Below the pieces are notes generated by a model. It was not told the DNA's origin and made no database searches. It was given only the letters and a program-made list of their open reading frames with translations. A stretch of 64,000 nucleotides of DNA from Vicinamibacterales bacterium (GTDB lineage Bacteria; Acidobacteriota; Vicinamibacteria; Vicinamibacterales; JAMQPK01). The stretch is from the NCBI GenBank assembly GCA_963738315.1, contig CAVTVT010000004.1:189043-253042 (forward strand). The letters are read 5' to 3'. Below, piece after piece: positions 1 to 64,000 of this stretch (positions are counted from its first letter, which is position 1; each line of letters opens with the position of its first letter). The translations under genes and the position numbers were made by a program.

Positions 1-270
1 TGGTTGGTGCTGGGAATAGATGGCATTCCAGTCCCCTCCGGTGGCGTGCAGTCTACGCCTTCTTGCTGGAGGACGATAGGGAATGTTAGCGGGGGCTGGG
101 AGTGAGCGGAAGTGCCCTATCAGCCGCCCTCCCTCTCCGACAGCGCGGATTGACACCTGCTCGCGCGGCGATTCTGCGCCCAGTGGCCGGCCTTGTCACG
201 CGAAACTGAGTGGACTGACGTCCCGAAGCCTGAAACCAGCCTCGACGGCACGACCGAGCGCAGCGAGAGA

Positions 271-297
271 GTGGCGGAGAGGGTGGGATTCGAACCC
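271..297. repeat. attL-type direct repeat (tRNA-Ser 3' stub, not a full tRNA)
   Basis: Identical to 15493-15519. The sequence beyond 297 cannot form the T-stem or the rest of a tRNA. Confidence 0.8.
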
Positions 298-309
298 TAG
301 CAGCTCCTG

Positions 310-334
310 TAGAATCTGTAACTTACAGATTCTA
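310..334. repeat. Perfect 25-bp AT-rich palindrome tagaatctgtaa-c-ttacagattcta
   Basis: 12-bp arms are exact reverse complements around a single central c. It lies 13 nt inside attL. Confidence 0.9.
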
Positions 335-560
335 AATTGCCGACGATGCCAGGAATGCCAGCGTTGCCGTGGGGCCTTGCTCGTTTTTACCCGATGGAGC
401 CGCTCTTGGTAGAATGCCGGCTGCTTGCTCAAAAAAGATTCTCGACGGCCAGGTGCGACCGCGATCGGAGTCCGAGCGACTCGAACTTGAGGGCGTCATC
501 CGGCCACCGGGCGATACGGCGGTTCTCAGCATCCAGCTGAAGGAAATTCACCCGTCGGAC

Positions 561-3515
561 CTAGGCCGGCGCCAACATTGCGACAACGTCCGCGCAGGCA
601 AGATTGGCCCGCTGCAACTTTTCTGGGGCGACCTCCCGTACATGAGCAATCTCGTTTCGGACCGGAGTTATTTGATCGATGGCGCTCTGCAGCCTCCTCT
701 TGGCCTCCGCGTCGCCGCCGAACCTAGCGCGGGCATCCTGCCAGACATCGGGTTTGAAGAGAAGCGCTGGCAGCTGTGCCAGATAAAGATAATCGACAAC
801 ACCGAGACCATCTGCACCGGCCGGCCGATTCCGAGCTGCACGGGCCAACACGTCTCGCTCGCGAGCGTCGAGTGCGCCTTCGATGGCCGCCGCCGCACTG
901 TCCCCAAAACGCTCGCGATAAACGTCTCGAACGATGGCACGGAGCCTCAGCTCTACATCACCAATCCGCTGCCACACAACTTCGGCTCCTGGCAGGAACC
1001 AGGGCGGCAGGAGGGGCGACGCGCTGGCTTCTCCGCCAAGTTTCCGAAACGCGATGCGAATGATCTCGGCCATGCGCGGGCGGCGCGCGGCCAGAAACTC
1101 TTCGTAGCTCATCGATTCCCAAGCGGGTGGCAGCGCGTGCTCCGCGCACATCCTGCCCCACAGGTCGTCGCTGATCTCGAACTTCGCGCGTAAACGGGGA
1201 ACGTATGTTGCGGGGCTCTGGCTTCCCATCGAGCTATTGTCGTACCAACCGACATCAGCGAGGTTCGCAACTTGATTCACCTTCCTCCGCTCAGTGATCC
1301 CGTGCCCATGCAGCCACGCCTTCGGAAACAGGTGATGCATTTCACTCGCCGCGCGCCCGCCCCCGCCTGGAGCTGCGAGCAGATTTCGCAGTGGTTGATC
1401 GCCGAACAACGCCTTGGCGCCGAGGACGACTTGGGCGGCTCGGAAGGCCAGCGCGGCAGGGGCGCGCCCGCGTTGGGTGTCGAGCGCAGACAGAAGAGTC
1501 TGGTTCCAATAGTCGTTCGTCAAGACATCGCCAAGCATGTCGTCCAGAGTCTGCACGAATGCCGTCGGGTCGTCCTTCGACGCGTCGCGCACTCGCCCGA
1601 GATCTTCTTCGTACTTCGTCTCAGACGACCCCGAATAGCGGGCCGTCAAAAGCGTTCCGAAGATCCAGCGGCACACACTCTCTTCCAACCGCTGCCGCTG
1701 GACATTAGAGGTCGTCCCCATGACGTAAAACGCGTAGGCGTTCGTAACGGCGTTCGTTGATGCCACGAGGCCGGGGCTGACGAAGCCCGCAAGCATGACG
1801 CGCAGCATGTAGTCTCGCCAGCGCGTCTCATTGAGGCACTGATCGACCGCCTGATCGAGCACCTTCAAGCGCTCGACTCGTCCCGCAGGATCAGGATCTC
1901 CAGTAACCGGATCAATCCCGCGTAAGTACTTGTAGATGGACGACATTCGCGCCCGCTGAAATCCGACCGCGCATGCCGTGCGTAGGATCTGCTGCGTATC
2001 GACAGGCACGATTGCATTCGTCGACATCGCGCGTGCGCCGGCCTCAATTCGATCACGCAACTCACCATGGAACACGCTCAGCAGGGTAAGCACGAAGTCC
2101 GCCTGGCCAAGGCGCGTACCCTGGCTATTGATGCGGACGAAAATCTCCGCGACATCCTCTTCGCTAATCTCTTCCGCAGTTGCGGTCTTGCGGATTTCGA
2201 CCGTGGGAAATCTGTAGTCCGCGATACCTTTAGCGCGCTCGAGATTCACATACATCGCATCTCTGTAGGCGTCATCGATGACACGACCCCGTTCTTCAAG
2301 CGCCTTAACCATGTCTTTGCGTATCTGAGAGTTTGTTCTAGTACCTCGCCAGAGCTCGGTCACATTTGGCAAGAACTCCGGATCCTTTCTGATGGCGGCG
2401 TCGCACACTTCGAAACGTCCATCCCGGGGTCGAAACGCGATGGAGATGACCCGCTTCTCTCCGTCCTTGTCCTGGATCTCAACGCCTCGCATCACCGCAA
2501 AGAGCGATGTCAGTCGCTGTTGACCGTCGATGACCAGAGTCGTGGCGCGGAGGGCACGATTGGACGCGCCAAGCGCGCGGGCCTCCCGCTCATCCGTTGT
2601 GTACCAGAGCACCAGTGTCCCGACCGGAAACCCGATGAACAGCGAATCCAGGAGCTTCCGGACCTTGGCGTCTTCCCACACGAATGGACGCTGCAGGTCC
2701 GGCAGCGCAATGACGCCGCGGCTGGGATCGATCTCTTCAATCAGAGCCCCGACAGCCCTTTGTCCCAACTCGAAAATTGCGGAGCGACCACATTCTTTGG
2801 GCTCGCGCGACAGCTCGGGTGCATCGTCATCAACTTCCGGTTCGTCGACCTCCTCCGCCGCTTGCCTCGGTTCTGGCTGAGGCAGCTCCCTTCCGACCAC
2901 CTTCGACAGATAGGTGACTACCTCAGGCGCGTGGTCGTCCAAGTCAACGTCTCTGCGTACCCGCGCAATCGCCGCGTCAACGAACTTGGCAAACGGATCC
3001 TTCAACAAGCCCAAATGCGCTGAGACTCGATCTGGCCGAAGGGACAAATAGAGGCCGCCTGCAACCAGCTTCCACGGCTCCTCGTCTTCGCTGCCCACAC
3101 CGAGCAGCGATGATGTCTCTGGAGAAAGTGGGCCGAGCACGCTGACACCGAAGTCATTCGGCTTGATCTGCAACGCCAGCATGCGGCCGGCTTTCAGCTC
3201 AAACCCGCGGCGCGTCTCACTGAACCGCCACGCGTCGCTCCGCTCCTCGTCAACGTTCTCGACTGCATAGGCAACAAACTCCAGCACGGCAGCCCGGATT
3301 GACGGCTCGGGAAGGGCCCGTTCGATCTTTCGTTTGATCCGGGCTTCAATGATCTCTGGATCGGCGTCCGTCGGGTCGTCGTCGTCGTTGAACCTTAGCC
3401 TCAGTGCTGCTGCTTTCGGGCCTATCGACATGCCACGCCTCCTCCCATCCGTCAATGGCCTCCAAGTCTTTCGTCGTAATCTCCAGGGGATGCGCCGCAA
3501 GGAATTCGCGACCAC
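561..3515 (-). CDS. GmrSD-family type IV restriction-like protein (DUF262 + DUF1524/His-Me finger) with extra C-terminal HEPN domain and ~270-aa N-terminal extension
   Basis: 984-aa ORF. DUF262 motifs DLQRPFVW and VIDGQQRLTSL. His-Me-like HHLFPKAWL...NQVANL. C-terminal Rx4H motif RNEIAH (Swt1-like HEPN pattern). The true start may be an internal Met (MSIGPK...). Confidence 0.75.
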   Translation of the reverse strand: MVANSLRRIPWRLRRKTWRPLTDGRRRGMSIGPKAAALRLRFNDDDDPTDADPEIIEARIKRKIERALPEPSIRAAVLEFVAYAVENVDEERSDAWRFSETRRGFELKAGRMLALQIKPNDFGVSVLGPLSPETSSLLGVGSEDEEPWKLVAGGLYLSLRPDRVSAHLGLLKDPFAKFVDAAIARVRRDVDLDDHAPEVVTYLSKVVGRELPQPEPRQAAEEVDEPEVDDDAPELSREPKECGRSAIFELGQRAVGALIEEIDPSRGVIALPDLQRPFVWEDAKVRKLLDSLFIGFPVGTLVLWYTTDEREARALGASNRALRATTLVIDGQQRLTSLFAVMRGVEIQDKDGEKRVISIAFRPRDGRFEVCDAAIRKDPEFLPNVTELWRGTRTNSQIRKDMVKALEERGRVIDDAYRDAMYVNLERAKGIADYRFPTVEIRKTATAEEISEEDVAEIFVRINSQGTRLGQADFVLTLLSVFHGELRDRIEAGARAMSTNAIVPVDTQQILRTACAVGFQRARMSSIYKYLRGIDPVTGDPDPAGRVERLKVLDQAVDQCLNETRWRDYMLRVMLAGFVSPGLVASTNAVTNAYAFYVMGTTSNVQRQRLEESVCRWIFGTLLTARYSGSSETKYEEDLGRVRDASKDDPTAFVQTLDDMLGDVLTNDYWNQTLLSALDTQRGRAPAALAFRAAQVVLGAKALFGDQPLRNLLAAPGGGGRAASEMHHLFPKAWLHGHGITERRKVNQVANLADVGWYDNSSMGSQSPATYVPRLRAKFEISDDLWGRMCAEHALPPAWESMSYEEFLAARRPRMAEIIRIAFRKLGGEASASPLLPPWFLPGAEVVWQRIGDVELRLRAIVRDVYRERFGDSAAAAIEGALDARERDVLARAARNRPAGADGLGVVDYLYLAQLPALLFKPDVWQDARARFGGDAEAKRRLQSAIDQITPVRNEIAHVREVAPEKLQRANLACADVVAMLAPA

Positions 3516-3766
3516 GTTCGGTGACGCCGGTACTGCCTGGGCGCCACCTTCTCGATCAGTCCGCCCTTGGTGAGAAACGTCATGGCCCAGCCCACACGGT
3601 TACGGACGTAGGTCGACTTGCCGCTGGGAATTCGCACCTGGCGATCTTCTGCAGAAAGCCCGAAATGCAGAGCCATCGACTCAGTGGCCGAGACTCGCGT
3701 AACCGGCGCGTCAACCGACAGCGCCAGAATTGGCCTTAACATGGCATCGAGTTTGGGAACATTCAT
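3452..3766 (-). CDS. Mrr_N-type winged-helix DNA-binding domain protein (reading frame apparently broken near 3525)
   Basis: 104-aa ORF. The stretch LHFGLSAEDRQVRIPSGKSTYVRNRVGWAMTFLTKGGLIE fits the Mrr N-terminal domain pattern. After ...APRQYR the expected continuation VTERGREFLAAHPLEITTKDLEAIDGW is readable only in another frame. The ORF overlaps the 5' end of the 984-aa ORF. Confidence 0.55.
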   Translation of the reverse strand: MNVPKLDAMLRPILALSVDAPVTRVSATESMALHFGLSAEDRQVRIPSGKSTYVRNRVGWAMTFLTKGGLIEKVAPRQYRRHRTWSRIPCGASPGDYDERLGGH

Positions 3767-3869
3767 GTGTTCGCCATCCTTAGAATAGGCGTGGCAAGGT
3801 TTGCCAGAAACTTACTCGCCGGCTCAAGCCCGTCACGGTCAACGCATCCCTCGGCCGTGTGCGCGCGAC

Positions 3870-4082
3870 CTACAAGAACCACCAGCGAAGGAGGCTGATC
3901 GACGTCGCCGAGGCGCCCGTGTGTCCGGGGCGGCGCCAAGCGAACACCTCGCGGACCTTCGCGACGAGAGGTGGTAGCCGCTCGTAAAAGGTCTCGCGGA
4001 GCGCCTCGTCAGCCGGGAACCATCGATGGTCGGGCACCAACTCGGCGTAGGACGATTTCGAAAAGTCGGGGTGCAGGGCCAT
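3870..4082 (-). pseudogene. 5' stub (70 codons) of an SF2 helicase / type III Res-like restriction subunit gene
   Basis: RWFPADEALRE...LPPLVAKVREVFAWRRPGHTGASATSISLLRWWF resembles the conserved N-terminus of large restriction-associated helicases. The ORF stops after WWFL and no helicase motifs follow in any frame. Confidence 0.45.
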
Positions 4083-4260
4083 CGTCGTGACCGCGATTCT
4101 AGCGGAAGGTAGCCAGTAGGTGTGTCAGCCGGGGTTCGACCGCACGGCCCCCACCGCGCGGCGCGTAGGCGGCGTCACGAAGCTGCTTCGCCCTCCCGTA
4201 CGTCGTCCTCACCTCATCAAAACGGCGCAGCGCTCTGGAGCGCCAGGATCCGGCTAAACC

Positions 4261-4299
4261 CTGAAAACAAACGGGGCGCTATAGAGCGCTCTATAGCGC
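4261..4299 (-). terminator. Candidate intrinsic terminator for minus-strand transcripts
   Basis: The 24-bp perfect palindrome gcgctatagagcgctctatagcgc (4276-4299) is followed on the minus strand by cccgTTTGTTTTcag. It lies about 400 nt downstream of the hsdR stop. Confidence 0.4.
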
Positions 4300-4315
4300 T
4301 CTACAGCGCTCCCAG
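4276..4315. repeat. Four tandem 10-bp units each containing (A/G)GCGCT
   Basis: ggcgctatag / agcgctctat / agcgctctac / agcgctccca, with a further cagcgctctggagcgcc copy near 4228-4244. Confidence 0.8.
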
Positions 4316-4704
4316 CGGGGGTGACGTGTCTCATGCTTGCCGATGCCGCAGGCATCGATCTTCGCCTTCGCACGTTCCTGCCATCTGGAGCCTGACGGTG
4401 ACTTACTTCGTCACTCGAATGTGGCCGCTGAACGCTAACCGGACGCCGCCGACGCCGTCATCGCAATCGATCCACCGAACGTCACATCGACCGTGTCGAT
4501 AGTGGCGTTCTCCACGTCACGAAATCACCTGTGCACCCACGCGGCGAGTTGCAGTGTCCGGTGCCACCAATTTGTTCCTGGTAGATCGGCCGTCGGCGTC
4601 AGGAAATCGATGGATTATTGCCGTGACCCGAGTCCATGTGTTCTGAGAACGAAGGGTGGGATTGAAATTCTGGCGCCCGGTGTGCCGAACCACCTCACGC
4701 GGTG

Positions 4705-7700
4705 CTACTGCGGCGCAGACTCGGGCGAGTACGTGAGGCCAAACACTGTGTCGGTCAGCCAGCGCTTGAACGACTCGTTGTCCATGAACTGTTTGAACAG
4801 CTCCGTGTCATCCTTCAGAACCGCCGTCATCACGCGCGCCAGCGCCTTGTCGTGCTCGATTCTGGCGTTCTGCTTGTCGGAGTTCTTGATTGCGTTCTGA
4901 TATGCCTTGTCGGCAGCCACTCGGTTCGGGATGTCCTCGGTGATCAGCTTGTGCACCCGATCGCCGTCGGTCCACGTGATGTTCCCGAACTGGTCATTGA
5001 AGGTCTTGATGATGTTCGACAGCCGGTCCAGTTCCGGTTCCGGCTTTCGACCGCCGCCTGTGGTGGGCACCGGTTCGATTGACGCGTCCTCGTCCGGCAG
5101 CTGGATCCGCCGCGCGGCTTGCTTCTCCACGCGATAACTGTCCATGTCGATGGCGTCGAGAATGCCCTTGGAAAGGTCCTCGTCGATCGGTGCGGGCAGC
5201 TTGGAGATCAGGAAGTTCAGGAAGATCGAGAGCTTCTCCCACTCGGCATTCGTATACGGGAGGATTGACGCGAGGAAACCGTAGGCGCGGACGAACGCCT
5301 TGGCCTTGCCCTTGAAATCTACCTGCCCATCCTCGCGGAGTTGCGCCTTGTACACGGCGACACAGGCATCGAGAATCGGGTCGAGCTTGTCGCGGTCTGA
5401 CCCTCCGAGGTACAGCCCTACGAGCTCGTCCACCTGGGTGTGGGCGTACACCTCATACCCGTCGAGCGCCGCCTGCAGGTCGTGCAGCTTGTTCGGATCG
5501 GTCTCCTCGCTCAGAATCGTCGTTCGGTAGTAGTCGGCGAACGCCGCCTGGATGGTGTCGGTGTCGTTCATGAAGTCCAGGACGAAGACATCGTGCTTCT
5601 GCGGGTGGGCGCGGTTGAGGCGCGAGAGGGTCTGGACGGCCTTGATGCCGGAGAGCACCTTGTCCACGTACATCGTGTGTAGTAGCGGCTCGTCGTAGCC
5701 AGTCTGGAACTTATCGGCGCAGATCAGGAAGCGGTACGGATCTTCCTGAATCTTGTCCGCGATCTGGCTGGACGGAAACCCGTTCAGCGACGCCTCGGTC
5801 ATCTTGGCGCCGCCGTACTCGTGTTCGCCCGAGAAGGCCACGATGGGGCGATAGGGGCTCTTGCGTTCCACGAGGTAATCGCGGAACGCATGATAGTACT
5901 GGATGGCGCGCTCGATGCCGCTTGTCACCACCATCGCCCGCGCCTGCCCGCCGATCTTGTTGAGCGCCAGGACCTGCTCGTGGAAATGGTCGACCATGAT
6001 TTCCGCCTTGAGACGGATGGCATGATCGTGGCTCTCAACGTACCGACGCAACTTCTTGGTCGCGCGCTTCGTATCGAACTCGGGGTCGCTCTGGACGGTC
6101 TTGACCAGCCGGTAGTGACTGCCAATCGGCGTGTATTGCTTCAGCACGTCCAGGATGAAGCCTTCTTGGATGGCCTGCTTCATCGTGTAGCTGTGGAAGG
6201 GCTCGTGGCGCACCTTTCCGTCTATCGGGGGCAAAGGCCGGCCGAAGATCTCGAGTGTCTTGTTCTTGGGAGTGGCGGTGAAAGCAAAGTAGCTCGCGTT
6301 CGGTAGGAGCTTCCGCGCTTCCATGATGCGGTTGACACGGTCCTCCGTCGTTTCGTCGTCTTCTTCCGCTCCTGCGACGGACAACGCCATGCTGATAGCG
6401 GCCGAGGTCTGACCGCCCTGGCTCGAATGCGCCTCGTCGATGATGATCGCGAAGCGGCGGCTGCGTTGCTCGTTGCCGATTTCGTCCAGGATGAACGGAA
6501 ACTTCTGGACCGTCGAAATGATGATCTTCTTGCCGCTCTCAATGAACTTGCGGAGGTCGCCCGAGTGCTCGGCGTGGCCAACCGTCGCACCCACCTGCGC
6601 GAATTGCTTGATCGTGTCGCGAATCTGCTTGTCCAGGATGCGACGGTCGGTGACGACGATGATCGAGTCGAAGACCGAGGCATCGTCTTTGCGGAGGCCG
6701 ATGAGCTGATGTGCGAGCCAGGCGATGGAGTTCGATTTGCCGCTACCGGCGGAGTGCTGAATCAGATAACGCTGGCCGGCGCCCCGCTGTTGCGACATCT
6801 GCGAGCAGCCGGTGCACCACGTCGAGCTGGTGGTACCGCGGCCAGATCTGGACGGCCTTCTTCTTGCCAGTTTTGTCGTCCTTCGTTTCGACAACCTGCG
6901 CGTAGTTCTCGAGGATGTCGGTCAGGCCCTCCCGGGTGAGCAGGCGCTTCCACAGGTAGTCGGTCTTCAGGCCATCGGGGTTCGGCGGGTTGCCGGCGCC
7001 ATCGTTCCAACCAAGGTTGAACGGCAGGAACCACGAGCTCTTGCCTTTCAGGTGCGTGCAAAACCGCACCTCGTGGTCATCGACGGCGAAATGAACAATG
7101 CATCGCCCGAACTCGAAGAGCTTCTCGCGCGGGTCGCGGTCGCGCTTGTACTGCTCCACCGCGTCGTCCACCGTTTGCTTCGTCAGGCTGTTCTTCAGCT
7201 CGAAGGTCGCGATCGGCAGGCCATTGATGAAGAGGCCGAGGTCAAGCGCCCGTTGAGTCTCGTTGCGGCTGTAACGGAGTTGTCTCGCGACGGAGAAGCG
7301 ATTTTGGGCGAAGCGCTCAACGGCGACTGCGTTACCTGGTGAGGGGGTTCCGTAGAACAGCTCCACATGATGCGGACCGTCTTTGATCCCCTTGCGCAGA
7401 ACGTCAATCACGCCCCGTCTGCTGATCTCGCCCTGCAGCCGCGCCAGGAACTTCCGTCGGGACGGGCCATCCTCTGAGAGGTTGAGGCCGTCGAACGCAT
7501 CTGGCTGGGTCTCGATCAGGAAGGCCAGGAGTTGAACGAGATCGACCGTGTACTCCCTGTCGTAATCGTTCGGATTGCCGCAGAGCCAACCTGCGCCACC
7601 GACCGCGACGGAGGTCTCGCTCTCCACATCAGGAGAGATCGGGACCGGATCGCAAACGCCGCCTGTGAGCGCAACACAAATGAGTTGCTCCAGGCCGCGT

Positions 7701-7720
7701 TCGCTGGTGTCAGTGGGCAT
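4705..7720 (-). CDS. hsdR: Type I restriction enzyme R subunit (HsdR), frame broken at the C4 run 6782-6785
   Basis: ORFs 6743..7720 and 4705..6894 join as ...HRLLADVATAG/AGQRYLIQHSAGSGKSNSIAWL (Walker A). N-terminal PD-(D/E)xK nuclease motif LDLGLFINGLPIATFELK and QYKRDR. DEAH-like IIIDEAH. Long HsdR-type C-terminal domain. Confidence 0.85.
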
Positions 7721-8765
7721 CTGTGAGTGGTTTTATCCATCCCCGCGCGGTGAGGACGCCGAGCGCAAGTCCGACCTGTCGAGGCGAGAATTGTTTCTTC
7801 CTTTCGCCCCAAGCGTAGACAGCGGCCGTCACCTCCGCATCGGTTCGCGCTGACGTGCGCGTCGACACCCAATGGACCGTCGACAAGAGCTCCAGCCCGA
7901 ACGGAGACTCGAAACCCTGAACAAGGTCCGCGACGCGGTCGAAGCGAGCGTGCGTGTCGGCGTGCCGGGCGAGAAAGTCTTCGGCCTCATCGACAGCGCC
8001 AGGAACCAACGTCAACTCCTTGTCTGGAGCATCTCCTCCGTCGGCGTAACCCGCTACGTAATATCCTTCGATCTCCTTGAGGACGTGGCGAAGATTCTCA
8101 GCGTACGGACCGTAAGGGGCCGCTGCGAAGCGAAGCCGCAAGGGTTCGCCAGCCTCCTGCATGAAGTACATCAGTTTGTGGACCTCGAGCAGCGTCACGA
8201 ACGGATCCAGAAGGCCACCGAGATACCGACGCACCAATCCCACGAGCGCTGCGCGGCCAGGAGTCATCGTCGGCACCTTGCCGGTGTTTCTGGCCGGCGT
8301 CGAAGATGGCGAACTGTGAGGCTCGAACACTGTCACGTGCACGTCAGGGAGCGCACCCAGAGTCGCTTCGATTCGCGGTCGTACGTCAGACCAGTTCAGG
8401 CCTCCCAGCCCACTGCCGAGTGGTGGAACGGCGATCGAGTGAATTCCTCGGGCGCGGATCTCCCGCACGAGATCGACCAACCCTGCATCGATGTCCTCAA
8501 TCCGGCTCTTGCCGCGCCAGTGCCGCTTCGTCGGAAAGTTGATGATGTACTTCGGATCAGACATGAAGCCCGTTTCGAAAACGAACATCTTACCGGGCTG
8601 CACCTCGCCTCGTACGCACGCCGCCTCGTACGCCTTGAAGTTCGCCGGGAACGCGTTCTTGAACTGCAGCGCCACACCGCGTCCCATGATCCCGACACAG
8701 TTCACGGTATTGACGAGGGCCTCCGCCTGCGTCTTGAGAATGTCTCCGCTCTTGAACTCAATCAT
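7710..8765 (-). CDS. darG: DarG antitoxin (DNA ADP-ribosyl glycohydrolase: macrodomain + C-terminal DarT-binding domain)
   Basis: MIEFKSGDILKTQAEALVNTVNCVGIMGRGVALQFK...INFPTKRHWRGKSRIEDIDAGL...IAVPPLGSGLGGLNW is near-collinear with the DarG macrodomain as I recall it from Mycobacterium. The ORF is open up to 8792. The stop overlaps the hsdR start by 11 nt. Confidence 0.85.
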   Translation of the reverse strand: MIEFKSGDILKTQAEALVNTVNCVGIMGRGVALQFKNAFPANFKAYEAACVRGEVQPGKMFVFETGFMSDPKYIINFPTKRHWRGKSRIEDIDAGLVDLVREIRARGIHSIAVPPLGSGLGGLNWSDVRPRIEATLGALPDVHVTVFEPHSSPSSTPARNTGKVPTMTPGRAALVGLVRRYLGGLLDPFVTLLEVHKLMYFMQEAGEPLRLRFAAAPYGPYAENLRHVLKEIEGYYVAGYADGGDAPDKELTLVPGAVDEAEDFLARHADTHARFDRVADLVQGFESPFGLELLSTVHWVSTRTSARTDAEVTAAVYAWGERKKQFSPRQVGLALGVLTARGWIKPLTDAH

Positions 8766-8779
8766 GTCGGTTGCCCCGG

Positions 8780-9052
8780 TCAATAATACCAATCTGTAAG
8801 GATCTCGACGGGTGGTCTATGGGTCAGCCCACGGAGAGCAGTTGCAACCTGTTGCGCAACCTGTTGTGACCTGACACCGACCCGGCGAACCAGTTCCCAA
8901 GGGAAAGATTCATGCACCAGGAACTCGGCTTGCTTGCCCTCCTTCACGTCGGGCGACCGAAAGTCGTGCGCTTGGACCGCTGGCCAGTTCACCTCATGGA
9001 GGCGGTCGACCTGCGCTCGAAACTGAGCATAGCGTAGTAGTAGTCCTGAAGT
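8780..9052 (-). pseudogene. darT: DarT (DUF4433 DNA ADP-ribosyltransferase) C-terminal remnant, about 70-90 of about 210-230 codons
   Basis: ...RYAQFRAQVDRLHEVNWPAVQAHDFRSPDVKEGKQAEFLVHESFPWELV...PPVEILTDWYY matches the DarT C-terminus, including the catalytic-Glu AEFLV motif and terminal WYY. The frame is closed by TGA at 9053-9055. The only start is a GTG at 8992 overlapping the upstream stop (GTGA). The N-terminal NAD-binding half is absent. Confidence 0.75.
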
Positions 9053-10839
9053 TCATCATCGAATCCATCGAGCGCGATGCTGTTCGCGTCGGACGCCTCA
9101 GCAAAACTCGGACTGTTCGGGTCGAGAACCCCTGCGAAGTACACCCCCAAAAAGTCCCATTCGTCGTGGAGATAGAAGCGCCCATCCTTTTGAACCGCGT
9201 ATCGGCGATAAAGGTAGTCGAACAACTGGGAGGGAAGTTCAAGGCTCTCTGTCACGACACGGAGATCCGCGAGCGATAGCGCCCAAGGATATGCACGGTC
9301 GACAAAAAGACCAAGTGGAGCGAGGCTCGGAAGATTGGCTGCGATGGATGCCCACGCGCCGGTTCCCACCAATGTCACCAAGAACACTTCCGAGATTTCA
9401 GCGCGGCGTACGACAATCTTACGCCCGGTCCTCTTCTCCTCGAACTCGACAGACGCCGCCCCCTGAATGTAATCACGAGCCCGCTTGGCCTGGTCGAAAG
9501 GCTCTAGGATCGCTTTCGCCAGATCGTTAAGGATCGCGGGCACGTCACCCGCCAGTGCGGCGAGCGTTGGGCTCTTCGATTTACATTCGATCAAGATCAA
9601 CTTGTTGTCGTAAACCGCGATCCCATCCAGCTCGAGTCTCTCCTTCTTCGGCCCATAGTAGAGACCCCAACCGCACTCGGCTCTCAGAAGAAGCCGCTCA
9701 AGAGCAGAGACTGCAGATGACTCCAGCCACTCTGCGCGCGCATTGTCATACGTTGTGCGATAGCTCTTGTCTGCAAACAACTTCGTATGAAATGCGTAGA
9801 AGATCGCCTCAGAAAGCCGTGGCGGCACGAACAAGTAGTATCGGTCCCCGAACTTGACGAACGGCGCAAAAGCAAAGGGATTCAGCTCGACCGCGCTCGG
9901 TTCACCGCTGATCTTGTCGCCGGCGACGCTAAGCAGCGTCAAGAACGGCAGAACGCGTTCCGCGGCGACTCGTCCTTCACAACGCCCGCGCAGCTCGTCT
10001 TCGGTGAAGCTGATGATGGTGGGCGCCTTGAAGAACAACCATATGATGCTTAGGGTCTTTGCGAATTGAGATCCACCTGTGATCAGACTGCCATCTGCAA
10101 CAGCCTCGCGAATCACAACGGGAAACCCCTCAAGATGATGCGTCACGGACTCATGATTGTGTTCGACATCCTTTTCAATTTCGCGCGAGCGGGCTCGAAG
10201 ATCGGCTATTTTGTCGGATACGCCTTCGCCGATGATCTTGGCAATTTCGAACGCGTCTTGTACCGGCAGGCCAAGGTTGGTTAGGCACCACGCCTCATGA
10301 GGTGAATAGAGCTCGACCGCGAGCCCTTCGATCTCGTTGGCATAACCGAGGCCGCGAACGAACACCGCCTCGGTCTGGATCCTCGCTCGAAGCTCGTTCT
10401 GCTGCGCGTCAAGGGCCGGATCTCGGCCCATGAGCGAGAAGACAACGGTCCTGAAGTAATCGTCCAGCAACCGCTCGAGCGCGCTTAGAAATCCTCCGTC
10501 GATGACAGCTGGCCGCTCCGGTGAAGCGATCTTGCGCGATAGCGCCAACCACGCAAGCCACTCGATTTTGGCCTGCCATCGAGCCCTCTCATTCCGATCG
10601 TTCGCCGCGTCAATCGCGTGCGTTTGATACAGCACGGTCAGATGCGACAGCAGCTCAATTGGATCTACGGTCCGAAGCAGCGCCTCAATTTCGGAGACGA
10701 TTCCCGGTAGCCGATCACGCTGCTCCTGCGCGAGAGCGTTCACATCGAGAGTTCGTCGTCGGTCATTCTCGTTGCTCACGTCTGCTCGCCAGCTGTACAT
10801 GCGCGACGTTCCCGCAACTTCATCACGAAGAGCGCCCAA
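8989..10839 (-). CDS. Uncharacterised 596-616-aa protein with PD-(D/E)xK nuclease-like core
   Basis: Long ORF with ordinary composition. Candidate nuclease motif ELDGIAVYDNKLILIECKSK (D...ExK). A GTG at 10779 would overlap the upstream stop as GTGA. Confidence 0.6.
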   Translation of the reverse strand: MGALRDEVAGTSRMYSWRADVSNENDRRRTLDVNALAQEQRDRLPGIVSEIEALLRTVDPIELLSHLTVLYQTHAIDAANDRNERARWQAKIEWLAWLALSRKIASPERPAVIDGGFLSALERLLDDYFRTVVFSLMGRDPALDAQQNELRARIQTEAVFVRGLGYANEIEGLAVELYSPHEAWCLTNLGLPVQDAFEIAKIIGEGVSDKIADLRARSREIEKDVEHNHESVTHHLEGFPVVIREAVADGSLITGGSQFAKTLSIIWLFFKAPTIISFTEDELRGRCEGRVAAERVLPFLTLLSVAGDKISGEPSAVELNPFAFAPFVKFGDRYYLFVPPRLSEAIFYAFHTKLFADKSYRTTYDNARAEWLESSAVSALERLLLRAECGWGLYYGPKKERLELDGIAVYDNKLILIECKSKSPTLAALAGDVPAILNDLAKAILEPFDQAKRARDYIQGAASVEFEEKRTGRKIVVRRAEISEVFLVTLVGTGAWASIAANLPSLAPLGLFVDRAYPWALSLADLRVVTESLELPSQLFDYLYRRYAVQKDGRFYLHDEWDFLGVYFAGVLDPNSPSFAEASDANSIALDGFDDELQDYYYAMLSFERRSTASMR

Positions 10840-12140
10840 GGATCAGTCTCCTGGTCGGCCGGCATGAAGGAATTCCATTCCTCCGAGAAGTCGGCGACGT
10901 CTGAGCTGGATCGCCAACCCTTATGCGGCGCGACAACCTTCCCGGCATAGCCGAGTCGCATCAGCACGCGCCGAAACAAGAAGAGCCGCCATTTGTCAAA
11001 GAGCAGACGGAATTCCGTGCTGTCCTTCGTCGGCAGCTCCCCACCGTGCATGACGGCGTTTCTCAAGAGCCGTATGGTATGTCGCGCAACGTAGTGCTTC
11101 GGAACATCCCAACCGAGATGCTTCCGGGCCGCGCCAATCAGTTCGAGGAAGTCTCGCTTCGCCACCCACTCTTCAGGCTGCCCCTGTTCGACAAGGCAGT
11201 TCCTCATGAAGAACTCGAGCGCCATGATCAGTGAGGCGAATTTCTGCTCCAGATAGGGCGCGTCCTCAAGCGACCCGCAATGGCTGGCCAGCCGTCGCCA
11301 TGCGGGATGGGCGCGCTTCATCTTCACGTATTCGTTAAAGGCCACGCGGAAGAACTCGGGAATATGGATGTCGTCGACGATGCCGTTGCTCCGGTAGTGC
11401 GATGTTACGGGCTGCGGAAGCACGCGGCGGACGATCGCACCGTCACCGTCCAGCAAGTCGACCATGGGCACGCAGACGCCCGCACCCGCTGCGAAGGTAC
11501 ACAGGCCCGCGACGTCGGTGCTGAACGCCAGCACCTGATCGTCGGATTCGCCGGGGGCCAAATCGACGCTAAATTCCGTAAGGGAGGCCGCCTGCAGAAT
11601 CCCGGCCTTGACGAGGGGCAGGATATCCTTGCGGAGGCGGTGATGGCGAAACGCGACGCGGCGATCGTCGACATCGACGCTCAGGGGCGTGCCGATTCTC
11701 GTGAAGCCCCTGTCTTCCGTGATTGCGTCCCCACACCTATAGTCGAAGTTGTTGAGCAGAACCGTGGCCGTGGCCGCCGGACGCGCAGGACCGTACTGCA
11801 CACGCGCCGGGCAGTTGACAGGGGAAATCAGGCTCCATCCGCCGGGCCCCGAAGCGCCGTCGGTTTGACCATGGACATAGCATCGTGGGCACTCCATGCG
11901 GAAGGGACCGGAGTCGCTACCGCCGTCAATGACTAGGTCGGTCCCGAAATCCTGCGACGTTTGGTCGGTGGCTGTGTGGAAGGCGACGATGGCCTGCCCG
12001 TCAGCGGGCAACAGGAACTCAGCGAAACCGGAATAGACGGTCTCCCCCATGCGAAACGTGGCCGAGCCGCGATGGGACGACAGCCGGGCGTACTCCCGAT
12101 GCGCGGTGACAGGCGGATACGTAATCGGTTCGATGGTCAT
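10776..12140 (-). CDS. ApeA-like protein: beta-rich N-terminal domain + C-terminal HEPN
   Basis: 454-aa ORF. C-terminal Rx4H motif LLRNAVMHGGELP embedded in helical sequence. The architecture resembles Apea-like HEPN defence proteins. Confidence 0.55.
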   Translation of the reverse strand: MTIEPITYPPVTAHREYARLSSHRGSATFRMGETVYSGFAEFLLPADGQAIVAFHTATDQTSQDFGTDLVIDGGSDSGPFRMECPRCYVHGQTDGASGPGGWSLISPVNCPARVQYGPARPAATATVLLNNFDYRCGDAITEDRGFTRIGTPLSVDVDDRRVAFRHHRLRKDILPLVKAGILQAASLTEFSVDLAPGESDDQVLAFSTDVAGLCTFAAGAGVCVPMVDLLDGDGAIVRRVLPQPVTSHYRSNGIVDDIHIPEFFRVAFNEYVKMKRAHPAWRRLASHCGSLEDAPYLEQKFASLIMALEFFMRNCLVEQGQPEEWVAKRDFLELIGAARKHLGWDVPKHYVARHTIRLLRNAVMHGGELPTKDSTEFRLLFDKWRLFLFRRVLMRLGYAGKVVAPHKGWRSSSDVADFSEEWNSFMPADQETDPWALFVMKLRERRACTAGEQT

Positions 12141-12180
12141 GGGCCTACCCTAGATGTCCCTCTCCTGTGTACTTGGCAGC

Positions 12181-13286
12181 CTACGCGGGGGCGTTCGGCC
12201 CGCGTGGGCCGCCACCCAGTCCGCGCAACGTGGCTCGAAACGCGTCGAGTTCCGCAATGACGGCTTCGACGTACGCGGAACCATCGGCTGAGCGGAGGAA
12301 TTCCATTTGCGCCTTCCAGCCTGCCGCATGTGCGCCCGTTGTCCACATGACTGCGGAAACCGCGTCCATGAGCGATTGGTAGCGCGCCTGCGTCATCGTT
12401 TTGCGAAGAGCAGGACGACTTTCATTGCTAAACTTCAGCACGTACCGAGACATCACTTGAAGCCTCACAAGCTGTGGCGGATGTGTTCGCCGATACACCG
12501 TGTCCCGCGTGAGCATTTCAGGCTCGCGAAGAAAAGTGAAGCCCGCCTGTGCGACGATGAAACAAGCGAAGACAACGTCGTCTTGAACCTCAGATGGTGA
12601 GTTTTCGATATTCAGAACCTCCGAGGCAGCCTGTCGTCCACTCGCCGTGATCCAATGCGCAAGAGCCAAGTAAGCCGCCCAACCGTCGGCGTCAAGCTCC
12701 CGAGCTTGTCTTCTCAAGTTGCCAGTCAGTGCACCACCGATGATTTCCTCGACGTCGAATGCTCCATCCAAGTGTCCATGCACGTGATGGGCGTATTCGT
12801 GTGAGATGACAAAACCCAGCAACATCCAGAAGAGCAACGTGCGCAGCACATCGCGATCACTCGCTAGTGACAAGCCGATGCCGGATACGACCGCGTCGGA
12901 TGCGGCAAGCGCCCATGCAACGTTCACCACGTCGAAGACGAGGGGAACGGTGACCCGATGAACGAGTGGTTCGCGTCTTTGAACGCCAGCGCATTCGACC
13001 GGTCAGAATCGATGAAGTCCAAGTAGAGCGGCGAGTGTGGGGCATCTCCGTTGATGTTCTGTCCTTCGACTGCCAATGCACCATTGAACGACTGGCGAAT
13101 CTCCACCAATTTGTCGATGAACGTGCTGAGCGACGAATCTCGTTGTCGAAGCTCCTCGAGATCGGCGATGCCGCGGTAGTCAAAATTGTTCCGACTTTTG
13201 ATCGCCACGTCGAACGCAATTTTTTCCGCAGACGGCACCATACAGTTTCTCGGTTTCCGAGCACCTCTTGGAGTGTAACGCTGCAC
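12181..13286 (-). CDS. HExxH zinc metallopeptidase, ImmA/IrrE-like (frame broken at 12954-12956)
   Basis: ORFs 12924..13286 and 12181..12930 join as ...NALAFKDANHSFIG/VTVPLVFDVVNVAW.... Motif SHEYAHHVHGH followed by ELDADGWAAY. The likely start is the internal Met at 13241. Confidence 0.55.
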
Positions 13287-13685
13287 CTAGCCGCCATACG
13301 CGACTGGCCCCTAGGGCCACGTGAAGATGGCTCCTGTTTACCGCGATCGGTTCAAGCCGCTTGCCCGAGATCGAGCGGCCTGTTGTTCAGCGCAGCGTCT
13401 TCCCGAGAGGCCAGCCGCCTCGTCCTCGAGGAGGTTTGCGCGCGACCTCAAGGCTGAGCCGAAGCTGTCGATGCCTGATGGACGCTTTCAGAACTAGAAC
13501 CGCACGCTCAAGAGGACGTCAGTCTCGCCTAGCCGTTCTCCACCTCATGTCTCTGCCTTCGCCTTTACGCTCACCGGCACCGCCGCTTAACGGCTTCCGC
13601 CGTCTCGGATCGCGCCAGTCTGGAAAGCGCCTGTCACGCCCTCGCCATTGGCTCCAGCCTACGGCGGCACCGGCTCGCTACCTCT

Positions 13686-13731
13686 CGCGGTTACGGGCTC
13701 CTTTGGCTGCGAAGGAGCCGCGATAACCGCG
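13686..13731. repeat. Nested inverted repeat (compound hairpin) just upstream of the Xis-like ORF
   Basis: cgcggtta(13686-93)/taaccgcg(13724-31) enclose ggctcctt(13696-703)/aaggagcc(13712-19). Confidence 0.7.
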
Positions 13732-13741
13732 GGCGAGAAGA

Positions 13742-14086
13742 ATGGCGACAGACAGCATGACGGTGAAGATCACCCCGAACGGCCGCGGCAACCCGATGAC
13801 GTCCACAGAGCGCCGGCGTTTCAGCGATCAAGAGATCGCGCAAGCCGCAACGCCGACGAGAATCACGGAATCGTCCGCGCCGGAGGACCCGGCATTCGAG
13901 CGTCACTATCGGATCGGAGAACTCGCCGCGAAGTGGCAGCTTGGCCGGGAGACAGTACGCCTGCTGGTGAAAGACGAACGCGGCGTCATCAAGATTCGCC
14001 TCGGACGCAAGAAGGCGCACACGATCTACTCCGTGCCGGAATCCGTGGCCGTACGAATCCACACGCGCCTGCTCAACAGCCGCTAA
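13742..14086 (+). CDS. Helix-turn-helix DNA-binding protein, excisionase/AlpA-like
   Basis: HYRIGELAAKWQLGRETVRLLVKDERGVIKI...YSVPESVAVRIH fits an HTH_17/excisionase-like pattern. It is adjacent to and convergent with the integrase. The true start may be an internal Met. Confidence 0.5.
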   Translation: MATDSMTVKITPNGRGNPMTSTERRRFSDQEIAQAATPTRITESSAPEDPAFERHYRIGELAAKWQLGRETVRLLVKDERGVIKIRLGRKKAHTIYSVPESVAVRIHTRLLNSR

Positions 14087-14134
14087 CGGCGGCCGCCGCG
14101 CAGACTGACGCGTCTCCTGCGTGAGCGACTCGGG

Positions 14135-15407
14135 TTATTTGCGACCCCCGGAGATTCCCACCAGCTTCGGCTTCTCTCTGTAGGCTTTCTTGAACATTCT
14201 GGTCAGGCGTTCCTGCCGCTCAGGGACCCAGGCGCTGTAATGAAGCGCGACCGTTTTCGGATCGTCGCCGAGCGCCATCGCCACATCGTCAATGGAGTTT
14301 CCATCCTGGAGGAGACGGCGCGCAAAGGTGTGACGGAAACGGTGTGGGGTCGGCTCTTGTTCGAAGGGGCCAGCGGCTTCGAACGCCTGAGCAAGACGCC
14401 GCCGCCAGACGTTCGTGACGGTCTCAAGGCGTGTTGATTGGCCGATGATGAACGGCCGCGACCCATGCAGTTTGGCGCGTGCGGTCAATCGGTCGCGAAC
14501 ACGGTCGGGAAGCCACGCAAACACATGATGGCCATTCTTCTGCGCTCGGATCATCACGTTATTGCCCTGCAATCGGCTCATGTCGAACAGCGTCGCATCT
14601 GAGATGCGGAAGCCCGTGTGCACCATCAGCTCGATCAAGTCTTTCAAGTCTTCGCCGGTCCACGAGCCCGCTCCCTGCGCGTTCTTGTACTCGCAGCCGA
14701 CGTGGCCGGGACTGCGGTCTCGCTGACGCATCGGACGCGGCGGGTTGTCGCACGCCCTCATGATGCGGCTCAGTTCCTTATCGCTGAACGGCATCTTGTC
14801 GGCGCTCTTACTGGAGCCGACCGGAGGTTTGATGTCGGAGCTGATCGGCGTTTCGGACATCCACTTCCGGTTGACGGCGAAGCGGAAGAAGGCGCGCAGG
14901 ACGCCGAGGCGGGTTCCTTTCGTGCGCGGACCGAGCTTCAGTCCCGCGTAGAACTGGTCGGCATCGGCCGGCGTGAACTGGTCGATCATCACGTAGCCGC
15001 GACCGTCGGCATATGCCGTCAACTGTTTCGTGAACGTCCGATACTTGCGGAGGGTCGCGGGGGCAATCTGGCGCGCTCTCGCGATTCGCGATGAAGATGC
15101 TGGTGGCTTCCTCGATGGTGATGCGGGCCGGCGTCGCAGGCGCGTCCGGTGCCGGCACCGCGGGTGCCGGTTGATCGCTCCAGTTGCCGACGGCTTCGAT
15201 GGCTGCCGCGTAGGCGCGGGCTTCGTCCCAGGTCGTCGCGCCGGTGCGTTTGCGGCTGAAGCGTCCGGCAAGTGTGCCGGAGACGAAAATGACGCACGCG
15301 CAACGTTTCCAGCCACGGGTACGCTCGGCGAATTCACCCGAGTTCGAATCCTCCGCGCGGCCGGCTTCGCAGTCTTTCCGATGGCGGCGGTAGAGGTTCA
15401 GCGCCAC
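14135..15407 (-). CDS. int: Tyrosine recombinase / phage-type integrase (frame broken near 15065-15075)
   Basis: ORFs 14808..15407 and 14135..15337 join as ...IFIANRESA/RQIAPATLRKYRTFTKQL. C-terminal catalytic motifs HRFRHTFARRLL and LHYSAW. The start lies 87 nt from the tRNA-Ser 3' end. Confidence 0.85.
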
Positions 15408-15492
15408 GGACGGATTCTAGCACCATTGCCCGCTATTACCCGCTGGAAGCGGCTAATTTCAGGTAAATCAGCGTTTTTACTAATGTTTTGAT

Positions 15493-15519
15493 GTGGCGGA
15501 GAGGGTGGGATTCGAACCC
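15493..15519. repeat. attR-type direct repeat inside tRNA-Ser
   Basis: Identical to 271-297. Confidence 0.8.
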
Positions 15520-15582
15520 ACGTGCCCTTTCGGACAAGACGCTTTCGAGGCGCCCCCGTTACGACCACTTCGGTACCTCTCC
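15494..15582 (-). tRNA. tRNA-Ser (anticodon CGA), CCA encoded
   Basis: Reverse complement GGAGAGG...GGCGC-CTCGAAA-GCGTC...long variable arm...GTGGGTTCGAATCCCAC-CCTCTCC-G-CCA folds as a class II tRNA. Confidence 0.9.
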
Positions 15583-15659
15583 GCAGAGGATCGGGGCAGA
15601 GCGAACACACTATTTTAGCGCATCCGCCCCTCGCCGCCGTCCGGCGGCCGCGTCCGGCG

Positions 15660-15989
15660 CTACCAGTCGAAGTACAGCACCGGCGCGAGCGCCACCGCGG
15701 CCGCGCCGAGCTGCAGCGCCAGAATCGCCAGCGCCGCCCGCGGCCGCCGGGGCAGCCAGGTGAGCGCGAAGAACGCCACGACCGGGATCTGCAGGCCGAT
15801 CAGCAGCTGGAAGAGGCGCGCGGCGGCCCCTTCGTCCTCCTGGTGGACGACCCCGTAGACGGCCAGAAAACTCAGCAGCACGGAGATCGCGGCAGCCGAC
15901 ATGGCCAGGGGGAGAAACGCGCTCGGGCGTTTCAACAGCTTCGCGGCATTCTGCGGCAAGTGTTCGTCCATGAGACGTTGATTATCCAT
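15660..15989 (-). CDS. Small hypothetical membrane protein
   Basis: 109-aa ORF with three hydrophobic segments. No recognisable family. Confidence 0.45.
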   Translation of the reverse strand: MDNQRLMDEHLPQNAAKLLKRPSAFLPLAMSAAAISVLLSFLAVYGVVHQEDEGAAARLFQLLIGLQIPVVAFFALTWLPRRPRAALAILALQLGAAAVALAPVLYFDW

Positions 15990-16098
15990 CGAATGACGGC
16001 CGGCGAGCGCAGCCCCGCCTCCTGGCCGATCGCGCGGTGCTCGTATAGAATCGCGGCACGCCCCGTACAGCCATGCAGGCTCCAGGAGGATACCGGCC

Positions 16099-16314
16099 GT
16101 GAACAGGCCTTCGCCCAGACGTGAATGGAGCTGGTGGTACCTGCTCTTCGTCGTCGAGTGCGTCGCCGTGCTGTGGCCTCCGTTCTACAACAGGCTCGAG
16201 CCGGAATGGCACGGCATCCCGTTCTTCTACTGGTACCAACTGCTCTGGGTGGTGATCAGCGCCGTGCTGACGGCCGTCGTGTACTTCGCCACCGAATCCA
16301 CCATCCGGCGCTAG
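16099..16314 (+). CDS. DUF3311-type small membrane subunit associated with sodium:solute symporters
   Basis: WPPFYN...GIPFFYWYQLLWVVISAVL pattern. It lies immediately upstream of the SSS transporter. Confidence 0.65.
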   Translation: MNRPSPRREWSWWYLLFVVECVAVLWPPFYNRLEPEWHGIPFFYWYQLLWVVISAVLTAVVYFATESTIRR

Positions 16315-16345
16315 GCCAACATCGACCGCCCGACACCGACACATC

Positions 16346-17892
16346 ATGGAGCACCTCAACTGGACTGCGCTGAGCATCTTCGTGCTGCTCTTCGGCTTCG
16401 TCACGTGGCTCGGCTTCGCCGCCGCGCACTGGCGCAAAGGCGACATGGATCAGCTCCACGAATGGGGGCTCGGCGGACGGCGCTTCGGCACGATCGTCAC
16501 CTGGTTCCTGGTCGGAGGCGATCTCTACACGGCCTACACGTTCATCGCCGTGCCGGCGCTGGCCTTCGGCGCAGGCGCCCTGGCGTTCTTCGCCGTGCCC
16601 TACACGATCGTGATCTACCCCATCCTCTTTCTCGTGTTTCCGCGGCTCTGGCACGTGTCGCACAAGCACAACTACATCACCGCCGCAGACTTCGTGCGCG
16701 GGCGCTTCGGCAACCGCTGGCTGGCTCTCGCCGTGGCGGTGACGGGCATCGTCGCGACGATGCCGTACATCGCGCTGCAGCTGGTCGGCATTCAGGTGAT
16801 GATCGGCGCGCTCGGAGTGTCGGGGCAGGGGCTGATGGGCGACATGCCGCTCATTATCGCCTTCGTGATCCTTGCGGCCTTCACCTACTCGAGCGGCCTG
16901 CGCGCGCCGGCCGCCATCGCCATCGTCAAGGATCTGCTCATCTACGCAACCGCGCTGGCGGCCGTCATCATCGTGCCCATCAAGCTTGGCGGCTACGGCC
17001 ACATCTTCGCCGCGATTCCGCCCGAGAAGCTGATTCTGGCGCCGCCGGGACCGCACACGACCGGCGCGTACGGCGCGTACGCCACGCTCGCCATCGGCTC
17101 GGCGCTCGCGTTGTTCATCTATCCGCACTCGATGACCGGAATCCTGAGCGCCAGCAGCGGCCATGCCATCCGCCGCAACGCGGCGATCCTGCCGGGCTAT
17201 TCGCTGATGCTCGGATTTCTCGCCCTGATCGGCTTCATGGCGCTCGCGGCCGGCGTCGACAAGATGCCCGAGTACGCGGCCGGGTTCAGCAGGTACGGCG
17301 CGAACTTCGCCGTCCCGGCGCTGCTGCTGCACAGCTTTCCCGCATGGTTCGTGGGCGTGACGTTCGCCGCGATCGGCATCGGCGCGCTGGTGCCGGCGGC
17401 CATCATGTCGATCGCGTCCGCGAATCTGTACACGCGCAACATCCATCGCGAGTTCATCCGGCCCGAACTGCACGCCGAAGGACGAGGCCCAGATGGCCAA
17501 ATGGGTGTCGCTCGTCGTCAAGGGCGGCGCGCTCATCTTCATCCTGCTCGTGCCGACGCAGTACGCGATCCAGCTGCAGCTGCTCGGCGGGATCTGGATC
17601 ATCCAGACGGTGCCGTCGGTGATGCTCGGGACCTACACGCGCTGGTTCGACGAATGGGCGCTGCTCGTCGGCTGGGCCGTCGGGCACCTTCACCGGCACC
17701 TGGATGGCGGTGTCGGTGAACTTCGCGTCGGTCTATCCGCTCACCATCGGCGGTTTCGGGCTGCCCGGCTACTCCGCGCTGTACACCCTGATCCTGAATC
17801 TCGCGCTCGCGCTCGTCCTCACGCCGGTCTTCCGGATGATGGCCTCGGCGGCGCCGATCGACGAAACGGTGGAAGCGGACTATTTCGCGTAA
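16346..17892 (+). CDS. Sodium:solute symporter (SSS) family transporter, two frame breaks (~17462-17465 and ~17685)
   Basis: ORFs 16346.., 17493.. and 17704..17892 join as ...REFIRP/NCTPKDEAQMAKWVSL... and ...GWAVG/TFTGTWMAVSVNF.... The product is polytopic and hydrophobic throughout. Confidence 0.8.
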
Positions 17893-17913
17893 GGGGAGAG
17901 ATCCGGCTCTCGC

Positions 17914-19393
<1,480 letters not shown>

Positions 19394-19421
19394 CCGGGAC
19401 GAGGCGCAGCCCCGGACCCGC

Positions 19422-19643
19422 TCACCCCCGCCTGCGCGACAGCACCAGTACGGCGATGCCCGCCACGAGAGCTGCGCCGCCGAGCAGCGGCGACAACGGG
19501 ATGTGCTCGCGCGTGGTGGTGGTGGCCTCAATCGGCCCGACGTCCAGCACCTTCTCCCTCTTCGTGTAGGAGAAGCCGCCGTAGGCGAGCACGAACAATC
19601 CGAACGCGATCAGCACGATCGCCACGATGGTGTTGAGCTTCAC
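19422..19643 (-). CDS. Small two-TM membrane protein
   Basis: 73-aa ORF with N- and C-terminal hydrophobic helices. Confidence 0.45.
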   Translation of the reverse strand: MKLNTIVAIVLIAFGLFVLAYGGFSYTKREKVLDVGPIEATTTTREHIPLSPLLGGAALVAGIAVLVLSRRRG

Positions 19644-19691
19644 GAAGCAATCCTCCTTGCGGCATCGGCGACGAACCGTGGCCGCGGCGCG

Positions 19692-19874
19692 CTAATCCCG
19701 ATCGGGCAGGGCCGGATGCTCGTCGTCGGGGGCCGGGGGCACGTCGTGCGTATAGTGATCGTGGACCGGCGGCTTGCTGGGCCGCCAGTCGTGCCAGGGG
19801 CGCTCGCCGTAGATGGTGTTCATCCTGCCAAGCTCTTCGATGCGCTCGCGGAGGGGGTCTTTCTTGTCGGCCAT
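19692..19874 (-). CDS. Small hypothetical protein (60 aa)
   Basis: MADKKDPLRERIEELGRMNTIYGERPWHDW.... This is the only non-shadow-looking part of the 442-aa antisense ORF. Confidence 0.35.
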   Translation of the reverse strand: MADKKDPLRERIEELGRMNTIYGERPWHDWRPSKPPVHDHYTHDVPPAPDDEHPALPDRD

Positions 19875-19901
19875 ATGGGTAGTATAGCGGGGGAGAGTCT
19901 C

Positions 19902-21023
19902 ATGAGCCGATGGCAGCCTCTTGTTGCATGGATCCTTGCGGCGGTCGTGGTAGTCGGCGTCGGGCAGCGCGTCGGAACTCAGCAGGGCGGACCCGCGGCG
20001 AGCGGCCCGCCGCCCGGCGATACACCGATGATCGATCTCCTGGGGCGATTCACCGGGGCCGGCGTACCGGTGCTCGGTCCCTACGAGCCCGGTCCCACGC
20101 CGCGCAACTGGCCAGAGCCGGCCGGCACACCACCCGCTCTCCCCGGCCGCGGGCTGGCGCAGCACCCGATGCTGTACGCCGGCGAGGGCTACAACACCAT
20201 CTTCCTCGTGAGCGGGGGGAAGGTCATCTGGACCTACTCGGCCGGCCGGGGAGGCGAGATCGACGATGTCTGGCTGCTGAGCAATGGACACGTCCTGTAT
20301 GCGAAGCAGTTCAAGGTGGAAGAGATCACACCGCAGAAGGAGATCGTCTGGCGCTACGACGTCCCGCCCGGCACCGAGGTGCACAGCGCACAGCCGATCG
20401 GCCTCGACAAGGTCCTCCTGGTGCAGAACGGGCTTCCGCCGAAAGCCATCATCATCAACAAGACGACCGGCGCAGTGGAAATGGAGCACGCGCTTCCCGC
20501 CGAGAGCCTCACCGATCCGCGGACGGTCCACGCGCAATTCCGCCGCATCCGCATGACGGCCGGCGGCACGTATCTGCTGCCGTTCCTGCGCATGAACAGG
20601 GTCACCGAGTTCGACAAGGCGTTCAATCCCATCTGGACGTACGACATCCCGACGCCCTGGGCGGCCATCCGGCTCCGCAACGGCAATACGCTGATGGTGG
20701 CCGAGCACGAGCGTACGGTGCGGGAGGTGAATCCGGCCAGGCAGACGGTCTGGGAATTCACACCGGCGGATCTTCCTGCCGGCATCGTGTTTCACAACAT
20801 CCAGACGGCGGATCGGCTCGACAACGGCAACACGGTGATCTTCAGCTCGACCGGCGGCAGCACGCTCCAGGAGCGGCCGACAATCATCCAGGCTGTCGAG
20901 GTGACGCCGCAGAAGCAGGTCGTATGGGTCCTGCAGGATTGGAAGAACCTGGGACCGGCCACGACCGCGCAGTTCCTGGATCAGACAGGCATCCCCGAAC
21001 GTCCCGGGGCGCTGCAACACTAA
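19902..21023 (+). CDS. Secreted beta-propeller-like hypothetical protein
   Basis: N-terminal TM/signal MSRWQPLVAWILAAVVVVGV and repeated ...VW.Y.../NGN-type blades. The start was chosen at the internal ATG of ORF 19341..21023. Confidence 0.6.
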   Translation: MSRWQPLVAWILAAVVVVGVGQRVGTQQGGPAASGPPPGDTPMIDLLGRFTGAGVPVLGPYEPGPTPRNWPEPAGTPPALPGRGLAQHPMLYAGEGYNTIFLVSGGKVIWTYSAGRGGEIDDVWLLSNGHVLYAKQFKVEEITPQKEIVWRYDVPPGTEVHSAQPIGLDKVLLVQNGLPPKAIIINKTTGAVEMEHALPAESLTDPRTVHAQFRRIRMTAGGTYLLPFLRMNRVTEFDKAFNPIWTYDIPTPWAAIRLRNGNTLMVAEHERTVREVNPARQTVWEFTPADLPAGIVFHNIQTADRLDNGNTVIFSSTGGSTLQERPTIIQAVEVTPQKQVVWVLQDWKNLGPATTAQFLDQTGIPERPGALQH

Positions 21024-21044
21024 AGCGGCAATCGAGACCGGCGC

Positions 21045-21080
21045 GGCCGATCCGGAGGCGAGGCGCCCTCCGGGCCGGCC
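21045..21080. terminator. GC-rich hairpin between convergent genes
   Basis: ggccgatccggagg - 8-nt loop - cctccgggccggcc. No T tract. Confidence 0.3.
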
Positions 21081-21092
21081 TGATCTGCGGGT

Positions 21093-24063
21093 TCAGAACC
21101 TCATCTGGAAGGCGATCCGCGGCAGTCTTCCCATCAGAATCGAGTTGACGCGTCCGAGCGAGCCGCCGACGGAATCGGTGGTCGAGAAGATCGTGTTGTT
21201 ATTGAACAGGTTGAACACGTCGACCTGAAACGTGAAGAGCTTCCGGCCGCTGCGGAAGTTCTTCTTGAAGTTCACGTCCACCTGGTTCCACCGCTCCTGA
21301 TACAGCGAGCCCGGCTCGTTGAGCACGATCGTCTGCGATTGGGTGCGGCCTCCCGGGAACAGGCTCGACGGCACGCCGTACGTGATCACCCGTTCGAGAC
21401 CGGGGAAGCTCTGCACGACGGCAGCGAAGTCCACCCCGGCCGGCAGCGGCAGGTTGCCGGCCACCTTGAACTCGTGCTTGAACGGGATGCTGAACTGCCG
21501 CTGATCGCAGAACCGGCCGCCCTGCGCTACCGGCCTGCCCTGGTAGAGGTCGCCGGTCGTCGGGCCGTTGGGGTTGTCGTTCGAGTCGCAGAAGTACGAC
21601 AGGTTGTGCTCGGCGGTCCAGCTGCCGAACAGCATCGCGCGGCCGAACGGCCGCATGCTGAACGACACTTCGGTGCCGGTGTAGTACGAGCGGTTCGTGC
21701 TGCTGCTCCGGTCGATCAGCGCCTTGTTGTAGACGCCGTTCTTTTCCTTCTTGAGGTTGTAGACCGTGAGCACCTCGTCCGGGTCCAGCACCCCCGTCAG
21801 CGTTGGATCGTTCGAGAAATCGGGCATCGGGATGGTGAAGGGTGTGTAGTCGTCGAGCGAGATCAGCGACCGATCCATGAGCTCGATCTCGTAAATCGTC
21901 CGCTTGTAGAGCATGGCGCCGATGGCCAGCCGCGGCAGCACCTGGTGCTGTACGCCGGCTGTGAACTCGGTGTTGTACTGCCGGTTCAGCCCCACAGGAT
22001 TCCGGTCGGCCCGTTCTCCGAAGGTGTCGGTGCCGGTGCCGATCTCGTTGTCCTGAGCGATGCCGTCGTTGTCGGTCGGCTTGGCAATGCCCGACCGCGT
22101 GCCGACGGTGCCCGGCACGAGATCGACGTCGAACCAGTTCCGGTTCTCGCTGCGCAGTCCGGCGTCGGCGTATCGCGCCGCCGGGTCCGCGTCGTACTGG
22201 CGATGGTACTTGCTGGCGCTGAACTTGAGGGCGGTGCGGCCGTCGCCGAACAGGTCGTACACGGCGCTGAACCGCGGCGCGTAGTCCGGTCCCCACCGGA
22301 TGAGCCCCTGCTGCGCCGGAAAGAACCGCGCCGGTGCAAAGCGGCCGGCAGGCGCGCCCGTCTCGCGCATGCCGGCGCTGAACCACTCGATGCGCAGGCC
22401 CGGGTTGACCGTCAACCGCTTCAGCGTCCAGGAGTCCTGCACGAACAGCGCCGCGTCGTACTCGACAATCGCGGGCGCGTCGAGCGGCGTGTTGTACACC
22501 GTGACGGAACTCGGCTTGTTGTTCTGGTAGTTCAACCGGATGTCGCCGTTGTACTCGTTCGCCATGCGCCCGTCAGGGCCGATCTCGTGCGTATAGCCGA
22601 ACCTGACGTTGTGCGTGCCGGTCACATATGAGATGCGCCCATCGAACACATGGCGTGTGTTGTCCTGGCGCTGGCTCAGCCGCGACATCCACTGCGTGCA
22701 GCCGAAGTCGTACGCGCAGTCGAAATTCACGTTGAGCGCCGTGTCGGTCTTTTCGGCGTACTGATACCACTCGGGCGTGCCCCGCTCCTTGAGCCGGCCG
22801 GTGGCCGGCCCGCCCAGCCAGTCGAAGCTCGTCCACGAATAGCCGCCTTCGACCAGCCAATGCGCGGTCAGAGGCGCGGTCCACTTCAGGTTCCCGACCG
22901 TGTGATGCGCGTGATGCGGGTCGCGGAACTGGCCGGAGCGCGGGTCGCCGCCGTACGAGAACGTCTTGCCCTTCCGCTTCCACCAGCGCTGAACGAAGCC
23001 GGCGATCTTGTGCTTCTGGGCGGCCTGCCAGGTGAGCCGCAGGGAGGGACCGCGTACGTACGTGTCGATGTACGAGTTGATGACCTCGCCGTCCGGGGCG
23101 ACGATCTGCACGGGAACGTCGGCCACGATTTCGTCCGACGACTGGTGGCGCGCCGTCATCAGCCACCACAAGCGATCCTTCACGATGGGGCCGCCGAGCG
23201 AGGCGGCGAACATGTGGATGTGCTTGACGCCGTTGGCGCTCCGGATGTCCGCGGGCGCGCAGCGCGGCGTCGATATTGTTGCTCTGCCAGTCGCCGCTGC
23301 TGAAGCCGAGGAACGCCGAGCCGCTGTACACGTTCCCGCCGTCCTTCAGGATGCTGTTCAGCCGGATGCCGCCGCCGGAGGTGTCGGCCGGGATGGCGCT
23401 CGTCATCACCGTGATCTCCGACTGCAGCATGTCGTCGAAGTAGCTCTGCGACGCGCCTTCCAGGCTCTGAATCGACATGCCTTCGACGAGCTGCTCGGCA
23501 TCGTTGCCCGCGAGGCCGTGCGCACGCAGTCCCACCTGCTCGGTCATGCGGGATCCGCCGATGTCCGGCGTGCTCTGGCGGACGCCGGCCGACAGCACAC
23601 CAATCGACATCACGTTGCGCGACACCGGCAGCGTGTCGATCGCGTCGCGCGAGATCGTCTGCGTGCGAGAGGCCTGCTGCACGTCCACCTGCGGCGCCTG
23701 GCCGGAGACGGTGACGGTCTCCTCGAGCGCCCCGACCTTCATTTCGGTGTTCACGGTCGCCATGAAGTCGGCCGGCAAATCGATGCGGTCCCGGACGACG
23801 GTGCTGAACCCGGCGAGCGTGAAGGTGACCGAGTACACGCCGGGACGGAGCGCGTCGAGCCGATACCGCCCCTGGCCGTCGCTCACCGTGGTCCTCGATT
23901 GCTCGATCAGCGCCGGGCTGGCCGCGGTCACCGTCACCCCTGGTAGCGCGGCCCCGGATTCATCTCTGACCTGGCCGACGATGGCCGCCTGGGCCAGCGC
24001 GAGCGTTGGAACGAACAGGAGCCACGCTGCCGCTCCGATTCCAGCGCGCATTGTCTTTCGCAT
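21093..24063 (-). CDS. TonB-dependent receptor with N-terminal CarboxypepD_reg domain (frame broken near 23248)
   Basis: Signal peptide + IVGQVRDESGAALPGVTVTA...GRYRLDALRPGVYSVTFTLAGF + plug + barrel ending ...AFQMRF. ORFs join as ...ALRARG/IRSANGVKHIHMFAASLGGPIVKDRLWW. Confidence 0.85.
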
Positions 24064-24407
24064 ACATCCCTCCAGACGGACGACCGAATCGCATTCCGCT
24101 CCTTCGACGGCGCGCACCGCCCCTGGCAGCCGGACCGCTCGGTGCCGACACGAGCGGCGTCCAGCGGGCGCCAGGTTCGATTAGGAGAGGGTTGAGAGAT
24201 GCGATGGTCGGGGATAGACAGGACCGGGTCAATCCCGTCTCGGCACGAAAGTCAGCGCTGGCGTGACGGATGCAGGGGAAGGAATGGCCAGTAGCAGGCG
24301 CGGATCTTCGTGTGTATGGAGAGCGGGGCGCGTCAGCGAGCTGCGGCGTGAGCGCGCCGCGGCGTGACCGATGGACGGCAGGGCGGATCCACCTCGCGGC
24401 AGCGAGG

Positions 24408-24484
24408 TGGTGCGCCCTGCAGGACTCGAACCTGCGGCCTCCTGGTTCGTAGCCAGACGCTCTATCCAACTGAGCTAAGGGCGC
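24408..24484 (-). tRNA. tRNA-Arg (anticodon ACG), CCA encoded
   Basis: Reverse complement GCGCCCT-TA-GCTC-AGTTGGATA-GAGC-G-TCTGG-CTACGAA-CCAGG-AGGCC-GCAGG-TTCGAGT-CCTGC-AGGGCGC-A-CCA. Confidence 0.9.
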
Positions 24485-24627
24485 GACGAGAACGACCCTT
24501 AACTCTAACACAGACCGAAACCTGGACTTCGCGGCGAACGGACGGTCCGACGGGCGCGAAGGCAGACACGCGGGCCGCCGATCGCCCACGAGGCGACCGC
24601 CGGCCCGCGCAAATCCGATGCTGTCGA

Positions 24628-27600
24628 TCAGAACACGAACTTCAGCCCCACCTGCACCTCGCGCATCGGCTTCCGCGTGCTCGTGATGGTGCCGAACGTG
24701 TTCGGGTTCGACATCGACGTGTTCGGATCGTTCCACACCGGCTGGTTGAAGACGTTGAACGCCTCCAGCCGGAACTGGATGCTCCGAGTGCCGCCGAATC
24801 GGAAGTTGCGGATGATCGACGAGTCGAAGTTGAAGATACCCGGCCCGATGACGATGTTGCGTGGCGCGGCGCCGTAGACGTATTGATCGTTGCGGACGAA
24901 GGCGTCGGTGTTGAACCACTCGTCGATCGTCTTCGGACCGTTGTTGGGATCCTGTCCGGCGACGAGGTTCGGGCGGTCATAGCCGGCGCCCGTATTGGTG
25001 CGATCCGATCCGCTCGTGACATTCCGAGGAAAGCCGCTCGACACGCTCGTGATCGTGGTCACTTGCCAGCCGCCGAGAACCGCCGCGCCGACGCCGGACT
25101 GCAGATGCGATTTGCCTTCGCCGAATGGCAGCTCGTAGAGCACCGATACGCCAGCGCGGTGCCGCGCGTCGAAGACCGACAGTCCCCACTCACACTCGAA
25201 GCAGTTGCTGTTCTGCGGGAACAAGGGGTCGCCACCCAGGGTACGGATACCGCTGCCGTTGTCTCGCGACTTCGAGAACGTATAGCCGGCGAGCAGAGAG
25301 AAGCCGTTCTCGAGGCGGCGGGTCAGTTTGATCGCCAGCGAGTTGTACCGGGACTCCGCCACGTTGCCGATCTCTTGAATCTTCGAGAACTCGGGATAGG
25401 GCCGCCGGGTGGTGACCAGGCCGGGACCTGGCGTCACCTCGTTGCCGTCGAACATGCGCTCGAGGCGGTAGCTGCGCGAGCCGAGGTAGCCGACCTCCAG
25501 TGCCGTCGATCGGTTGAGCTCGCGCTGGATGTTGAAGACATACTGGATCATGTACGGCGTCTTTCGATCGTACATGTTGCCAAGCACATAGTGCTGGGTG
25601 ATGCAGACCAGCGGCGCCGCCACACCGCAGGCGTTCGAGGTGCCGCCGCCGATGAACGGGCTCCCCCAAGTCAGCGTGGTGTCGGCGTTCCCCAGGTTCG
25701 CCGTATCCTGCCGGCGGCCGGCCGCGTTGCGCGCCATGTCGAACCGCGGGTTGCCGGTGTCCTGCATGAAGAAGACGCCGGCGCCCGCGCGGATCGACCA
25801 CGCGGAGCTCGGCGTGTACGCCCATCCGAATCGCGGCGCGAAGTTCTTCTTGTCGTCCGCGATCAGTCGGTCGCCCATGCGCCCGTCGCGGGCGGTCTGG
25901 ATGGCCGGGTTGAAGCGGATCGGCGAGTCCTCGTAGAAGTCCCCCTCCCCAATCCGCACCAGCGTGGGATGCCGCGCCGGGTCCGCCACCGGTCCGCCGG
26001 TGTCCCGGTACGGCAGGGAGGCGTTCATCAAGGTGCCGCTCTTGTCCAGCCACGGCGGCGTGTATTCGTATCGCAGGCCCATATCGAGCGTCATGTCGCC
26101 GCGCAGCCGCCAGGTATCCGTAAAGTAGTACGACTGGCTGAGCGCGCGGAACTGTGTGACGGCCAAGGCGACCGACAATTCCGACTGACGCATGTAGCCG
26201 AGCAGGAAGTCGGCGAACGCGTTAGGGCCCGGAACCGGAGCCGTGCCCCCCATGGTTCCCGTCGCCCTGCCGTCGAACGAGAAGCCGCCGCGCGGGAACT
26301 GGTTGCCCACCTGGTTGAACTGGTCGGCGCGGATCTCCGCCCCGACTTTGAACGAGTGCTGGCCCCGAATCCATGACAGGTTGTCGATGAACTGCAGGGC
26401 ATGATTGCGATTCGTGTATGGGCCCTCCGTGCTGTCCCCGAATCCGTCGAACCCCGTGATGCCCACGCTCGGAATGCCCCACGCCTCGGGCGGAATCTTC
26501 ACCGTCCCCGGGACGTTCAGCTCCGAGACCACGTCGCGCACGAACGCCAACTCGCGGCCGTACGTGTTGAAGAAGTAGTTGTAACCGAACCGGAACTCGT
26601 TGACCACGGTCGGCGTCAGCGTCCGCGTGTTGCCGATCATCACCTGGTGTTCGTGGTTGAGCAGCTTCGTGCCGTTCAGCTTGAGAGCCGGCTGGATTTC
26701 GTCCTCACGCCCGTAGCTGTAGCGACCCATGAAGGTCGACGAGGCGCTCTGGACGAAGTCGATCCGCTGCGTGAACTGGTTCTTGTTGATCACCCGGTTC
26801 TGGATCGACAGGTAGTTGTTGACCGTGGCTCCCGGCACGGTCGGGCCCGGATAGAACTCCAGCAGTTTCTTCGAGGTGGGATTCACCCGGTTGGCGGGAA
26901 TCTGATTCCCCGGGAACGTGTCGCAGACCCGGCTGCCGCCGCCCAACGTGCAGCTTGCGGGATCGATCAGCGGCGCCGAGAGCGAGGAAAAATCGCCAGC
27001 CCGCATCGCATCGGTCGGCACGTCGTACAGATTCTGGAACTGCTTGCGGTCCTTGTAGCCCTCGAAGTTCGACATGAAGAACAGCTTGTTGGTCCAGATC
27101 GGTCCGCCGGCGGTGTAGCCGGTACTGGTTCCACTTGAACGGCGCCTTCGGCGCGGCCGCCTGCGAGGCCGTGAAGGCGTAGGGGCGCGCGTCGAGCGCA
27201 TCGTTGCGGAGGAACTCGAAGATCGTCCCGTGCAGCGAGTTCGTGCCCGACTTGGTGACAACGTTCACCTGGCTCGCCGCGCGTCCGAACTCGGCCGAGT
27301 AGACGCCAGTCTGCACCTTGAACTCTTCGAGCGCGTCGACCGACGGCAGGAAGATGTAGGTGTTGAAGTTGACGTCCGTATTGTCGACCCCGTCCAGCGT
27401 AAAGTTATTGAACTCCCGCCGCTGACCGGCGACCGACAGCTGCTGATTGGCGCGCGTTCCACCCTGCCGGCTCCCGGCCTGGCCCGCATTCGCGAACTCC
27501 GCGCTGACGTTCGGGCTGAGCGCCACGAGCTGCAGGTAGTTGCGGCCGTTGAGCGGCAGCTCGACGATCCGCCGGTTCTCGATGACGGTGCCGACCGTGG

Positions 27601-27979
27601 CGTTCTCCGTCGTGATGAGCGGCGCCACACCGGTCACCATCGTCGTCTCCGACACCGTGCCGATCTCGAGGCCGAAATCGACCCGCAGCGTCTGCTCGAC
27701 GTGCAGCTCGGCCGGCAGCGTGCTCGTCTTGAACCCCTGCAGCTCGGCTTTCACCGAATAATTGCCGGGCGGCAGCGCCGGAAAGCTGTAGATGCCGGAC
27801 GCATTGGTCTGCACCCCGCGCGCGGCGTTGGTGCCGTTGTTCGTGACCGTGACCGTGACGCCGGGGATGACCGCCCCCGACGAGTCCTTCACCGCACCCG
27901 TGATGGTCCCGAGCGTCTGCGCGACGCCGGGCGCGCAGAGCAGCAGCCAGACGAACCCCGTAAGCAGGCCTCGATACAT
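24628..27979 (-). CDS. TonB-dependent receptor with CarboxypepD_reg domain, tandem paralogue A (frame broken at 27119-27122)
   Basis: MYRGLLTGFVWLLLCAPGVAQTLGTITGAVKDSSGAVIPGVTVTV.... ORFs join as ...PFKWNQY/GYTAGGPIWTNKLFF.... C-terminal ...VGLKFVF. Confidence 0.85.
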
Positions 27980-28381
27980 GACGATCTCCTTCTGAGGGAA
28001 ACGGCGCAACCCGGGCGAGAGCCGACGCGATATCCACACGGCAGCGTGCCTCCTACCGGAAACTGGGATATCTCACGACTGAAAAGGTGGCTGATTCTGC
28101 TGGTGTGCTGCTCTGGCGAACATCCTGTCCGGGCTGTAATTGCGCTCCAGACAATCAGGACGCACGAAGAGCGCCCTCCGGGAGTTCCGTCCCCGGCGGA
28201 AATCCCCGTAAGGAACCGCTTGCCTGAGCGGCGTCGAGGCGGGAGCGAAGAAGAATTCCTGGAGGAAGCCGCCCCCAGGCATCATGTCCAGTCGGGATGG
28301 AGCGCCCGTGGAGCTGAACGAGAAGCGGCCGGCGCTTGCCTCAGCGGCAATCGCCGGCCGTGGTCAGAGCGAGGAAGCTGA

Positions 28382-31300
28382 CTAGAAGACGAACTTCAAG
28401 CCGACCTGCACTTCGCGCATCGGCTTTCTGGTGCTGGTGATGGTGCCGAAGTTCGCCAGGTTCGACATCGACCCGTTGGGATCGTTCCAGTTCGGCTGGT
28501 TGAACACGTTGAACGCCTCCAGCCGGAACTGAGCGCTCTTGCTGCCGGCGAACCTGAAGTTGCGGATGATCGACGAGTCGAAGTTGAAGATCCCCGGTCC
28601 GAAGATGGAGTTCCGCGGCGCGTTGCCGTAGGCGAGCTGATCGTTGAGCACGAACGCGTCGGTGTTGAACCACTCGTCGATCGTCTTCGGGCCGTTGTTG
28701 GGATCCTGTCCGGCGACGAGGTTCGGGCGGTCATAGCCGGCGCCCGTATTGGTGCGATCCGATCCGCTCGTCACGTTGCGCGGGAACCCGCTCGACAGGC
28801 CGGCGATCACGGTCACCTGCCAGCCGCCCAGGATGGCCGCTCCCGGGCCCGTCTGCATCCAGGGCTTGCCTTCGCCGAACGGCAGCTCGTAGAGCACCGA
28901 CGCGCCGCCCCGATGCCGCACGTCGAAGATCGACAGCCCCCACTCACACTCGAAGCAGTTGCTGTTCTGCGGGAACAGCGGGTCGCCGCCCAGCGTGCGG
29001 ATGCCGCTGCCGTTGTCGCGCGACTTCGAGAACGTATAGCCGCCCAGGAACGAGAATCCGTTCTCGAGCCTGCGGGTCAGCTTGATCGCCAGCGAGTTGT
29101 ACCGTGCTTCGGCGACGTTGCCGATCTCCTGGATTTTGGAGAACTCCGGGTAGGGCCGCCGCGTTGTGACCGCACCGGAGCCCGGCGTGACCTCGTTGGC
29201 GTCGAACATCCGCTCGAGGCGGTAGCTGCGTGAGCCGAGGTACCCAACCTCCAGCGCGGTGGACCTGCCCAGCTCGCGCTGCACGTTGAAGAGGTACTGC
29301 ACCATGTACGGGGTCTTGCGGTCGTACAGGTTGCCGAGCACGTAGTGCTGCGTGATGCAGACCAATGGTGCAGTCACGCCGCACGCGTTGCTCGTGCCGC
29401 CGCCGATGAACGGGCTGCTCCAGGTCAGCGTGGCATTGGGATCCAGCAGATTGGCCGTGTCCTGCCGGCGGCCCGCGGCGTTGCGCGCCATGTCGAAGCG
29501 CGGATTCCCGGTGTCCTGCATGAAGAATACGCCGGCGCCGGCACGAATGGACCATTGCGAGCTCGGGGTGTACGCCCATCCGACGCGAGGGGCGAAGTTC
29601 TTCTTGTCATCGGCGATCAGTCGGCCGCCCAGCGTGCCGTCGCGAGCTGTCTGAATCGCCGGGTTGAACCGGATGGGGAAATTCTCGTAGAAGTCCCCCT
29701 CTCCGATTCGCACCAGCACGGGATGCCGTGCCGGGTCCGCCACCGGTCCCCCCGTGTCGTGGTACGGCAGGTAGGCATTGATGAGCGTTCCGCTCTTGTC
29801 GAGCCACGGCGGAGTGTATTCGTAGCGCAGGCCGAGGTCGAAGGTCATGTCGCCGCGCACGCGCCACGTGTCGGTGAAATAGTACGCCTGGCTCAGGGCG
29901 CGGAACTGGGTTACCGCCAGGGCGACGGAGAGCTCGGTCTGGCGCATGTACCCCAGCAGGAAGTCCGCAAACGAATTTCCCGGTGCGGCGGTCGTTCCGG
30001 CCGGCGCCGTTGCCGTGCCATTGAACGAGAAGCTGCCCCGCGGGAACTGGTTGCCCACCTGATTGAACTTGTCGTATCGGATCTCGCCGCCCACCTTGAA
30101 CGAGTGCTTGCCGCGGATCCAGGACACGTTGTCGATGAACTGGAAGGCGTGGTTCTTGTTCGTGTATGGGCCTTCCGTGCTGTCGCCGAAGCCGCTGAAG
30201 CCAGTGAGATTGACACTCGGAATGCCCCACGCCTCCGGCGGAATGGACACAGTGCCCGGAATCTTGAGCTCCGAAAGGACGTCGCGCACGAACGCCAGCT
30301 CGCGGCCGTAGGTGTTGAAGAAGTAGTTGTACCCGAAACGGAACTCGTTGACGACCGTCGGCGTCAGCGTGCGCGTGTTGCCGATCATCACCTGGTGCAC
30401 GTGGTTGAGCAGCTTCGATCCGTTCAGCTTCAAATTCGGCTGAAGCTCATCTTCACGGCCGTAGCTGTACCGGCCCATGTAGGTGGACGCCGCGTTTTGC
30501 ACGTAATCGATACGCTGAGTGAACTGGTTCTTGTTGATGACTCGATTCTGAATCGACAGCAGGTTGTTGACCGTGGCCCCCGGCACGGTCGGCCCAGGAT
30601 AGAACTCCAGCAGCTTGGTCGACAGCGGATCGATCCGATTCGCCGGAATCTTGTTGTCGGGGAAGGCCTGGCACGTCGTGCGCGCCGCACCGATGCAGGT
30701 CGCCGGATCGATCAGCGGCTGGGAAAGCGCCGAGAAGTCACCGGCCCGCATCGCGTCGGTCGGCACATTGAAGAGGTTCTGGAACTGCTTGCGGTCCTTG
30801 TAGCCCTCGAAGTTCGACATGAAGAACAGCTTGTTGGTCCAGATCGGTCCGCCGGCGGTGTAGCCGGTACTGGTTCCACTTGAACGGCGCCTTCGGCGCG
30901 GCCGCCTGCGAGGCCGTGAAGGCGTAGGGGCGCGCGTCGAGCGCATCGTTGCGGAGGAACTCGAAGATCGTCCCGTGCAGCGAGTTCGTGCCCGACTTGG
31001 TGACAACGTTCACCTGGCTCGCCGCGCGTCCGAACTCGGCCGAGTAGACGCCCGTTTGCACCTTGAACTCTTCGAGCGCGTCCACCGACGGCAGGAAGAT
31101 GTAGGTGTTGAAGTTGACGTCCGTATTGTCGACGCCGTCCAGCGTAAAGTTGTTGAACTCCCGCCGCTGACCGGCGACCGACAACTGCTGATTCGCCCGC
31201 GTGCCGCCCTGGCGGCTGCCCGCCTGCCCGGCATCCGCAAATTCCGCGCTCACGTTGGGACTGAGCGCGACGAGCTGCAGGTAATTGCGGCCGTTGAGCG

Positions 31301-31724
31301 GCAGCTCCACGATGCGCCGGTTCTCGATGACGGTGCCGACCGTGGCGTTCTCCGTTGTGATGAGCGGCGCCACACCGGTGACCATCGTGGTCTCCGACAC
31401 CGTGCCGATCTCGAGGCCGAAGTCCACCCGCAGCGTCTGCTCGACGTGCAGCTCGGCCGGCAGCGTGCTCGTCTTGAATCCCTGCAGCTCGGCCTTCACC
31501 GAGTAGTTGCCGGGAGGCAGTGCCGGAAAGCTGTAGATACCCGACGCATTGGTCTGCACGTCGCGCGCGGCATTCATGCCGGTGTTGGTCACCGTGACCG
31601 TCACACCGGGGATCACCGCCCCGGACGAGTCTTTCACCACACCCGTGATGGTCCCGAGGGTCTGCGCAAAGGCAGGCGCGCAGAGCAGGAGCCAGACGAA
31701 CCCCGCAAACAGGCTTCGACGCAT
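28382..31724 (-). CDS. TonB-dependent receptor with CarboxypepD_reg domain, tandem paralogue B (frame broken at 30864-30867)
   Basis: MRRSLFAGFVWLLLCAPAFAQTLGTITGVVKDSSGAVIPGVTVTV.... It has the same junction sequence and the same extra base as paralogue A. Confidence 0.85.
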
Positions 31725-31964
31725 GGCAGTCTCCTTGGTGAGGGGAACGGAGCGACGAGGGAATCGATACCCGTACCACGGCATGCGCACCTCATACCGG
31801 ATTCCTAGGATATCTGACGGACGGAGGATGGAAGATTAGGCCCGCCGAGACTGGACGTCAAGCGGATTCTGACGAAAAATCATGGCAAAACAGGAGTCCG
31901 CAGCGGTCCGGCGCGAGCGCGCCGGCCGCTGCGGAATGCGATCCAGAAGGTCGGATAGACGACG

Positions 31965-32939
31965 TTACCAGGGCAGCTGGCGCTTCGTGAATTTCCGACC
32001 GATTTCGGTCGCCTGCGGGCTGGCCGGTCCGATCCGTACGCCTTCTTGGATTTCGGCGACGACGTTCTCCGGATTCATGGATTCGAGAAAAAAGATCTTG
32101 TGTGCCTTCGTCGCCGCGAAGACGCGGTTGCGCGCGTTCCGCATCTCGGGCGACTGAGCCGCATTGCGTCCCATCACGCCGAGCGACAACGCCATGTCGC
32201 CCGGACCCCACTCGGCGAATGCAATGCCCGGCACCTCGAGGTTGGCTTCGGCGTTCGCCAGCGCGTACTTGTCCTCGAGCTTCAGTCCGAGCACGAGCTC
32301 GCCATTGGGATTGAGCGGCCAGACGTCGGCTTTCTGGTTGTACTCCTCCGGCGTGATGCCCCAGATCGGCGCCGCCGTGGGACTGCCGTGCGCCCCGCGG
32401 CGTCCTTCGCTGAGCCCGGCGCCCACACCCTCCTTGTGGATGGGCAGCCGCACGGCCTCGACGAACGCACGCACCGCGCCGGGGTCGTCAGCATGACAGA
32501 GGAGAATGCCGTGCACGCCCGTCGCGAGCACCTGCTGGAACATCCAGGCATTGGCACGCACCGTGGCCGCGTCGATGCCATTGACCGGCACGTTGACGAT
32601 CACGGCGGGCGTCCGGTGGCCGCTCTTGGTCGGGCCGCCGGCCGCGAGCCCTTTCATGTACTCGGACAGCCCGTGCACGTCGAACGGCGCGTGCTCCATG
32701 TCGTAGCTGAGATAGTCAGCGTAGGTCTGGGCATCCGCCTTCCCCTGCTCGAAGGTGCCCGTCGTACCGCTGTGCGACCCGGTGTAATAGACCGGCTGAT
32801 CCTGCGACAGCAGCTCGATCACGCGGTTGATGTGCTTGGGCTTGGGCGCCGGCCCCTGCGCCCGGGCGACGACGCCGACGACGCCGACGACGAGAGCGAG
32901 AATAAGAGCCCCGGGCGAGGACGTCCTCATCTTCTTCAT
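31965..32939 (-). CDS. HpcH/HpaI aldolase / citrate-lyase-beta-like family protein with signal peptide
   Basis: 324-aa ORF. The layout DYLSYDMEHAPFD...GILLCHADD...EWGPGDM is reminiscent of HpcH-family TIM-barrel lyases. Confidence 0.5.
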   Translation of the reverse strand: MKKMRTSSPGALILALVVGVVGVVARAQGPAPKPKHINRVIELLSQDQPVYYTGSHSGTTGTFEQGKADAQTYADYLSYDMEHAPFDVHGLSEYMKGLAAGGPTKSGHRTPAVIVNVPVNGIDAATVRANAWMFQQVLATGVHGILLCHADDPGAVRAFVEAVRLPIHKEGVGAGLSEGRRGAHGSPTAAPIWGITPEEYNQKADVWPLNPNGELVLGLKLEDKYALANAEANLEVPGIAFAEWGPGDMALSLGVMGRNAAQSPEMRNARNRVFAATKAHKIFFLESMNPENVVAEIQEGVRIGPASPQATEIGRKFTKRQLPW

Positions 32940-33033
32940 ACGCTCAACCTCCCATTTCTGAAACGGAGGCGCCTAGCCTGCCTCCAATGGGCGCTGCGGG
33001 TCAAGCCGGGGCCGATTCAGCTACTATGACCAC

Positions 33034-33537
33034 GTGAGCCACCTGGAACACAAGGCCACCGCTCCCGCATCGATCACCTGCGCCATCCTCACGATCAGCG
33101 ACACGCGCACCGAGGCCACCGACACGAGCGGCGATGCCATCGTCGAGCTGCTGACGAGCCAGGGGCACCGCATCGCGGCGCGCGGCATCGTCCGCGACGA
33201 TCCCCCCGCGATCAAAGCGGCCATCGAGGTCCGGCTCGCGCTGGCCGACGCGCAGGCGATCATCACGACCGGCGGCACCGGCATCACGTCTCGAGACTCG
33301 ACGTACGAAGTCGTGACGGCGCTCCTCGACAAGCAGCTCGACGGGTTCGGAGAGCTGTTCCGGATGCTCAGCTATCACCAGATCGGCGCGGCGGCCATGA
33401 TGAGCCGCGCGTGCGCCGGCACCTGCAAGGGCAAGCTCATCCTGACGCTGCCCGGATCGCAGAACGCCGTCAGGCTCGCGATGACCAAGCTCATCCTGCC
33501 CGAGCTCGGCCATCTGGTGCGCGAGCTCTCCCGATGA
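33034..33537 (+). CDS. moaB: Molybdenum cofactor biosynthesis protein MoaB/Mog family
   Basis: ILTISDTR...DTSGD...ITTGGTGITSRD...LPGS pattern. Confidence 0.8.
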   Translation: MSHLEHKATAPASITCAILTISDTRTEATDTSGDAIVELLTSQGHRIAARGIVRDDPPAIKAAIEVRLALADAQAIITTGGTGITSRDSTYEVVTALLDKQLDGFGELFRMLSYHQIGAAAMMSRACAGTCKGKLILTLPGSQNAVRLAMTKLILPELGHLVRELSR

Positions 33538-34760
33538 CGAAGCCTGGGAGCCGGATGCGGCCGTTCGGAGAGACGCTTTCGCTCGATGCGGCCCGCGCCA
33601 TCATCGACCGCCACGGCGCCCCGATCGAGCGCGTCGAGCGCGTCGCCATCGGCCTCGCCGTCGGACGGGTGCTCGCGCAACATGTCGTCGCGGCGAGCGA
33701 CGTGCCGCCGTTCTCGCGGGCAGCCATGGACGGCTACGCCGTGAGGGCGATCGACACGCGGGGCGCCAGCCGGACACAGCCTCGAGCGGCGCGCCGCGTG
33801 GGCACGCTGTACACAGGACAGGTCTCCGAGATTGGCGTCGGCGAGGGGGAGTGCATCGAGATCGCCACGGGCGCGCCACTGCCGGAGGGCGCCGATGCCG
33901 TCGTGATGGTTGAGGAGACGTCGGCGGCTGGCGACCGCGTCACGATCTTCTCCGAGGTTCAGCCGCAGCAGAACGTCGGCCGCCGCGCCGCAGACCTGCG
34001 GGCGGGACAGACCGTGCTCACCGCGGGCGAGCCGATAAACGCGAGCCGCGTCGGCGCGCTGGCGGCCGTCGGCGTGTCGCACGTGGACGTGTACGAACGG
34101 CCGCGCGTCGCGATTCTCTCGACCGGCAACGAGATCGTGGAGCCCGGCCGGCCTCTCGCGCCCGGCCAGATCTACGACATCAACCGGTTCACGGTGGCGG
34201 CGCTCGTCGCCGAGAACGGGGGCGTTCCGGTGCCGCATCAGCCCGCACCCGACACGCTGGACGCGCTCATCGCGGCAATTGACCGGTGCGCCAGGGAAGA
34301 CATCATCGTCTTTTCGGGCGGCAGCTCCGTAGGGGAACGCGACCTGATGATGGACGCGCTCTCCGCCAGGGGCGAAGTGCTGCTGCACGGAATCTCGATC
34401 AAGCCCGGCAAACCGACCGGATTCGCGTTGGTGCAAGGCAGGCCGGTGTTTGCCATGCCGGGATACCCGGCCTCGTGCCTCACCAACGCGCACATCCTGC
34501 TCGTGCCGCTCCTTCGGCGCATGGCCCGTATCGGCCCGCGAACACACCGCACGGTCGCGCTGCCCCTCGCCGAGCGCGTCGCGTCCGCGCGGAACCGGCG
34601 TCAGTTCTTCACGGTGCGGGTGGCCGACGGGCGCGCCGTGCCCGCGTTCAAGGCTTCCGGCGACATCACGAGCATGTCGCAGGCTGACGGCTACATCGAG
34701 ATCGCAGAAGACGTGGAGTCGCTCGAGGCGGGGACGACCGTGGAAGTGACGCTGTTCTAG
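33534..34760 (+). CDS. moeA: Molybdopterin molybdenumtransferase MoeA
   Basis: PPFSRAAMDGYAV..., ...FSGGSSVGERD..., ...IKPGKP.... The ATGA overlaps the moaB stop. Confidence 0.85.
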   Translation: MTKPGSRMRPFGETLSLDAARAIIDRHGAPIERVERVAIGLAVGRVLAQHVVAASDVPPFSRAAMDGYAVRAIDTRGASRTQPRAARRVGTLYTGQVSEIGVGEGECIEIATGAPLPEGADAVVMVEETSAAGDRVTIFSEVQPQQNVGRRAADLRAGQTVLTAGEPINASRVGALAAVGVSHVDVYERPRVAILSTGNEIVEPGRPLAPGQIYDINRFTVAALVAENGGVPVPHQPAPDTLDALIAAIDRCAREDIIVFSGGSSVGERDLMMDALSARGEVLLHGISIKPGKPTGFALVQGRPVFAMPGYPASCLTNAHILLVPLLRRMARIGPRTHRTVALPLAERVASARNRRQFFTVRVADGRAVPAFKASGDITSMSQADGYIEIAEDVESLEAGTTVEVTLF

Positions 34761-34764
34761 GCTT

Positions 34765-34850
34765 CAGGCTCAGGGCTGAGGGCTCAGGGCTCAGGAACTC
34801 GAGGCTCAGAGTTTCGAGCCCTGAGCCTTGAGCCCTGAGCCTCGAGCCCC
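34765..34850. terminator. Long imperfect hairpin built from GGCTCAG(G) repeats and their complement, between convergent moeA and csbD
   Basis: The left arm carries about 5 copies of ggctcag(g) and the right arm about 4 copies of ctgagcc. The arms pair over about 26 bp with 2-3 mismatches. Confidence 0.5.
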
Positions 34851-34853
34851 TAC

Positions 34854-35075
34854 CTACTTCTTCACCGCGTCGCCGATGTCCTTGATGGCTTCACCGGCCT
34901 TGCGGCGGGCTTTGCCGAACCCACCCTGCACCTTGCCGCCGAGCTCTTCAGCCTCGCCCTCCGCCTGCATATTCTCATCGTCCATCGCATCGCCGGCCGC
35001 CTGCTTCACGCGGCCCTTGACTTCCTCAGCTTTGCCTTTGACTTCATCGCGGTTGAACATGGACTCCTCCTGCAT
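34854..35075 (-). CDS. CsbD-family stress-response protein
   Basis: NRDEVKGKAEEVKGRVKQAAGDAM...GKVQGGFGKARRKAGEAIKD is a typical CsbD repeat. Confidence 0.75.
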   Translation of the reverse strand: MQEESMFNRDEVKGKAEEVKGRVKQAAGDAMDDENMQAEGEAEELGGKVQGGFGKARRKAGEAIKDIGDAVKK

Positions 35076-35259
35076 GTCGTTCGATGCAGGACCAATGCCG
35101 CTGCAACGAGCTTCGACTGCTGAAGAACTATGGGCATCTCGCGAGAAGCTGACATCCCTCAGGTGTCGTCAGTTCATGCACCTCTTGCGGTACGTTTCTT
35201 GACCGAGTTCCGCTCCGATCCTCCGCGGTCGCGAATCGGCCCGGTTTTCGTGCGTCGGG

Positions 35260-36738
35260 ATGGGCCGCGCTGACGAATCCGTGGGGGCATCGACGAATAT
35301 GCAAACCCGCACGCCGATCGCGTTGAGCTTCGACCGGCTCGCCGTCTGGCTCTTCTTTCTCGGGCTGTTCGGCTCGGCGTGTCTGATGCCGATTCAGAGC
35401 GACACCTGGTGGCATCTGCGCACGGGCAGGCAGATGTGGGAATCGGGCCATCTGCTGTTCACCGAAACCTTCTCCTATACGGCCGCGGGCGACTTCTGGT
35501 CGAATCACGAGTGGCTCAGCCAATTGATCTTCTACGGACTCTATCGGGCTGGCGGGCTGCCGATGCTGGTGGGCGTCACTGCGCTCGCGCTCACGAGCGC
35601 GGCGGCGATATCCTGGCGCCTCACCGCCGGCCCGCCGCTCGCACGGGTCTTGCTCATGGCGCTCGCGCTGCCGGTGTACTCGTCGGTATGGACGGTCCGG
35701 CCACAGGCGTTCACGCTGCTCCTCCTGGGGCTTGCGTCCTGGTGCCTGCTGCGCAGGCGGCTCCTCTGGCTGCCGGCAATCTTCCTCGTGTGGGCGAACC
35801 TGCACGGCGCCTTCGTGCTCGGGCTCGCCGTCGCGGGGGTGATCGCCGCCGGCATGGTGCTGCGCGATCGACGCCTGGCGCTCCCGCTGTCGGCCGCGCT
35901 CCTCGGCTCCGTTGCGATCACGTTCGTCAATCCGCTGGGCGTGCGGTTGTGGACCTCCATCCCCGTCGCCGTCTCGAAGGGGTTGGCCATCGGCATCCAG
36001 GAATGGCGTCCCGCCCAGCTCGGCGCGCCCGCGGAAGCGCCGTTCTGGATTCTGGGCGCCCTGCTGCTGGGTCTTTGCGTGCATCGACGCCATGCGCTTC
36101 TCCAGAATCGAGGTGACTGGCCGCTCCTCTTCCCCGCGTTGATGCTGCTCGCGGCGGCCATCCGCAACGGGCGCAACGAATCTCCTTTTGCGCTGTTCGC
36201 CGTACCTGCGGTCAGCGTGTTGTTGTGGGGCCACCCGGCGCCCGCGTTCGTGCTGTCCTTTCCGCTCGAACGCCGCCCGCATGCCAGGCTGAACGGCGCC
36301 ATCCTGGCGTCAGCAGGCCTGCTGGTTGCCGGCATCGTGGCGTCCGCCTGGTCGCGGCCGTTCGCACGCATGCAGTGGACGCCGGTCTCGCCTGCCGCCA
36401 TTGCTGCCGTAAACCGCTGCGACGATCGCCTCTACAACAGGTTCGACGATGGCGGCTATCTCTTGTGGTTCGTGCCGGACCGGAAGGTCTTCATCGACAA
36501 CAGGCAGGAACCGTATCCGCTCGCGTTCATGCAGGAGCACATCCGGCGGGAGAACTCGGGCGACTACAAAGACCTGTTCGCGCGCTACGGCATCCACTGC
36601 GCCTTTCTCCCGCCGACCTCACCAACGGCGCGGCGGCTCGAAGCCGACGGGTGGCCGGCGATCTACAGGGATGACAGGTGGGTGGTCTTGTGGAAGCGGA
36701 TGGGGGCGAGTGGAGCAACCAGGGACCTACGGGACTAA
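35260..36738 (+). CDS. Polytopic membrane protein with C-terminal soluble domain (GT-C-like glycosyltransferase candidate, function unknown)
   Basis: 492-aa ORF with about 11 hydrophobic helices and the motif DTWWHLRTGRQMW...SNHEWLSQ. Its 3' 399 bp is duplicated at 37673-38071. Confidence 0.65.
   Translation: MGRADESVGASTNMQTRTPIALSFDRLAVWLFFLGLFGSACLMPIQSDTWWHLRTGRQMWESGHLLFTETFSYTAAGDFWSNHEWLSQLIFYGLYRAGGLPMLVGVTALALTSAAAISWRLTAGPPLARVLLMALALPVYSSVWTVRPQAFTLLLLGLASWCLLRRRLLWLPAIFLVWANLHGAFVLGLAVAGVIAAGMVLRDRRLALPLSAALLGSVAITFVNPLGVRLWTSIPVAVSKGLAIGIQEWRPAQLGAPAEAPFWILGALLLGLCVHRRHALLQNRGDWPLLFPALMLLAAAIRNGRNESPFALFAVPAVSVLLWGHPAPAFVLSFPLERRPHARLNGAILASAGLLVAGIVASAWSRPFARMQWTPVSPAAIAAVNRCDDRLYNRFDDGGYLLWFVPDRKVFIDNRQEPYPLAFMQEHIRRENSGDYKDLFARYGIHCAFLPPTSPTARRLEADGWPAIYRDDRWVVLWKRMGASGATRDLRD
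36288..36686 (+). repeat. 399-bp direct repeat, copy 1 (3' end of the 35260..36738 gene)
   Basis: Matches 37673-38071 at an offset of 1385 bp. Only three mismatches were seen, all in the first ~50 bp. Confidence 0.9.
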
Positions 36739-36814
36739 CCGTCGGACAAACCGCTACGCTGCACTCTCGCTTGTAATGAATCCGTCGCCGTGAACCAGCC
36801 TAAATGGAGCCACA

Positions 36815-37606
36815 ATGATGTCGACGCTTTTCCAACTCGGCACCGGTTCTCAAGGAACAATTGCATCGGTGTTTGGAATTCTGCTAGTTGCGAGTTCCAG
36901 CGGGGCTGAGGTAAGGATCACCACTTCCGTCACAAGTCCCGTAACCATGGGAGAACCAGTCATTGCGGAACTTGCGATTGCGAATACGTTCGCTGAGCCT
37001 ATCAGCATCGATTTAGGCGTCGACCGTAGAACGAATCTTGTAGTTACAGTTACGCGTCCGCAAGGAGCGTCGCGAACGGTGTCCTTACCCCCGCAAGCGG
37101 GAGTAACCCGAACCGGGTTGATAAGGGTCCGTCCCGGCGCCACATACGTTCAGGAACTCTTATTGGATGATTGGGTACGGTTTGACGAAGTCGGTACGTA
37201 TCAAGTCGCACTAGCATTCACCCGTCATTTCAACACGGACAGCGGGCAGGCTGGCCCATTGCCTGATGCAGCCGTCTCGGTCACTGTGACGGCCCGGAAC
37301 GTAGAGGCGCTGCGGCAGCGTTATGCGGAGCTTACGGCCGCGATCCTTTCCAATCCATACACTGAAAAGGGACGCTCCGCGGAGCATGCCCTTACCTCCA
37401 CTGATGATCCGGTCATCATTCCGTTCTTGAGCGACCTCTTGAAGCGGTCACACCGAAGCGATTCTGCGGTTATGGCTGCGCTTGGAAGAATCGGGACGCC
37501 TGAAGCTCTTGAGTTATTGCAGTCAGAGAGGACGAGTCGCGACCCAGAACGAGCGGCGTTGGCCAATGATGCTTGGAGCCGCGCGGTGGCCAGACAAACG
37601 AGATAG
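36815..37606 (+). CDS. Low-G+C hypothetical secreted/membrane-anchored protein with C-terminal HEAT-like repeat
   Basis: 263-aa ORF. N-terminal hydrophobic segment and C-terminal ...AVMAALGRIGTPEALELL... (HEAT/PBS-lyase-like). Codon usage and G+C are clearly different from the neighbours. Confidence 0.6.
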   Translation: MMSTLFQLGTGSQGTIASVFGILLVASSSGAEVRITTSVTSPVTMGEPVIAELAIANTFAEPISIDLGVDRRTNLVVTVTRPQGASRTVSLPPQAGVTRTGLIRVRPGATYVQELLLDDWVRFDEVGTYQVALAFTRHFNTDSGQAGPLPDAAVSVTVTARNVEALRQRYAELTAAILSNPYTEKGRSAEHALTSTDDPVIIPFLSDLLKRSHRSDSAVMAALGRIGTPEALELLQSERTSRDPERAALANDAWSRAVARQTR

Positions 37607-37672
37607 CAGCAGTTCGAGAGGGCGGCGGCCATCGTGGCAGTCCTCGAAGGCCCCGGCACCCGCTCGGAACGC

Positions 37673-38071
37673 GCTGAACGGCGCCATCCTGGCCTCAGCA
37701 GGCCTGCTGGTTGCCGGCGTCGTGGCATCCGCCTGGTCGCGGCCGTTCGCACGCATGCAGTGGACGCCGGTCTCGCCTGCCGCCATTGCTGCCGTAAACC
37801 GCTGCGACGATCGCCTCTACAACAGGTTCGACGATGGCGGCTATCTCTTGTGGTTCGTGCCGGACCGGAAGGTCTTCATCGACAACAGGCAGGAACCGTA
37901 TCCGCTCGCGTTCATGCAGGAGCACATCCGGCGGGAGAACTCGGGCGACTACAAAGACCTGTTCGCGCGCTACGGCATCCACTGCGCCTTTCTCCCGCCG
38001 ACCTCACCAACGGCGCGGCGGCTCGAAGCCGACGGGTGGCCGGCGATCTACAGGGATGACAGGTGGGTGGT
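37673..38071 (+). repeat. 399-bp direct repeat, copy 2
   Basis: See copy 1. Confidence 0.9.
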
Positions 38072-38132
38072 GCTCGCGACCAAGACCGAACGCCGCGTCA
38101 CCGACGAGGGTATCTCGAGGATCGGCGAATGA
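37673..38132 (+). pseudogene. Promoter-less duplicate of the 3' end of the membrane-protein gene, with a different C-terminal tail
   Basis: Encodes LNGAILASAGLLVAGVVASAW...DDRWVVL then ATKTERRVTDEGISRIGE. The upstream copy instead ends WKRMGASGATRDLRD. Confidence 0.6.
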
Positions 38133-38147
38133 AGAAGCAGAGCTCAG

Positions 38148-38807
38148 TCAGATTCCCGGCACCAGCCTCCATCGCACCACCTGCCTGTACTCCTCGTACC
38201 TCGCGTCGTGCACCAGGACGCGCTCTTCACAGCCGGCCCGCACCACCAGCGCCGCATCGGCAATCCCGAACACCACGACATTCCAGATCGTCGGATGCGA
38301 GAGCAGGAACCCGACGTGGCTGATCAGATAGCCGAGGTAGATGGGATGCCGCACCATGCGGTAGAGGCCGCGATCGACGAGGCCCCTGCAGGCCGGCAGG
38401 AGCCCGAAGCTGCCGCCGAGCGAGATCTTGCCTCCGATCGTCACCGCCACGCCGGCGGCGCTGATGGCCGCGCAGGCGGCCTCCGGAAAGATGCCGCCGA
38501 CCGGCCCGGGACGCGCGAGGAACGCCGAGAGCATCGAGGCCACGGTCACGAGCCTCGCCTGGACGCCCCGATCGACTTCGATCGCAGGCCGCCTGAGCAC
38601 CGTGAAGACGACGACCAGCGCCTCTCCGACGACCAGGAGCAGATCCGTCGCGCGGTGCGTATTGACGAAGTCGATCCCGAGCCGCCACGTCAGGCTCAGG
38701 AAGAGGGCGCCGGTGAGGACGCGCGCGCCGAGCTCGGCCCGATCGGAGTCGAGTAACGGCTTGTGCAGCCCGGCTGCCGGAGCCGGGGACGAGGTGACGG
38801 TCGCCAT
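38148..38807 (-). CDS. ICMT/PEMT-family membrane methyltransferase
   Basis: GLYRMVRHPIYLGYLISHVGFLL...EERVL...YEEY motif with multiple TM helices. The ATG directly abuts the stop of the upstream AAA+ gene. Confidence 0.7.
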   Translation of the reverse strand: MATVTSSPAPAAGLHKPLLDSDRAELGARVLTGALFLSLTWRLGIDFVNTHRATDLLLVVGEALVVVFTVLRRPAIEVDRGVQARLVTVASMLSAFLARPGPVGGIFPEAACAAISAAGVAVTIGGKISLGGSFGLLPACRGLVDRGLYRMVRHPIYLGYLISHVGFLLSHPTIWNVVVFGIADAALVVRAGCEERVLVHDARYEEYRQVVRWRLVPGI

Positions 38808-40137
38808 CTAGGAGGCCTGGGTGCCCGCGGGCTGCGGTTCGTCGATGAAGTACGTCCGGCACGCTGCGTCGAGCAGCTCCGGCGTGAGCTCGGCCTTGAT
38901 CTTCCGGTACCGGCAGATGCTGACGACGTGATCGATCAGGTCGCGGGGATGGCAGCCGCGCATCTGGATCTTGCGCTGGCCGTAGTAGCGCCGCTGCAGA
39001 TACGCGACGATGGCCGGATCGTACGTCAGTCCGTGACGCCTGCAGTTCATCTCGAAGATCTTCGCGAACTGATCCTCGGTGGGGTTCTTCGCCAGAATCT
39101 TGTACGGGAATGCGGCGCAGGAACGCCTCGTCCGCGAGCGACCGCGGGTCGAGATTGGTCGCGAACACGATCATCACGTCGAACGGGATCTGGAACTTCC
39201 GCCCGGTGTGCAGCGTCAGGTAGTCGAGCCGCGCCTCGAGCGGCACGATCCAGCGGTTCAGCAGGTCGCGCGCCGGCACGCGCTGGCGGCCGAAGTCGTC
39301 GATCAGCAGCACGCCGCCGTTCGCCTTCCAGTGGACCGGCGCCTCGTAGAACGACGAGAACGCGTTGAAGCGCAGGTCGAGCATCTCGAGCGACAGCTCG
39401 CCGCCGACGGTGATCGAGGGGCGCCTGATCCGGATCCAGCGCTCGTCGACGGCGGCGGTCGACCGGACGATGGAGAACTCCTCGTCGCGCGCGCGCGCTT
39501 CGTGCGTCACCGGGTCGTACAGGACGATGATCTGGCCGTCCAGGTCGATGGCATGGGGCACGTAGATGTCGCCGCCGAGCGCACGGCCGATCCCGTCGCC
39601 CATCACGCTCTTGCCGTTGCCCGGAGGGCCGTAGAGAAAGACCGCCTTCTTGGAGCTGATGGCCGGCCCGAGCTGCTCGACCATCTCCGCGTCCATGATC
39701 AGGTGCGAGAAGCCGGCGGCGATCTCCTCGTGCCCCACCGCGCTCGACTGCTGACGGACGAGGTCCATGTAGCCGGTGTACTGCGTGAGCGGCACCGGCG
39801 CCGGTCCCACGTAGCCGCAGGCCTCGAAGTACCGGCGCGCCCGCTCGCGTCCGTCCTCGGTCAGCGAATAGCGATAGCCCGCGGTGCCGGTGCCCGAGGC
39901 GGTGCGGACCTGCACGAGGTGCTCCACGCGCAGGTGCTCGATGATGGGCTCGAGAATGTTGTACGGCAGCCGCAGGCGATCGGCGATCTCCATGCCGCTC
40001 GCTTCGCCGCTGTTGAGCCACTTGACGATCAGCGACAGGAGCAGGTCGCCCGAGAGGCCGGTGTCCTCCAGCGTCACCGGCTTGACCGGGGCGAGCACCT
40101 CCTGTGTGACGGCCTCCTCCTCGAGGGTGAGCATCAT
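38808..40137 (-). CDS. AAA+ ATPase with N-terminal winged-helix-like domain (frame broken at ~39105-39108)
   Basis: Walker A LYGPPGNGKS and Walker B VLLIDDFG. ORFs join as ...AFLRRIP/YKILAKNPTEDQFAKIFEMNCRRHG.... It lies 8 nt downstream of tadC. Confidence 0.75.
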
Positions 40138-40144
40138 TCGCCTC

Positions 40145-41060
40145 TTATTTCATGCCGTGCGCGATCGGCAGCAGCACGCGGATGAAGCGGATGGCCGCCG
40201 GTCCAATCGTGACGATCCAGATCGCGGGAAAGATGCAGAGCACCAGCGGGAAGACCATCTTCACGCCCGTCTTGGCCGCCGCCTCCTCGGCGCGCTGCCG
40301 CCGCTTGGTCCGCAGCGTCTCGGAGAAGACGCGCAGCGAGTTCGCCACGCTGGTGCCGAACTTGTCGGTCTGCACGAGCATGGCCACCAGCGAGCTCAGG
40401 TCGTCCACGCCGGTACGATCCGCCAGATTGCGCAGCGCCTCGACCCTCGCCTTGCCCGCGAGCAGTTCGAGATTCACGAGCCGCAGCTCGCCCGAGAGGT
40501 CGGGATGCGCGAAGGCCAGCTCCTGCGCCACGCGCGCGAGCGCCTGGTCGAGCCCGAGCCCGGCCTCGACGCTGACGACGAGGAGGTCGAGCGCGTCGGC
40601 CAGCGACAGGCGGATGCGATGCTGCCGCCGCCTCGCCATCCGCGCCAGGACGATGCCCGGCAGGATGTAGCCCATGCCCATGGCGGCGACGGCGAGCACG
40701 AGGCTCGGCCGGACGAACAGCGACGTCATGCAGACGGCAAACGCGGCGAGGCCGCAGCCGACGCGAATCGCCAGGAACACGGAAATGGCCTCGGGCTGCC
40801 TGTAGCCCGCCTGCACCAGCCGCAGCTGGAGCTTGCGTCATTTCCTGCGGCGATTTCGGCACCCGCTCGCCGATGCTCTTCAGGAAGCCGACCACCTTCT
40901 GCCGGCCGTCGCGCTCCGGCGCGTCCTGCATCCGCGCGTCGATGACGTCGCGAAGCCGCTGGTCGACGTTCGCGGGCCTGGCGGCGAGCACGGCATAGGC
41001 GATCGCGCTGACGAGCAGCGATCCGGTGACGAACGCGAGCAGCGGCAGGAGTGTCGTCAC
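40145..41060 (-). CDS. tadC: Tad pilus inner-membrane platform protein TadC (T2SS-F family), frame broken near 40835
   Basis: ORFs join as ...SPQEMT/KLQLRLVQAGYRQPEAISVF.... T2SSF domain with ...LRTKRRQRAEEAAAKTGVKMVFPLVLCIFPA. Confidence 0.8.
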
Positions 41061-41061
41061 G

Positions 41062-42027
41062 CTACACCTCGATCTTCACGACCTGTTTGATCCAGACGAA
41101 CCCGGCCGCCTGCATCACGATGGCCGCCATGATCATCATGCGGCCCAGCTGATCCCGGAACAGCATGTTCATGTGATCCGGGTTGATGAACGAGAGCGCC
41201 AGCGCCAGGAACGCGGGCAGCGCGAGCAGCACGTAGCCGGTGAACCGCCCGTGCGCGGTGTGCACGCGCACCTGACGGCGGATCTTGAAGCGCTCGCGCA
41301 CCACGTTCGCCAGGTTGTCGAGAATCTCGGCGAGGTTGCCGCCCGTATCGCGCTGGATCAGCACGGCCGTCGCGAAGAACTTCACGTCGAGCAGCGGCAC
41401 GCGCGTGGCCAGGTTGTTCAGCGACTCCTTCAGCGGCAGCCCGAAGTTCTGCTCGTCGAACGCCTTGCGGAACTCCGGGCCGATCGGGTCGCGCATCTCG
41501 TCGGCCACCATCTTCATGCCGGCGCTGAACGCGTGGCCGGCCCGGATCGCCCGCGACATGCAGATCGAGCGCTTCAGGAAAGAACTCCTCGAACTTGTAC
41601 AGCCGCGACGTGCGGCGGCGGCGCAGGTACAGGGCCGGCAGCGCGGCGCCGCCGAGAAACCCGAGCGGCGCCATCCACATGTGATGGCCGAACACCACCG
41701 CCGCCAGCGCGCCGACGGCGCCCGCGACCACCGTCAGCAGCAGGAACGCGCCGGGTGTCATCCCCGTGCCGGACTGCTCGAGCCACTGCTCGACCACCGA
41801 GCCCTTGATGGCGAGCCGCGCCACCCGATCGACGTTCGGCAGCGCGCCGTGCGTCTCGGCCCGCAGCAGCGACTCGTCCTCTTCGGGAATGAAGCCGGCG
41901 ACCTCCTGCAGCCGCGCATCGAGCGTCTTCTGCAGCGCCGACCGGGAACGGCGTCCCAGGAGCATGTACGCCCCGAATACGAAGCCTGTCGTGACCAGGA
42001 AGACGACGAAGGGTAGGAGTCTCGCCA

Positions 42028-42028
<1 letters not shown>
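41062..42028 (-). CDS. tadB: Tad pilus inner-membrane platform protein TadB (T2SS-F family), frame broken at 41560
   Basis: ORFs join as ...FPEALDL/MSRAIRAGHAFSAGMKMV.... The ATG overlaps the cpaF stop (TGATG). Confidence 0.8.
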
Positions 42029-43369
<1,341 letters not shown>

Positions 43370-43378
43370 GATCTCTCG

Positions 43379-44551
43379 CTAAAAGAGCCCGAGGAAGTGC
43401 GACTTGGCCTTGGCGGCCGCCTGGGCCTCCTCCTCCACCGGGAGCTCCACGATCTCCCGCGTGAGCCGCGTCAACTGGGCTGCCATTTCCGAATGATTCG
43501 CGAGCGTCAGCGGCACGCCCGAGTTGAGCGCGGTCGAGACCGTCGTGTAGTCGCTCGGGAACGTCATGTAGATGCTGTGGCCGAGCGCGGTCTCGATCTG
43601 CTTGGGGGCGATCTGGTGCTGCTCCGACATGCGGTTGAGCAGGATGCGCAGCCGCTCCTTGCTCGCGCCGAACTGCCCCACGCGGTCAACGAGCCGGTGC
43701 GCGTTCCTGATGGCCGCCACGTCGGGATTGGCCACCAGAAAGACCGTGTCGGCGGCGCACACCGCCGCCTCGGCGCACGGGCCGACCAGCGAACCGTCGA
43801 TGATGATGAAGTCGTAGCTCCGGCTCAGGAGCTGCAGCAGGTGCTCGATGGCGGTCACGTCCTGCAGCCCGGGCCGGTCGACCTGGTCGCCGCCCGCGAG
43901 GATCTCGAGCCCCGACTTGTGCTTGACGACCAGCTCGCGCAGGAAGTCCTGGTCGAGCCGGTGGAGATTGTCGAGCGCGTCGATGATCGTGAAGCGGGGC
44001 CGGACGCCGAGAAACAGGGCGACCTCGCCGAGAAACGGGTGCATGTCGATGATCAGCGTGGGGCGCTTGGTGACGCGCGCGATCTCGATCGCGCTGTTCA
44101 CCGCCAGCGTCGTCGTTCCGGTGCCGCCCTTGGCGCCGAAGAACGACAGCGTGACGCCCGACTTCGCGCCGCCGCGGTTCGCGCGGATCTTGTCGGCCGT
44201 GCGCTTGAGCGCGGCGCGGAACACGTCGTCGGCGCCGGTACCCTGGGAGGCGCTCCAGTCGAGGAACTCGTTGGCCCCGGCGCGCATCGCTTCGATGATC
44301 TCGTTCGGGGTGGAGCTCGAGGCGATCGCGATGATGACCGCCGACGGCCAGGTGCGCCGGATCTGCTCGAGCGTACCGACCCCCGCGCTGCCGACCCGGA
44401 TGTCCACGACCGCCAGATCCGGCGCCGGCCGGCCGGCCGAGAGCTTCTCGTCCACGACCGTAATCGGCAGGCCGCCCGTGCGCAGCAGACGCGTGACGCG
44501 GCCGCTGAGCTCGCTGTCGGACGTGGCGATGACCGCTGAAAGGTGTGCCAT
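43379..44551 (-). CDS. cpaE: CpaE/TadZ: receiver-like N-domain + MinD/ParA-type ATPase
   Basis: Deviant Walker A FGAKGGTGTTTLAVN, with a REC-like N-terminus. The start is the internal ATG of ORF 43379..44995. Confidence 0.8.
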   Translation of the reverse strand: MAHLSAVIATSDSELSGRVTRLLRTGGLPITVVDEKLSAGRPAPDLAVVDIRVGSAGVGTLEQIRRTWPSAVIIAIASSSTPNEIIEAMRAGANEFLDWSASQGTGADDVFRAALKRTADKIRANRGGAKSGVTLSFFGAKGGTGTTTLAVNSAIEIARVTKRPTLIIDMHPFLGEVALFLGVRPRFTIIDALDNLHRLDQDFLRELVVKHKSGLEILAGGDQVDRPGLQDVTAIEHLLQLLSRSYDFIIIDGSLVGPCAEAAVCAADTVFLVANPDVAAIRNAHRLVDRVGQFGASKERLRILLNRMSEQHQIAPKQIETALGHSIYMTFPSDYTTVSTALNSGVPLTLANHSEMAAQLTRLTREIVELPVEEEAQAAAKAKSHFLGLF

Positions 44552-45696
44552 TACTGCACCAGTCGAATGACTTTCGGGAAGATGCCGCTCGGCGACGGTC
44601 CCGCGTTGCCGTCCACCATGCCGAGTATCGGCGTGATGCGCCCGTACACGTTGTTCCCCTGACGGTGGTCGATGAAGAACCCCATCCAGTTCGCCACTTG
44701 GAAGTCGGCGGTGCGCCCGTTCTTCTTTCCGCTGGCGTAGTACATCGGGTCGTACAGCGGAATCGGCGCCACCCGAGGGCTCTGTCCGTACGCGCTCCCC
44801 TTCACGCAATTGCAGCTGGTGCTCCAGTAGGCGTTGGGGTCCAGGGCAATCAGGTCGTCCACGCCCTGATTGGTCGGGCCGACCATGTTGCCCGGCTCCT
44901 GAATGATGATGTCGTTCCAGTGGACCACCGTCTGGTTGCAGCCGCTGATGTTGCTCCGATAGAAGCTGCCGCCGGTGCCACCGGGCATCGACCACGAGAA
45001 GTAGCTGCTGGGCTCGATGTTGTTGCCGGTGCCCGCGCGGATCATGAGCTGCATCCCCTTGTCACGCTCGGCGTCGTAGCCGGTGTAGCCGGGCTGATCG
45101 GCCGGAATGTACCTGTCGGGATTGGCGAGCGGGTGTTGTTGTTGTCGAAGGCGTCGAACGTGCTGCTGCGCGGGATCCCAGGCCGGGTCCTGGTGCTCCT
45201 GCCAGCGATCCGGAATCATGAACGGCTTGACGCACGTCTGCGCGTTGGCGGGCGCCACCTCCGCGGTGGCCGTCGCGCCGACGTCGACGGTACTGATGCC
45301 CACCAGCGGCCCCAGGAACGTCGACACGGGGTTGCCCCGCGCGGTGGTCCTGTTCACCACGACCCGCACGCGGTCGATGGTCGGGAAGGTGACGTCCTGC
45401 GGCTGGACCGACGCGGAGAGGTTCACGACCGGGTTGCGCGCGGAGCTGGCCGCCGCAATCGCGTTCTGCACCGCCGGCCCGCCGGTGGATCAATCGTTGA
45501 AGTCGTCGAACGCCATCGCCGTGGCGCCCGCGAGCGCACCAGCGTCGGCGGCGACCTGCGCCTGCGTCCGGGCGACCATCAGGTTGCCGACGTCGAGCGC
45601 CAGCATGGTGGCGCTCATGAAGGCCATCGTGCCGAGGCCAACGTACACCAGCATCATGCCGCGCTCATCGCGTGCGTTACGAGGCTTCATGCTCAT
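44551..45696 (-). CDS. TadG-like pilus assembly protein (TadE/G-like N-terminus), interrupted by an in-frame TGA at 45490-45492
   Basis: N-terminal ERGMMLVYVGLGTMAFMSATMLALDVGNLMVARTQAQVAADAGALAG is TadE/G-like. ORFs 45490..45696 and 44551..45471 are in the same frame, separated by TGA and six codons. Confidence 0.65.
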
Positions 45697-45726
45697 GGCT
45701 GATCTCCGGAATCCTCGGGGAGCGCG

Positions 45727-47635
45727 CTATCGAACGCCCTGGCTGATCGATTTCAGAATCTCTTCGTCGCGCTTCGCCTGCTCGCGCGCGAGGCGCTCCT
45801 CGGCCTTCTGGCGTTTCTCGGCGAGCTTCTGCTCTTCCTCGCGCTGTTCGGCCTCGAGCTTCTCGCGCTCGGCCTTCTTGCGGGCCTCTTCCTTGGCCAT
45901 CAGCGCCGCCTTCTGCTTCTCCGCCTTCTCCTGCTTCTCGCGCTCCTCGGCCGCGCGCCGATCTTTCAGCGCCTGCTCTTCGGCCCGCTTCTGCTCCGCC
46001 TTGGCTTCTTCGGCCTGCCGCTTCTCCTCCGCCTTCCGATCGCGTTCGGCCTGCTCGCGCTGTTTCCTCGCGTCGACGACCGCTGCTCTTGCGGCCGCTG
46101 CCGCATCGGCGTCGGCTTGCTTCTGCGCCTGCTTCAAGGCCTCGGCTTCGGTCTTCGCCGGCGCGCCGGCGGCCGTCGAGGCGGCCGGGGCCGGAGCGGC
46201 CGCCGCGCCGGGCGCGTCGACGGCCGCCGGCGGCGCGGCCGGGACGGGAGCCTGCTGCACCTGCGAAGAAGCGCCCGAGAACGCGGGTGGGGGCGGCGCG
46301 ATCCGCTTCTGGTCCTTCATGAACGGCTCGATCGGCGCCGGGAGGTTGGGCGTGACGCCGGGCGAATCGCGGTGCACGATCCGCGGCGTGATCATCACCA
46401 CGAGCTCGGTCGAGTTCTTCTGGTAGGCGCGGCTGCGGAACAGGTAGCCCAGCACGGGAATATCGCCGATGCCCGGCACCTTGGCCAGCGTCGAGTTCAC
46501 CGTGTTGTCGAGCAGCCCGGCCACGGCGAACGTCTGGCCGTCGCGGAGCTCGACCTCCGTGTCCGCACGGCGCGTCGAGAGCGCCGGGATCCGGAACCCT
46601 TCGAGGGTGATGGCGTTGCTGAAGTCGAGCGTGCTCACCTCCGGCGCCACCTTGAGGTGGATCATGTCGTCGGCGAGGATCGTCGGCGTGAAGCGCAGCC
46701 GGATACCGAACTCCTTGAACACGATCGTCACCGTCGTCCCGGTGTTCGAGGGCTGCGCGATCGGGGTAGGGATACTCGCCGCCGGCGAGGAAGCTCGCTT
46801 CCTTGCCGTCCTGGGTGATCAGGTTCGGCTCGGCCAGGCTCTGGAAGAGTCCCTTCTGCTGCAGCGCCTTGACGACCGTGCCGATCTGCTCCTTCGAGTT
46901 GAACGCGAAGATGTTGAGGAAGTCGCTGAAGACAAGCCCCTTCTGATCGTCGAAATCCGGCGCCTGAAACTGCTGCGTCGAGCCTCGGCCGATCCAGTCG
47001 CCGTGTCCGTTCGGCCCCGTGAAGAAGGAGGCGCCGAGCTCCTGCAGGGCGCTCCGGCTGACCTCGGCGAACCGCACCTGGAGCATCACCTGGTCGGTAG
47101 CTACGCCTTCGCGCTGCCGGAGCAGGTTCACGACGTTCTCCGGCTTGTCGACGTACCCGACCGCCACCGACGCCGCGCGATCGGCGGCGTACTTGGTCGA
47201 GACGACGCCGGAGAGCACGACGTTCTTGCCGTTGCTCGCCACGGCGATCGGCTCGCCGGGGAAGAGCCGCTTGATCTGCTCCTCCAGAGCGGTGAGATCG
47301 CGGCGCACCGCCACGTCGTACGTCTTGATGCGGCCGTTGTCGGCCCAGACGAACAGCGAGATCGTGCCCGGCGCCTTCCCGTGCACGAGCAACTCGTACG
47401 GTGACGTGACCACGGCGTCGGCGATGTCCGGCGTGGACAGCGACACTCTCGTGATCGGCCGATCGAGCCGGACCACGGTGGACCGCCCGACGAGCATGTC
47501 CAGCCGCTCGGTCCTGGCGTCGCCGACCGCGCCCTCGACCCTGGCGGCCAGCTGGTCCGCCCGCAGCACCGGCGGCATGACGATGAGCACGAAGAGAGCG
47601 GTGAACCAGACCGCGGCGCGATTGAACCTCAACAT
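45727..47635 (-). CDS. rcpA: Tad secretin RcpA/CpaC with long P/A-rich linker and K/E/A/R-rich C-terminal tail (frame broken at ~46763-46766)
   Basis: BON-like N-domain and secretin core ...KVPGIGDIPVLGYLFRS...ELVVMITPRIV. ORFs join as ...GGEYPYP/IAQPSNTGTTVTIVFKEFG. AGGAG lies 8 nt upstream of the ATG at 47635. Confidence 0.85.
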
Positions 47636-47645
47636 GATGGCGCTC

Positions 47646-48500
47646 CTATCCGACAACTACCTGAACGCGTTTGTCGCCGCGGATGATCTCCACGGTCGGG
47701 GGCGGCGGCGCGATCGGAGCAGGGGCTGCCTGCGTCCCCTTCGCGGCCGGGCTCGACCGGCGAGGCGCGGCCGCCCGGGGCATGGGCGCCGAACCGACGA
47801 GCGCGCTCTGACGAATGCCTTGCGTGACGGGCGTAGCGGAGTCGAGCGGATTGCGCAGCGCGAGCTGGATCTTGCCCTCGGTGCTGGCCAGCGTGAGCCG
47901 CTCAGCCTCCTCCGGGGTCACGAGCAGCGTCACGACCGTGACCTGCACCGGCTTGCCCTCGTCGCCGTTCTGCTCGAGCCGGGTGCCGGCGGTCAGCACC
48001 TCCACGTTGGAGAGCACCACCTTCGAGGTGACGTCCTCGCTCCGGTTGCTCGGATTGGCGGTGGCCACGACGTCCACGTGCGTGCCGGGCAGGACGTATC
48101 CGGCTACGCCGATGACCTCGTTGACCCGCACGGACACCGCACGCTGGCCGGTCGGGATGATCGGCGGCAGGCCGCTGCCCGCCTCCTTCGACGCGAGCTT
48201 GCCGGGCAGAATCGGCTCGTTCTTCACGACCGAGGCGATGAGGCCGCGCCCGACGACCGTCGACAGGTCATCGAAGGAGCCCTCCGGCACCGCGGACGCC
48301 GGCCAGTCGACCACCGCCACGTCGTCCCGGCGGAGCTCGCTGCCGAGCGCCAGATTGCTGCTGGCGACCACCACCGGGCGGGTCGGCATCGACACGGTCT
48401 TGACCGGGACGTTCTGCATGTAGCTGCGGGTGGCATAGGCGAGCCCCCCGCCGCAGACGAGCGCGAAGAGCAGCACGATGAGAATGCGTATGCGGGTCAT
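47646..48500 (-). CDS. cpaB: Flp pilus assembly protein CpaB (SAF domain)
   Basis: N-terminal TM helix, then ...VVVASSNLALGSELRRDDV...RAVSVRVNEV...PGTHVDVV pattern. Confidence 0.8.
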   Translation of the reverse strand: MTRIRILIVLLFALVCGGGLAYATRSYMQNVPVKTVSMPTRPVVVASSNLALGSELRRDDVAVVDWPASAVPEGSFDDLSTVVGRGLIASVVKNEPILPGKLASKEAGSGLPPIIPTGQRAVSVRVNEVIGVAGYVLPGTHVDVVATANPSNRSEDVTSKVVLSNVEVLTAGTRLEQNGDEGKPVQVTVVTLLVTPEEAERLTLASTEGKIQLALRNPLDSATPVTQGIRQSALVGSAPMPRAAAPRRSSPAAKGTQAAPAPIAPPPPTVEIIRGDKRVQVVVG

Positions 48501-48513
48501 CGGATCACCTCGA

Positions 48514-48951
48514 TTACTGTTCGTTTCGCATCATGGCCGTCGCGCGCATCGTGAACGACTGGCCGAGGGTGCTGTTGGGCACCACCAGTCTGGCCACCGG
48601 CTGGAGCACCATGAAGTCGTACGGGTAGTCCACCGTCACGAGCGAAGCGGACATGTTCTGTCCATTGACCGTGAGGGTCGCCGCCTGATTCACGGATACG
48701 GTGGCGGTGTTGGACTGCGACAGAGAGCCGTTGGCCATGTACGTGCGGACGATGCCGGTCACGGTGGCCTGGGTGGTGTTCGGGAGGATGGCGGCGCGCG
48801 CGCCTTCGCGCGCGGCATTCGTCACCACCTGCCACGTCTGATACGCGCGGCCCACCTCGAAGATGCCCACGGTGATGAGCAGCACGATCGGCACGGTGAG
48901 CGCCGCCTCGATGAGCGCGGTGCCGCGGTCGGAACGAAGCATGGTTCGCAT
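48514..48951 (-). CDS. tadE: TadE-like pseudopilin
   Basis: SDRGTALIEAALTVPIVLLITVGIFEVGRAY is a TadE N-terminal motif. The start is the internal ATG of ORF 48514..49440. Confidence 0.75.
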   Translation of the reverse strand: MRTMLRSDRGTALIEAALTVPIVLLITVGIFEVGRAYQTWQVVTNAAREGARAAILPNTTQATVTGIVRTYMANGSLSQSNTATVSVNQAATLTVNGQNMSASLVTVDYPYDFMVLQPVARLVVPNSTLGQSFTMRATAMMRNEQ

Positions 48952-48968
48952 CTTCAACCCCCGCTCAC

Positions 48969-49475
48969 TCACACGAACATGGCGGCCACGCACCCCAGTG
49001 CAATGGCCGGCCCGTAGGGAAACCTGTTGTGCTCGCCGGGCGCTTCGACGAGCGTCTTCGTGGTTCGGGGCTGGCCGCACAGGCGCGCCGTGTTGGACAA
49101 GGTCCGGCCCAGCCGCCCGCGGTGCCATGCAAACCCGATCGCGAGGACGCCGCCGGCGATTGCGACGAGCAGAAACGCTTCGACGATCCGTGCGGCGCCG
49201 AGAAGCGTGCCGGCAGCGGCGAAGAGCTTCACGTCCCCCGCTCCCGTGGCGCCGAGCAGGTGACCCGGCAGCATCAGCGCCAGGCCGAGCCCGAACCCGA
49301 TGAGCGCCGACACGATCGAGACGCCGCTCAAGCCGGCCGCCGCGAGCGCCAGCCCGACCGCCGCCACGCTCAGTGACAGCGCATTCGGGATGCGCCGGCT
49401 GGCGACATCGACGGCCGAGGCGGCGCCGCCGCCGGTACACAACACCGTCAGAACAAGCACGTCAGAAAGAGGCAT
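48969..49475 (-). CDS. cpaA: Prepilin peptidase CpaA (A24 family)
   Basis: Polytopic, with ...DVASRRIPN... and ...GAGDVKLFAA... aspartate motifs. Confidence 0.8.
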   Translation of the reverse strand: MPLSDVLVLTVLCTGGGAASAVDVASRRIPNALSLSVAAVGLALAAAGLSGVSIVSALIGFGLGLALMLPGHLLGATGAGDVKLFAAAGTLLGAARIVEAFLLVAIAGGVLAIGFAWHRGRLGRTLSNTARLCGQPRTTKTLVEAPGEHNRFPYGPAIALGCVAAMFV

Positions 49476-49617
49476 TCCCGATACGCGTCCAGTAGAAGCT
49501 CGTGATTTGATCGCCCAGCACTTTCACGGCGCCGAGCGCGAACATCGCGATCAACGTCACCAGCAGGCTGTACTCGAGCAAATCCTGACCGTCCTCGCGC
49601 TTGAGCACCTTCAGCAT
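49462..49617 (-). CDS. flp: Flp-family pilin 2
   Basis: MLKVLKREDGQDLLEYSLLVTLIAMFALGAV has the Flp motif G/xxLxEY plus a hydrophobic helix. Confidence 0.8.
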   Translation of the reverse strand: MLKVLKREDGQDLLEYSLLVTLIAMFALGAVKVLGDQITSFYWTRIGNASF

Positions 49618-49732
49618 CTGATCCTCTGCAGCGTTCGCCGGTGACGACGAACGGAGAAATGAAGGCTGGCCGCGGGCGACCGGGCCGCCGCTGGCGGCCC
49701 GATCACCCGCATGAACTTGACGCGCAGCCGCC

Positions 49733-49912
49733 TTACCCGGGGATCTTGCCGGCGATGTCCTGGAACACCGCATTCACCTGAATGCCCGCCGCACCCACGG
49801 CTCCGACGGCCACCAGCGCGATCAGTGCGATCAGGAGCGCGTACTCGAGCAGGTCCTGCCCCTCTTCACGCCGGCCGAGCGAGTTCATCAACGAAACGAT
49901 GCGGATCATCAT
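49733..49912 (-). CDS. flp: Flp-family pilin 1
   Basis: ...GRREEGQDLLEYALLIALIALVAVGAV. A GGAGGAGG Shine-Dalgarno sequence lies upstream of the ATG at 49912. Confidence 0.8.
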   Translation of the reverse strand: MMIRIVSLMNSLGRREEGQDLLEYALLIALIALVAVGAVGAAGIQVNAVFQDIAGKIPG

Positions 49913-50314
49913 CTGTCCTCCTCCTTGGGCGCGCCGCGCCTGCAGCGCAGTCCATGAACGCCGCCTGTAAACGCAACCGCCGTACCACGGACGCCGGATC
50001 GGCTGGAGCACACCGATAAGTCCCACGGCCATGAAGGAGATACCGACCTCCCGTGCGCTGGCGCGCAACCGTGCGCCACACGCCTGGCACGCCGCGCACC
50101 CACCAAACTCGCGTACAGACCTGCTGAGTTTGTTATCCCCTGCCGACGCGCAACTTTGTAAGTGCGGCAACGCGATCGTGTGGTGAGGGATGGCCGGGCA
50201 CGCGAACCAGGAGCCGCAAACGATGGTGAACTCTCGTGTTGACGGAGGTTTACCCGCTCGAGAAGGCGCGGGCATGCCACTTGCGAAGCTGTCGTCGCAA
50301 GGCCAGGTCCATCA

Positions 50315-50587
50315 ATGCTCAGATCACTTCGCGACCTCGCCGCCTTCGTGCTGGCGCTCAGCGTGCTCGTCGCCTCGTCCATGATGCTCAGCCCGCGCCT
50401 TCGACACGGCGTGGTGGGCTCCATCAGAGGCGATGCCAGCGCCAGCGACATGCCGCCCGCGAGCACGATCGGCAACGCCGCGGTCGGCGCCTTCGATACC
50501 GTCAAGGCGTTCAGTAGCGAAAACGCCCTGCTCTTCGCCTTCATCGTCGTCGCCTCGGTGCTGTTCGTCATGATGCTGAGAACCTGA
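50315..50587 (+). CDS. Small membrane protein (two hydrophobic segments)
   Basis: 90-aa ORF. The stop lies 1 nt before the start of the next gene. Confidence 0.45.
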   Translation: MLRSLRDLAAFVLALSVLVASSMMLSPRLRHGVVGSIRGDASASDMPPASTIGNAAVGAFDTVKAFSSENALLFAFIVVASVLFVMMLRT

Positions 50588-50588
50588 T

Positions 50589-53477
50589 ATGAGCTTCGTG
50601 CTCGCCGTCGAGCCAGACGCCTCGCAGGCGCGGGTTCTTCGCCAGATCGTGACTCGCCGCATTGACGCCGAGCTCGTGGTCGTCGCCACGACCGAGGCCG
50701 CCATCAAGGCGATCGACCGCCGCACGCCGGATCTCATCCTCGTGAGCGTGCTGCTGTCGCCGCGGGACGAGGACGGACTCTTCTCACATCTGCGCACGCT
50801 CAGCGATGCGGCGCACATTCAGACGCTCACCATCCCCCAGCTGCAGCGGCGGGCACCGGCGGCGAAAAAGAGCTCCGGATTCAGTTTTCGCAAGAAGAAG
50901 AAAGTCGAGGCCGCGCCTGCGGGCTGCGATCCGGACGTCTTCGCGGAAGAGGTTTCCGCCTATCTCGCGCGCGCGATCGAACTGCACAGCCAGACAACGC
51001 ATGCCGCGCCGGCCGCACGCCTGCCGGAGCCACCGCACCAGACAGCGGCGTCCGCACCAGCCGCAGACGAGGCGGCGCCGCCGGAGCCTGAGTGGCGCGA
51101 CACGGCACCAGAGCCTCCGGACGCGATCGTCGACGGCCGGGTGGCGGTGCCGTTCGCTCCCTCCGCCGAGATGGACCCGACCGACGCCCTGTTCGCGGCG
51201 CAGCCTCTGCGGAGCGAAGAGGCCCCGCCTGCAGCGGGGGAGCACCCGCTGACCGTCGACGAAGCCGTTCGCCAGGGCTGGATCGACGTGGGCCTCGACG
51301 AGCTGGTCCATCATCTCGGGCTCGAACCGGGCGCACCTCAGGCAGACGCGCGTTCAGCGGAGACGCCGGCGGCACCGGCGACCGAACCGACCGGGCACCC
51401 GGGGGTCTCCGCCGAGGCGCAGCTTGCGGCGGAGCTCGAGCGCGCCCGGCAGGAAGCCGAGCGGATCCGCGAGCTCGAGCTGGCCCGCGCGCTGGAAGAA
51501 GCCGACCGGGTGCGGGCAACCGCGATCGCGCAGGCGCAGCAGGAAGCCGAGCTGGTCCGCCAGCGAGAGCTCGCGCGCGCGCAGGCGGAGGCGGACCGCG
51601 TCCGCGAGGCGGAGCTCGCACGGGCGCAAGAGGCGGCCGACCGTCTCCGTCAAGCCGAGCTCGCCCGCGCGCAGCAGGAGGCAGACCGGCTGCGCCAGGT
51701 CGAGCTCGCCCGCGCCGAGGCGGAAGCGCAGGCGAGGCTCGCAGCGGAAGTCGAGCGGGTGCAGCGCGCGGCGGAAGAGCGGCAGCAGGCCGAGCTCTCC
51801 CGTCTGCAGGCTGAAGCCGAGGCAGAGCGTCTGCGGGCGGTGATGGCGGCGCGCGCCGAGGCAGAGGCAGAGGCGCGGCGCGCGCTTGCGGCCGAGATGC
51901 AGCAGCTCCGCCAAGAGGAAGTGTCGCGCGTCCGGGCCGAGGTCGAAGGGCGCCTGTCCGCCGAGCTCGAGAACGCCCGTGCCGAAGCCGATCGCCTGAG
52001 GGAAGCGGAGCTCGCGCGAGTGCAGGCCGAAGCGCACGCGCTTCGGCTGACCGCTGCCGAGCAGGCCCGCGCCGCGGCGGAAGCTGCGGCGAGCCACGCG
52101 CTCGAGGCCGAGGTGGCGCGGGTGCGCGCCGAGGCCGAGACGCGGCTGAAGCAGGAGCTCGAGACGATTCGAGAGGAGGCCGTGCAGCTCCGGCGCACCG
52201 GCGAGTTCGAGGCCCGCCAGGCCGCCGAAGAGGCGCGCCAGACCGCCGAAAAAGTACCGAGAGGCCGCGATCCGGGACGCACAGGCAATCGCGGAAGCCG
52301 CGAACCACACGCTCGAAACCGAGCTCCGGCGCGTGCGCGCCGAAGCGGATGCGCGCCTCGAAGCCGAGCTCGCCCGGGCGCGTGCGGATGCCGACAAGCA
52401 GCGGCTCAGCGAGCTCGAAGACATCCGCCAGCAGGCCGCGCAGATGCGCCAGGCGGCCAGCTCACACGTCCGGGCCGTCGCCGTGGTGAGAGTGCCGTCC
52501 GGCCAGCAGCCGTCGCAGACGTCCGCGCCGCCACCGGCCTTCGCTCCGCCTCAGACGCCCGCCCGCGCCGAGGCGCGTGATCAGCCGGCCGCGCAGGCCG
52601 AATCGGGAGGCAGCTACTACAGCCTCTGGCAGAAGGAAACCGCCGGGCCGCCGCCGGCCCCCGACCCCGCGCCGGAGCTCCCGCAGCCGCCGCGCAGCTT
52701 CGTCAGCCTCAAGCACGCCAAATGGGCGCTGCCTCTGGCGGCCGTCGCCCTGCTGATCTTGAACAACGGACTCTCGCTGGGACGCGCATGGCGGACCGAC
52801 ACGGCGGCCGAAGCCGCGAGGCCCGCCACCCCCAATCCGGCGCCCGCGCCCCCCCCACAGCCCGCCGTCAAGCTCGGCGAGCTCCACATCGACGCGGACC
52901 CTGCCGGAGCCCGAGTGCTGCTGGACGGATCCGATGTCGGCGCCGCGCCCCTGAAGCTCTACGCCATCAAGCCCGGCCGGCACACGGTCGTCCTGAAGAG
53001 CGCTGCCGGAAGCGTGACGCGCCGCATCACGGTGCGGCCCGGCGAGGTCACGCGTGTGTCGGAGAGCATCTTCTCGGGATGGCTCGCGGTGTTCTCCGCC
53101 GTGCCGCTCAAGAATCAGCGTCAACGGCCAGCCGCGCGGCACCACCCAGGACGGGCAGTTGATGCTGCCGCCCGGCACCTACACGGTCGGGCTCACGAGC
53201 GAGCGTTTCGGATTCAGCGAATCGAAGAACGTGAAGATCGAACCCGGCAAGGTGGAATCGGTACTCGGTGGCGCTGCCGAAAGCGGCCGTGAACGTGGAC
53301 GCGCCCGACGGCACCGAAATCCTCGTGGACGGCGCCTCGGTCGGGACGGCGCCGCTGACCGGACTGATGGTGCAGATCGGCACGCACGACATCTCCGGCC
53401 GCCGGCCGGACGGCGCCGAACGCCACCAGCCGGTCGAGGTCAAGGCTGGCGCCGTCTCCGCAGTAACGCTGGAATAG
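50589..53477 (+). CDS. REC-like N-domain / ~360-aa E-A-R-rich coiled coil / TM / three PEGA domains (three frame breaks: ~52249-52253, ~53113, 53267)
   Basis: ORFs 50589.., 52333.., 53054.. and 53268..53477 join as ...QTAEK/YREAAIRDAQ..., ...AVPLK/ISVNGQPRG..., ...KVESVL/VALPKAAVNVDAPDG.... PEGA-like units: HIDADPAGARVLLDGSDVGAAP, ISVNGQPRGTT, VNVDAPDGTEILVDGASVGTAP. Confidence 0.7.
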
Positions 53478-53504
53478 CCCTCGACAGCGGCCGCGCCGGG
53501 CGGC

Positions 53505-53969
53505 TCAGCGCCGCCCGATCTTTCGCTCGTACTCCTGTTCCAGCACATCCGCCGTGTGCAGGTCGAACGCGGCCGCCGTACGGCGATAGCCTCCGCGGAA
53601 CTCCGTGTGGCAGCGGTAGCACACGGTGAGGTCGCCAAGCCGTCCGTACACCACGAGATCCACGAGCACGGCAGCGGCGAGAATGCCGTAGGCGATCAGG
53701 TCGCGCCCGAACCAGTAGAACCCGGCGCTGACGAGCGCGCCGATGATGACGACGGTCAGCCCTGTCTTGGGATCGAAGTCCTTTCGAACGTAGAAGTCCG
53801 CTCCGCCGCAAAGGGGGCACACATCCACCGCCGAGTCGGCGCGCAGCGCGTCGCTGAAGCGCAGCGTCAGCTCGCGCCCGCAGCCTCCGCACCGGATCGC
53901 CTGTGCCAGTTCGGCGGCGATCACCGGCAATCCGGCGTCACATTTCGGACATCGCGCGACGATGCTCAT
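53505..53969 (-). CDS. Double zinc-ribbon membrane protein
   Basis: CPKC...CGGC, CPLC...CYRC cysteine pairs flank two TM helices. The start is the internal ATG of ORF 53505..54830. Confidence 0.55.
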   Translation of the reverse strand: MSIVARCPKCDAGLPVIAAELAQAIRCGGCGRELTLRFSDALRADSAVDVCPLCGGADFYVRKDFDPKTGLTVVIIGALVSAGFYWFGRDLIAYGILAAAVLVDLVVYGRLGDLTVCYRCHTEFRGGYRRTAAAFDLHTADVLEQEYERKIGRR

Positions 53970-54019
53970 CGTCGTCCGCCCGCCCGCCTGCGGCGCCGCT
54001 GCGTCCGCGTCGGTGGTCA

Positions 54020-54830
54020 TCACACCGGAACCGTGGTGGCGAGCAGCAAGTATTTTGCGAGCACCTCGCCGACAATCACCGTGAAGAAATCGACGTAGAG
54101 GATCCCGGTGGCCGACTGGGTGGATTGGATCTTGGCCGTTTCCCACGTCAGGTACGCGAGTACGCCCGGTGCGACGAGCCCGAACAGCACCCGCTGCCAG
54201 AAGAAGATGCCCGCTGTCGAGAGGATGTAGCGCTCGAAGTTGGGTCCCATGCCCGGCTGCCACGTAATCACGGCGATGACGACCGCGGCGACCACCACGA
54301 CGATACGCACGACGAGCGACACGATGTGCAGCCTGACGATCGACTGGAGATGCGCGACGTTCAGGGAGGGGACGACCAGATACCAGTGCCCCAGGATCAT
54401 GGCGCCGCAGGCTCCTCCCAGCAGCGCGCAGGAGGTGAGGAAGCTCAGCGCCGTGAGCAGGGGCGCCAGGCCTGGCGCGCCGGCCGACACCTCCAGCGCC
54501 TGTCCCGTCACCCCCGCGGCGCCGGCCAGGAGCGCCGTCCACATCAGCAGCGGCCGGATGCCCGCCAGCGCCCTGCCGACGGTGGCCCAGGTACACGACG
54601 AGCGCCGACTCGCAGACGATCAGCGCCGCGATGGCGACGGCGTGTACCGGCGTCGGTGGCGCTGCGGACGACGGCCTCAGCGCGAACCCGCTGGCGATGA
54701 GCAAGGCGGCCGTGCCCGCGTTGAACCTGAAGAACTTGACGCCTGCTTCCTTCCCGACCCATGCGAGCACGAGCACGACGCCGACGCCCAGATGGGTCAG
54801 GAAGAGAAACAGCACGGAAGACAGCGACAC
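54020..54830 (-). CDS. Polytopic hypothetical membrane protein (frame broken near 54580)
   Basis: ORFs 54020..54544 and the N-terminal part of 53505..54830 join as ...ALVVYLG.../VGRALAGIRPLLMWTALLAG.... Confidence 0.55.
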
Positions 54831-54837
54831 CGCGGTC

Positions 54838-55440
<603 letters not shown>

Positions 55441-55620
55441 AATCCCTCCTCTGTTGGTTTGCCGCAGGGGCGCCACCCCCGCGACCTGTCACCCCCTCGC
55501 CGTCGGCTCGAGGGCGGATGGATGCATCACCTGGCTCTCAGCGCGCATCCGTCGCTGGTCAAAACCTTGATTCTACCGCAGAGGGTGAGAGGACGGGCGG
55601 ACGCAATCGGGCGCGAACGA

Positions 55621-56751
55621 TCAGTGAATCGCCAGCATGCGATCGAGCGCGATCCGCGTCCAGTGCTTCTGGTGGTCCGGAACCACGATGCGATTGTGCA
55701 CTTCGCCGTTCACGAGCCCTTCGAGGACCCAGAGGAGATGATTGGGCGAAACCCTGAACATCGTCGAACACAAGCACCCGATGGGATCGAGTGAAAGAAC
55801 AGTACGTTCGGGCTCGAGCGTCCGGGCGAGCCGGTTCACGAGGTGCAACTCCGTGCCCACCGCCCAGACCGACCCTGGCGCGCTCCCGGATACCTTGCGG
55901 ATGATGTACTCCGTGGATCCGCTGTCGTCGGCGGCCTGGACGACGTCGAACGGCACCTCGGGGTGCACGATGACCTGAATGCCGGGATGCGCGGCCCGCG
56001 CCCGCTCGACCTGCGCGACGGTGAATCGCTCGTGAACGGAGCAGTGTCCTTTCCAGAGGATCATCGTCGAGGACGACACGCGGCCGGCGGACGGGCCGCC
56101 CGCAATCTCGTTCGGATCCCAGACGACCATGTCGTCCAGCGCAATGCCCATCCGATACGCCGTGTTCCGGCCCAGGTGCTGATCGGGGAGGAACAGGACG
56201 CGGCGGCCGCGATCGAGCCCCCACCGGATCACCGCCGCGGCGTTCGAGGAGGTGCAGACGACGCCGCCACGCTCGCCGACGAACGCTTTGATGGCCGCCG
56301 ACGAGTTGATATAGGTGACCGGCACCACCCCGTCCACGCCCATGACGGCGAGCTCTTCCCAGCAGGTCTCGAGCTGATCGATGGCGGCCATGTCGGCCAT
56401 CGAGCAGCCGGCGGCCAGATCGGGAAGGATGACCTTCTGGTGCGGCAGCGAGAGCACGTCCGCGCTCTCCGCCATGAAGTGCACGCCGCAGAACACGATG
56501 AACTCGGCTTCCGGGTGCCGGGCGACCTGCCCGGAGAGCCGGAAGGAATCGCCGGTGTAGTCCGCGAACTTGATCACCTCATCGCGCTGGTAATGGTGTC
56601 CGAGGATGACGAGGCGGGCGCCGAGCGCGGCTCTGGCGGCCGCGATGCGGCGATCGAGCTCTGCGTCCGGCAGCCCCAGGTACTGCTCCGGGAGCGGCTG
56701 ACGCCCGGCGATCTGCGTCTTTTCGTAGTCTGTGAGCAGCGTCACGGTCAT
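55621..56751 (-). CDS. nadA: Quinolinate synthase NadA
   Basis: ...ILGHHYQRDEV...FCGVHFMAESA...CSMA...VTYINSSA...CSVHERF.... Confidence 0.85.
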   Translation of the reverse strand: MTVTLLTDYEKTQIAGRQPLPEQYLGLPDAELDRRIAAARAALGARLVILGHHYQRDEVIKFADYTGDSFRLSGQVARHPEAEFIVFCGVHFMAESADVLSLPHQKVILPDLAAGCSMADMAAIDQLETCWEELAVMGVDGVVPVTYINSSAAIKAFVGERGGVVCTSSNAAAVIRWGLDRGRRVLFLPDQHLGRNTAYRMGIALDDMVVWDPNEIAGGPSAGRVSSSTMILWKGHCSVHERFTVAQVERARAAHPGIQVIVHPEVPFDVVQAADDSGSTEYIIRKVSGSAPGSVWAVGTELHLVNRLARTLEPERTVLSLDPIGCLCSTMFRVSPNHLLWVLEGLVNGEVHNRIVVPDHQKHWTRIALDRMLAIH

Positions 56752-56905
56752 CGGCTGTCCTGCCTCGCCCGCCCGGCTCCGCGCCGGCGCCGGCTTGTGA
56801 AAAATTTCACCAGCCAGGCACGTGAAAAAGCCAAACCCCATCGCGCATGCCGCGCCCACTCTCGTGGTGATGGAGCTTGACTAACTTAAGTATAGCGTAC
56901 GCGCG

Positions 56906-58015
56906 TCACGCGCGCGCGGCCGCCGGCGGGGCGTCCTGCCGCCCCCGGACCAGGTTGTAGAACGTGTCGCGCTCCACCGGCACCCGGCCCGCCGCCACGA
57001 TCAGCGCCTCGATATCGCCCGTCGAAAGGGCCTCCGGCGTGCGCGACCCGGCCATGTGGTAGATCTTCTCCTCCTGCACGGTGCCGTCCAGATCGTCGGC
57101 GCCGAACCAGAGGGCCGCCTGCGCCAGCTCCACGCCCGTCGCAATCCAGAACGCCTTGATGTGGGAAATGTTGTCGAGCATCAGCCGCGCCACGGCATGC
57201 ACCCGCAGCGTGTCCGCCCCAGCCGGAGCGGGCAGCTTGCGCATCTGATTGTTGTCGGGGTGGAACGCCAGCGGAATGAACGCCTGGAAGCCTCCCGTCT
57301 CGTCCTGCAACGCGCGCGCGCGAAGCATGTGGTCGACGCGCTCCTCCGCGGTCTCGATGTGCCCGTAGAGCATCGTGACGTTCGATTTCATCCCCAGCCC
57401 GTGCGCAAGCCGATGGATGTTCAACCACCGATCGGCGCCGCACTTGTCGTGGCAGATCTTCCGCCGCACGCGATCGGCGAACACCTCTGCCCCGCCGCCC
57501 GGGAGCGACGCCAGCCCGGCGGCCATGAGCTCGCGCAGCACGTCCTCGTCGGTCTTGCCGTAGAGGTCCGAGAAGAACGCGATCTCGACGGCGGTGAAGC
57601 ACTTGAGGTGGATCTCCGGCCGGATGCGTTTGAACCCCCGCAGCAGCTCGAGGTAATAGTCGAACGGCAACTCAGGATGCAGGCCGTTGACGACGTGGAT
57701 CTCGGTGAGCGGCTGATGCTCCCGCCGCCGCAGCTTCCCCCAGGCCTCTTCCAGCGACATGGTGTACGAGCCGGCATCGCCCGGCCGCAGCCGCGCGAAC
57801 GAGCAGAAGAGGCAACTCGCCACGCAGACGTTCGTCGCTTCGATTCGGATGTTGAAGTTGTAATACGTGCGGTCGCCGTGCCGGCGCTCGCGCTCGCGGT
57901 TGGCGAGACTCGCGACCTGCAGCAGGTCGGGGTGCTCGAACAACCGGACGCCGTCCTCGAGGGACAGGCGTTCGCGCCGCTCGAGCCTGCGGGCGATGTC
58001 GTCGATTCCGCTCAC
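56906..58015 (-). CDS. mqnE: Radical-SAM menaquinone (futalosine pathway) enzyme, most like aminofutalosine synthase MqnE
   Basis: CxxxCxxC-type ATNVCVASCLFCSF, GLHPELPFDYY, CFTAVEI, LPGGGAEVF, TMLYGHIET. Confidence 0.65.
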   Translation of the reverse strand: MSGIDDIARRLERRERLSLEDGVRLFEHPDLLQVASLANRERERRHGDRTYYNFNIRIEATNVCVASCLFCSFARLRPGDAGSYTMSLEEAWGKLRRREHQPLTEIHVVNGLHPELPFDYYLELLRGFKRIRPEIHLKCFTAVEIAFFSDLYGKTDEDVLRELMAAGLASLPGGGAEVFADRVRRKICHDKCGADRWLNIHRLAHGLGMKSNVTMLYGHIETAEERVDHMLRARALQDETGGFQAFIPLAFHPDNNQMRKLPAPAGADTLRVHAVARLMLDNISHIKAFWIATGVELAQAALWFGADDLDGTVQEEKIYHMAGSRTPEALSTGDIEALIVAAGRVPVERDTFYNLVRGRQDAPPAAARA

Positions 58016-58045
58016 GAGACCTGATCGTATCGCAGCTTTGGGCGC

Positions 58046-58074
58046 TTGCCTCCACCCGGCGGCCTTGCTACACT
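58046..58074 (+). promoter_or_regulatory. Candidate sigma70-type promoter (TTGCCT - 17 nt - TACACT)
   Basis: Hexamers at 58046-58051 and 58069-58074, just upstream of the riboswitch. Confidence 0.35.
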
Positions 58075-58084
58075 CGCGGCCCTA

Positions 58085-58300
58085 AACGACGTCTCCCGGC
58101 GGCCACGGAAGTGGGTGAGATGCCCACACGGTCACGCCACTGTAAGCGGGGAGCGTCCGCTCCGCCCCGGCCCGAGCCGGGGCGAACACGCCACTAGGTT
58201 CCAGGGGGAACGTGGGAAGGCGCGAGCGGCCGCGTGGATCCGCGAGTCAGGATACTGGTTCCGGGACGTCCCTTTGTCGCTCACGCGACGCCGGCGCGAC
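58085..58300 (+). promoter_or_regulatory. Cobalamin (B12) riboswitch
   Basis: GGAAGTGGGTGAGATGCCCACACGGTCAC, a B12 box GCCACTG at 58136-58142, GGGAAGGCG, and AGTCAGGATACTGG at 58245-58258. It lies in the 5' leader of a TonB-dependent receptor gene. Confidence 0.75.
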
Positions 58301-58319
58301 AGACGCCGGAGGAGGGCGC

Positions 58320-60315
58320 ATGCCGCACCGGTCCCGCTTCGCCATCATCCCGTTCGCCATTGTTCTAACCACCGCCGCCGTCCGCGCGCAAAGCGGCGCC
58401 GGCGCTCCGCCGGCTGCCGCGCAGCCGCCCCATTTGAGCGAGTCCATCGTCGTCACTGCCACGGGCCGCGAAGAGCCCGCCTCGCAGGTGGGGGCGGCGG
58501 TCACCGTGGTCGATCGCGCCGAGATCGACCAGCGTCACGCGCTCACGCTCGTCGATCTGCTCCGCCTGTCTCCCGGGGTCGCCGCCGTGCGCACGGGCGG
58601 CGTCGGCAATCTGACGTCCGTCTTCGTGCGGGGAGGCGAGAGCACCTACAACAAAGTGCTGCTCGACGGCGTTCCGCTGAACGAGCCCGGCGGCTTCTTC
58701 AACTTCGCCTCGCTCGCGCCTGAAGACGTCGATCGCATCGAAATCGTCCGCGGCGCGCACTCGGCGCTCTTCGGATCGGACGCGATGGCGAGCGTGATCC
58801 AGATTTTCACGGCGCGCCCGGATGCGCGCGGCGGGCCGTTGCGGGCGACAATCACCGCCGACGGCGGCACGTATCACACCGGGCATGCCTCCGCCGGCCT
58901 CAGCGGGGTCGCGGCCGGCCACGAGTACTCGCTGTTCGCAGCACGCCTGACGACCGACAACCGCGAGCCGAACAACACCGAACGCGCCACGACGCTCTCC
59001 GGAACGGCGCTGCACCGCCGCGACTCGGGCGGATCGATCAGGCTCGTCGCCCGCGGGGAGCGGGGACGGACCGGCGTCCCGGGGCCGTCTGCGTACGGCC
59101 GGCCCGACGGCGACGCCCGGTTCGAGCACCACGACGGCCTTGCGTTCCTCGGCTGGGACCAGCCGCTCGGCACGCGGGCGATTCAGCATGCCGCCTACAG
59201 CTTTGCCGCGACCGATCAGCGCTCCACGAATCTGCTGGCGGATCCGCCGTACAGTCCCGCGGCTGGGCGCATTGAGCTCGTCTTTCACGGCTTTCGACTT
59301 TCTGTACGATTCCGAAACCTCGCTTCACCGGCAGCGGCTCGACTACCGGCTGGATGCGAGCCCGAACGCGTCGCAGACCTTCACCGCGGCGGTCTCGTTC
59401 GAGAGCGAGCGCGGCGTCCTGACGGATCACCTGAGCACCGAGGCCGCCCAGCGACCCTCGCGGAACAACACCGGCGTCACGCTGCAGTATCAGCAGACGG
59501 CTGGGCCGGCATCGATCCTGACGGGCATCCGCCTCGAACACAACGGGAGCTTCGGATTCCACGCAGCCCCGCGCGCGTCGCTGTCGTGGCTCGTCCCGCG
59601 CCTTCATGGAGACGAGGGAGGCCTGCGCATCCATGCGAGCGGCGGGCTGGGCATCAAGGAGCCGACGTTTCTGCAGTCGTTCAGCCCGGCGCCGTCGTTC
59701 CAGGGCAACGCCGATCTGAAGCCTGAGCGATCGCGCGGTGTGGACGCCGGGGTGGAACAGACCTGGCTGGGCGGCCGTGCGCGGGTCGACGTCACCTGGT
59801 TCGCCAATCACTTCGACGATTTGATCAGCCTCGGACCGTCGGACCCGGTCACCTTCGCGAGCCGCTACGAGAACATCGGCGAAACGCGGGGCTCGGGGCT
59901 CGAATTGTCCGGCGAGGCGTCGGCTCGAGGCTTCCGGCTGTCGGGCTCGTACGCCTGGCTCGACTCCACAGTCGTCCGCAGCATCAGCAGCAGCCCCATT
60001 TTCGCCGCGGGGCGGCCTCTATACCGGCGGCCGCGGCACTCCGCTTCGCTCGAATCGGGATACTCGCGCGGCCGGTTCGGCGTCACGCTGGGAGCGGTGT
60101 TCGTCGGCTCGCGCGTGGACACCGACTTCTACTTCCCGTCCATCGATGCCGACGCGGCCTATGCGACGTGGCACCTCGGCGCGGAGGCGCGGCTGCGAGC
60201 GGGCGCCTACGGATTCGTGACGATGGAGAACTTCACCAACCGGGACTACATGGATCCTGTCGGATATCCGGCGCTCGGCCGCACGCTGCGCGCGGGGGTG
60301 CGGGCGAGGTTCTGA
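58320..60315 (+). CDS. btuB: TonB-dependent cobalamin receptor (BtuB-like), frame broken near 59270-59295
   Basis: Signal peptide, TonB box-like SIVVTATG, plug ...RIEIVRGAHSALFGSDAM..., and C-terminal ...TLRAGVRARF. It lies downstream of the B12 riboswitch. Confidence 0.8.
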
Positions 60316-60965
60316 TGCCAAGAGCAGCAATCTCCTGGAGCGGCGGCAAGGATTCCTGCGCGGCCTACCACCGCGCGCTCGCCCATTTCGAGCTCGTCTG
60401 TGCGATCACGATGTTCGATCGGACCGGAAGCCGCAGCCGCTCGCACGGGCTGCGGCCCGAGGTCGTGCAGGCGCAGGTGGATCGGCTCGGGCTCGACACG
60501 ATCGCCGGGCGCTGCGACTGGGCCACCTACGACGCTGCGTTCGATCTCGCGCTCGCCGAAGCGGCGGCGCGCGGTGTGACACACGTGGTGTTCGGCGACA
60601 TCCTGTTCGACGAACACAAGGCCTGGGCCGAACGGATGGCCGGCCGCAGGGGCCTGCAGGCCGTGGAGCCGCTATGGCGCCGCCCCACGGCCGAGCTGTA
60701 CGGCGAGTTCCTCGCCCTCGGGGCACGCGCCCGGATCGTGACCGTGCGCCAGAGCGTGCTCGACGAAACCTTCCTGGGACGGGAGCTGAGCGCCGAGCTG
60801 CTGCCGGCGCTCACCGAGCGGGGGGTCGATCCGTGCGGTGAGCGAGGCGAATATCACACGCTCGTCACCGACTGTCCCGCTTTCGCGTCGCCGCTGCGCG
60901 TGCGGCCCGCCGGACGCGCCGTGAACAGCGGCTGCGCCGCCGAAGACCTGGTGCTGGATGACTGA
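60315..60965 (+). CDS. DUF71/COG2102 PP-loop ATP pyrophosphatase (Dph6/MJ0570-like), paralogue 1
   Basis: ISWSGGKDS PP-loop and GERGEYHTLVTDCPAF. The ATG overlaps the btuB stop. Confidence 0.7.
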   Translation: MPRAAISWSGGKDSCAAYHRALAHFELVCAITMFDRTGSRSRSHGLRPEVVQAQVDRLGLDTIAGRCDWATYDAAFDLALAEAAARGVTHVVFGDILFDEHKAWAERMAGRRGLQAVEPLWRRPTAELYGEFLALGARARIVTVRQSVLDETFLGRELSAELLPALTERGVDPCGERGEYHTLVTDCPAFASPLRVRPAGRAVNSGCAAEDLVLDD

Positions 60966-61791
60966 GCCCGGGCTCGCGGTCGAGGCTGTCTCCTTCGGCT
61001 ACGTCACGGGACGGCCGGTCCTGCACGACGTCACGGCCGAAATCTCACGTGGCGCGATCGTCGGGATCCTCGGCCCGAACGGCTCCGGCAAGACGACTCT
61101 GCTGCGCCTGTTCTCGGGTGTGCAGCGTCCCTGGCGCGGACGCGTGGCGCTCGACGGTGTGCCGCTCGCCGCCCTGGGCCGCACGGAGTCGGCGCGGCGC
61201 ATCGCGGTCGTGCCGCAGGACACGCATCTCGCTTTCGACTACACGGTGCTGGAGATGGCGATCATGGGCCGCTATCCGCATCTCGCCACCTTCGCCGTGG
61301 AGGGTCCGGAAGACATCGCCCTGGCGCGCGGGGCGCTCGCCGCCACCGGCACGCTCGACCTCGAATCGCGGCTGTTCAACACGCTGTCCGGAGGTGAGAA
61401 GCAGCGGGTGGTGATCGCCGCCGCCCTCGCACAGCTCGGCCGCCTCGCGGCGGCGGCGCAGGGCCGAACGGAGGTGCTGCTGCTCGACGAGCCGACGGCC
61501 TCGCTCGACCCGGCCTACCAGCTCGAGATCCGCTCCATCCTGCTGGAGCTGCACCGATCGCGCGAGCTCACGATCGTCATCTCCAGCCACGACTTGAACC
61601 TCGCAGCCGGACTGTGCGATCGGTTGATTCTCCTGCAGCACGGGCGCGTGCTCGCATCCGGTCCGCTCGCCTCCACCCTGACACCGGATCTCGTGCGCGA
61701 GCTCTACGGGGTGGAGGCCGACATCACGACCAACGCGCGAACGGGGCGGTTGACGGTCGTGCCCGTCGCGCGGGCGCGCCTCCATGCATGA
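60958..61791 (+). CDS. ABC transporter ATP-binding protein (FecE/BtuD/HmuV type)
   Basis: Walker A GPNGSGKTT, signature LSGGEKQR, and Walker B LLLDEPT. Confidence 0.85.
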   Translation: MTEPGLAVEAVSFGYVTGRPVLHDVTAEISRGAIVGILGPNGSGKTTLLRLFSGVQRPWRGRVALDGVPLAALGRTESARRIAVVPQDTHLAFDYTVLEMAIMGRYPHLATFAVEGPEDIALARGALAATGTLDLESRLFNTLSGGEKQRVVIAAALAQLGRLAAAAQGRTEVLLLDEPTASLDPAYQLEIRSILLELHRSRELTIVISSHDLNLAAGLCDRLILLQHGRVLASGPLASTLTPDLVRELYGVEADITTNARTGRLTVVPVARARLHA

Positions 61792-62794
61792 CGCGCAGAT
61801 TCGGCGGAGAATCGCGACCACCTGGCTGGCGTTCGGGGCCGCCGCGGCCGCGGCGTGCCTGACGGCGCCTCTGATCGGCCCCGCGCCGATCAGCCTCGCC
61901 CGCGCGCTGAACCCGTCCATCCCGCTCGCCGACAATCTCGACGCGCAGATCTTCTTCATCGCGCGGCTGCCGCGGGTCCTCGCGGGGGCCATGGTGGGCT
62001 CCTCCCTCGCGGCCGCGGGCGTGGTCTTCCAGGCGCTGCTGCGCAACCCGCTCGCCACCCCTTTCACGCTCGGCGTCTCGGCAGGGGCCGCGCTGGGCGC
62101 GATGCTGGCGCTGAGCTTCCGTCTGCCGGCCGGCGTGGCCGGCGTGTCGGCCGTCGCAGTGGCCAGCTTCGCCGGGTCGCTCGGCGCGGTGGCCGTCGTC
62201 TACGCGCTGGCACGCGCGAGAGGCCGCCGTATCTCGACCAACGTGCTGCTGCTGGCGGGGGTGACGCTCAATTCGTTCTTCTCGGCCCTGATCCTGCTGG
62301 TGCAGTTCCTCACCGACTACGCGCAGACGTTTCGCACCGTGCGCTGGCTGATGGGCGACCTCGACGTGAGCAGCTACCGGCCGCTGGTCGCCGCGATTCC
62401 GCCGCTCGTCCTCTCGTTCGCCGCGTTCGCCGTCCTGCCGAAGGCGATGAACCTGCTGTCGATCGACGAGGAGAGCGCCGCGGCCCGGGGCGTCGACGTG
62501 CACCGCGCGCAACGGCTCGCCTTCTTCAGCGCCTCGCTCGCCACGGGCGCCGCCGTGTCGCTCGGCGGGCCGGTCGGCTTCATCGGGATTGTCGTGCCGC
62601 ATCTGGTGCGGCTCCTCGTTGGCAGCGATCACCGGCTGGTGCTGCCCGCCTCGGCCCTGGGTGGCGCCGCATTTCTGATCGCCTGCGATACGATTTCGCG
62701 CACCGCGCTCTCCCCACTCGAAATTCCGGTCGGGGTGATCACCGCGCTCATCGGAGGGCCCTTCTTCCTATGGCTGCTCATACGAAAACGCTGA
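61784..62794 (+). CDS. FecCD-family ABC permease (BtuC-like)
   Basis: About 9-10 TM helices, with ...GPVGFIGIVVPHLVRLL... typical of FecCD. Confidence 0.85.
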   Translation: MHDAQIRRRIATTWLAFGAAAAAACLTAPLIGPAPISLARALNPSIPLADNLDAQIFFIARLPRVLAGAMVGSSLAAAGVVFQALLRNPLATPFTLGVSAGAALGAMLALSFRLPAGVAGVSAVAVASFAGSLGAVAVVYALARARGRRISTNVLLLAGVTLNSFFSALILLVQFLTDYAQTFRTVRWLMGDLDVSSYRPLVAAIPPLVLSFAAFAVLPKAMNLLSIDEESAAARGVDVHRAQRLAFFSASLATGAAVSLGGPVGFIGIVVPHLVRLLVGSDHRLVLPASALGGAAFLIACDTISRTALSPLEIPVGVITALIGGPFFLWLLIRKR

Positions 62795-63690
62795 TTCGGG
62801 CCTTCGTACTCGCGGGGCTGCTCGCCGCCTGGATCGAGGGGCCCATCGGGGCACCCGGTCGTCTGCGCGCGCAGGCCGGACCGGCACCGGAGCGCATCGT
62901 CTCGCTCGTGCCGTCGGTCACGGAGATGCTGTTCGCGTTCGGCGCCGGCCCGCGCGTGGTGGGCGTCAGCAGCTTCGACGACTACCCGCCCGAGGTGCAG
63001 ACGCGCGTGAAAGTCGGCGGCCTCATCGACCCCGATCTCGAGCGCATCCTGTCGCTGCGGCCAGACCTGGTGATCGCGTACGGCACCCAGTCCGACCTGC
63101 TCACACAGCTGGAGCGCGCGCACGTACCCACCTTCTCCTACGAGCACGCCGGCCTCGCCGACATCACGGCCACCATCCGCGCGCTGGGACGGCGAACCGC
63201 CAGCCAGCCGGCGGCGGACGCGCTGGCCTCGCGCATCGAGGCCGATATCTCCCGCATCAGACGCCGCGTCGCGGGACTGCCGCGCCCGCGAACGCTGCTC
63301 GTGTTCGGGCGCGATTCGGACACGCTCCGCGGGATCTACGCCAGCGGTGGCGCCGGATTCCTGAGCGACATGCTCGAGGCGGCCGGCGGCGCCAACGTCT
63401 TCGCCGACGTGCCCCGCCAGAGCGTGCAGGCGACCACCGAGCTCGTGCTGCTCCGCTCGCCGGAGGTGATTCTCGAAATCAGTGAGGCTGCCTCACACCG
63501 CGACCTCGGTGCGTGGCATGTCCTGGCCGCGGTGCCGGCGGTCCGCTCGCATCGAATCTTCCTCCTCTCGGGCGACGAGATGGTCACGCCAGGACCGCGG
63601 GTGGCGCTCGCCATCGCGAGGATGGCCGAGGCGCTGCACCCGGGGCGGGCGCAACTGCCAGCGTCGGACGCCGGACGGGAAGCGCGATGA
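62770..63690 (+). CDS. Periplasmic substrate-binding protein (BtuF / class 8 SBP)
   Basis: Signal peptide, then RIVSLVPSVTEMLFAFGAGPRVVGVS...PDLVIAY.... The start is the internal ATG of ORF 61855..63690. Confidence 0.75.
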   Translation: MAAHTKTLIRAFVLAGLLAAWIEGPIGAPGRLRAQAGPAPERIVSLVPSVTEMLFAFGAGPRVVGVSSFDDYPPEVQTRVKVGGLIDPDLERILSLRPDLVIAYGTQSDLLTQLERAHVPTFSYEHAGLADITATIRALGRRTASQPAADALASRIEADISRIRRRVAGLPRPRTLLVFGRDSDTLRGIYASGGAGFLSDMLEAAGGANVFADVPRQSVQATTELVLLRSPEVILEISEAASHRDLGAWHVLAAVPAVRSHRIFLLSGDEMVTPGPRVALAIARMAEALHPGRAQLPASDAGREAR

Positions 63691-64000
63691 AGGTGCTCGT
63701 GTCGTGGAGCTCAGGCAAGGACAGCGCCTGGATGCTGCACAAGCTGAAACGCGACCCGTCGATCGAGCCGGGCGCGCTGCTGACGACGATGAACGGCGAG
63801 TTCGATCGTGTTGCCATGCACGCCGTCCGCCGCGGCCTTCTCGAGGCGCAGGCCGCCGCGGCCGGGCTTCCGCTCCGTTCCGTCGCGCTGCCGTGGCCAT
63901 GCACCAACGTGAAGTACGAAGAGCTCATGGAGGCCGAAGTCCGGCAGGCGGTCGCCGACGGCTTCACCCATGTGGCGTTTGGCGATCTCTTTCTCGAAGA
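63687..64000 (+). CDS. DUF71/COG2102 PP-loop ATP pyrophosphatase, paralogue 2 (partial, runs off the window)
   Basis: MKVLVSWSSGKDSAW...HVAFGDLFLE. The ATGA overlaps the SBP stop. Confidence 0.65.
   Translation, partial: MKVLVSWSSGKDSAWMLHKLKRDPSIEPGALLTTMNGEFDRVAMHAVRRGLLEAQAAAAGLPLRSVALPWPCTNVKYEELMEAEVRQAVADGFTHVAFGDLFLE

Follow-up and report, generated by a model that had tools for sequence, protein, structure and literature searches.

Islands of the P4-like and pathogenicity-island type, inserted at tRNA genes and carrying a tyrosine integrase, form a known class of mobile DNA. Their integration signatures serve here as the reference for the locus as a whole, whereas two published gene arrangements serve for part of its cargo. 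The RRDM (RptR-RMS-DarTG-M48) island of enteropathogenic Escherichia coli has DarTG2 between hsdS and hsdR (PMC12255303). A further account has DarTG inserted within type I restriction-modification (RM) operons (PMC5179494).

The locus described here lies in a 64,000-nucleotide stretch of Vicinamibacterales DNA (the window, to which all positions refer). It is very probably a site-specifically integrated tRNA-Ser(CGA) island with a tyrosine integrase, and its cargo is defence-type by family but reshuffled by deletions. A sequence-only reading had proposed integration at tRNA-Ser, and the att repeats, the integrase, the Xis-like protein, the low G+C and the defence-type cargo all support that proposal.

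Borders, target and integration genes

The island comprises 15,195 bp (298–15492) between two exact copies of a 27-mer, GTGGCGGAGAGGGTGGGATTCGAACCC. The elements at its two ends are:

228..270, no strand: probable native tRNA-Ser(CGA)-downstream sequence, displaced 15.2 kb from the tRNA (similarity to relatives)
271..297, no strand: distal att repeat (attR-type), exact 27-mer; presumed displaced original tRNA 3' end, not a tRNA gene
298..400, plus: distal arm, with a palindrome (310–334), TGCC repeats and a 13-mer (387–399)
13742..14086 (conserved core ~13889–14086), plus: Xis-like small DNA-binding protein by model fold, convergent with the integrase
14135..15407, minus: tyrosine integrase, ~419 aa (Phage_integrase and SAM-like domains; PHROG 1)
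15408..15492, plus: proximal arm, with the second 13-mer copy (15436–15448)
15493..15519, no strand: proximal att repeat, exact 27-mer, within the tRNA gene
15494..15582, minus: tRNA-Ser(CGA), integration target (ARAGORN)

Both copies of the repeat were confirmed, and they are the only exact copies in the 4.27-Mb assembly. Within the window there is no further match at up to three mismatches, and two matches arose in 0 of 100 shuffles. The copies diverge at both edges (a/t before, t/a after). As the sequence-only reading had claimed, the right copy belongs to an intact tRNA-Ser, which ARAGORN places at 15494–15582 on the minus strand; the 27-mer therefore consists of the last 26 nt of this tRNA, CCA included, plus one nucleotide. 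At the left copy, said to be unable to complete a tRNA, ARAGORN indeed reports none. The 27-mer is not common to several tRNA-Ser genes, a prospect that had been raised against its role as an att site: the other tRNA-Ser genes lack an exact copy, and a third copy in the assembly, the 3' end of tRNA-Ser(GGA), has two mismatches. The tRNA at 15494–15582 is the integration target and the sole credible tRNA-Ser(CGA) gene of the assembly. A second ARAGORN call with the anticodon 'cga', on another contig (C2), was rejected as false, its sequence not being tRNA-like.

Windowed G+C and tetranucleotide analysis bore out the impression that the island is less GC-rich than the DNA beyond 15.6 kb. Its G+C is 0.604 against a genome mean of 0.679 (sd 0.0156; 15.2-kb windows), which is 4.8 sd under the mean of 846 windows, two of them equally low. 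The tetranucleotide distance of 0.294 (mean 0.099, sd 0.032) lies 6 sd over the mean of the 846 windows and is exceeded by one. The drop in G+C begins and ends at the two 27-mers.

The integrase ORF does start 87 nt from the tRNA end, at 15407 on the minus strand, but its reading frame is broken in the assembly by one extra base at ~15072. The frame with the start covers only the first ~109 residues, and a second one (14138–15397) encodes the SAM-like and catalytic domains. The protein matches Phage_integrase (5.5e-13) and PHROG 1 (3e-30). The HxxR motif and the C-terminal tyrosine (HRFRHTF, LHY), seen by eye, are common to a homologue in genome G109. This homologue is an intact 410-aa integrase, 66% identical, located 80 nt from its own tRNA-Ser(CGA); the second repeat of the G109 island was not found within 40 kb. 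Integrase homologues adjoin tRNA-Ser genes in five of the seven loci scanned. The N-terminus (MALNLYRRH...) has no match to a Pfam arm-binding domain.

The neighbouring ORF, earlier put forward as an Xis-like HTH, has no match in Pfam, PHROGs or PDB sequences. Its model (pLDDT 80–92 over residues 50–114) adopts a MerR/excisionase-type winged helix, with TorI (Z 5.7), Pukovnik Xis (5.2) and RdfS (4.6) among the structures recovered (overall Z 4.6–6.4); it aligns equally well to MerR, Par and BldC domains. The ORF has a 72% identical counterpart likewise placed after the G109 integrase, copies of 41–44% identity sit beside two more distant integrases, and it is kept beside the integrase in three of 11 other loci.

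Four TGCC repeats with a 9-nt period (338–341, 347–350, 356–359 and 365–368) mark the distal arm. Its 13-mer, TTACCCG[AC]TGGA[AG], recurs in the proximal arm (chance expectation 0.16). Palindrome, TGCC repeats and 13-mer are candidate Int/Xis binding sites. About 120 nt of the distal arm are conserved at two more sites in the genome, downstream of tRNA-Ser(GGA), and the arm is also present in other genomes of the order (78–83%). Since no related integrase was found at the other arm-bearing sites of the source genome, G031 or G018, the arm may act for some other recombinase or in another capacity.

Comparison with relatives was at species level (40 for the DNA search, 20 tRNA-Ser(CGA) loci for flank tblastx). 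Positions 228–297 match the tRNA 3' end and downstream sequence of G027 (89% identity, 71 nt), with shorter matches in G021 and G014, and the ~45 nt adjoining the left repeat are homologous to sequence directly 3' of tRNA-Ser(CGA) elsewhere. Synteny holds for the right flank in 15 of the 20 loci. The 12 kb left of the island have a match near tRNA-Ser(CGA) in none of them. Nor do any of the 20 carry island genes at this tRNA, so the case of relatives with the same genes in the same place and no repeats did not arise. A complete empty site, which the sequence-only reading had suggested looking for, was not found by the DNA search of the 40 relatives, by flank tblastx of the 20 loci or by mapping the relatives' downstream genes here. 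The downstream side of tRNA-Ser(CGA) differs in every genome, so no two-sided empty site emerged; the state before integration would be represented by the ~45 nt of putatively native flank only. Among assembled contigs from other samples (four runs, which leave parts of the island uncovered) there was no credible excision junction. One contig joint (298 to 15533, run X2) was rejected as such a junction: its short side is 26 nt, it has 16 foreign letters, and it fits the tRNA-Ser of another organism.

Cargo of the island

Every credible ORF between the repeats had been taken to be restriction-, HEPN-, nuclease- or DarTG-related. By family this holds; in content the cargo is a mosaic, with a darT remnant, an orphan darG and hsdR, and a 70-aa res stub. 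Its features are:

561..3766, minus: Mrr_N–GmrSD_N (DUF262)–HEPN-like protein, in three frames (Pfam, PADLOC)
3873..4082, minus: type III restriction Res subunit stub, first ~70 codons of a ~904-aa gene
4276..4309, minus: terminator-like hairpin with a 15-bp stem, between hsdR and the res stub
4705..7720, minus: hsdR, type I restriction R subunit (HSDR_N, SWI2_SNF2, ResIII and T1R_D3 domains)
7710..8765, minus: darG, macrodomain antitoxin, intact (NCBIfam antitoxin_DarG; PADLOC)
8780..9034, minus: darT remnant, C-terminal ~85 residues (Pfam DarT, NCBIfam toxin_DarT)
8989..10839, minus: NERD/Card1-like PD-(D/E)xK nuclease-family protein, 616 aa (weak domain matches, homologues)
10776..12140, minus: 454-aa protein of an uncharacterised family, intact ORF; N-terminal beta-barrels and C-terminal HEPN domain by model
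12181..13241, minus: HExxH (zinc-peptidase-like) protein, ~355 aa (weak Peptidase_M48 and M78 matches)

The protein at 561–3766 matches Pfam GmrSD_N (PF03235; 4e-28, 99 bits against a cut-off of 33) and Mrr_N (2e-13), as well as PADLOC HEC-05 and PDC-M55C. Its gene is split over three frames, with shifts at ~3535 and 3350–3440. The homologue in genome G007 is a single 1154-aa ORF, 61% identical, in which Mrr_N and GmrSD_N match, and HEPN_Swt1 weakly. The 'Mrr' ORF that had been read as a gene of its own is accordingly the N-terminal domain of the GmrSD-like gene. Pfam GmrSD_C (DUF1524, His-Me finger) was detected in neither the island protein nor the G007 homologue, and a histidine-rich motif, EMHHLFP, was seen by eye only. 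By family membership the protein is a candidate type IV (modification-dependent) restriction enzyme and possibly a working one.

The res stub has 1774 homologues, the best of them ~902–905 aa long, with ResIII, named 'type III restriction enzyme' and up to 80% identical over 82% of the query. It stops after ~70 residues, and the helicase (ResIII) and nuclease domains of full Res are missing. No Mod remnant was recognisable between hsdR and the stub by three-frame translation and Pfam.

hsdR is split into two frames by one extra base at ~6793. It shares 91% DNA identity with the hsdR of genome G005, with three single-base indels; the G005 gene is broken too, at other positions. Close relatives of hsdR in G005 and G024 lie within full hsdM...hsdS...hsdR loci. 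Across the assembly (89% marker completeness) there are 0 Methylase_S matches for HsdS, N6_Mtase gives only weak matches of 29 and 20 bits on another contig, and HSDR_N has a single match in the genome. Judged from these domain searches, hsdR is an orphan that should lack partner subunits and not form a working type I RM system.

Upstream of hsdR, darG matches NCBIfam antitoxin_DarG (NF048014) with 464 bits (cut-off 250) over positions 1–336 of 338, and PADLOC DarG at 1e-136. The darT remnant covers only positions 113–201 of 201 in Pfam DarT and 116–204 of 204 in NCBIfam toxin_DarT, where its 89 bits fall short of the cut-off (150). No other toxin_DarT match, and no full-length DarT, was found in the genome. 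On this evidence darG is an orphan, and the island is predicted to hold no working DarTG toxin-antitoxin system.

The 616-aa protein has weak Card1_endonuc and CARF_PDDEXK matches and 2157 representatives at E ≤0.001, among which NERD, Card1 and SEC-C domains were found. The longer well-covered matches are 608–782 aa, mostly ~720–780. No PDB sequence matched, and plasmid tblastn gave only 24–27% identity. Homology is lost at about residue 604 (~9027), where the darT remnant starts, and by alignment the protein is ~140 C-terminal residues short of its close homologues. The fusion junction between the NERD-type gene and darT is thereby mapped to ~7 nt (~9027–9034). darG and hsdR resemble what would be left at the end of an hsdM-hsdS-darT-darG-hsdR operon; the island has no hsdM or hsdS remnant, so this resemblance derives from the gene order of other genomes.

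No match to the 454-aa protein was found in Pfam, PADLOC, NCBIfam, PHROGs or PDB sequences, by plasmid tblastn, or by Foldseek of its model against the PDB at E ≤0.001. It has 99 homologues, and the motif R360-N-A-x-x-H365-G (R360, N361, A362, H365, G366) is invariant in 26 sequences. In the AlphaFold model (pLDDT 86), residues 268–400 align to HEPN structures with middling Z-scores of 7.4–8.6 (rmsd 3.0–4.3 Å, 106–125 residues), and the N-terminal beta-barrel region has only weak PilZ-like matches (Z 5.6–7.1). Family neighbours over 12 loci vary: integrases (3 loci), TIR, CHAT, Abi_C, C-5 methylase, MazF and unrelated genes. Two candidate associations were rejected. A 616-aa homologue lay near a 454-aa homologue in 0 of 14 loci, and the family lay inside type I RM loci in 0 of 12. 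By family membership this HEPN protein is possibly working cargo. We speculate, with considerable doubt, that the gene founds a new stand-alone family of anti-phage effectors (barrel plus HEPN RNase), one that moves on its own in islands with integrases in Acidobacteriota and Planctomycetota. On this speculation, the HEPN nuclease could be released once the barrel detects a phage protein or a nucleotide signal. Separately, the orphan darG may be kept because it protects against DarT that other elements bring in.

The HExxH gene reads in two frames because a G run at ~12950 is one base short. Its homologues are single ORFs of ~350 aa; one of them, P0220, matches the two frames with 94% and 88% identity and runs across the break as ...FIGVTVP... 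No PDB sequence matched. PF10463 (Peptidase U49, a Lit-type abortive-infection protease) is among the precomputed domains of 10 of 28 homologues; hmmscan of P0220 and P0223 at E ≤0.01 gave no match. This protein, too, is possibly working cargo by family membership.

History and present state

We propose that the element, as a circle, bore 27 bp copied from the tRNA 3' end, and that recombination inside this identity restored the tRNA with the element's copy. The original tRNA 3' end, with native downstream sequence attached, would have been pushed to the far border (271–297). Excision would require the integrase and the Xis-like winged-helix protein at arm sites of both ends, presumably the 13-mer common to both and the four phased TGCC repeats. 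Cargo deletions may have followed acquisition or occurred earlier, in the element's lineage. One of them would have joined the NERD-type gene, without its last ~140 codons, to darT without its first ~112; the same deletion presumably also removed the hsdM-hsdS portion of a type I RM/DarTG operon, which would have stranded darG and hsdR as orphans. The type III res gene appears to have been trimmed to its 70-codon stub.

Three other origins deserve comparison with single integration. Two or more tandem islands, an older one without integrase (298 to ~4650; GmrSD, res stub) displaced outward by a newer one (~4680–15492), would suit the partial repeat copy at 4653–4678, just past the hsdR stop, which shares AGGGTGGGATT (11 exact nt) with the 27-mer. 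A strong hairpin and non-coding DNA lie close by (4124–4705), and tandem arrays do occur at tRNA-Ser(GGA) in the same genome, with repeats at 62.7 kb and 67.8 kb of contig C4. However, an 11-nt match is near chance (by rough estimate 0.1–0.2 expected in 32 kb), its flanks lack the conserved arm, and no second integrase or integrase remnant was found. We rejected 4653–4678 as an internal att remnant and consider tandem islands unlikely. The left 27-mer could instead be all that is left of a duplicate tRNA-Ser gene after decay, beside an old variable region of low G+C. G021 and G027 have an extra partial tRNA 3' end ~100 nt downstream with no island between, so such copies are possible without a large insert, and the left flank is non-syntenic with relatives. 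Decay would leave graded 5' similarity, whereas here the identity is 100% over exactly 27 nt and stops sharply; moreover, composition shifts exactly at the repeats, the other end has an integrase whose family is associated with tRNA-Ser, and the sequence inside the left repeat is the conserved element arm, not tRNA. We give this origin very little credence. A degraded prophage or phage satellite would account for the integrase, the Xis-like protein and integration at a tRNA, but PHROGs matched the integrase only among the 11 ORFs scanned, and Pfam searches of six frames (147 stop-to-stop frames, each at least 60 aa long) revealed no capsid, terminase, primase or replication gene, which makes a phage origin highly improbable. 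Single integration at tRNA-Ser(CGA) is the reading we prefer.

The present state of the integrated island is less certain than its origin. Five single-base shifts fall within it: ~3350–3440 and ~3535 (Mrr_N-GmrSD), ~6793 (hsdR), ~12950 (HExxH) and ~15072 (integrase). They cannot be told from assembly errors, and present mobility depends on whether the extra base in the integrase is real. Were all five real mutations, the island would be a locked relic decaying in place, capable of neither excision nor restriction; we regard this as a genuine possibility, somewhat short of likely. The ~15 kb of rpoB, rpoC, dnaE and uvrA have no such shift, and three more island genes are truncated by deletion, which base-calling error cannot explain. 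The extra base at 15072 is absent from contigs of two other metagenomes, and, from record length against covered span, related contigs have one base fewer over the hsdR break and one more over the HExxH break; these contigs are 94–99% identical, hence from other strains, and show the ancestral state only. Against a relic, the assembly also splits core genes in the window outside the island (secretin, TonB-dependent receptor, two OMP barrel genes) and a uvrA paralogue, the latter into three frames, and it consists of four contigs yet reaches only 89% marker completeness. At the HExxH shift a G run is one G short, the sort of error typical of long reads, and the hsdR of G005 is likewise broken, at other positions.

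Significance and comparison with described systems

The island is a clean, well-bounded example of defence-gene turnover within a mobile island of a little-studied soil phylum (Acidobacteriota, order Vicinamibacterales). One deletion would have taken the toxin's catalytic half and stranded its antitoxin together with a restriction subunit. Defence-finder style tools would score 'DarTG' or 'type I RM' here, and neither is predicted to work. As candidate anti-phage leads the island offers two protein families: that of the 454-aa protein (barrel plus HEPN) and that of the Mrr_N-GmrSD-HEPN fusion. The att arm is conserved, and it singles out tRNA-Ser genes as an order-wide insertion hot spot.

With the RRDM island (PMC12255303) and with the operons of PMC5179494, where the arrangement is hsdS-darT-darG-hsdR, the locus shares the ...darT-darG-hsdR order with overlapping gene ends. 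It differs in being without rptR, hsdM, hsdS and the first ~112 darT codons, and in having a truncated NERD-type nuclease gene immediately next to what remains of darT. Behind hsdR there is no M48 gene, the HExxH gene lying elsewhere in the island. The version here is probably neither a working RM nor a working toxin-antitoxin system.

The Mrr_N-GmrSD-HEPN protein resembles GmrSD type IV enzymes in its DUF262-type N-domain, over the Pfam cut-off, and in its long single chain. It differs in an extra N-terminal Mrr_N winged helix, a HEPN-like C-terminus with the motif RNEIAH, the undetected Pfam GmrSD_C and two frameshifts in the assembly. The 454-aa protein is without a sequence family match or conserved partner gene, but it shares the invariant Rx4H of HEPN abortive-infection and toxin proteins (AbiA C-terminal domain 8oz7, Csm6, HEPN-MNT toxins), to which its helical domain aligns (Z 7.4–8.6).

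Set against tRNA-integrated islands in general, the locus departs in its integrase, whose N-terminus lacks a Pfam arm-binding match and whose frame is broken. It agrees with them in the direct repeats of the tRNA 3' end, the intact tRNA at the integrase end, the adjacent small protein with a putative excisionase fold, the deviant composition and the accessory cargo. The current understanding of how such islands work is unchanged. The tRNA-Ser island is an ordinary kind of mobile island in a soil acidobacterium host.

Island boundaries and target tRNA gene

The region is a genuine island with defence-family cargo integrated at tRNA-Ser(CGA), an element of a kind already known. This assignment, first made in a sequence-only reading, is upheld by the terminal repeats, the intact tRNA gene, base composition and an integrase module. 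The features that bound the island (298–15492) are:

271–297: left copy of an exact 27-mer
15493–15519: right copy of the same 27-mer
15494–15582, minus strand: intact tRNA-Ser(CGA) (ARAGORN)

Taking the ARAGORN limits of the tRNA, the repeat comprises its terminal 26 nt (encoded CCA included) plus one base. The left copy gives no tRNA call in ARAGORN, and identity stops sharply at either side of both copies. There are no further near-copies in the window at ≤ 3 mismatches, and none of 100 shuffled controls had two 27-mer matches. The same two copies are the only exact ones in the whole 4.27-Mb assembly, which has 4 contigs and holds the window at C4:189043–253042. A third copy, the 3′ end of tRNA-Ser(GGA) on contig C4 (C4:57957–58046), carries 2 mismatches, which argues against a 27-mer common to several tRNA-Ser genes. 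ARAGORN also calls a 'tRNA-Ser(cga)' on contig C2, which we treated as false; its sequence is not tRNA-like. The tRNA-Ser(CGA) of the island is therefore the only credible gene for its anticodon in the assembly.

G+C content between the repeats (15,195 bp) is 60.4% versus a genome mean of 67.9% (sd 1.56, 15.2-kb windows), and the drop starts and stops at the two repeats. Only 2 of 846 windows are as low. In tetranucleotide usage the island lies at a distance of 0.294 from the genome (mean 0.099, sd 0.032), exceeded in 1 of 846 windows, so that the compositional deviation suspected earlier is borne out. A second G+C dip lies to the left of the island at C4:167–174 kb (region viewed: window 1–270 and C4:167000–189000).

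On the right, synteny extends across the genus, with genes ∼ 2.3–4.3 kb past the tRNA matched in 15 of 20 relatives' loci. Neither the island genes nor the 12 kb to its left have a match near tRNA-Ser(CGA) in any of these 20 loci, which speaks against the same genes occupying the same place without repeats. Since flank and island are unmatched in relatives, and the relatives' genes downstream of tRNA-Ser(CGA) map to scattered sites in this genome, the downstream side of the tRNA is a variable spot. The empty site anticipated in relatives was recovered only in part: window 228–297 matches the tRNA end and immediate downstream sequence of relative G027 (89% identity over 71 nt), but none of the 20 loci compared shows a two-sided empty site. 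Shorter matches to this stretch occur in G021 and G014. It lies where a displaced native flank would be expected. In G021 (locus L020) and G027 (locus L017), 20–24 nt of the tRNA 3′ end are repeated ∼ 100 nt past tRNA-Ser(CGA) without an intervening island; this partial copy may have been left behind by an element since lost. To the left, 12 kb or more show no synteny with the surroundings of tRNA-Ser(CGA) in any of the relatives examined, and the island may lie at the margin of a more extensive variable region.

Integration module and arms

A GTG at 15407, 87 nt away from the tRNA, is the start codon of the tyrosine integrase. The position reported for the gene is confirmed, but in the assembly its reading frame is interrupted: an extra base in GCGCGCC at ∼ 15072 puts the N-terminal part (MALNLYRRH...) and the SAM-like and catalytic part in separate frames. 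Integrase matches (E ≤ 1e-20) occur in 11 of 151 genomes of the order, this one counted. The G109 homologue is an uninterrupted 410-aa protein (66% identity) that starts 80 nt past its own tRNA-Ser(CGA); that of G070 (57% identity) adjoins tRNA-Ser(GGA), and more distant homologues in G032, G025 and G029 adjoin tRNA-Ser(CGA). A tRNA-Ser was present in five of the seven homologue loci scanned. The remaining elements of the module are:

13742–14086, convergent with the integrase: Xis-like small ORF (position and modelled fold)
310–334, distal end: palindrome with 12-bp arms (read from sequence)
338–368, distal end: four TGCC repeats with a spacing of exactly 9 nt (read from sequence)
387–399 and 15436–15448, same orientation: 13-mer TTACCCG[AC]TGGA[AG] at either island end (chance expectation 0.16 per 64 kb)

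The small ORF has no match in Pfam or PHROGs. It is 72% identical to an equally placed ORF in G109 and 41–44% identical to ORFs adjoining two distant integrases; a homologue lies near the integrase in 3 of 11 other loci, each with only ∼ 1.5 kb of flank. Its model (pLDDT 80–92, residues 50–114) aligns to the excisionases TorI (Z 5.7), Pukovnik Xis (Z 5.2) and RdfS (Z 4.6), and equally well to MerR-type N-domains. The predicted fold is compatible with an excisionase, and position suggests that function.

About 120 nt of the distal arm are found again downstream of tRNA-Ser(GGA) elsewhere in this genome (C4:62.7 and 67.8 kb), each time after a copy of the 3′ end of that tRNA, and also, at 78–83% identity, in further genomes of the order. 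At this locus outside the window (L070, C4:57957–67844), two more 3′-end copies (∼ 62.7 and ∼ 67.8 kb) come after tRNA-Ser(GGA), each linked to the arm that is conserved at the distal end of the island. Neither segment contains an integrase; the outer one encodes Fic, a PD-(D/E)xK nuclease with D12 methylase and a Ser/Thr kinase. Together they resemble two islets in tandem, both lacking an integrase, at another tRNA-Ser hot spot.

Words of window 6000–15600 occur in 20 runs from 14 studies (soil, groundwater, permafrost, sediment) at shares of 0.13–0.38, none of the 20 reaching half. Contigs from the four runs compared span the integrase–Xis module and hsdR; those of metagenome runs X1 and X2 also span the 454-aa, 616-aa and HExxH genes at 99% identity. 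This pattern fits a modular element family; it is no evidence of habitat or excision.

Cargo and interrupted reading frames

The cargo, described earlier as entirely defence-type, is so by family, but about half of it is remnant or orphan. All genes are on the minus strand:

561–3766: Mrr_N-GmrSD gene ('Mrr' ORF and 984-aa GmrSD_N ORF, one gene)
3873–4082: type III res stub (first ∼ 70 residues of a ∼ 904-aa Res subunit, then stop)
4705–7720: hsdR, all R-subunit domains, overlapping the end of darG
7710–8765: darG, complete (464 bits, profile positions 1–336 of 338)
from ∼ 9034: darT remnant (profile match), directly after the end of the 616-aa homology
8989–10839: 616-aa protein, weak Card1 and CARF-PDDEXK matches
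10776–12140: 454-aa protein, intact ORF, no family match
12181–13241: HExxH protein, weak M48 and M78 matches

The 'Mrr' and GmrSD_N ORFs are parts of one gene: in G007, a homologous protein of 1154 aa (61% identity) combines Mrr_N, GmrSD_N and a weak match to HEPN_Swt1 in a single chain. Two frameshifts part the pieces here. A perfect-looking 15-bp-stem hairpin (4276–4309, minus strand, GCGCTGTAGAGCGCTATAGAGCGCTCTATAGCGC) lies in the 620-nt non-coding gap from hsdR to the res stub.

Homologues of the HExxH protein are single ORFs of ∼ 350 aa. One of them, P0220, shares 94% and 88% identity with the two window frames; at the break, where the window is without one G of a G run, it has FIGVTVP. 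PF10463, which we take to be Lit-type peptidase U49, is among the precomputed domains of 10 of 28 homologues; a direct scan of two (E ≤ 0.01) gave no match.

The 454-aa protein matched nothing in profile libraries or PDB sequences, nor did its model (pLDDT 86) in Foldseek. It has 99 homologues (38–81% identity), and R360-N-A-x-x-H365-G is invariant in a 26-sequence alignment. In VIA-align, residues 268–400 align to HEPN domains (AbiA Z 8.6, Csm6 7.8, HEPN toxins 7.5–7.7) and residues 12–112 to PilZ barrels (Z 5.6–7.1), values that the tool rates as middling. All 14 homologue loci are from Acidobacteriota or Planctomycetota MAGs, and the 616-aa neighbour is absent from all 14; neighbours in the 12 scanned include integrases (3 loci), TIR, CHAT, Abi_C, C-5 methylase and MazF.

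The single-base frameshifts may be real mutations, although we lean slightly towards assembly error. The 15.2-kb island contains five breaks, whereas rpoB, rpoC, dnaE and uvrA have none in ∼ 15 kb total, as real mutations would predict. However, core genes are also split in the rest of the window (a secretin at ∼ 46.8 kb, a TonB-dependent receptor at ∼ 59 kb and two OMP barrel paralogues), a uvrA paralogue is spread over three frames, one of the island's shifts comes from a shortened G run, and the assembly, despite its few contigs, has a marker completeness of only 89%. In metagenome contigs that match parts of the island at 94–99% identity, the extra base at 15072 is missing; judged by record length versus covered span, they are also one base shorter than the island at the hsdR break and one base longer at the HExxH break. 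Being from other strains, they show only the ancestral state.

The OMP paralogues (24631–28072 and 28385–31835, minus strand) are tandem CarboxypepD_reg/Plug/OMP_b-brl_4 genes with 85% DNA identity, both split in two frames at profile position ∼ 41–43, in a stretch identical between the copies; a real shift shared by both, gene conversion or systematic assembly error may account for this. The secretin (∼ 46800) is RcpA/CpaC-like, in a Tad pilus cluster; the receptor split is at ∼ 58950–59720 and the uvrA paralogue at C3:551614–554360, the main uvrA being unbroken.

Probable remnant of a type I–DarTG arrangement

The 616-aa family has 2157 representatives (E ≤ 0.001). The longer well-covered matches have 608–782 aa, mostly ∼ 720–780, with NERD or Card1 matches and, in one, a SEC-C tail. 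Homology extends to residue ∼ 604 (...DELQDYYYA), after which the window protein stops; homologues at 74% and 65% identity run on for ∼ 140 residues. Since the DarT match adjoins this point, we place a deletion junction at ∼ 9027–9034, with both genes cut. The match covers profile positions 113–201 of 201 (116–204 of 204 in a second profile), with none upstream in minus-strand frames of ≥ 60 aa. It is the only DarT match in this genome, and 24 other genomes of the genus have none. Of the DarTG pair proposed earlier, darG is complete and darT a C-terminal remnant.

The restriction-related label likewise holds for the hsdR, res and GmrSD families, but res is a stub and hsdR, split by one extra base at ∼ 6793, stands in a genome with no Methylase_S match, a single HSDR_N, and N6_Mtase only as two weak matches elsewhere. 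At the DNA level, the hsdR genes of G005 and G024 share 91% and 79% identity with it. The G005 gene lies in another mobile defence cluster (L015, G005:C3:640000–659999) with HTH-M78, PIN-like, GmrSD (N and C domains), RAMA, hsdM and unknown genes, a tyrosine integrase ∼ 5 kb off and several genes also split. In both relatives hsdR belongs to a full locus with hsdM, other genes being embedded between; hsdS was detected in G024 only. DarTG is described as an insert in type I operons (PMC5179494), and DarTG2 of the enteropathogenic E. coli island stands between hsdS and hsdR (PMC12255303). Compared with such an operon (hsdM-hsdS-darT-darG-hsdR), the island keeps only the last part, the N-terminal half of the toxin and the methylase and specificity genes being gone. 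Such a loss would be a safe order for the toxin–antitoxin pair and the type I system alike.

Follow-up and report, generated by a model that had tools for sequence, protein, structure and literature searches.

At positions 561..3766 (-) of the window, which is the whole 64-kb stretch of DNA analyzed here, lies one gene and not two. It rather likely encodes a single-chain enzyme of ~1067 aa, a member of a large GmrSD/BrxU-like subfamily of type IV restriction enzymes carried on a tRNA-Ser island, and its split into two reading frames most likely represents an assembly error.

Gene Layout and Reading Frames

As it stands, the sequence holds the two reading frames that the first-pass annotation had described: one of 984 aa at 561..3515 (-) and one of 104 aa at 3452..3766 (-). 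Once two single-base insertions are removed, a product of 1067 aa is obtained. The read-through translation covers 1067 codons with zero internal stops, from an ATG at 3764..3766, with AAGGA upstream, to the stop codon at 561..563. The features of the gene, with the evidence for each, are the following:

561..3766, minus strand: whole gene (read-through translation; DNA alignment to the relatives L001 and L003; tblastn)
3527..3766, minus strand: frame A, Mrr_N winged helix, residues 1-80 (Pfam Mrr_N)
3526..3529, minus strand: first extra base, in CAGTACC[G]GCGTC, frame A to frame B (alignment to intact relatives, metagenome contigs)
3391..3525, minus strand: frame B, Mrr_N end and linker, VTERGREFLAAHPLEITTKDLEAIDGWEEAWHVDRPESSSTEAKV (aligns with residues 81-125 of the homologue P0002, an intact orthologue of 88% identity)
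3390..3392, minus strand: second extra base, in AAGGT[T]CAACG, frame B to frame C (alignment to relatives, metagenome contigs)
2880..3362, minus strand: alpha/beta domain with no Pfam or PADLOC match (AlphaFold2 model, conservation)
2718..2879, minus strand: acidic linker, predicted to be disordered, then a helix into DUF262 (low pLDDT, gapped alignment)
2085..2717, minus strand: DUF262/GmrSD_N, ParB-like NTPase, with DLQRPFVW, KLLDS and DGQQR (Pfam PF03235)
1365..2084, minus strand: helical linker of the GmrSD core (hhalign collinearity with the linker of BrxU)
1032..1364, minus strand: His-Me (HNH-type) nuclease region, putative DUF1524 equivalent, HHLFP followed by invariant Asn residues (hhalign to BrxU)
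564..983, minus strand: C-terminal all-alpha domain, probable Swt1/Abi2-like HEPN (HEPN_Swt1 profile, motif, AlphaFold2 model)

The order of the modules is Mrr_N, alpha/beta domain, acidic linker, DUF262, helical linker, putative His-Me nuclease and, at the C-terminus, a helical domain that bears an RNxxxAH motif. All the motifs named in the first-pass annotation were located in the sequence: DLQRPFVW at 2676..2699, DGQQR at 2514..2528, HHLFP at 1323..1337 and RNEIAH at 642..659. The continuation of Mrr_N after a frame change near 3525, VTERGREFLAAHPLEITTKDLEAIDGW..., is legible as claimed in a second frame (3391..3525) that closes near 3345, but two extra bases are present, and not a single lesion. 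The ~270 aa left without assignment at the start of the 984-aa frame are in part out-of-frame sequence: residues 1-28 are a misreading of the Mrr_N end and linker and not real protein, and the rest consists of one well-folded alpha/beta domain and the acidic linker.

A Large Family with Mrr_N Fused in Frame

The repaired product is collinear with a large family of ~1070-aa proteins. With six close loci (87-91% identity) it forms a single in-frame tblastn alignment over query residues 1-1067, and ~25 loci are aligned in one frame across residues 1-1064. Mrr_N and GmrSD_N are fused in frame, in proteins of ~1060-1080 aa, in 99 of the 120 best homologues, and Mrr_N was detected in 25 of 26 aligned relatives. 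The Mrr_N match of the 104-aa frame (Pfam E = 2e-13) stops at model position 74 of 87; that of the read-through product (PF14338, 62 bits, cut-off 29.5) spans positions 3-86 of 87. The PADLOC profile mREase_IV also matches the Mrr_N part (E = 1.4e-10), and NCBIfam gave zero meaningful match. The first-pass annotation had left two alternatives, a damaged small Mrr_N gene or a four-module protein split by indels. The second is borne out by the single-protein orthologues and by the complete Mrr_N of the read-through product; a small separate Mrr_N gene as the normal state was rejected, since most relatives carry the domain fused in frame.

Shorter relatives also occur. Those without Mrr_N measure ~920-945 aa (P0010-12, P0128 and P0132), nine loci give matches that start at query residue 111-151, and stand-alone relatives of ~590 aa cover exactly residues ~250-826 of the 984-aa ORF. 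In total, 353 clusters at 50% identity reach E<=1e-30, with hosts among the Acidobacteriota, Alpha- and Gammaproteobacteria, Myxococcota, Actinomycetota and others.

Origin of the Frameshifts

Judging from sequence comparison, the split into two genes is probably a context-specific assembly or sequencing error rather than biology. The first extra base (3526-3529) is absent from both intact relatives, L001 and L003, in the DNA alignment, and both extra bases are absent from metagenome contigs that are 97-99% identical. Contigs from the sequencing runs X3, X4, X6 and X12 leave out one base at 3527/3529, and contigs from X5, X6 and X12 (97-99% identical) leave out one at 3391. None of the runs contains the window itself; the best one contains 57% of the gene words and 7% of the words of a chromosomal stretch. 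The metagenome contig collection was also scanned for exact copies of the first frameshift site; neither the form carrying the extra base nor the one lacking it gave a match. Exact searches of public assemblies for the 956-aa and 984-aa products returned no record.

Frameshifts elsewhere in the window were traced by Pfam on suspect ORF pairs, as a GC3 frame plot was too noisy. At least six one-base insertions were found in the 64 kb, affecting two outer-membrane-protein paralogues, a secretin gene and hsdR, with some core genes among those hit. The 10-mer CAGTACCGGC has three copies in the window, all three on frameshifts: the first insertion of the restriction gene, and two in outer-membrane-protein paralogues, whose mutual identity is only 85%. 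CAGTACCGC is absent from the window, and relatives of the outer-membrane-protein genes do not have the extra base. The second insertion (3390-3392) is not within a repeated motif, and others are found in unrelated contexts, G4 and C4 runs among them, which fits sequencing error. Among 13 frameshifted orthologous loci, ~9-10 come from long-read metagenome-assembled genomes (MAGs). The biological damage envisaged by the first-pass annotation is made improbable both by the closely related contigs and by the number of one-base insertions in the window. The frameshifts being most likely assembly errors, the organism probably has an intact gene.

It is unlikely that the frameshifts are real and recent, leaving a 104-aa Mrr_N fragment and a 956-aa short form translated from the ATG at 3431. 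Such a short form may still be functional, given that relatives naturally lacking Mrr_N are found (the ~920-945-aa proteins and the nine late-starting loci), and the remainder of the ORF is free of stop codons. Mrr_N is likewise in a different frame in L020, a Casimicrobiaceae MAG assembled from Illumina reads. The ATG lies 5 bases downstream of the Shine-Dalgarno-like GGAGGAGG; however, this stretch is merely the coding sequence of the conserved DGWEEAW. Neither insertion recurs in the 97-99% identical contigs, the first one sits in the 10-mer that marks two further frameshifts in genes of such limited identity, and one-base insertions interrupt core genes of the window too, all of which speaks against a real split. 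Highly improbable is a biological origin of the CAGTACCGGC shift, whether through programmed +1 frameshifting on the ribosome or through mutation or phase variation tied to the motif and switching several genes. The three window copies do all fall on +1 frameshifts within otherwise intact genes, but neither the relatives of the restriction gene nor those of the outer-membrane-protein genes have the extra base, the remaining insertions share no such context, and slippery tRNA re-pairing does not seem apparent at UAC-CGG-C. Programmed frameshifting was rejected because of these relatives and of the lack of an apparent slippery site. For annotation, the lesson from the assembly-error reading is that the split restriction, outer-membrane-protein, secretin and hsdR genes point to motif-specific assembly indels, not to pseudogenes.

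The GmrSD/BrxU Core

GmrSD_N (DUF262, PF03235) is recognized in the 984-aa ORF by Pfam with E = 4e-28 and 99 bits (cut-off 33.2). Aligned with hhalign, the core family matches BrxU with a probability of 99.7 and E = 2.3e-26 over 503 aligned columns, query 10-578 being collinear with BrxU 5-579. Both results uphold the GmrSD/BrxU core that had been proposed from the motifs. A long helical linker connects the DUF262 and putative His-Me regions within a single chain, collinear with BrxU. PADLOC matched SspE and HEC-06 weakly and the BrxU-like HEC-05 more strongly (10.1101/2024.01.29.577857).

The proposed DUF1524-type His-Me motif stood only in part. In the hhalign alignment, DGQQR falls on the DGQQR of BrxU and HHLFP on its DHIYP, and H700, F702, P703, N723 and N732 are invariant among 30 diverse relatives. 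No Pfam or PADLOC profile match to DUF1524 (PF07510) was obtained, even with the isolated region at E up to 10; the putative His-Me nuclease is assigned from the profile alignment to BrxU and not from any DUF1524 match. The His-Me stretch is of low confidence in the AlphaFold2 model because the folded segment cut the domain. In BrxU, D474 and H475 are needed for DNA cleavage, and function depends on the dimer state (PMC8565348).

Ahead of the core, the alpha/beta domain is modeled by AlphaFold2 as two helices, a six-stranded sheet and a long helix (pLDDT >90 over residues 10-170), and it is kept in relatives down to ~20% identity. It has no Pfam or PADLOC match, and its best Foldseek match in the PDB, YjbR (2fki, E = 0.03), is not significant. 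The acidic linker has a pLDDT <50 at model residues 179-216 and is variable and gapped in the alignment of relatives (A4).

The C-Terminal Domain

The last domain is a probable Swt1/Abi2-like HEPN, a proposal of the first-pass annotation that is strengthened by the relatives even if the score of this protein is sub-threshold. At E<=0.1, HEPN_Swt1 (PF18731) is detected in 25 of 26 relatives (best E = 6e-6), with recurrent HEPN_SAV2148 matches alongside; in P0128, the match covers model positions 15-114 of 115 (E = 3e-4). The protein itself scores 14-17 bits vs. a cut-off of 27.5, and E = 0.009 is reached with the C-terminal domain alone. None of the individually scanned members has a HEPN score above the Pfam gathering threshold; a precomputed PF18731 label is found on eight homologues. 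Sets of 19 and of 13 relatives, with identities as low as 31%, all keep the R, N, A and H of RNxxxAH; in one relative (P0136), D replaces the motif His.

Profile and structure checks of the C-terminus gave a divided picture: the recurrent HEPN_Swt1 matches are joined by an all-helical AlphaFold2 model (pLDDT 80-95), but the Foldseek search with this model is not significant. Against the PDB, it gave no match at E<=0.001; AbiF (8vz6) and 2q00, which we take to be a HEPN-like Sulfolobus protein, are in the top three with E ~2. Nothing significant was found among viral structures, only chance coiled-coil matches were obtained when PDB sequences were searched with the C-terminal profile, and the homologues retrieved with a HEPN-only profile were for the most part short fragments of this same family, with zero new architectures.

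We regard as rather doubtful that this helical domain is no RNase at all, but a dimerization or regulatory module or a non-catalytic, nucleic-acid-binding HEPN-like domain, which would reduce the enzyme to a type IV DNase with added sensor domains. Sub-threshold profile scores, the non-significant Foldseek result and the D of P0136 at the motif His position are in line with such a role, catalytically inactive HEPN domains exist, like that of eukaryotic Swt1 (PMC3710099), and the function of BrxU hinges on its dimer state (PMC8565348). However, the four motif residues are invariant though the relatives are only 31-43% identical in the C-terminal domain, which argues for selection on a catalytic motif, and the versions fused to DUF262 and HNH were scored "active" in a 2013 survey (PMC3710099).

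Genomic Island

The gene belongs to a 15-kb island that has integrated at tRNA-Ser and shows these features:

271..297, no strand: distal att repeat of the island, identical to 15493..15519 in tRNA-Ser (27/27 bases, E = 5e-9)
14135..15337: tyrosine integrase, adjoining tRNA-Ser
15494..15582: tRNA-Ser(CGA), attachment gene of the island

The cargo includes DarG and HsdR. The neighborhoods of the homologues vary and contain many mobile-element and toxin-antitoxin genes, and no conserved neighbor gene was found across them, which suggests a single-gene defense system.

Proposed Mechanism

By likeness to its relatives, Mrr_N, perhaps with the alpha/beta domain, would bind modified or foreign DNA. 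DUF262 would bind and hydrolyze NTP and set the oligomeric state, as in BrxU, and the His-Me finger would cut the DNA. The C-terminal HEPN may dimerize to form an RNase site. This site could be a second effector or, in analogy to PrrC held by EcoprrI, a fail-safe set off by a block of the DNase. An elaborate version of this scheme, which we consider unlikely in its entirety, takes the fused HEPN as an active RNase and a built-in fail-safe: a DUF262/His-Me DNase stalled by a phage inhibitor or an uncuttable substrate would change its dimer state and assemble the HEPN site, leading to RNA cleavage and abortive infection, and a new specificity for modified DNA would come from Mrr_N and the alpha/beta domain.

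Comparison with Known Systems

GmrSD, BrxU, SspE and HEC-06 are established anti-phage nucleases, and to our knowledge, no studied GmrSD-type enzyme carries an RNase. GmrSD (Eco94GmrSD of E. coli), SspE and HEC-06 all share with the present protein the logic of a DUF262 NTPase with an HNH-type DNase, here a putative one. From its domains, the protein would be best filed as a variant of the GmrSD/BrxU type IV restriction enzymes. The closest comparison is BrxU of Escherichia fergusonii (pEFER; PDB 7P9K), all 587 residues of which are collinear with residues ~250-830 of the 984-aa ORF. Both are single polypeptides in a defense island and have in common QR/RPFVW, K/RLxDS and DGQQR in DUF262, the helical linker, the His-Me motif (putative in the window protein) and conserved Asn residues downstream. 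However, identity is only ~22%, the window protein has no DUF1524 profile match, and it carries ~340 extra N-terminal residues (Mrr_N, alpha/beta domain and acidic linker) and ~150 extra C-terminal ones (HEPN); moreover, its gene is not embedded in BREX. The N-terminal winged helix is common to Mrr, the type IV restriction enzyme of E. coli, but the catalytic domain of Mrr is a PD-(D/E)XK nuclease, which is absent here.

The additional domains listed for the GmrSD family in 2015 were DUF4268, DUF4357 and DNA_binding_1, and neither Mrr_N nor HEPN (PMC4619093). The first-pass annotation had not recognized the architecture as characterized. This holds insofar as no experimental study of a DUF262, HNH and Swt1-like HEPN fusion was found in the literature, but the fusion itself was already catalogued by Anantharaman et al. 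in 2013, who listed a Swt1-like HEPN fused to ParB(DUF262) and HNH, with VNG7073 as the example, as "active" (PMC3710099). The window protein resembles it in its DUF262, putative HNH nuclease and probable Swt1/Abi2-clade HEPN, its intact Rx4H and its restriction context (PMC3710099). VNG7073 is a catalogue entry from comparative genomics, likened here by its listed architecture, and the Mrr_N and alpha/beta modules are unmentioned there.

The subfamily is common and is predicted to combine DNA sensing, an NTPase-driven switch and DNA cleavage with a probable HEPN RNase in one chain. An intact member could reveal if DNA restriction and RNA-level abortive defense can be linked in a single polypeptide and what the alpha/beta domain senses. 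Physical coupling of a HEPN RNase and a restriction enzyme has a counterpart in PrrC-EcoprrI: the PrrC anticodon nuclease is kept latent by the type I EcoprrI and serves as a back-up once the restriction enzyme is neutralized. PrrC is inhibited through protein-protein interaction (10.64898/2026.02.22.705581). The likeness is one of analogy only, as PrrC and its type I restriction-modification partner are separate proteins, whereas here the fusion to a type IV-like DNase is covalent. If the fail-safe reading were true, the enzyme would be the single-chain counterpart of PrrC-EcoprrI.

A single coding sequence read in two pieces

In the present sequence, the GmrSD-type restriction gene is divided over two ORFs. 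Their positions, and those of the motifs, of the domain modelled by AF2 and of the bases found in excess by alignment to two intact relatives, are listed below.

Features of the restriction gene
3452..3766, minus strand, short ORF, 104 aa
561..3515, minus strand, long ORF, 984 aa
3526-3529, minus strand, extra base 1, CAGTACC[G]GCGTC
3390-3392, minus strand, extra base 2, AAGGT[T]CAACG
2880..3362, minus strand, alpha/beta domain, preceded by Mrr_N and a short acidic stretch
2676..2699, minus strand, DLQRPFVW
2514..2528, minus strand, DGQQR
1323..1337, minus strand, HHLFP
642..659, minus strand, RNEIAH

Pfam identifies GmrSD_N (DUF262) in the long ORF (E=4e-28) and Mrr_N in the short one (E=2e-13), the latter match breaking off at model position 74 of 87. 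The domain continues (VTERGREFLAAHPLEITTKDLEAIDGW...) in a second frame (3391..3525) that closes near 3345. The first-pass annotation had described these ORFs, motifs and continuation, all of which are present in the window, and had proposed either a damaged small Mrr_N gene or a split four-module protein. The second proposal holds: compared at the DNA level with L003 (encoding P0002, 1065 aa) and L001 (encoding P0001), the two intact relatives, the gene contains exactly two extra bases, and deletion of one base at each site yields a 1067-aa protein without a stop. Moreover, Mrr_N and GmrSD_N occur on a single chain of ~1060-1080 aa in 99 among the best 120 homologues. Mrr_N is complete in this read-through (62 bits, model positions 3-86 of 87), and residues 1-28 of the long ORF are the end of Mrr_N and the linker, read out of frame.

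Origin of the frameshifts

The broken gene could be a biological state or an error of the assembly. The base at 3391 is absent from metagenome contigs of the sequencing runs X12 (97-99% identical to the window in this region), X5 and X6, and the base at 3527/3529 from contigs of X12, X6, X3 and X4. Other genes of the window are interrupted in the same manner.

Further frameshifted genes and the shared 10-mer
4705..7720, minus strand, hsdR, type I restriction subunit, split at a G run with one base too many (GCGGGGCGCC, ~6790)
24628..28039 and 28382..31790, minus strand, outer-membrane-protein paralogues, both split at Pfam model position 41-43
45727..47656, minus strand, secretin gene, extra base in TACCCCGATCG, ~46730, one C to be deleted
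3526..3535, 27118..27127 and 30863..30872, minus strand, 10-mer CAGTACCGGC, exactly three copies in 64 kb

One-base deletions restore ORFs of 1136 and 1135 aa for the paralogues and 642 aa for the secretin. The paralogues (CarboxypepD_reg + OMP_b-brl_4) stand in tandem and are only 85% identical in DNA, and their more distant homologues from Illumina metagenomes do not have the extra base. Each copy of CAGTACCGGC coincides with a +1 frameshift in one of three genes that are otherwise intact (the restriction gene and both paralogues), and CAGTACCGC, the form seen in relatives, has no copy in the 64-kb window. The 64-kb window carries no fewer than six one-base insertions, of which some fall in core genes and three share an identical context. 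Independent mutations explain this pattern far less well than a systematic assembly or base-calling error. Judged from these sequence comparisons, the breakage is quite likely artefactual, and the CAGTACCGGC pattern suggests an insertion error specific to this motif, possibly tied to methylation in long-read data.

Domain composition

A core profile, built from the window protein and 24 stand-alone relatives, was compared with BrxU of plasmid pEFER (L084:18711-20471), a type IV restriction enzyme of the GmrSD family. Profile positions 10-578 align with BrxU 5-579 over 503 columns (probability 99.7, E=2.3e-26), pairing RPFVW with REFVW, KLLDS with RLFDS, DGQQR with DGQQR and HHLFP with DHIYP. 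BrxU depends on D474 and H475 of DHIYP to cleave DNA and confer phage resistance (PMC8565348). H700, F702, P703, N723 and N732 are invariant across 30 diverse relatives. Because no Pfam or PADLOC profile for DUF1524 matches the His-Me region, not even in a search restricted to it, and because this stretch is of low confidence in the AF2 model, the folded segment having cut the domain, the assignment was graded on the profile alignment and not on curated models; by that alignment, the predicted His-Me nuclease is well supported.

The N-terminal part, called unassigned in the first-pass annotation, indeed finds no match in the Pfam and PADLOC profile searches, but, beyond its 28 out-of-frame residues, it holds a confidently folded alpha/beta domain (pLDDT above 90) of two helices, a six-stranded sheet and a long helix, followed by a disordered acidic linker. 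The top PDB match of the alpha/beta domain, YjbR, is not significant (E=0.03). The domain is kept in relatives down to ~20% identity, and also occurs without Mrr_N and without HEPN, so the modules have been shuffled independently.

At the C-terminus, the window protein alone scores 14-17 bits against HEPN_Swt1, below the cut-off of 27.5. Among 26 aligned members, 25 match this model (best E=6e-6), as many as match Mrr_N, and all 26 match GmrSD_N. The match of homologue P0128 spans model positions 15-114 of 115; P0137 matches HEPN_SAV2148, and eight homologues bear a precomputed PF18731 label. Four residues of the RNxxxAH motif (R, N, A and H) show no variation in relatives that are only 31-43% identical over this domain. 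AF2 predicts an all-helical structure (pLDDT 80-95). Foldseek returned no significant match for this model; AbiF (8vz6), a HEPN protein, and 2q00, a Sulfolobus protein that we take to be HEPN-like, were within the top three (E ~2). On sequence and model together, a HEPN domain is probable here, with good confidence.

A modular and probably mobile family

With one genome searched per species, relatives are encoded at no fewer than 458 loci, in Acidobacteriota, Alphaproteobacteria (Bradyrhizobium, Methylocystis, Vineibacter), Myxococcota, Mycobacterium, Gemmatimonadota and others. When the read-through was compared by tblastn with the fetched loci, ~25 aligned in one frame across residues 1-1064, and nine were devoid of Mrr_N. 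In species-representative genomes, 13 orthologous loci are frameshifted at scattered positions, among them L020 (5568..8820), L021, L026, L030, L031, L034, L036, L037, L041, L042 and L049; going by record names, ~9-10 of the 13 derive from long-read metagenome-assembled genomes (MAGs). L020 is an Illumina MAG, its orthologue being shifted inside the Mrr_N C-terminus.

An exhaustive search clustered at 50% identity gave 353 representatives (E<=1e-30). Some of the forms found are full length; others lack Mrr_N (~920-945 aa) or carry a different N-terminal extension. Stand-alone cores of ~590 aa end at ORF residue ~826, without HEPN. Judging from this search, the family is modular. Other C-terminal modules are present in some relatives of the alignment of selected members. 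In the core relatives P0152, P0160 and P0240, a domain with the motifs GEG..VEFKES...GGTLFIGV, presumably similar to the AlbA_2/Schlafen-type DNA-binding domain, replaces the HEPN tail, which suggests that C-terminal modules are exchangeable.

The restriction gene is the last gene of a 15.2-kb integrative island at tRNA-Ser(CGA).

Features of the island
271..297 and 15493..15519, 27-bp att repeat of the tRNA-Ser(CGA) 3' end, island borders
14135..15337, tyrosine integrase (integrase-to-tRNA end of the island, 14135..15582)
7710..8792, minus strand, full-length DarG antitoxin with macro domain (PADLOC E=1e-136)

No DarT toxin gene lies beside DarG, whose stop codon overlaps the hsdR start, and neither hsdM nor hsdS was found near this hsdR. 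Three ORFs of 616, 454 and 249 aa (8989..12930, minus strand) have no Pfam family; the first weakly matches CARF-associated PD-(D/E)XK nuclease models (E ~1e-6). Just upstream of the Mrr_N start, a 70-aa remnant ORF (3870..4082, minus strand) presumably resembles the N-terminal end of a type III Res/helicase protein. Four indels (3828, 3875, 3886, 3946) set the window apart from 95% identical contigs in this region.

Around the orthologues, the neighbourhoods vary (toxin-antitoxin, Fic, ArdC, KAP NTPase and integrase genes) and no conserved partner gene was found, a pattern consistent with a defence gene that stands alone and moves horizontally. In public runs, the restriction gene has close relatives and the chromosome beyond the island almost none, which also suggests horizontal spread.

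Proposed mechanism and comparison with known systems

By homology with BrxU and GmrSD, DUF262 would bind and hydrolyse NTP and control the dimer state; DNA would be cut by the His-Me finger. Mrr_N, perhaps also the alpha/beta domain, may target modified DNA. As the active site of HEPN domains requires dimerisation (10.64898/2026.02.22.705581), the HEPN tail may couple the oligomeric state to RNA cleavage.

The first-pass annotation considered this architecture uncharacterised. A literature search found no experimental work on a fusion of DUF262, HNH and Swt1-like HEPN, but Anantharaman et al. 2013 (PMC3710099) had already catalogued fusions of Swt1-like HEPN to "ParB (DUF262) with HNH (VNG7073), active". 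The architecture is a widespread variant of GmrSD-type enzymes, known from a computational catalogue and not from experiments. The putative HEPN RNase could be a second effector, or provide a fail-safe of the kind of PrrC-EcoprrI, the anticodon nuclease held latent by a type I enzyme.
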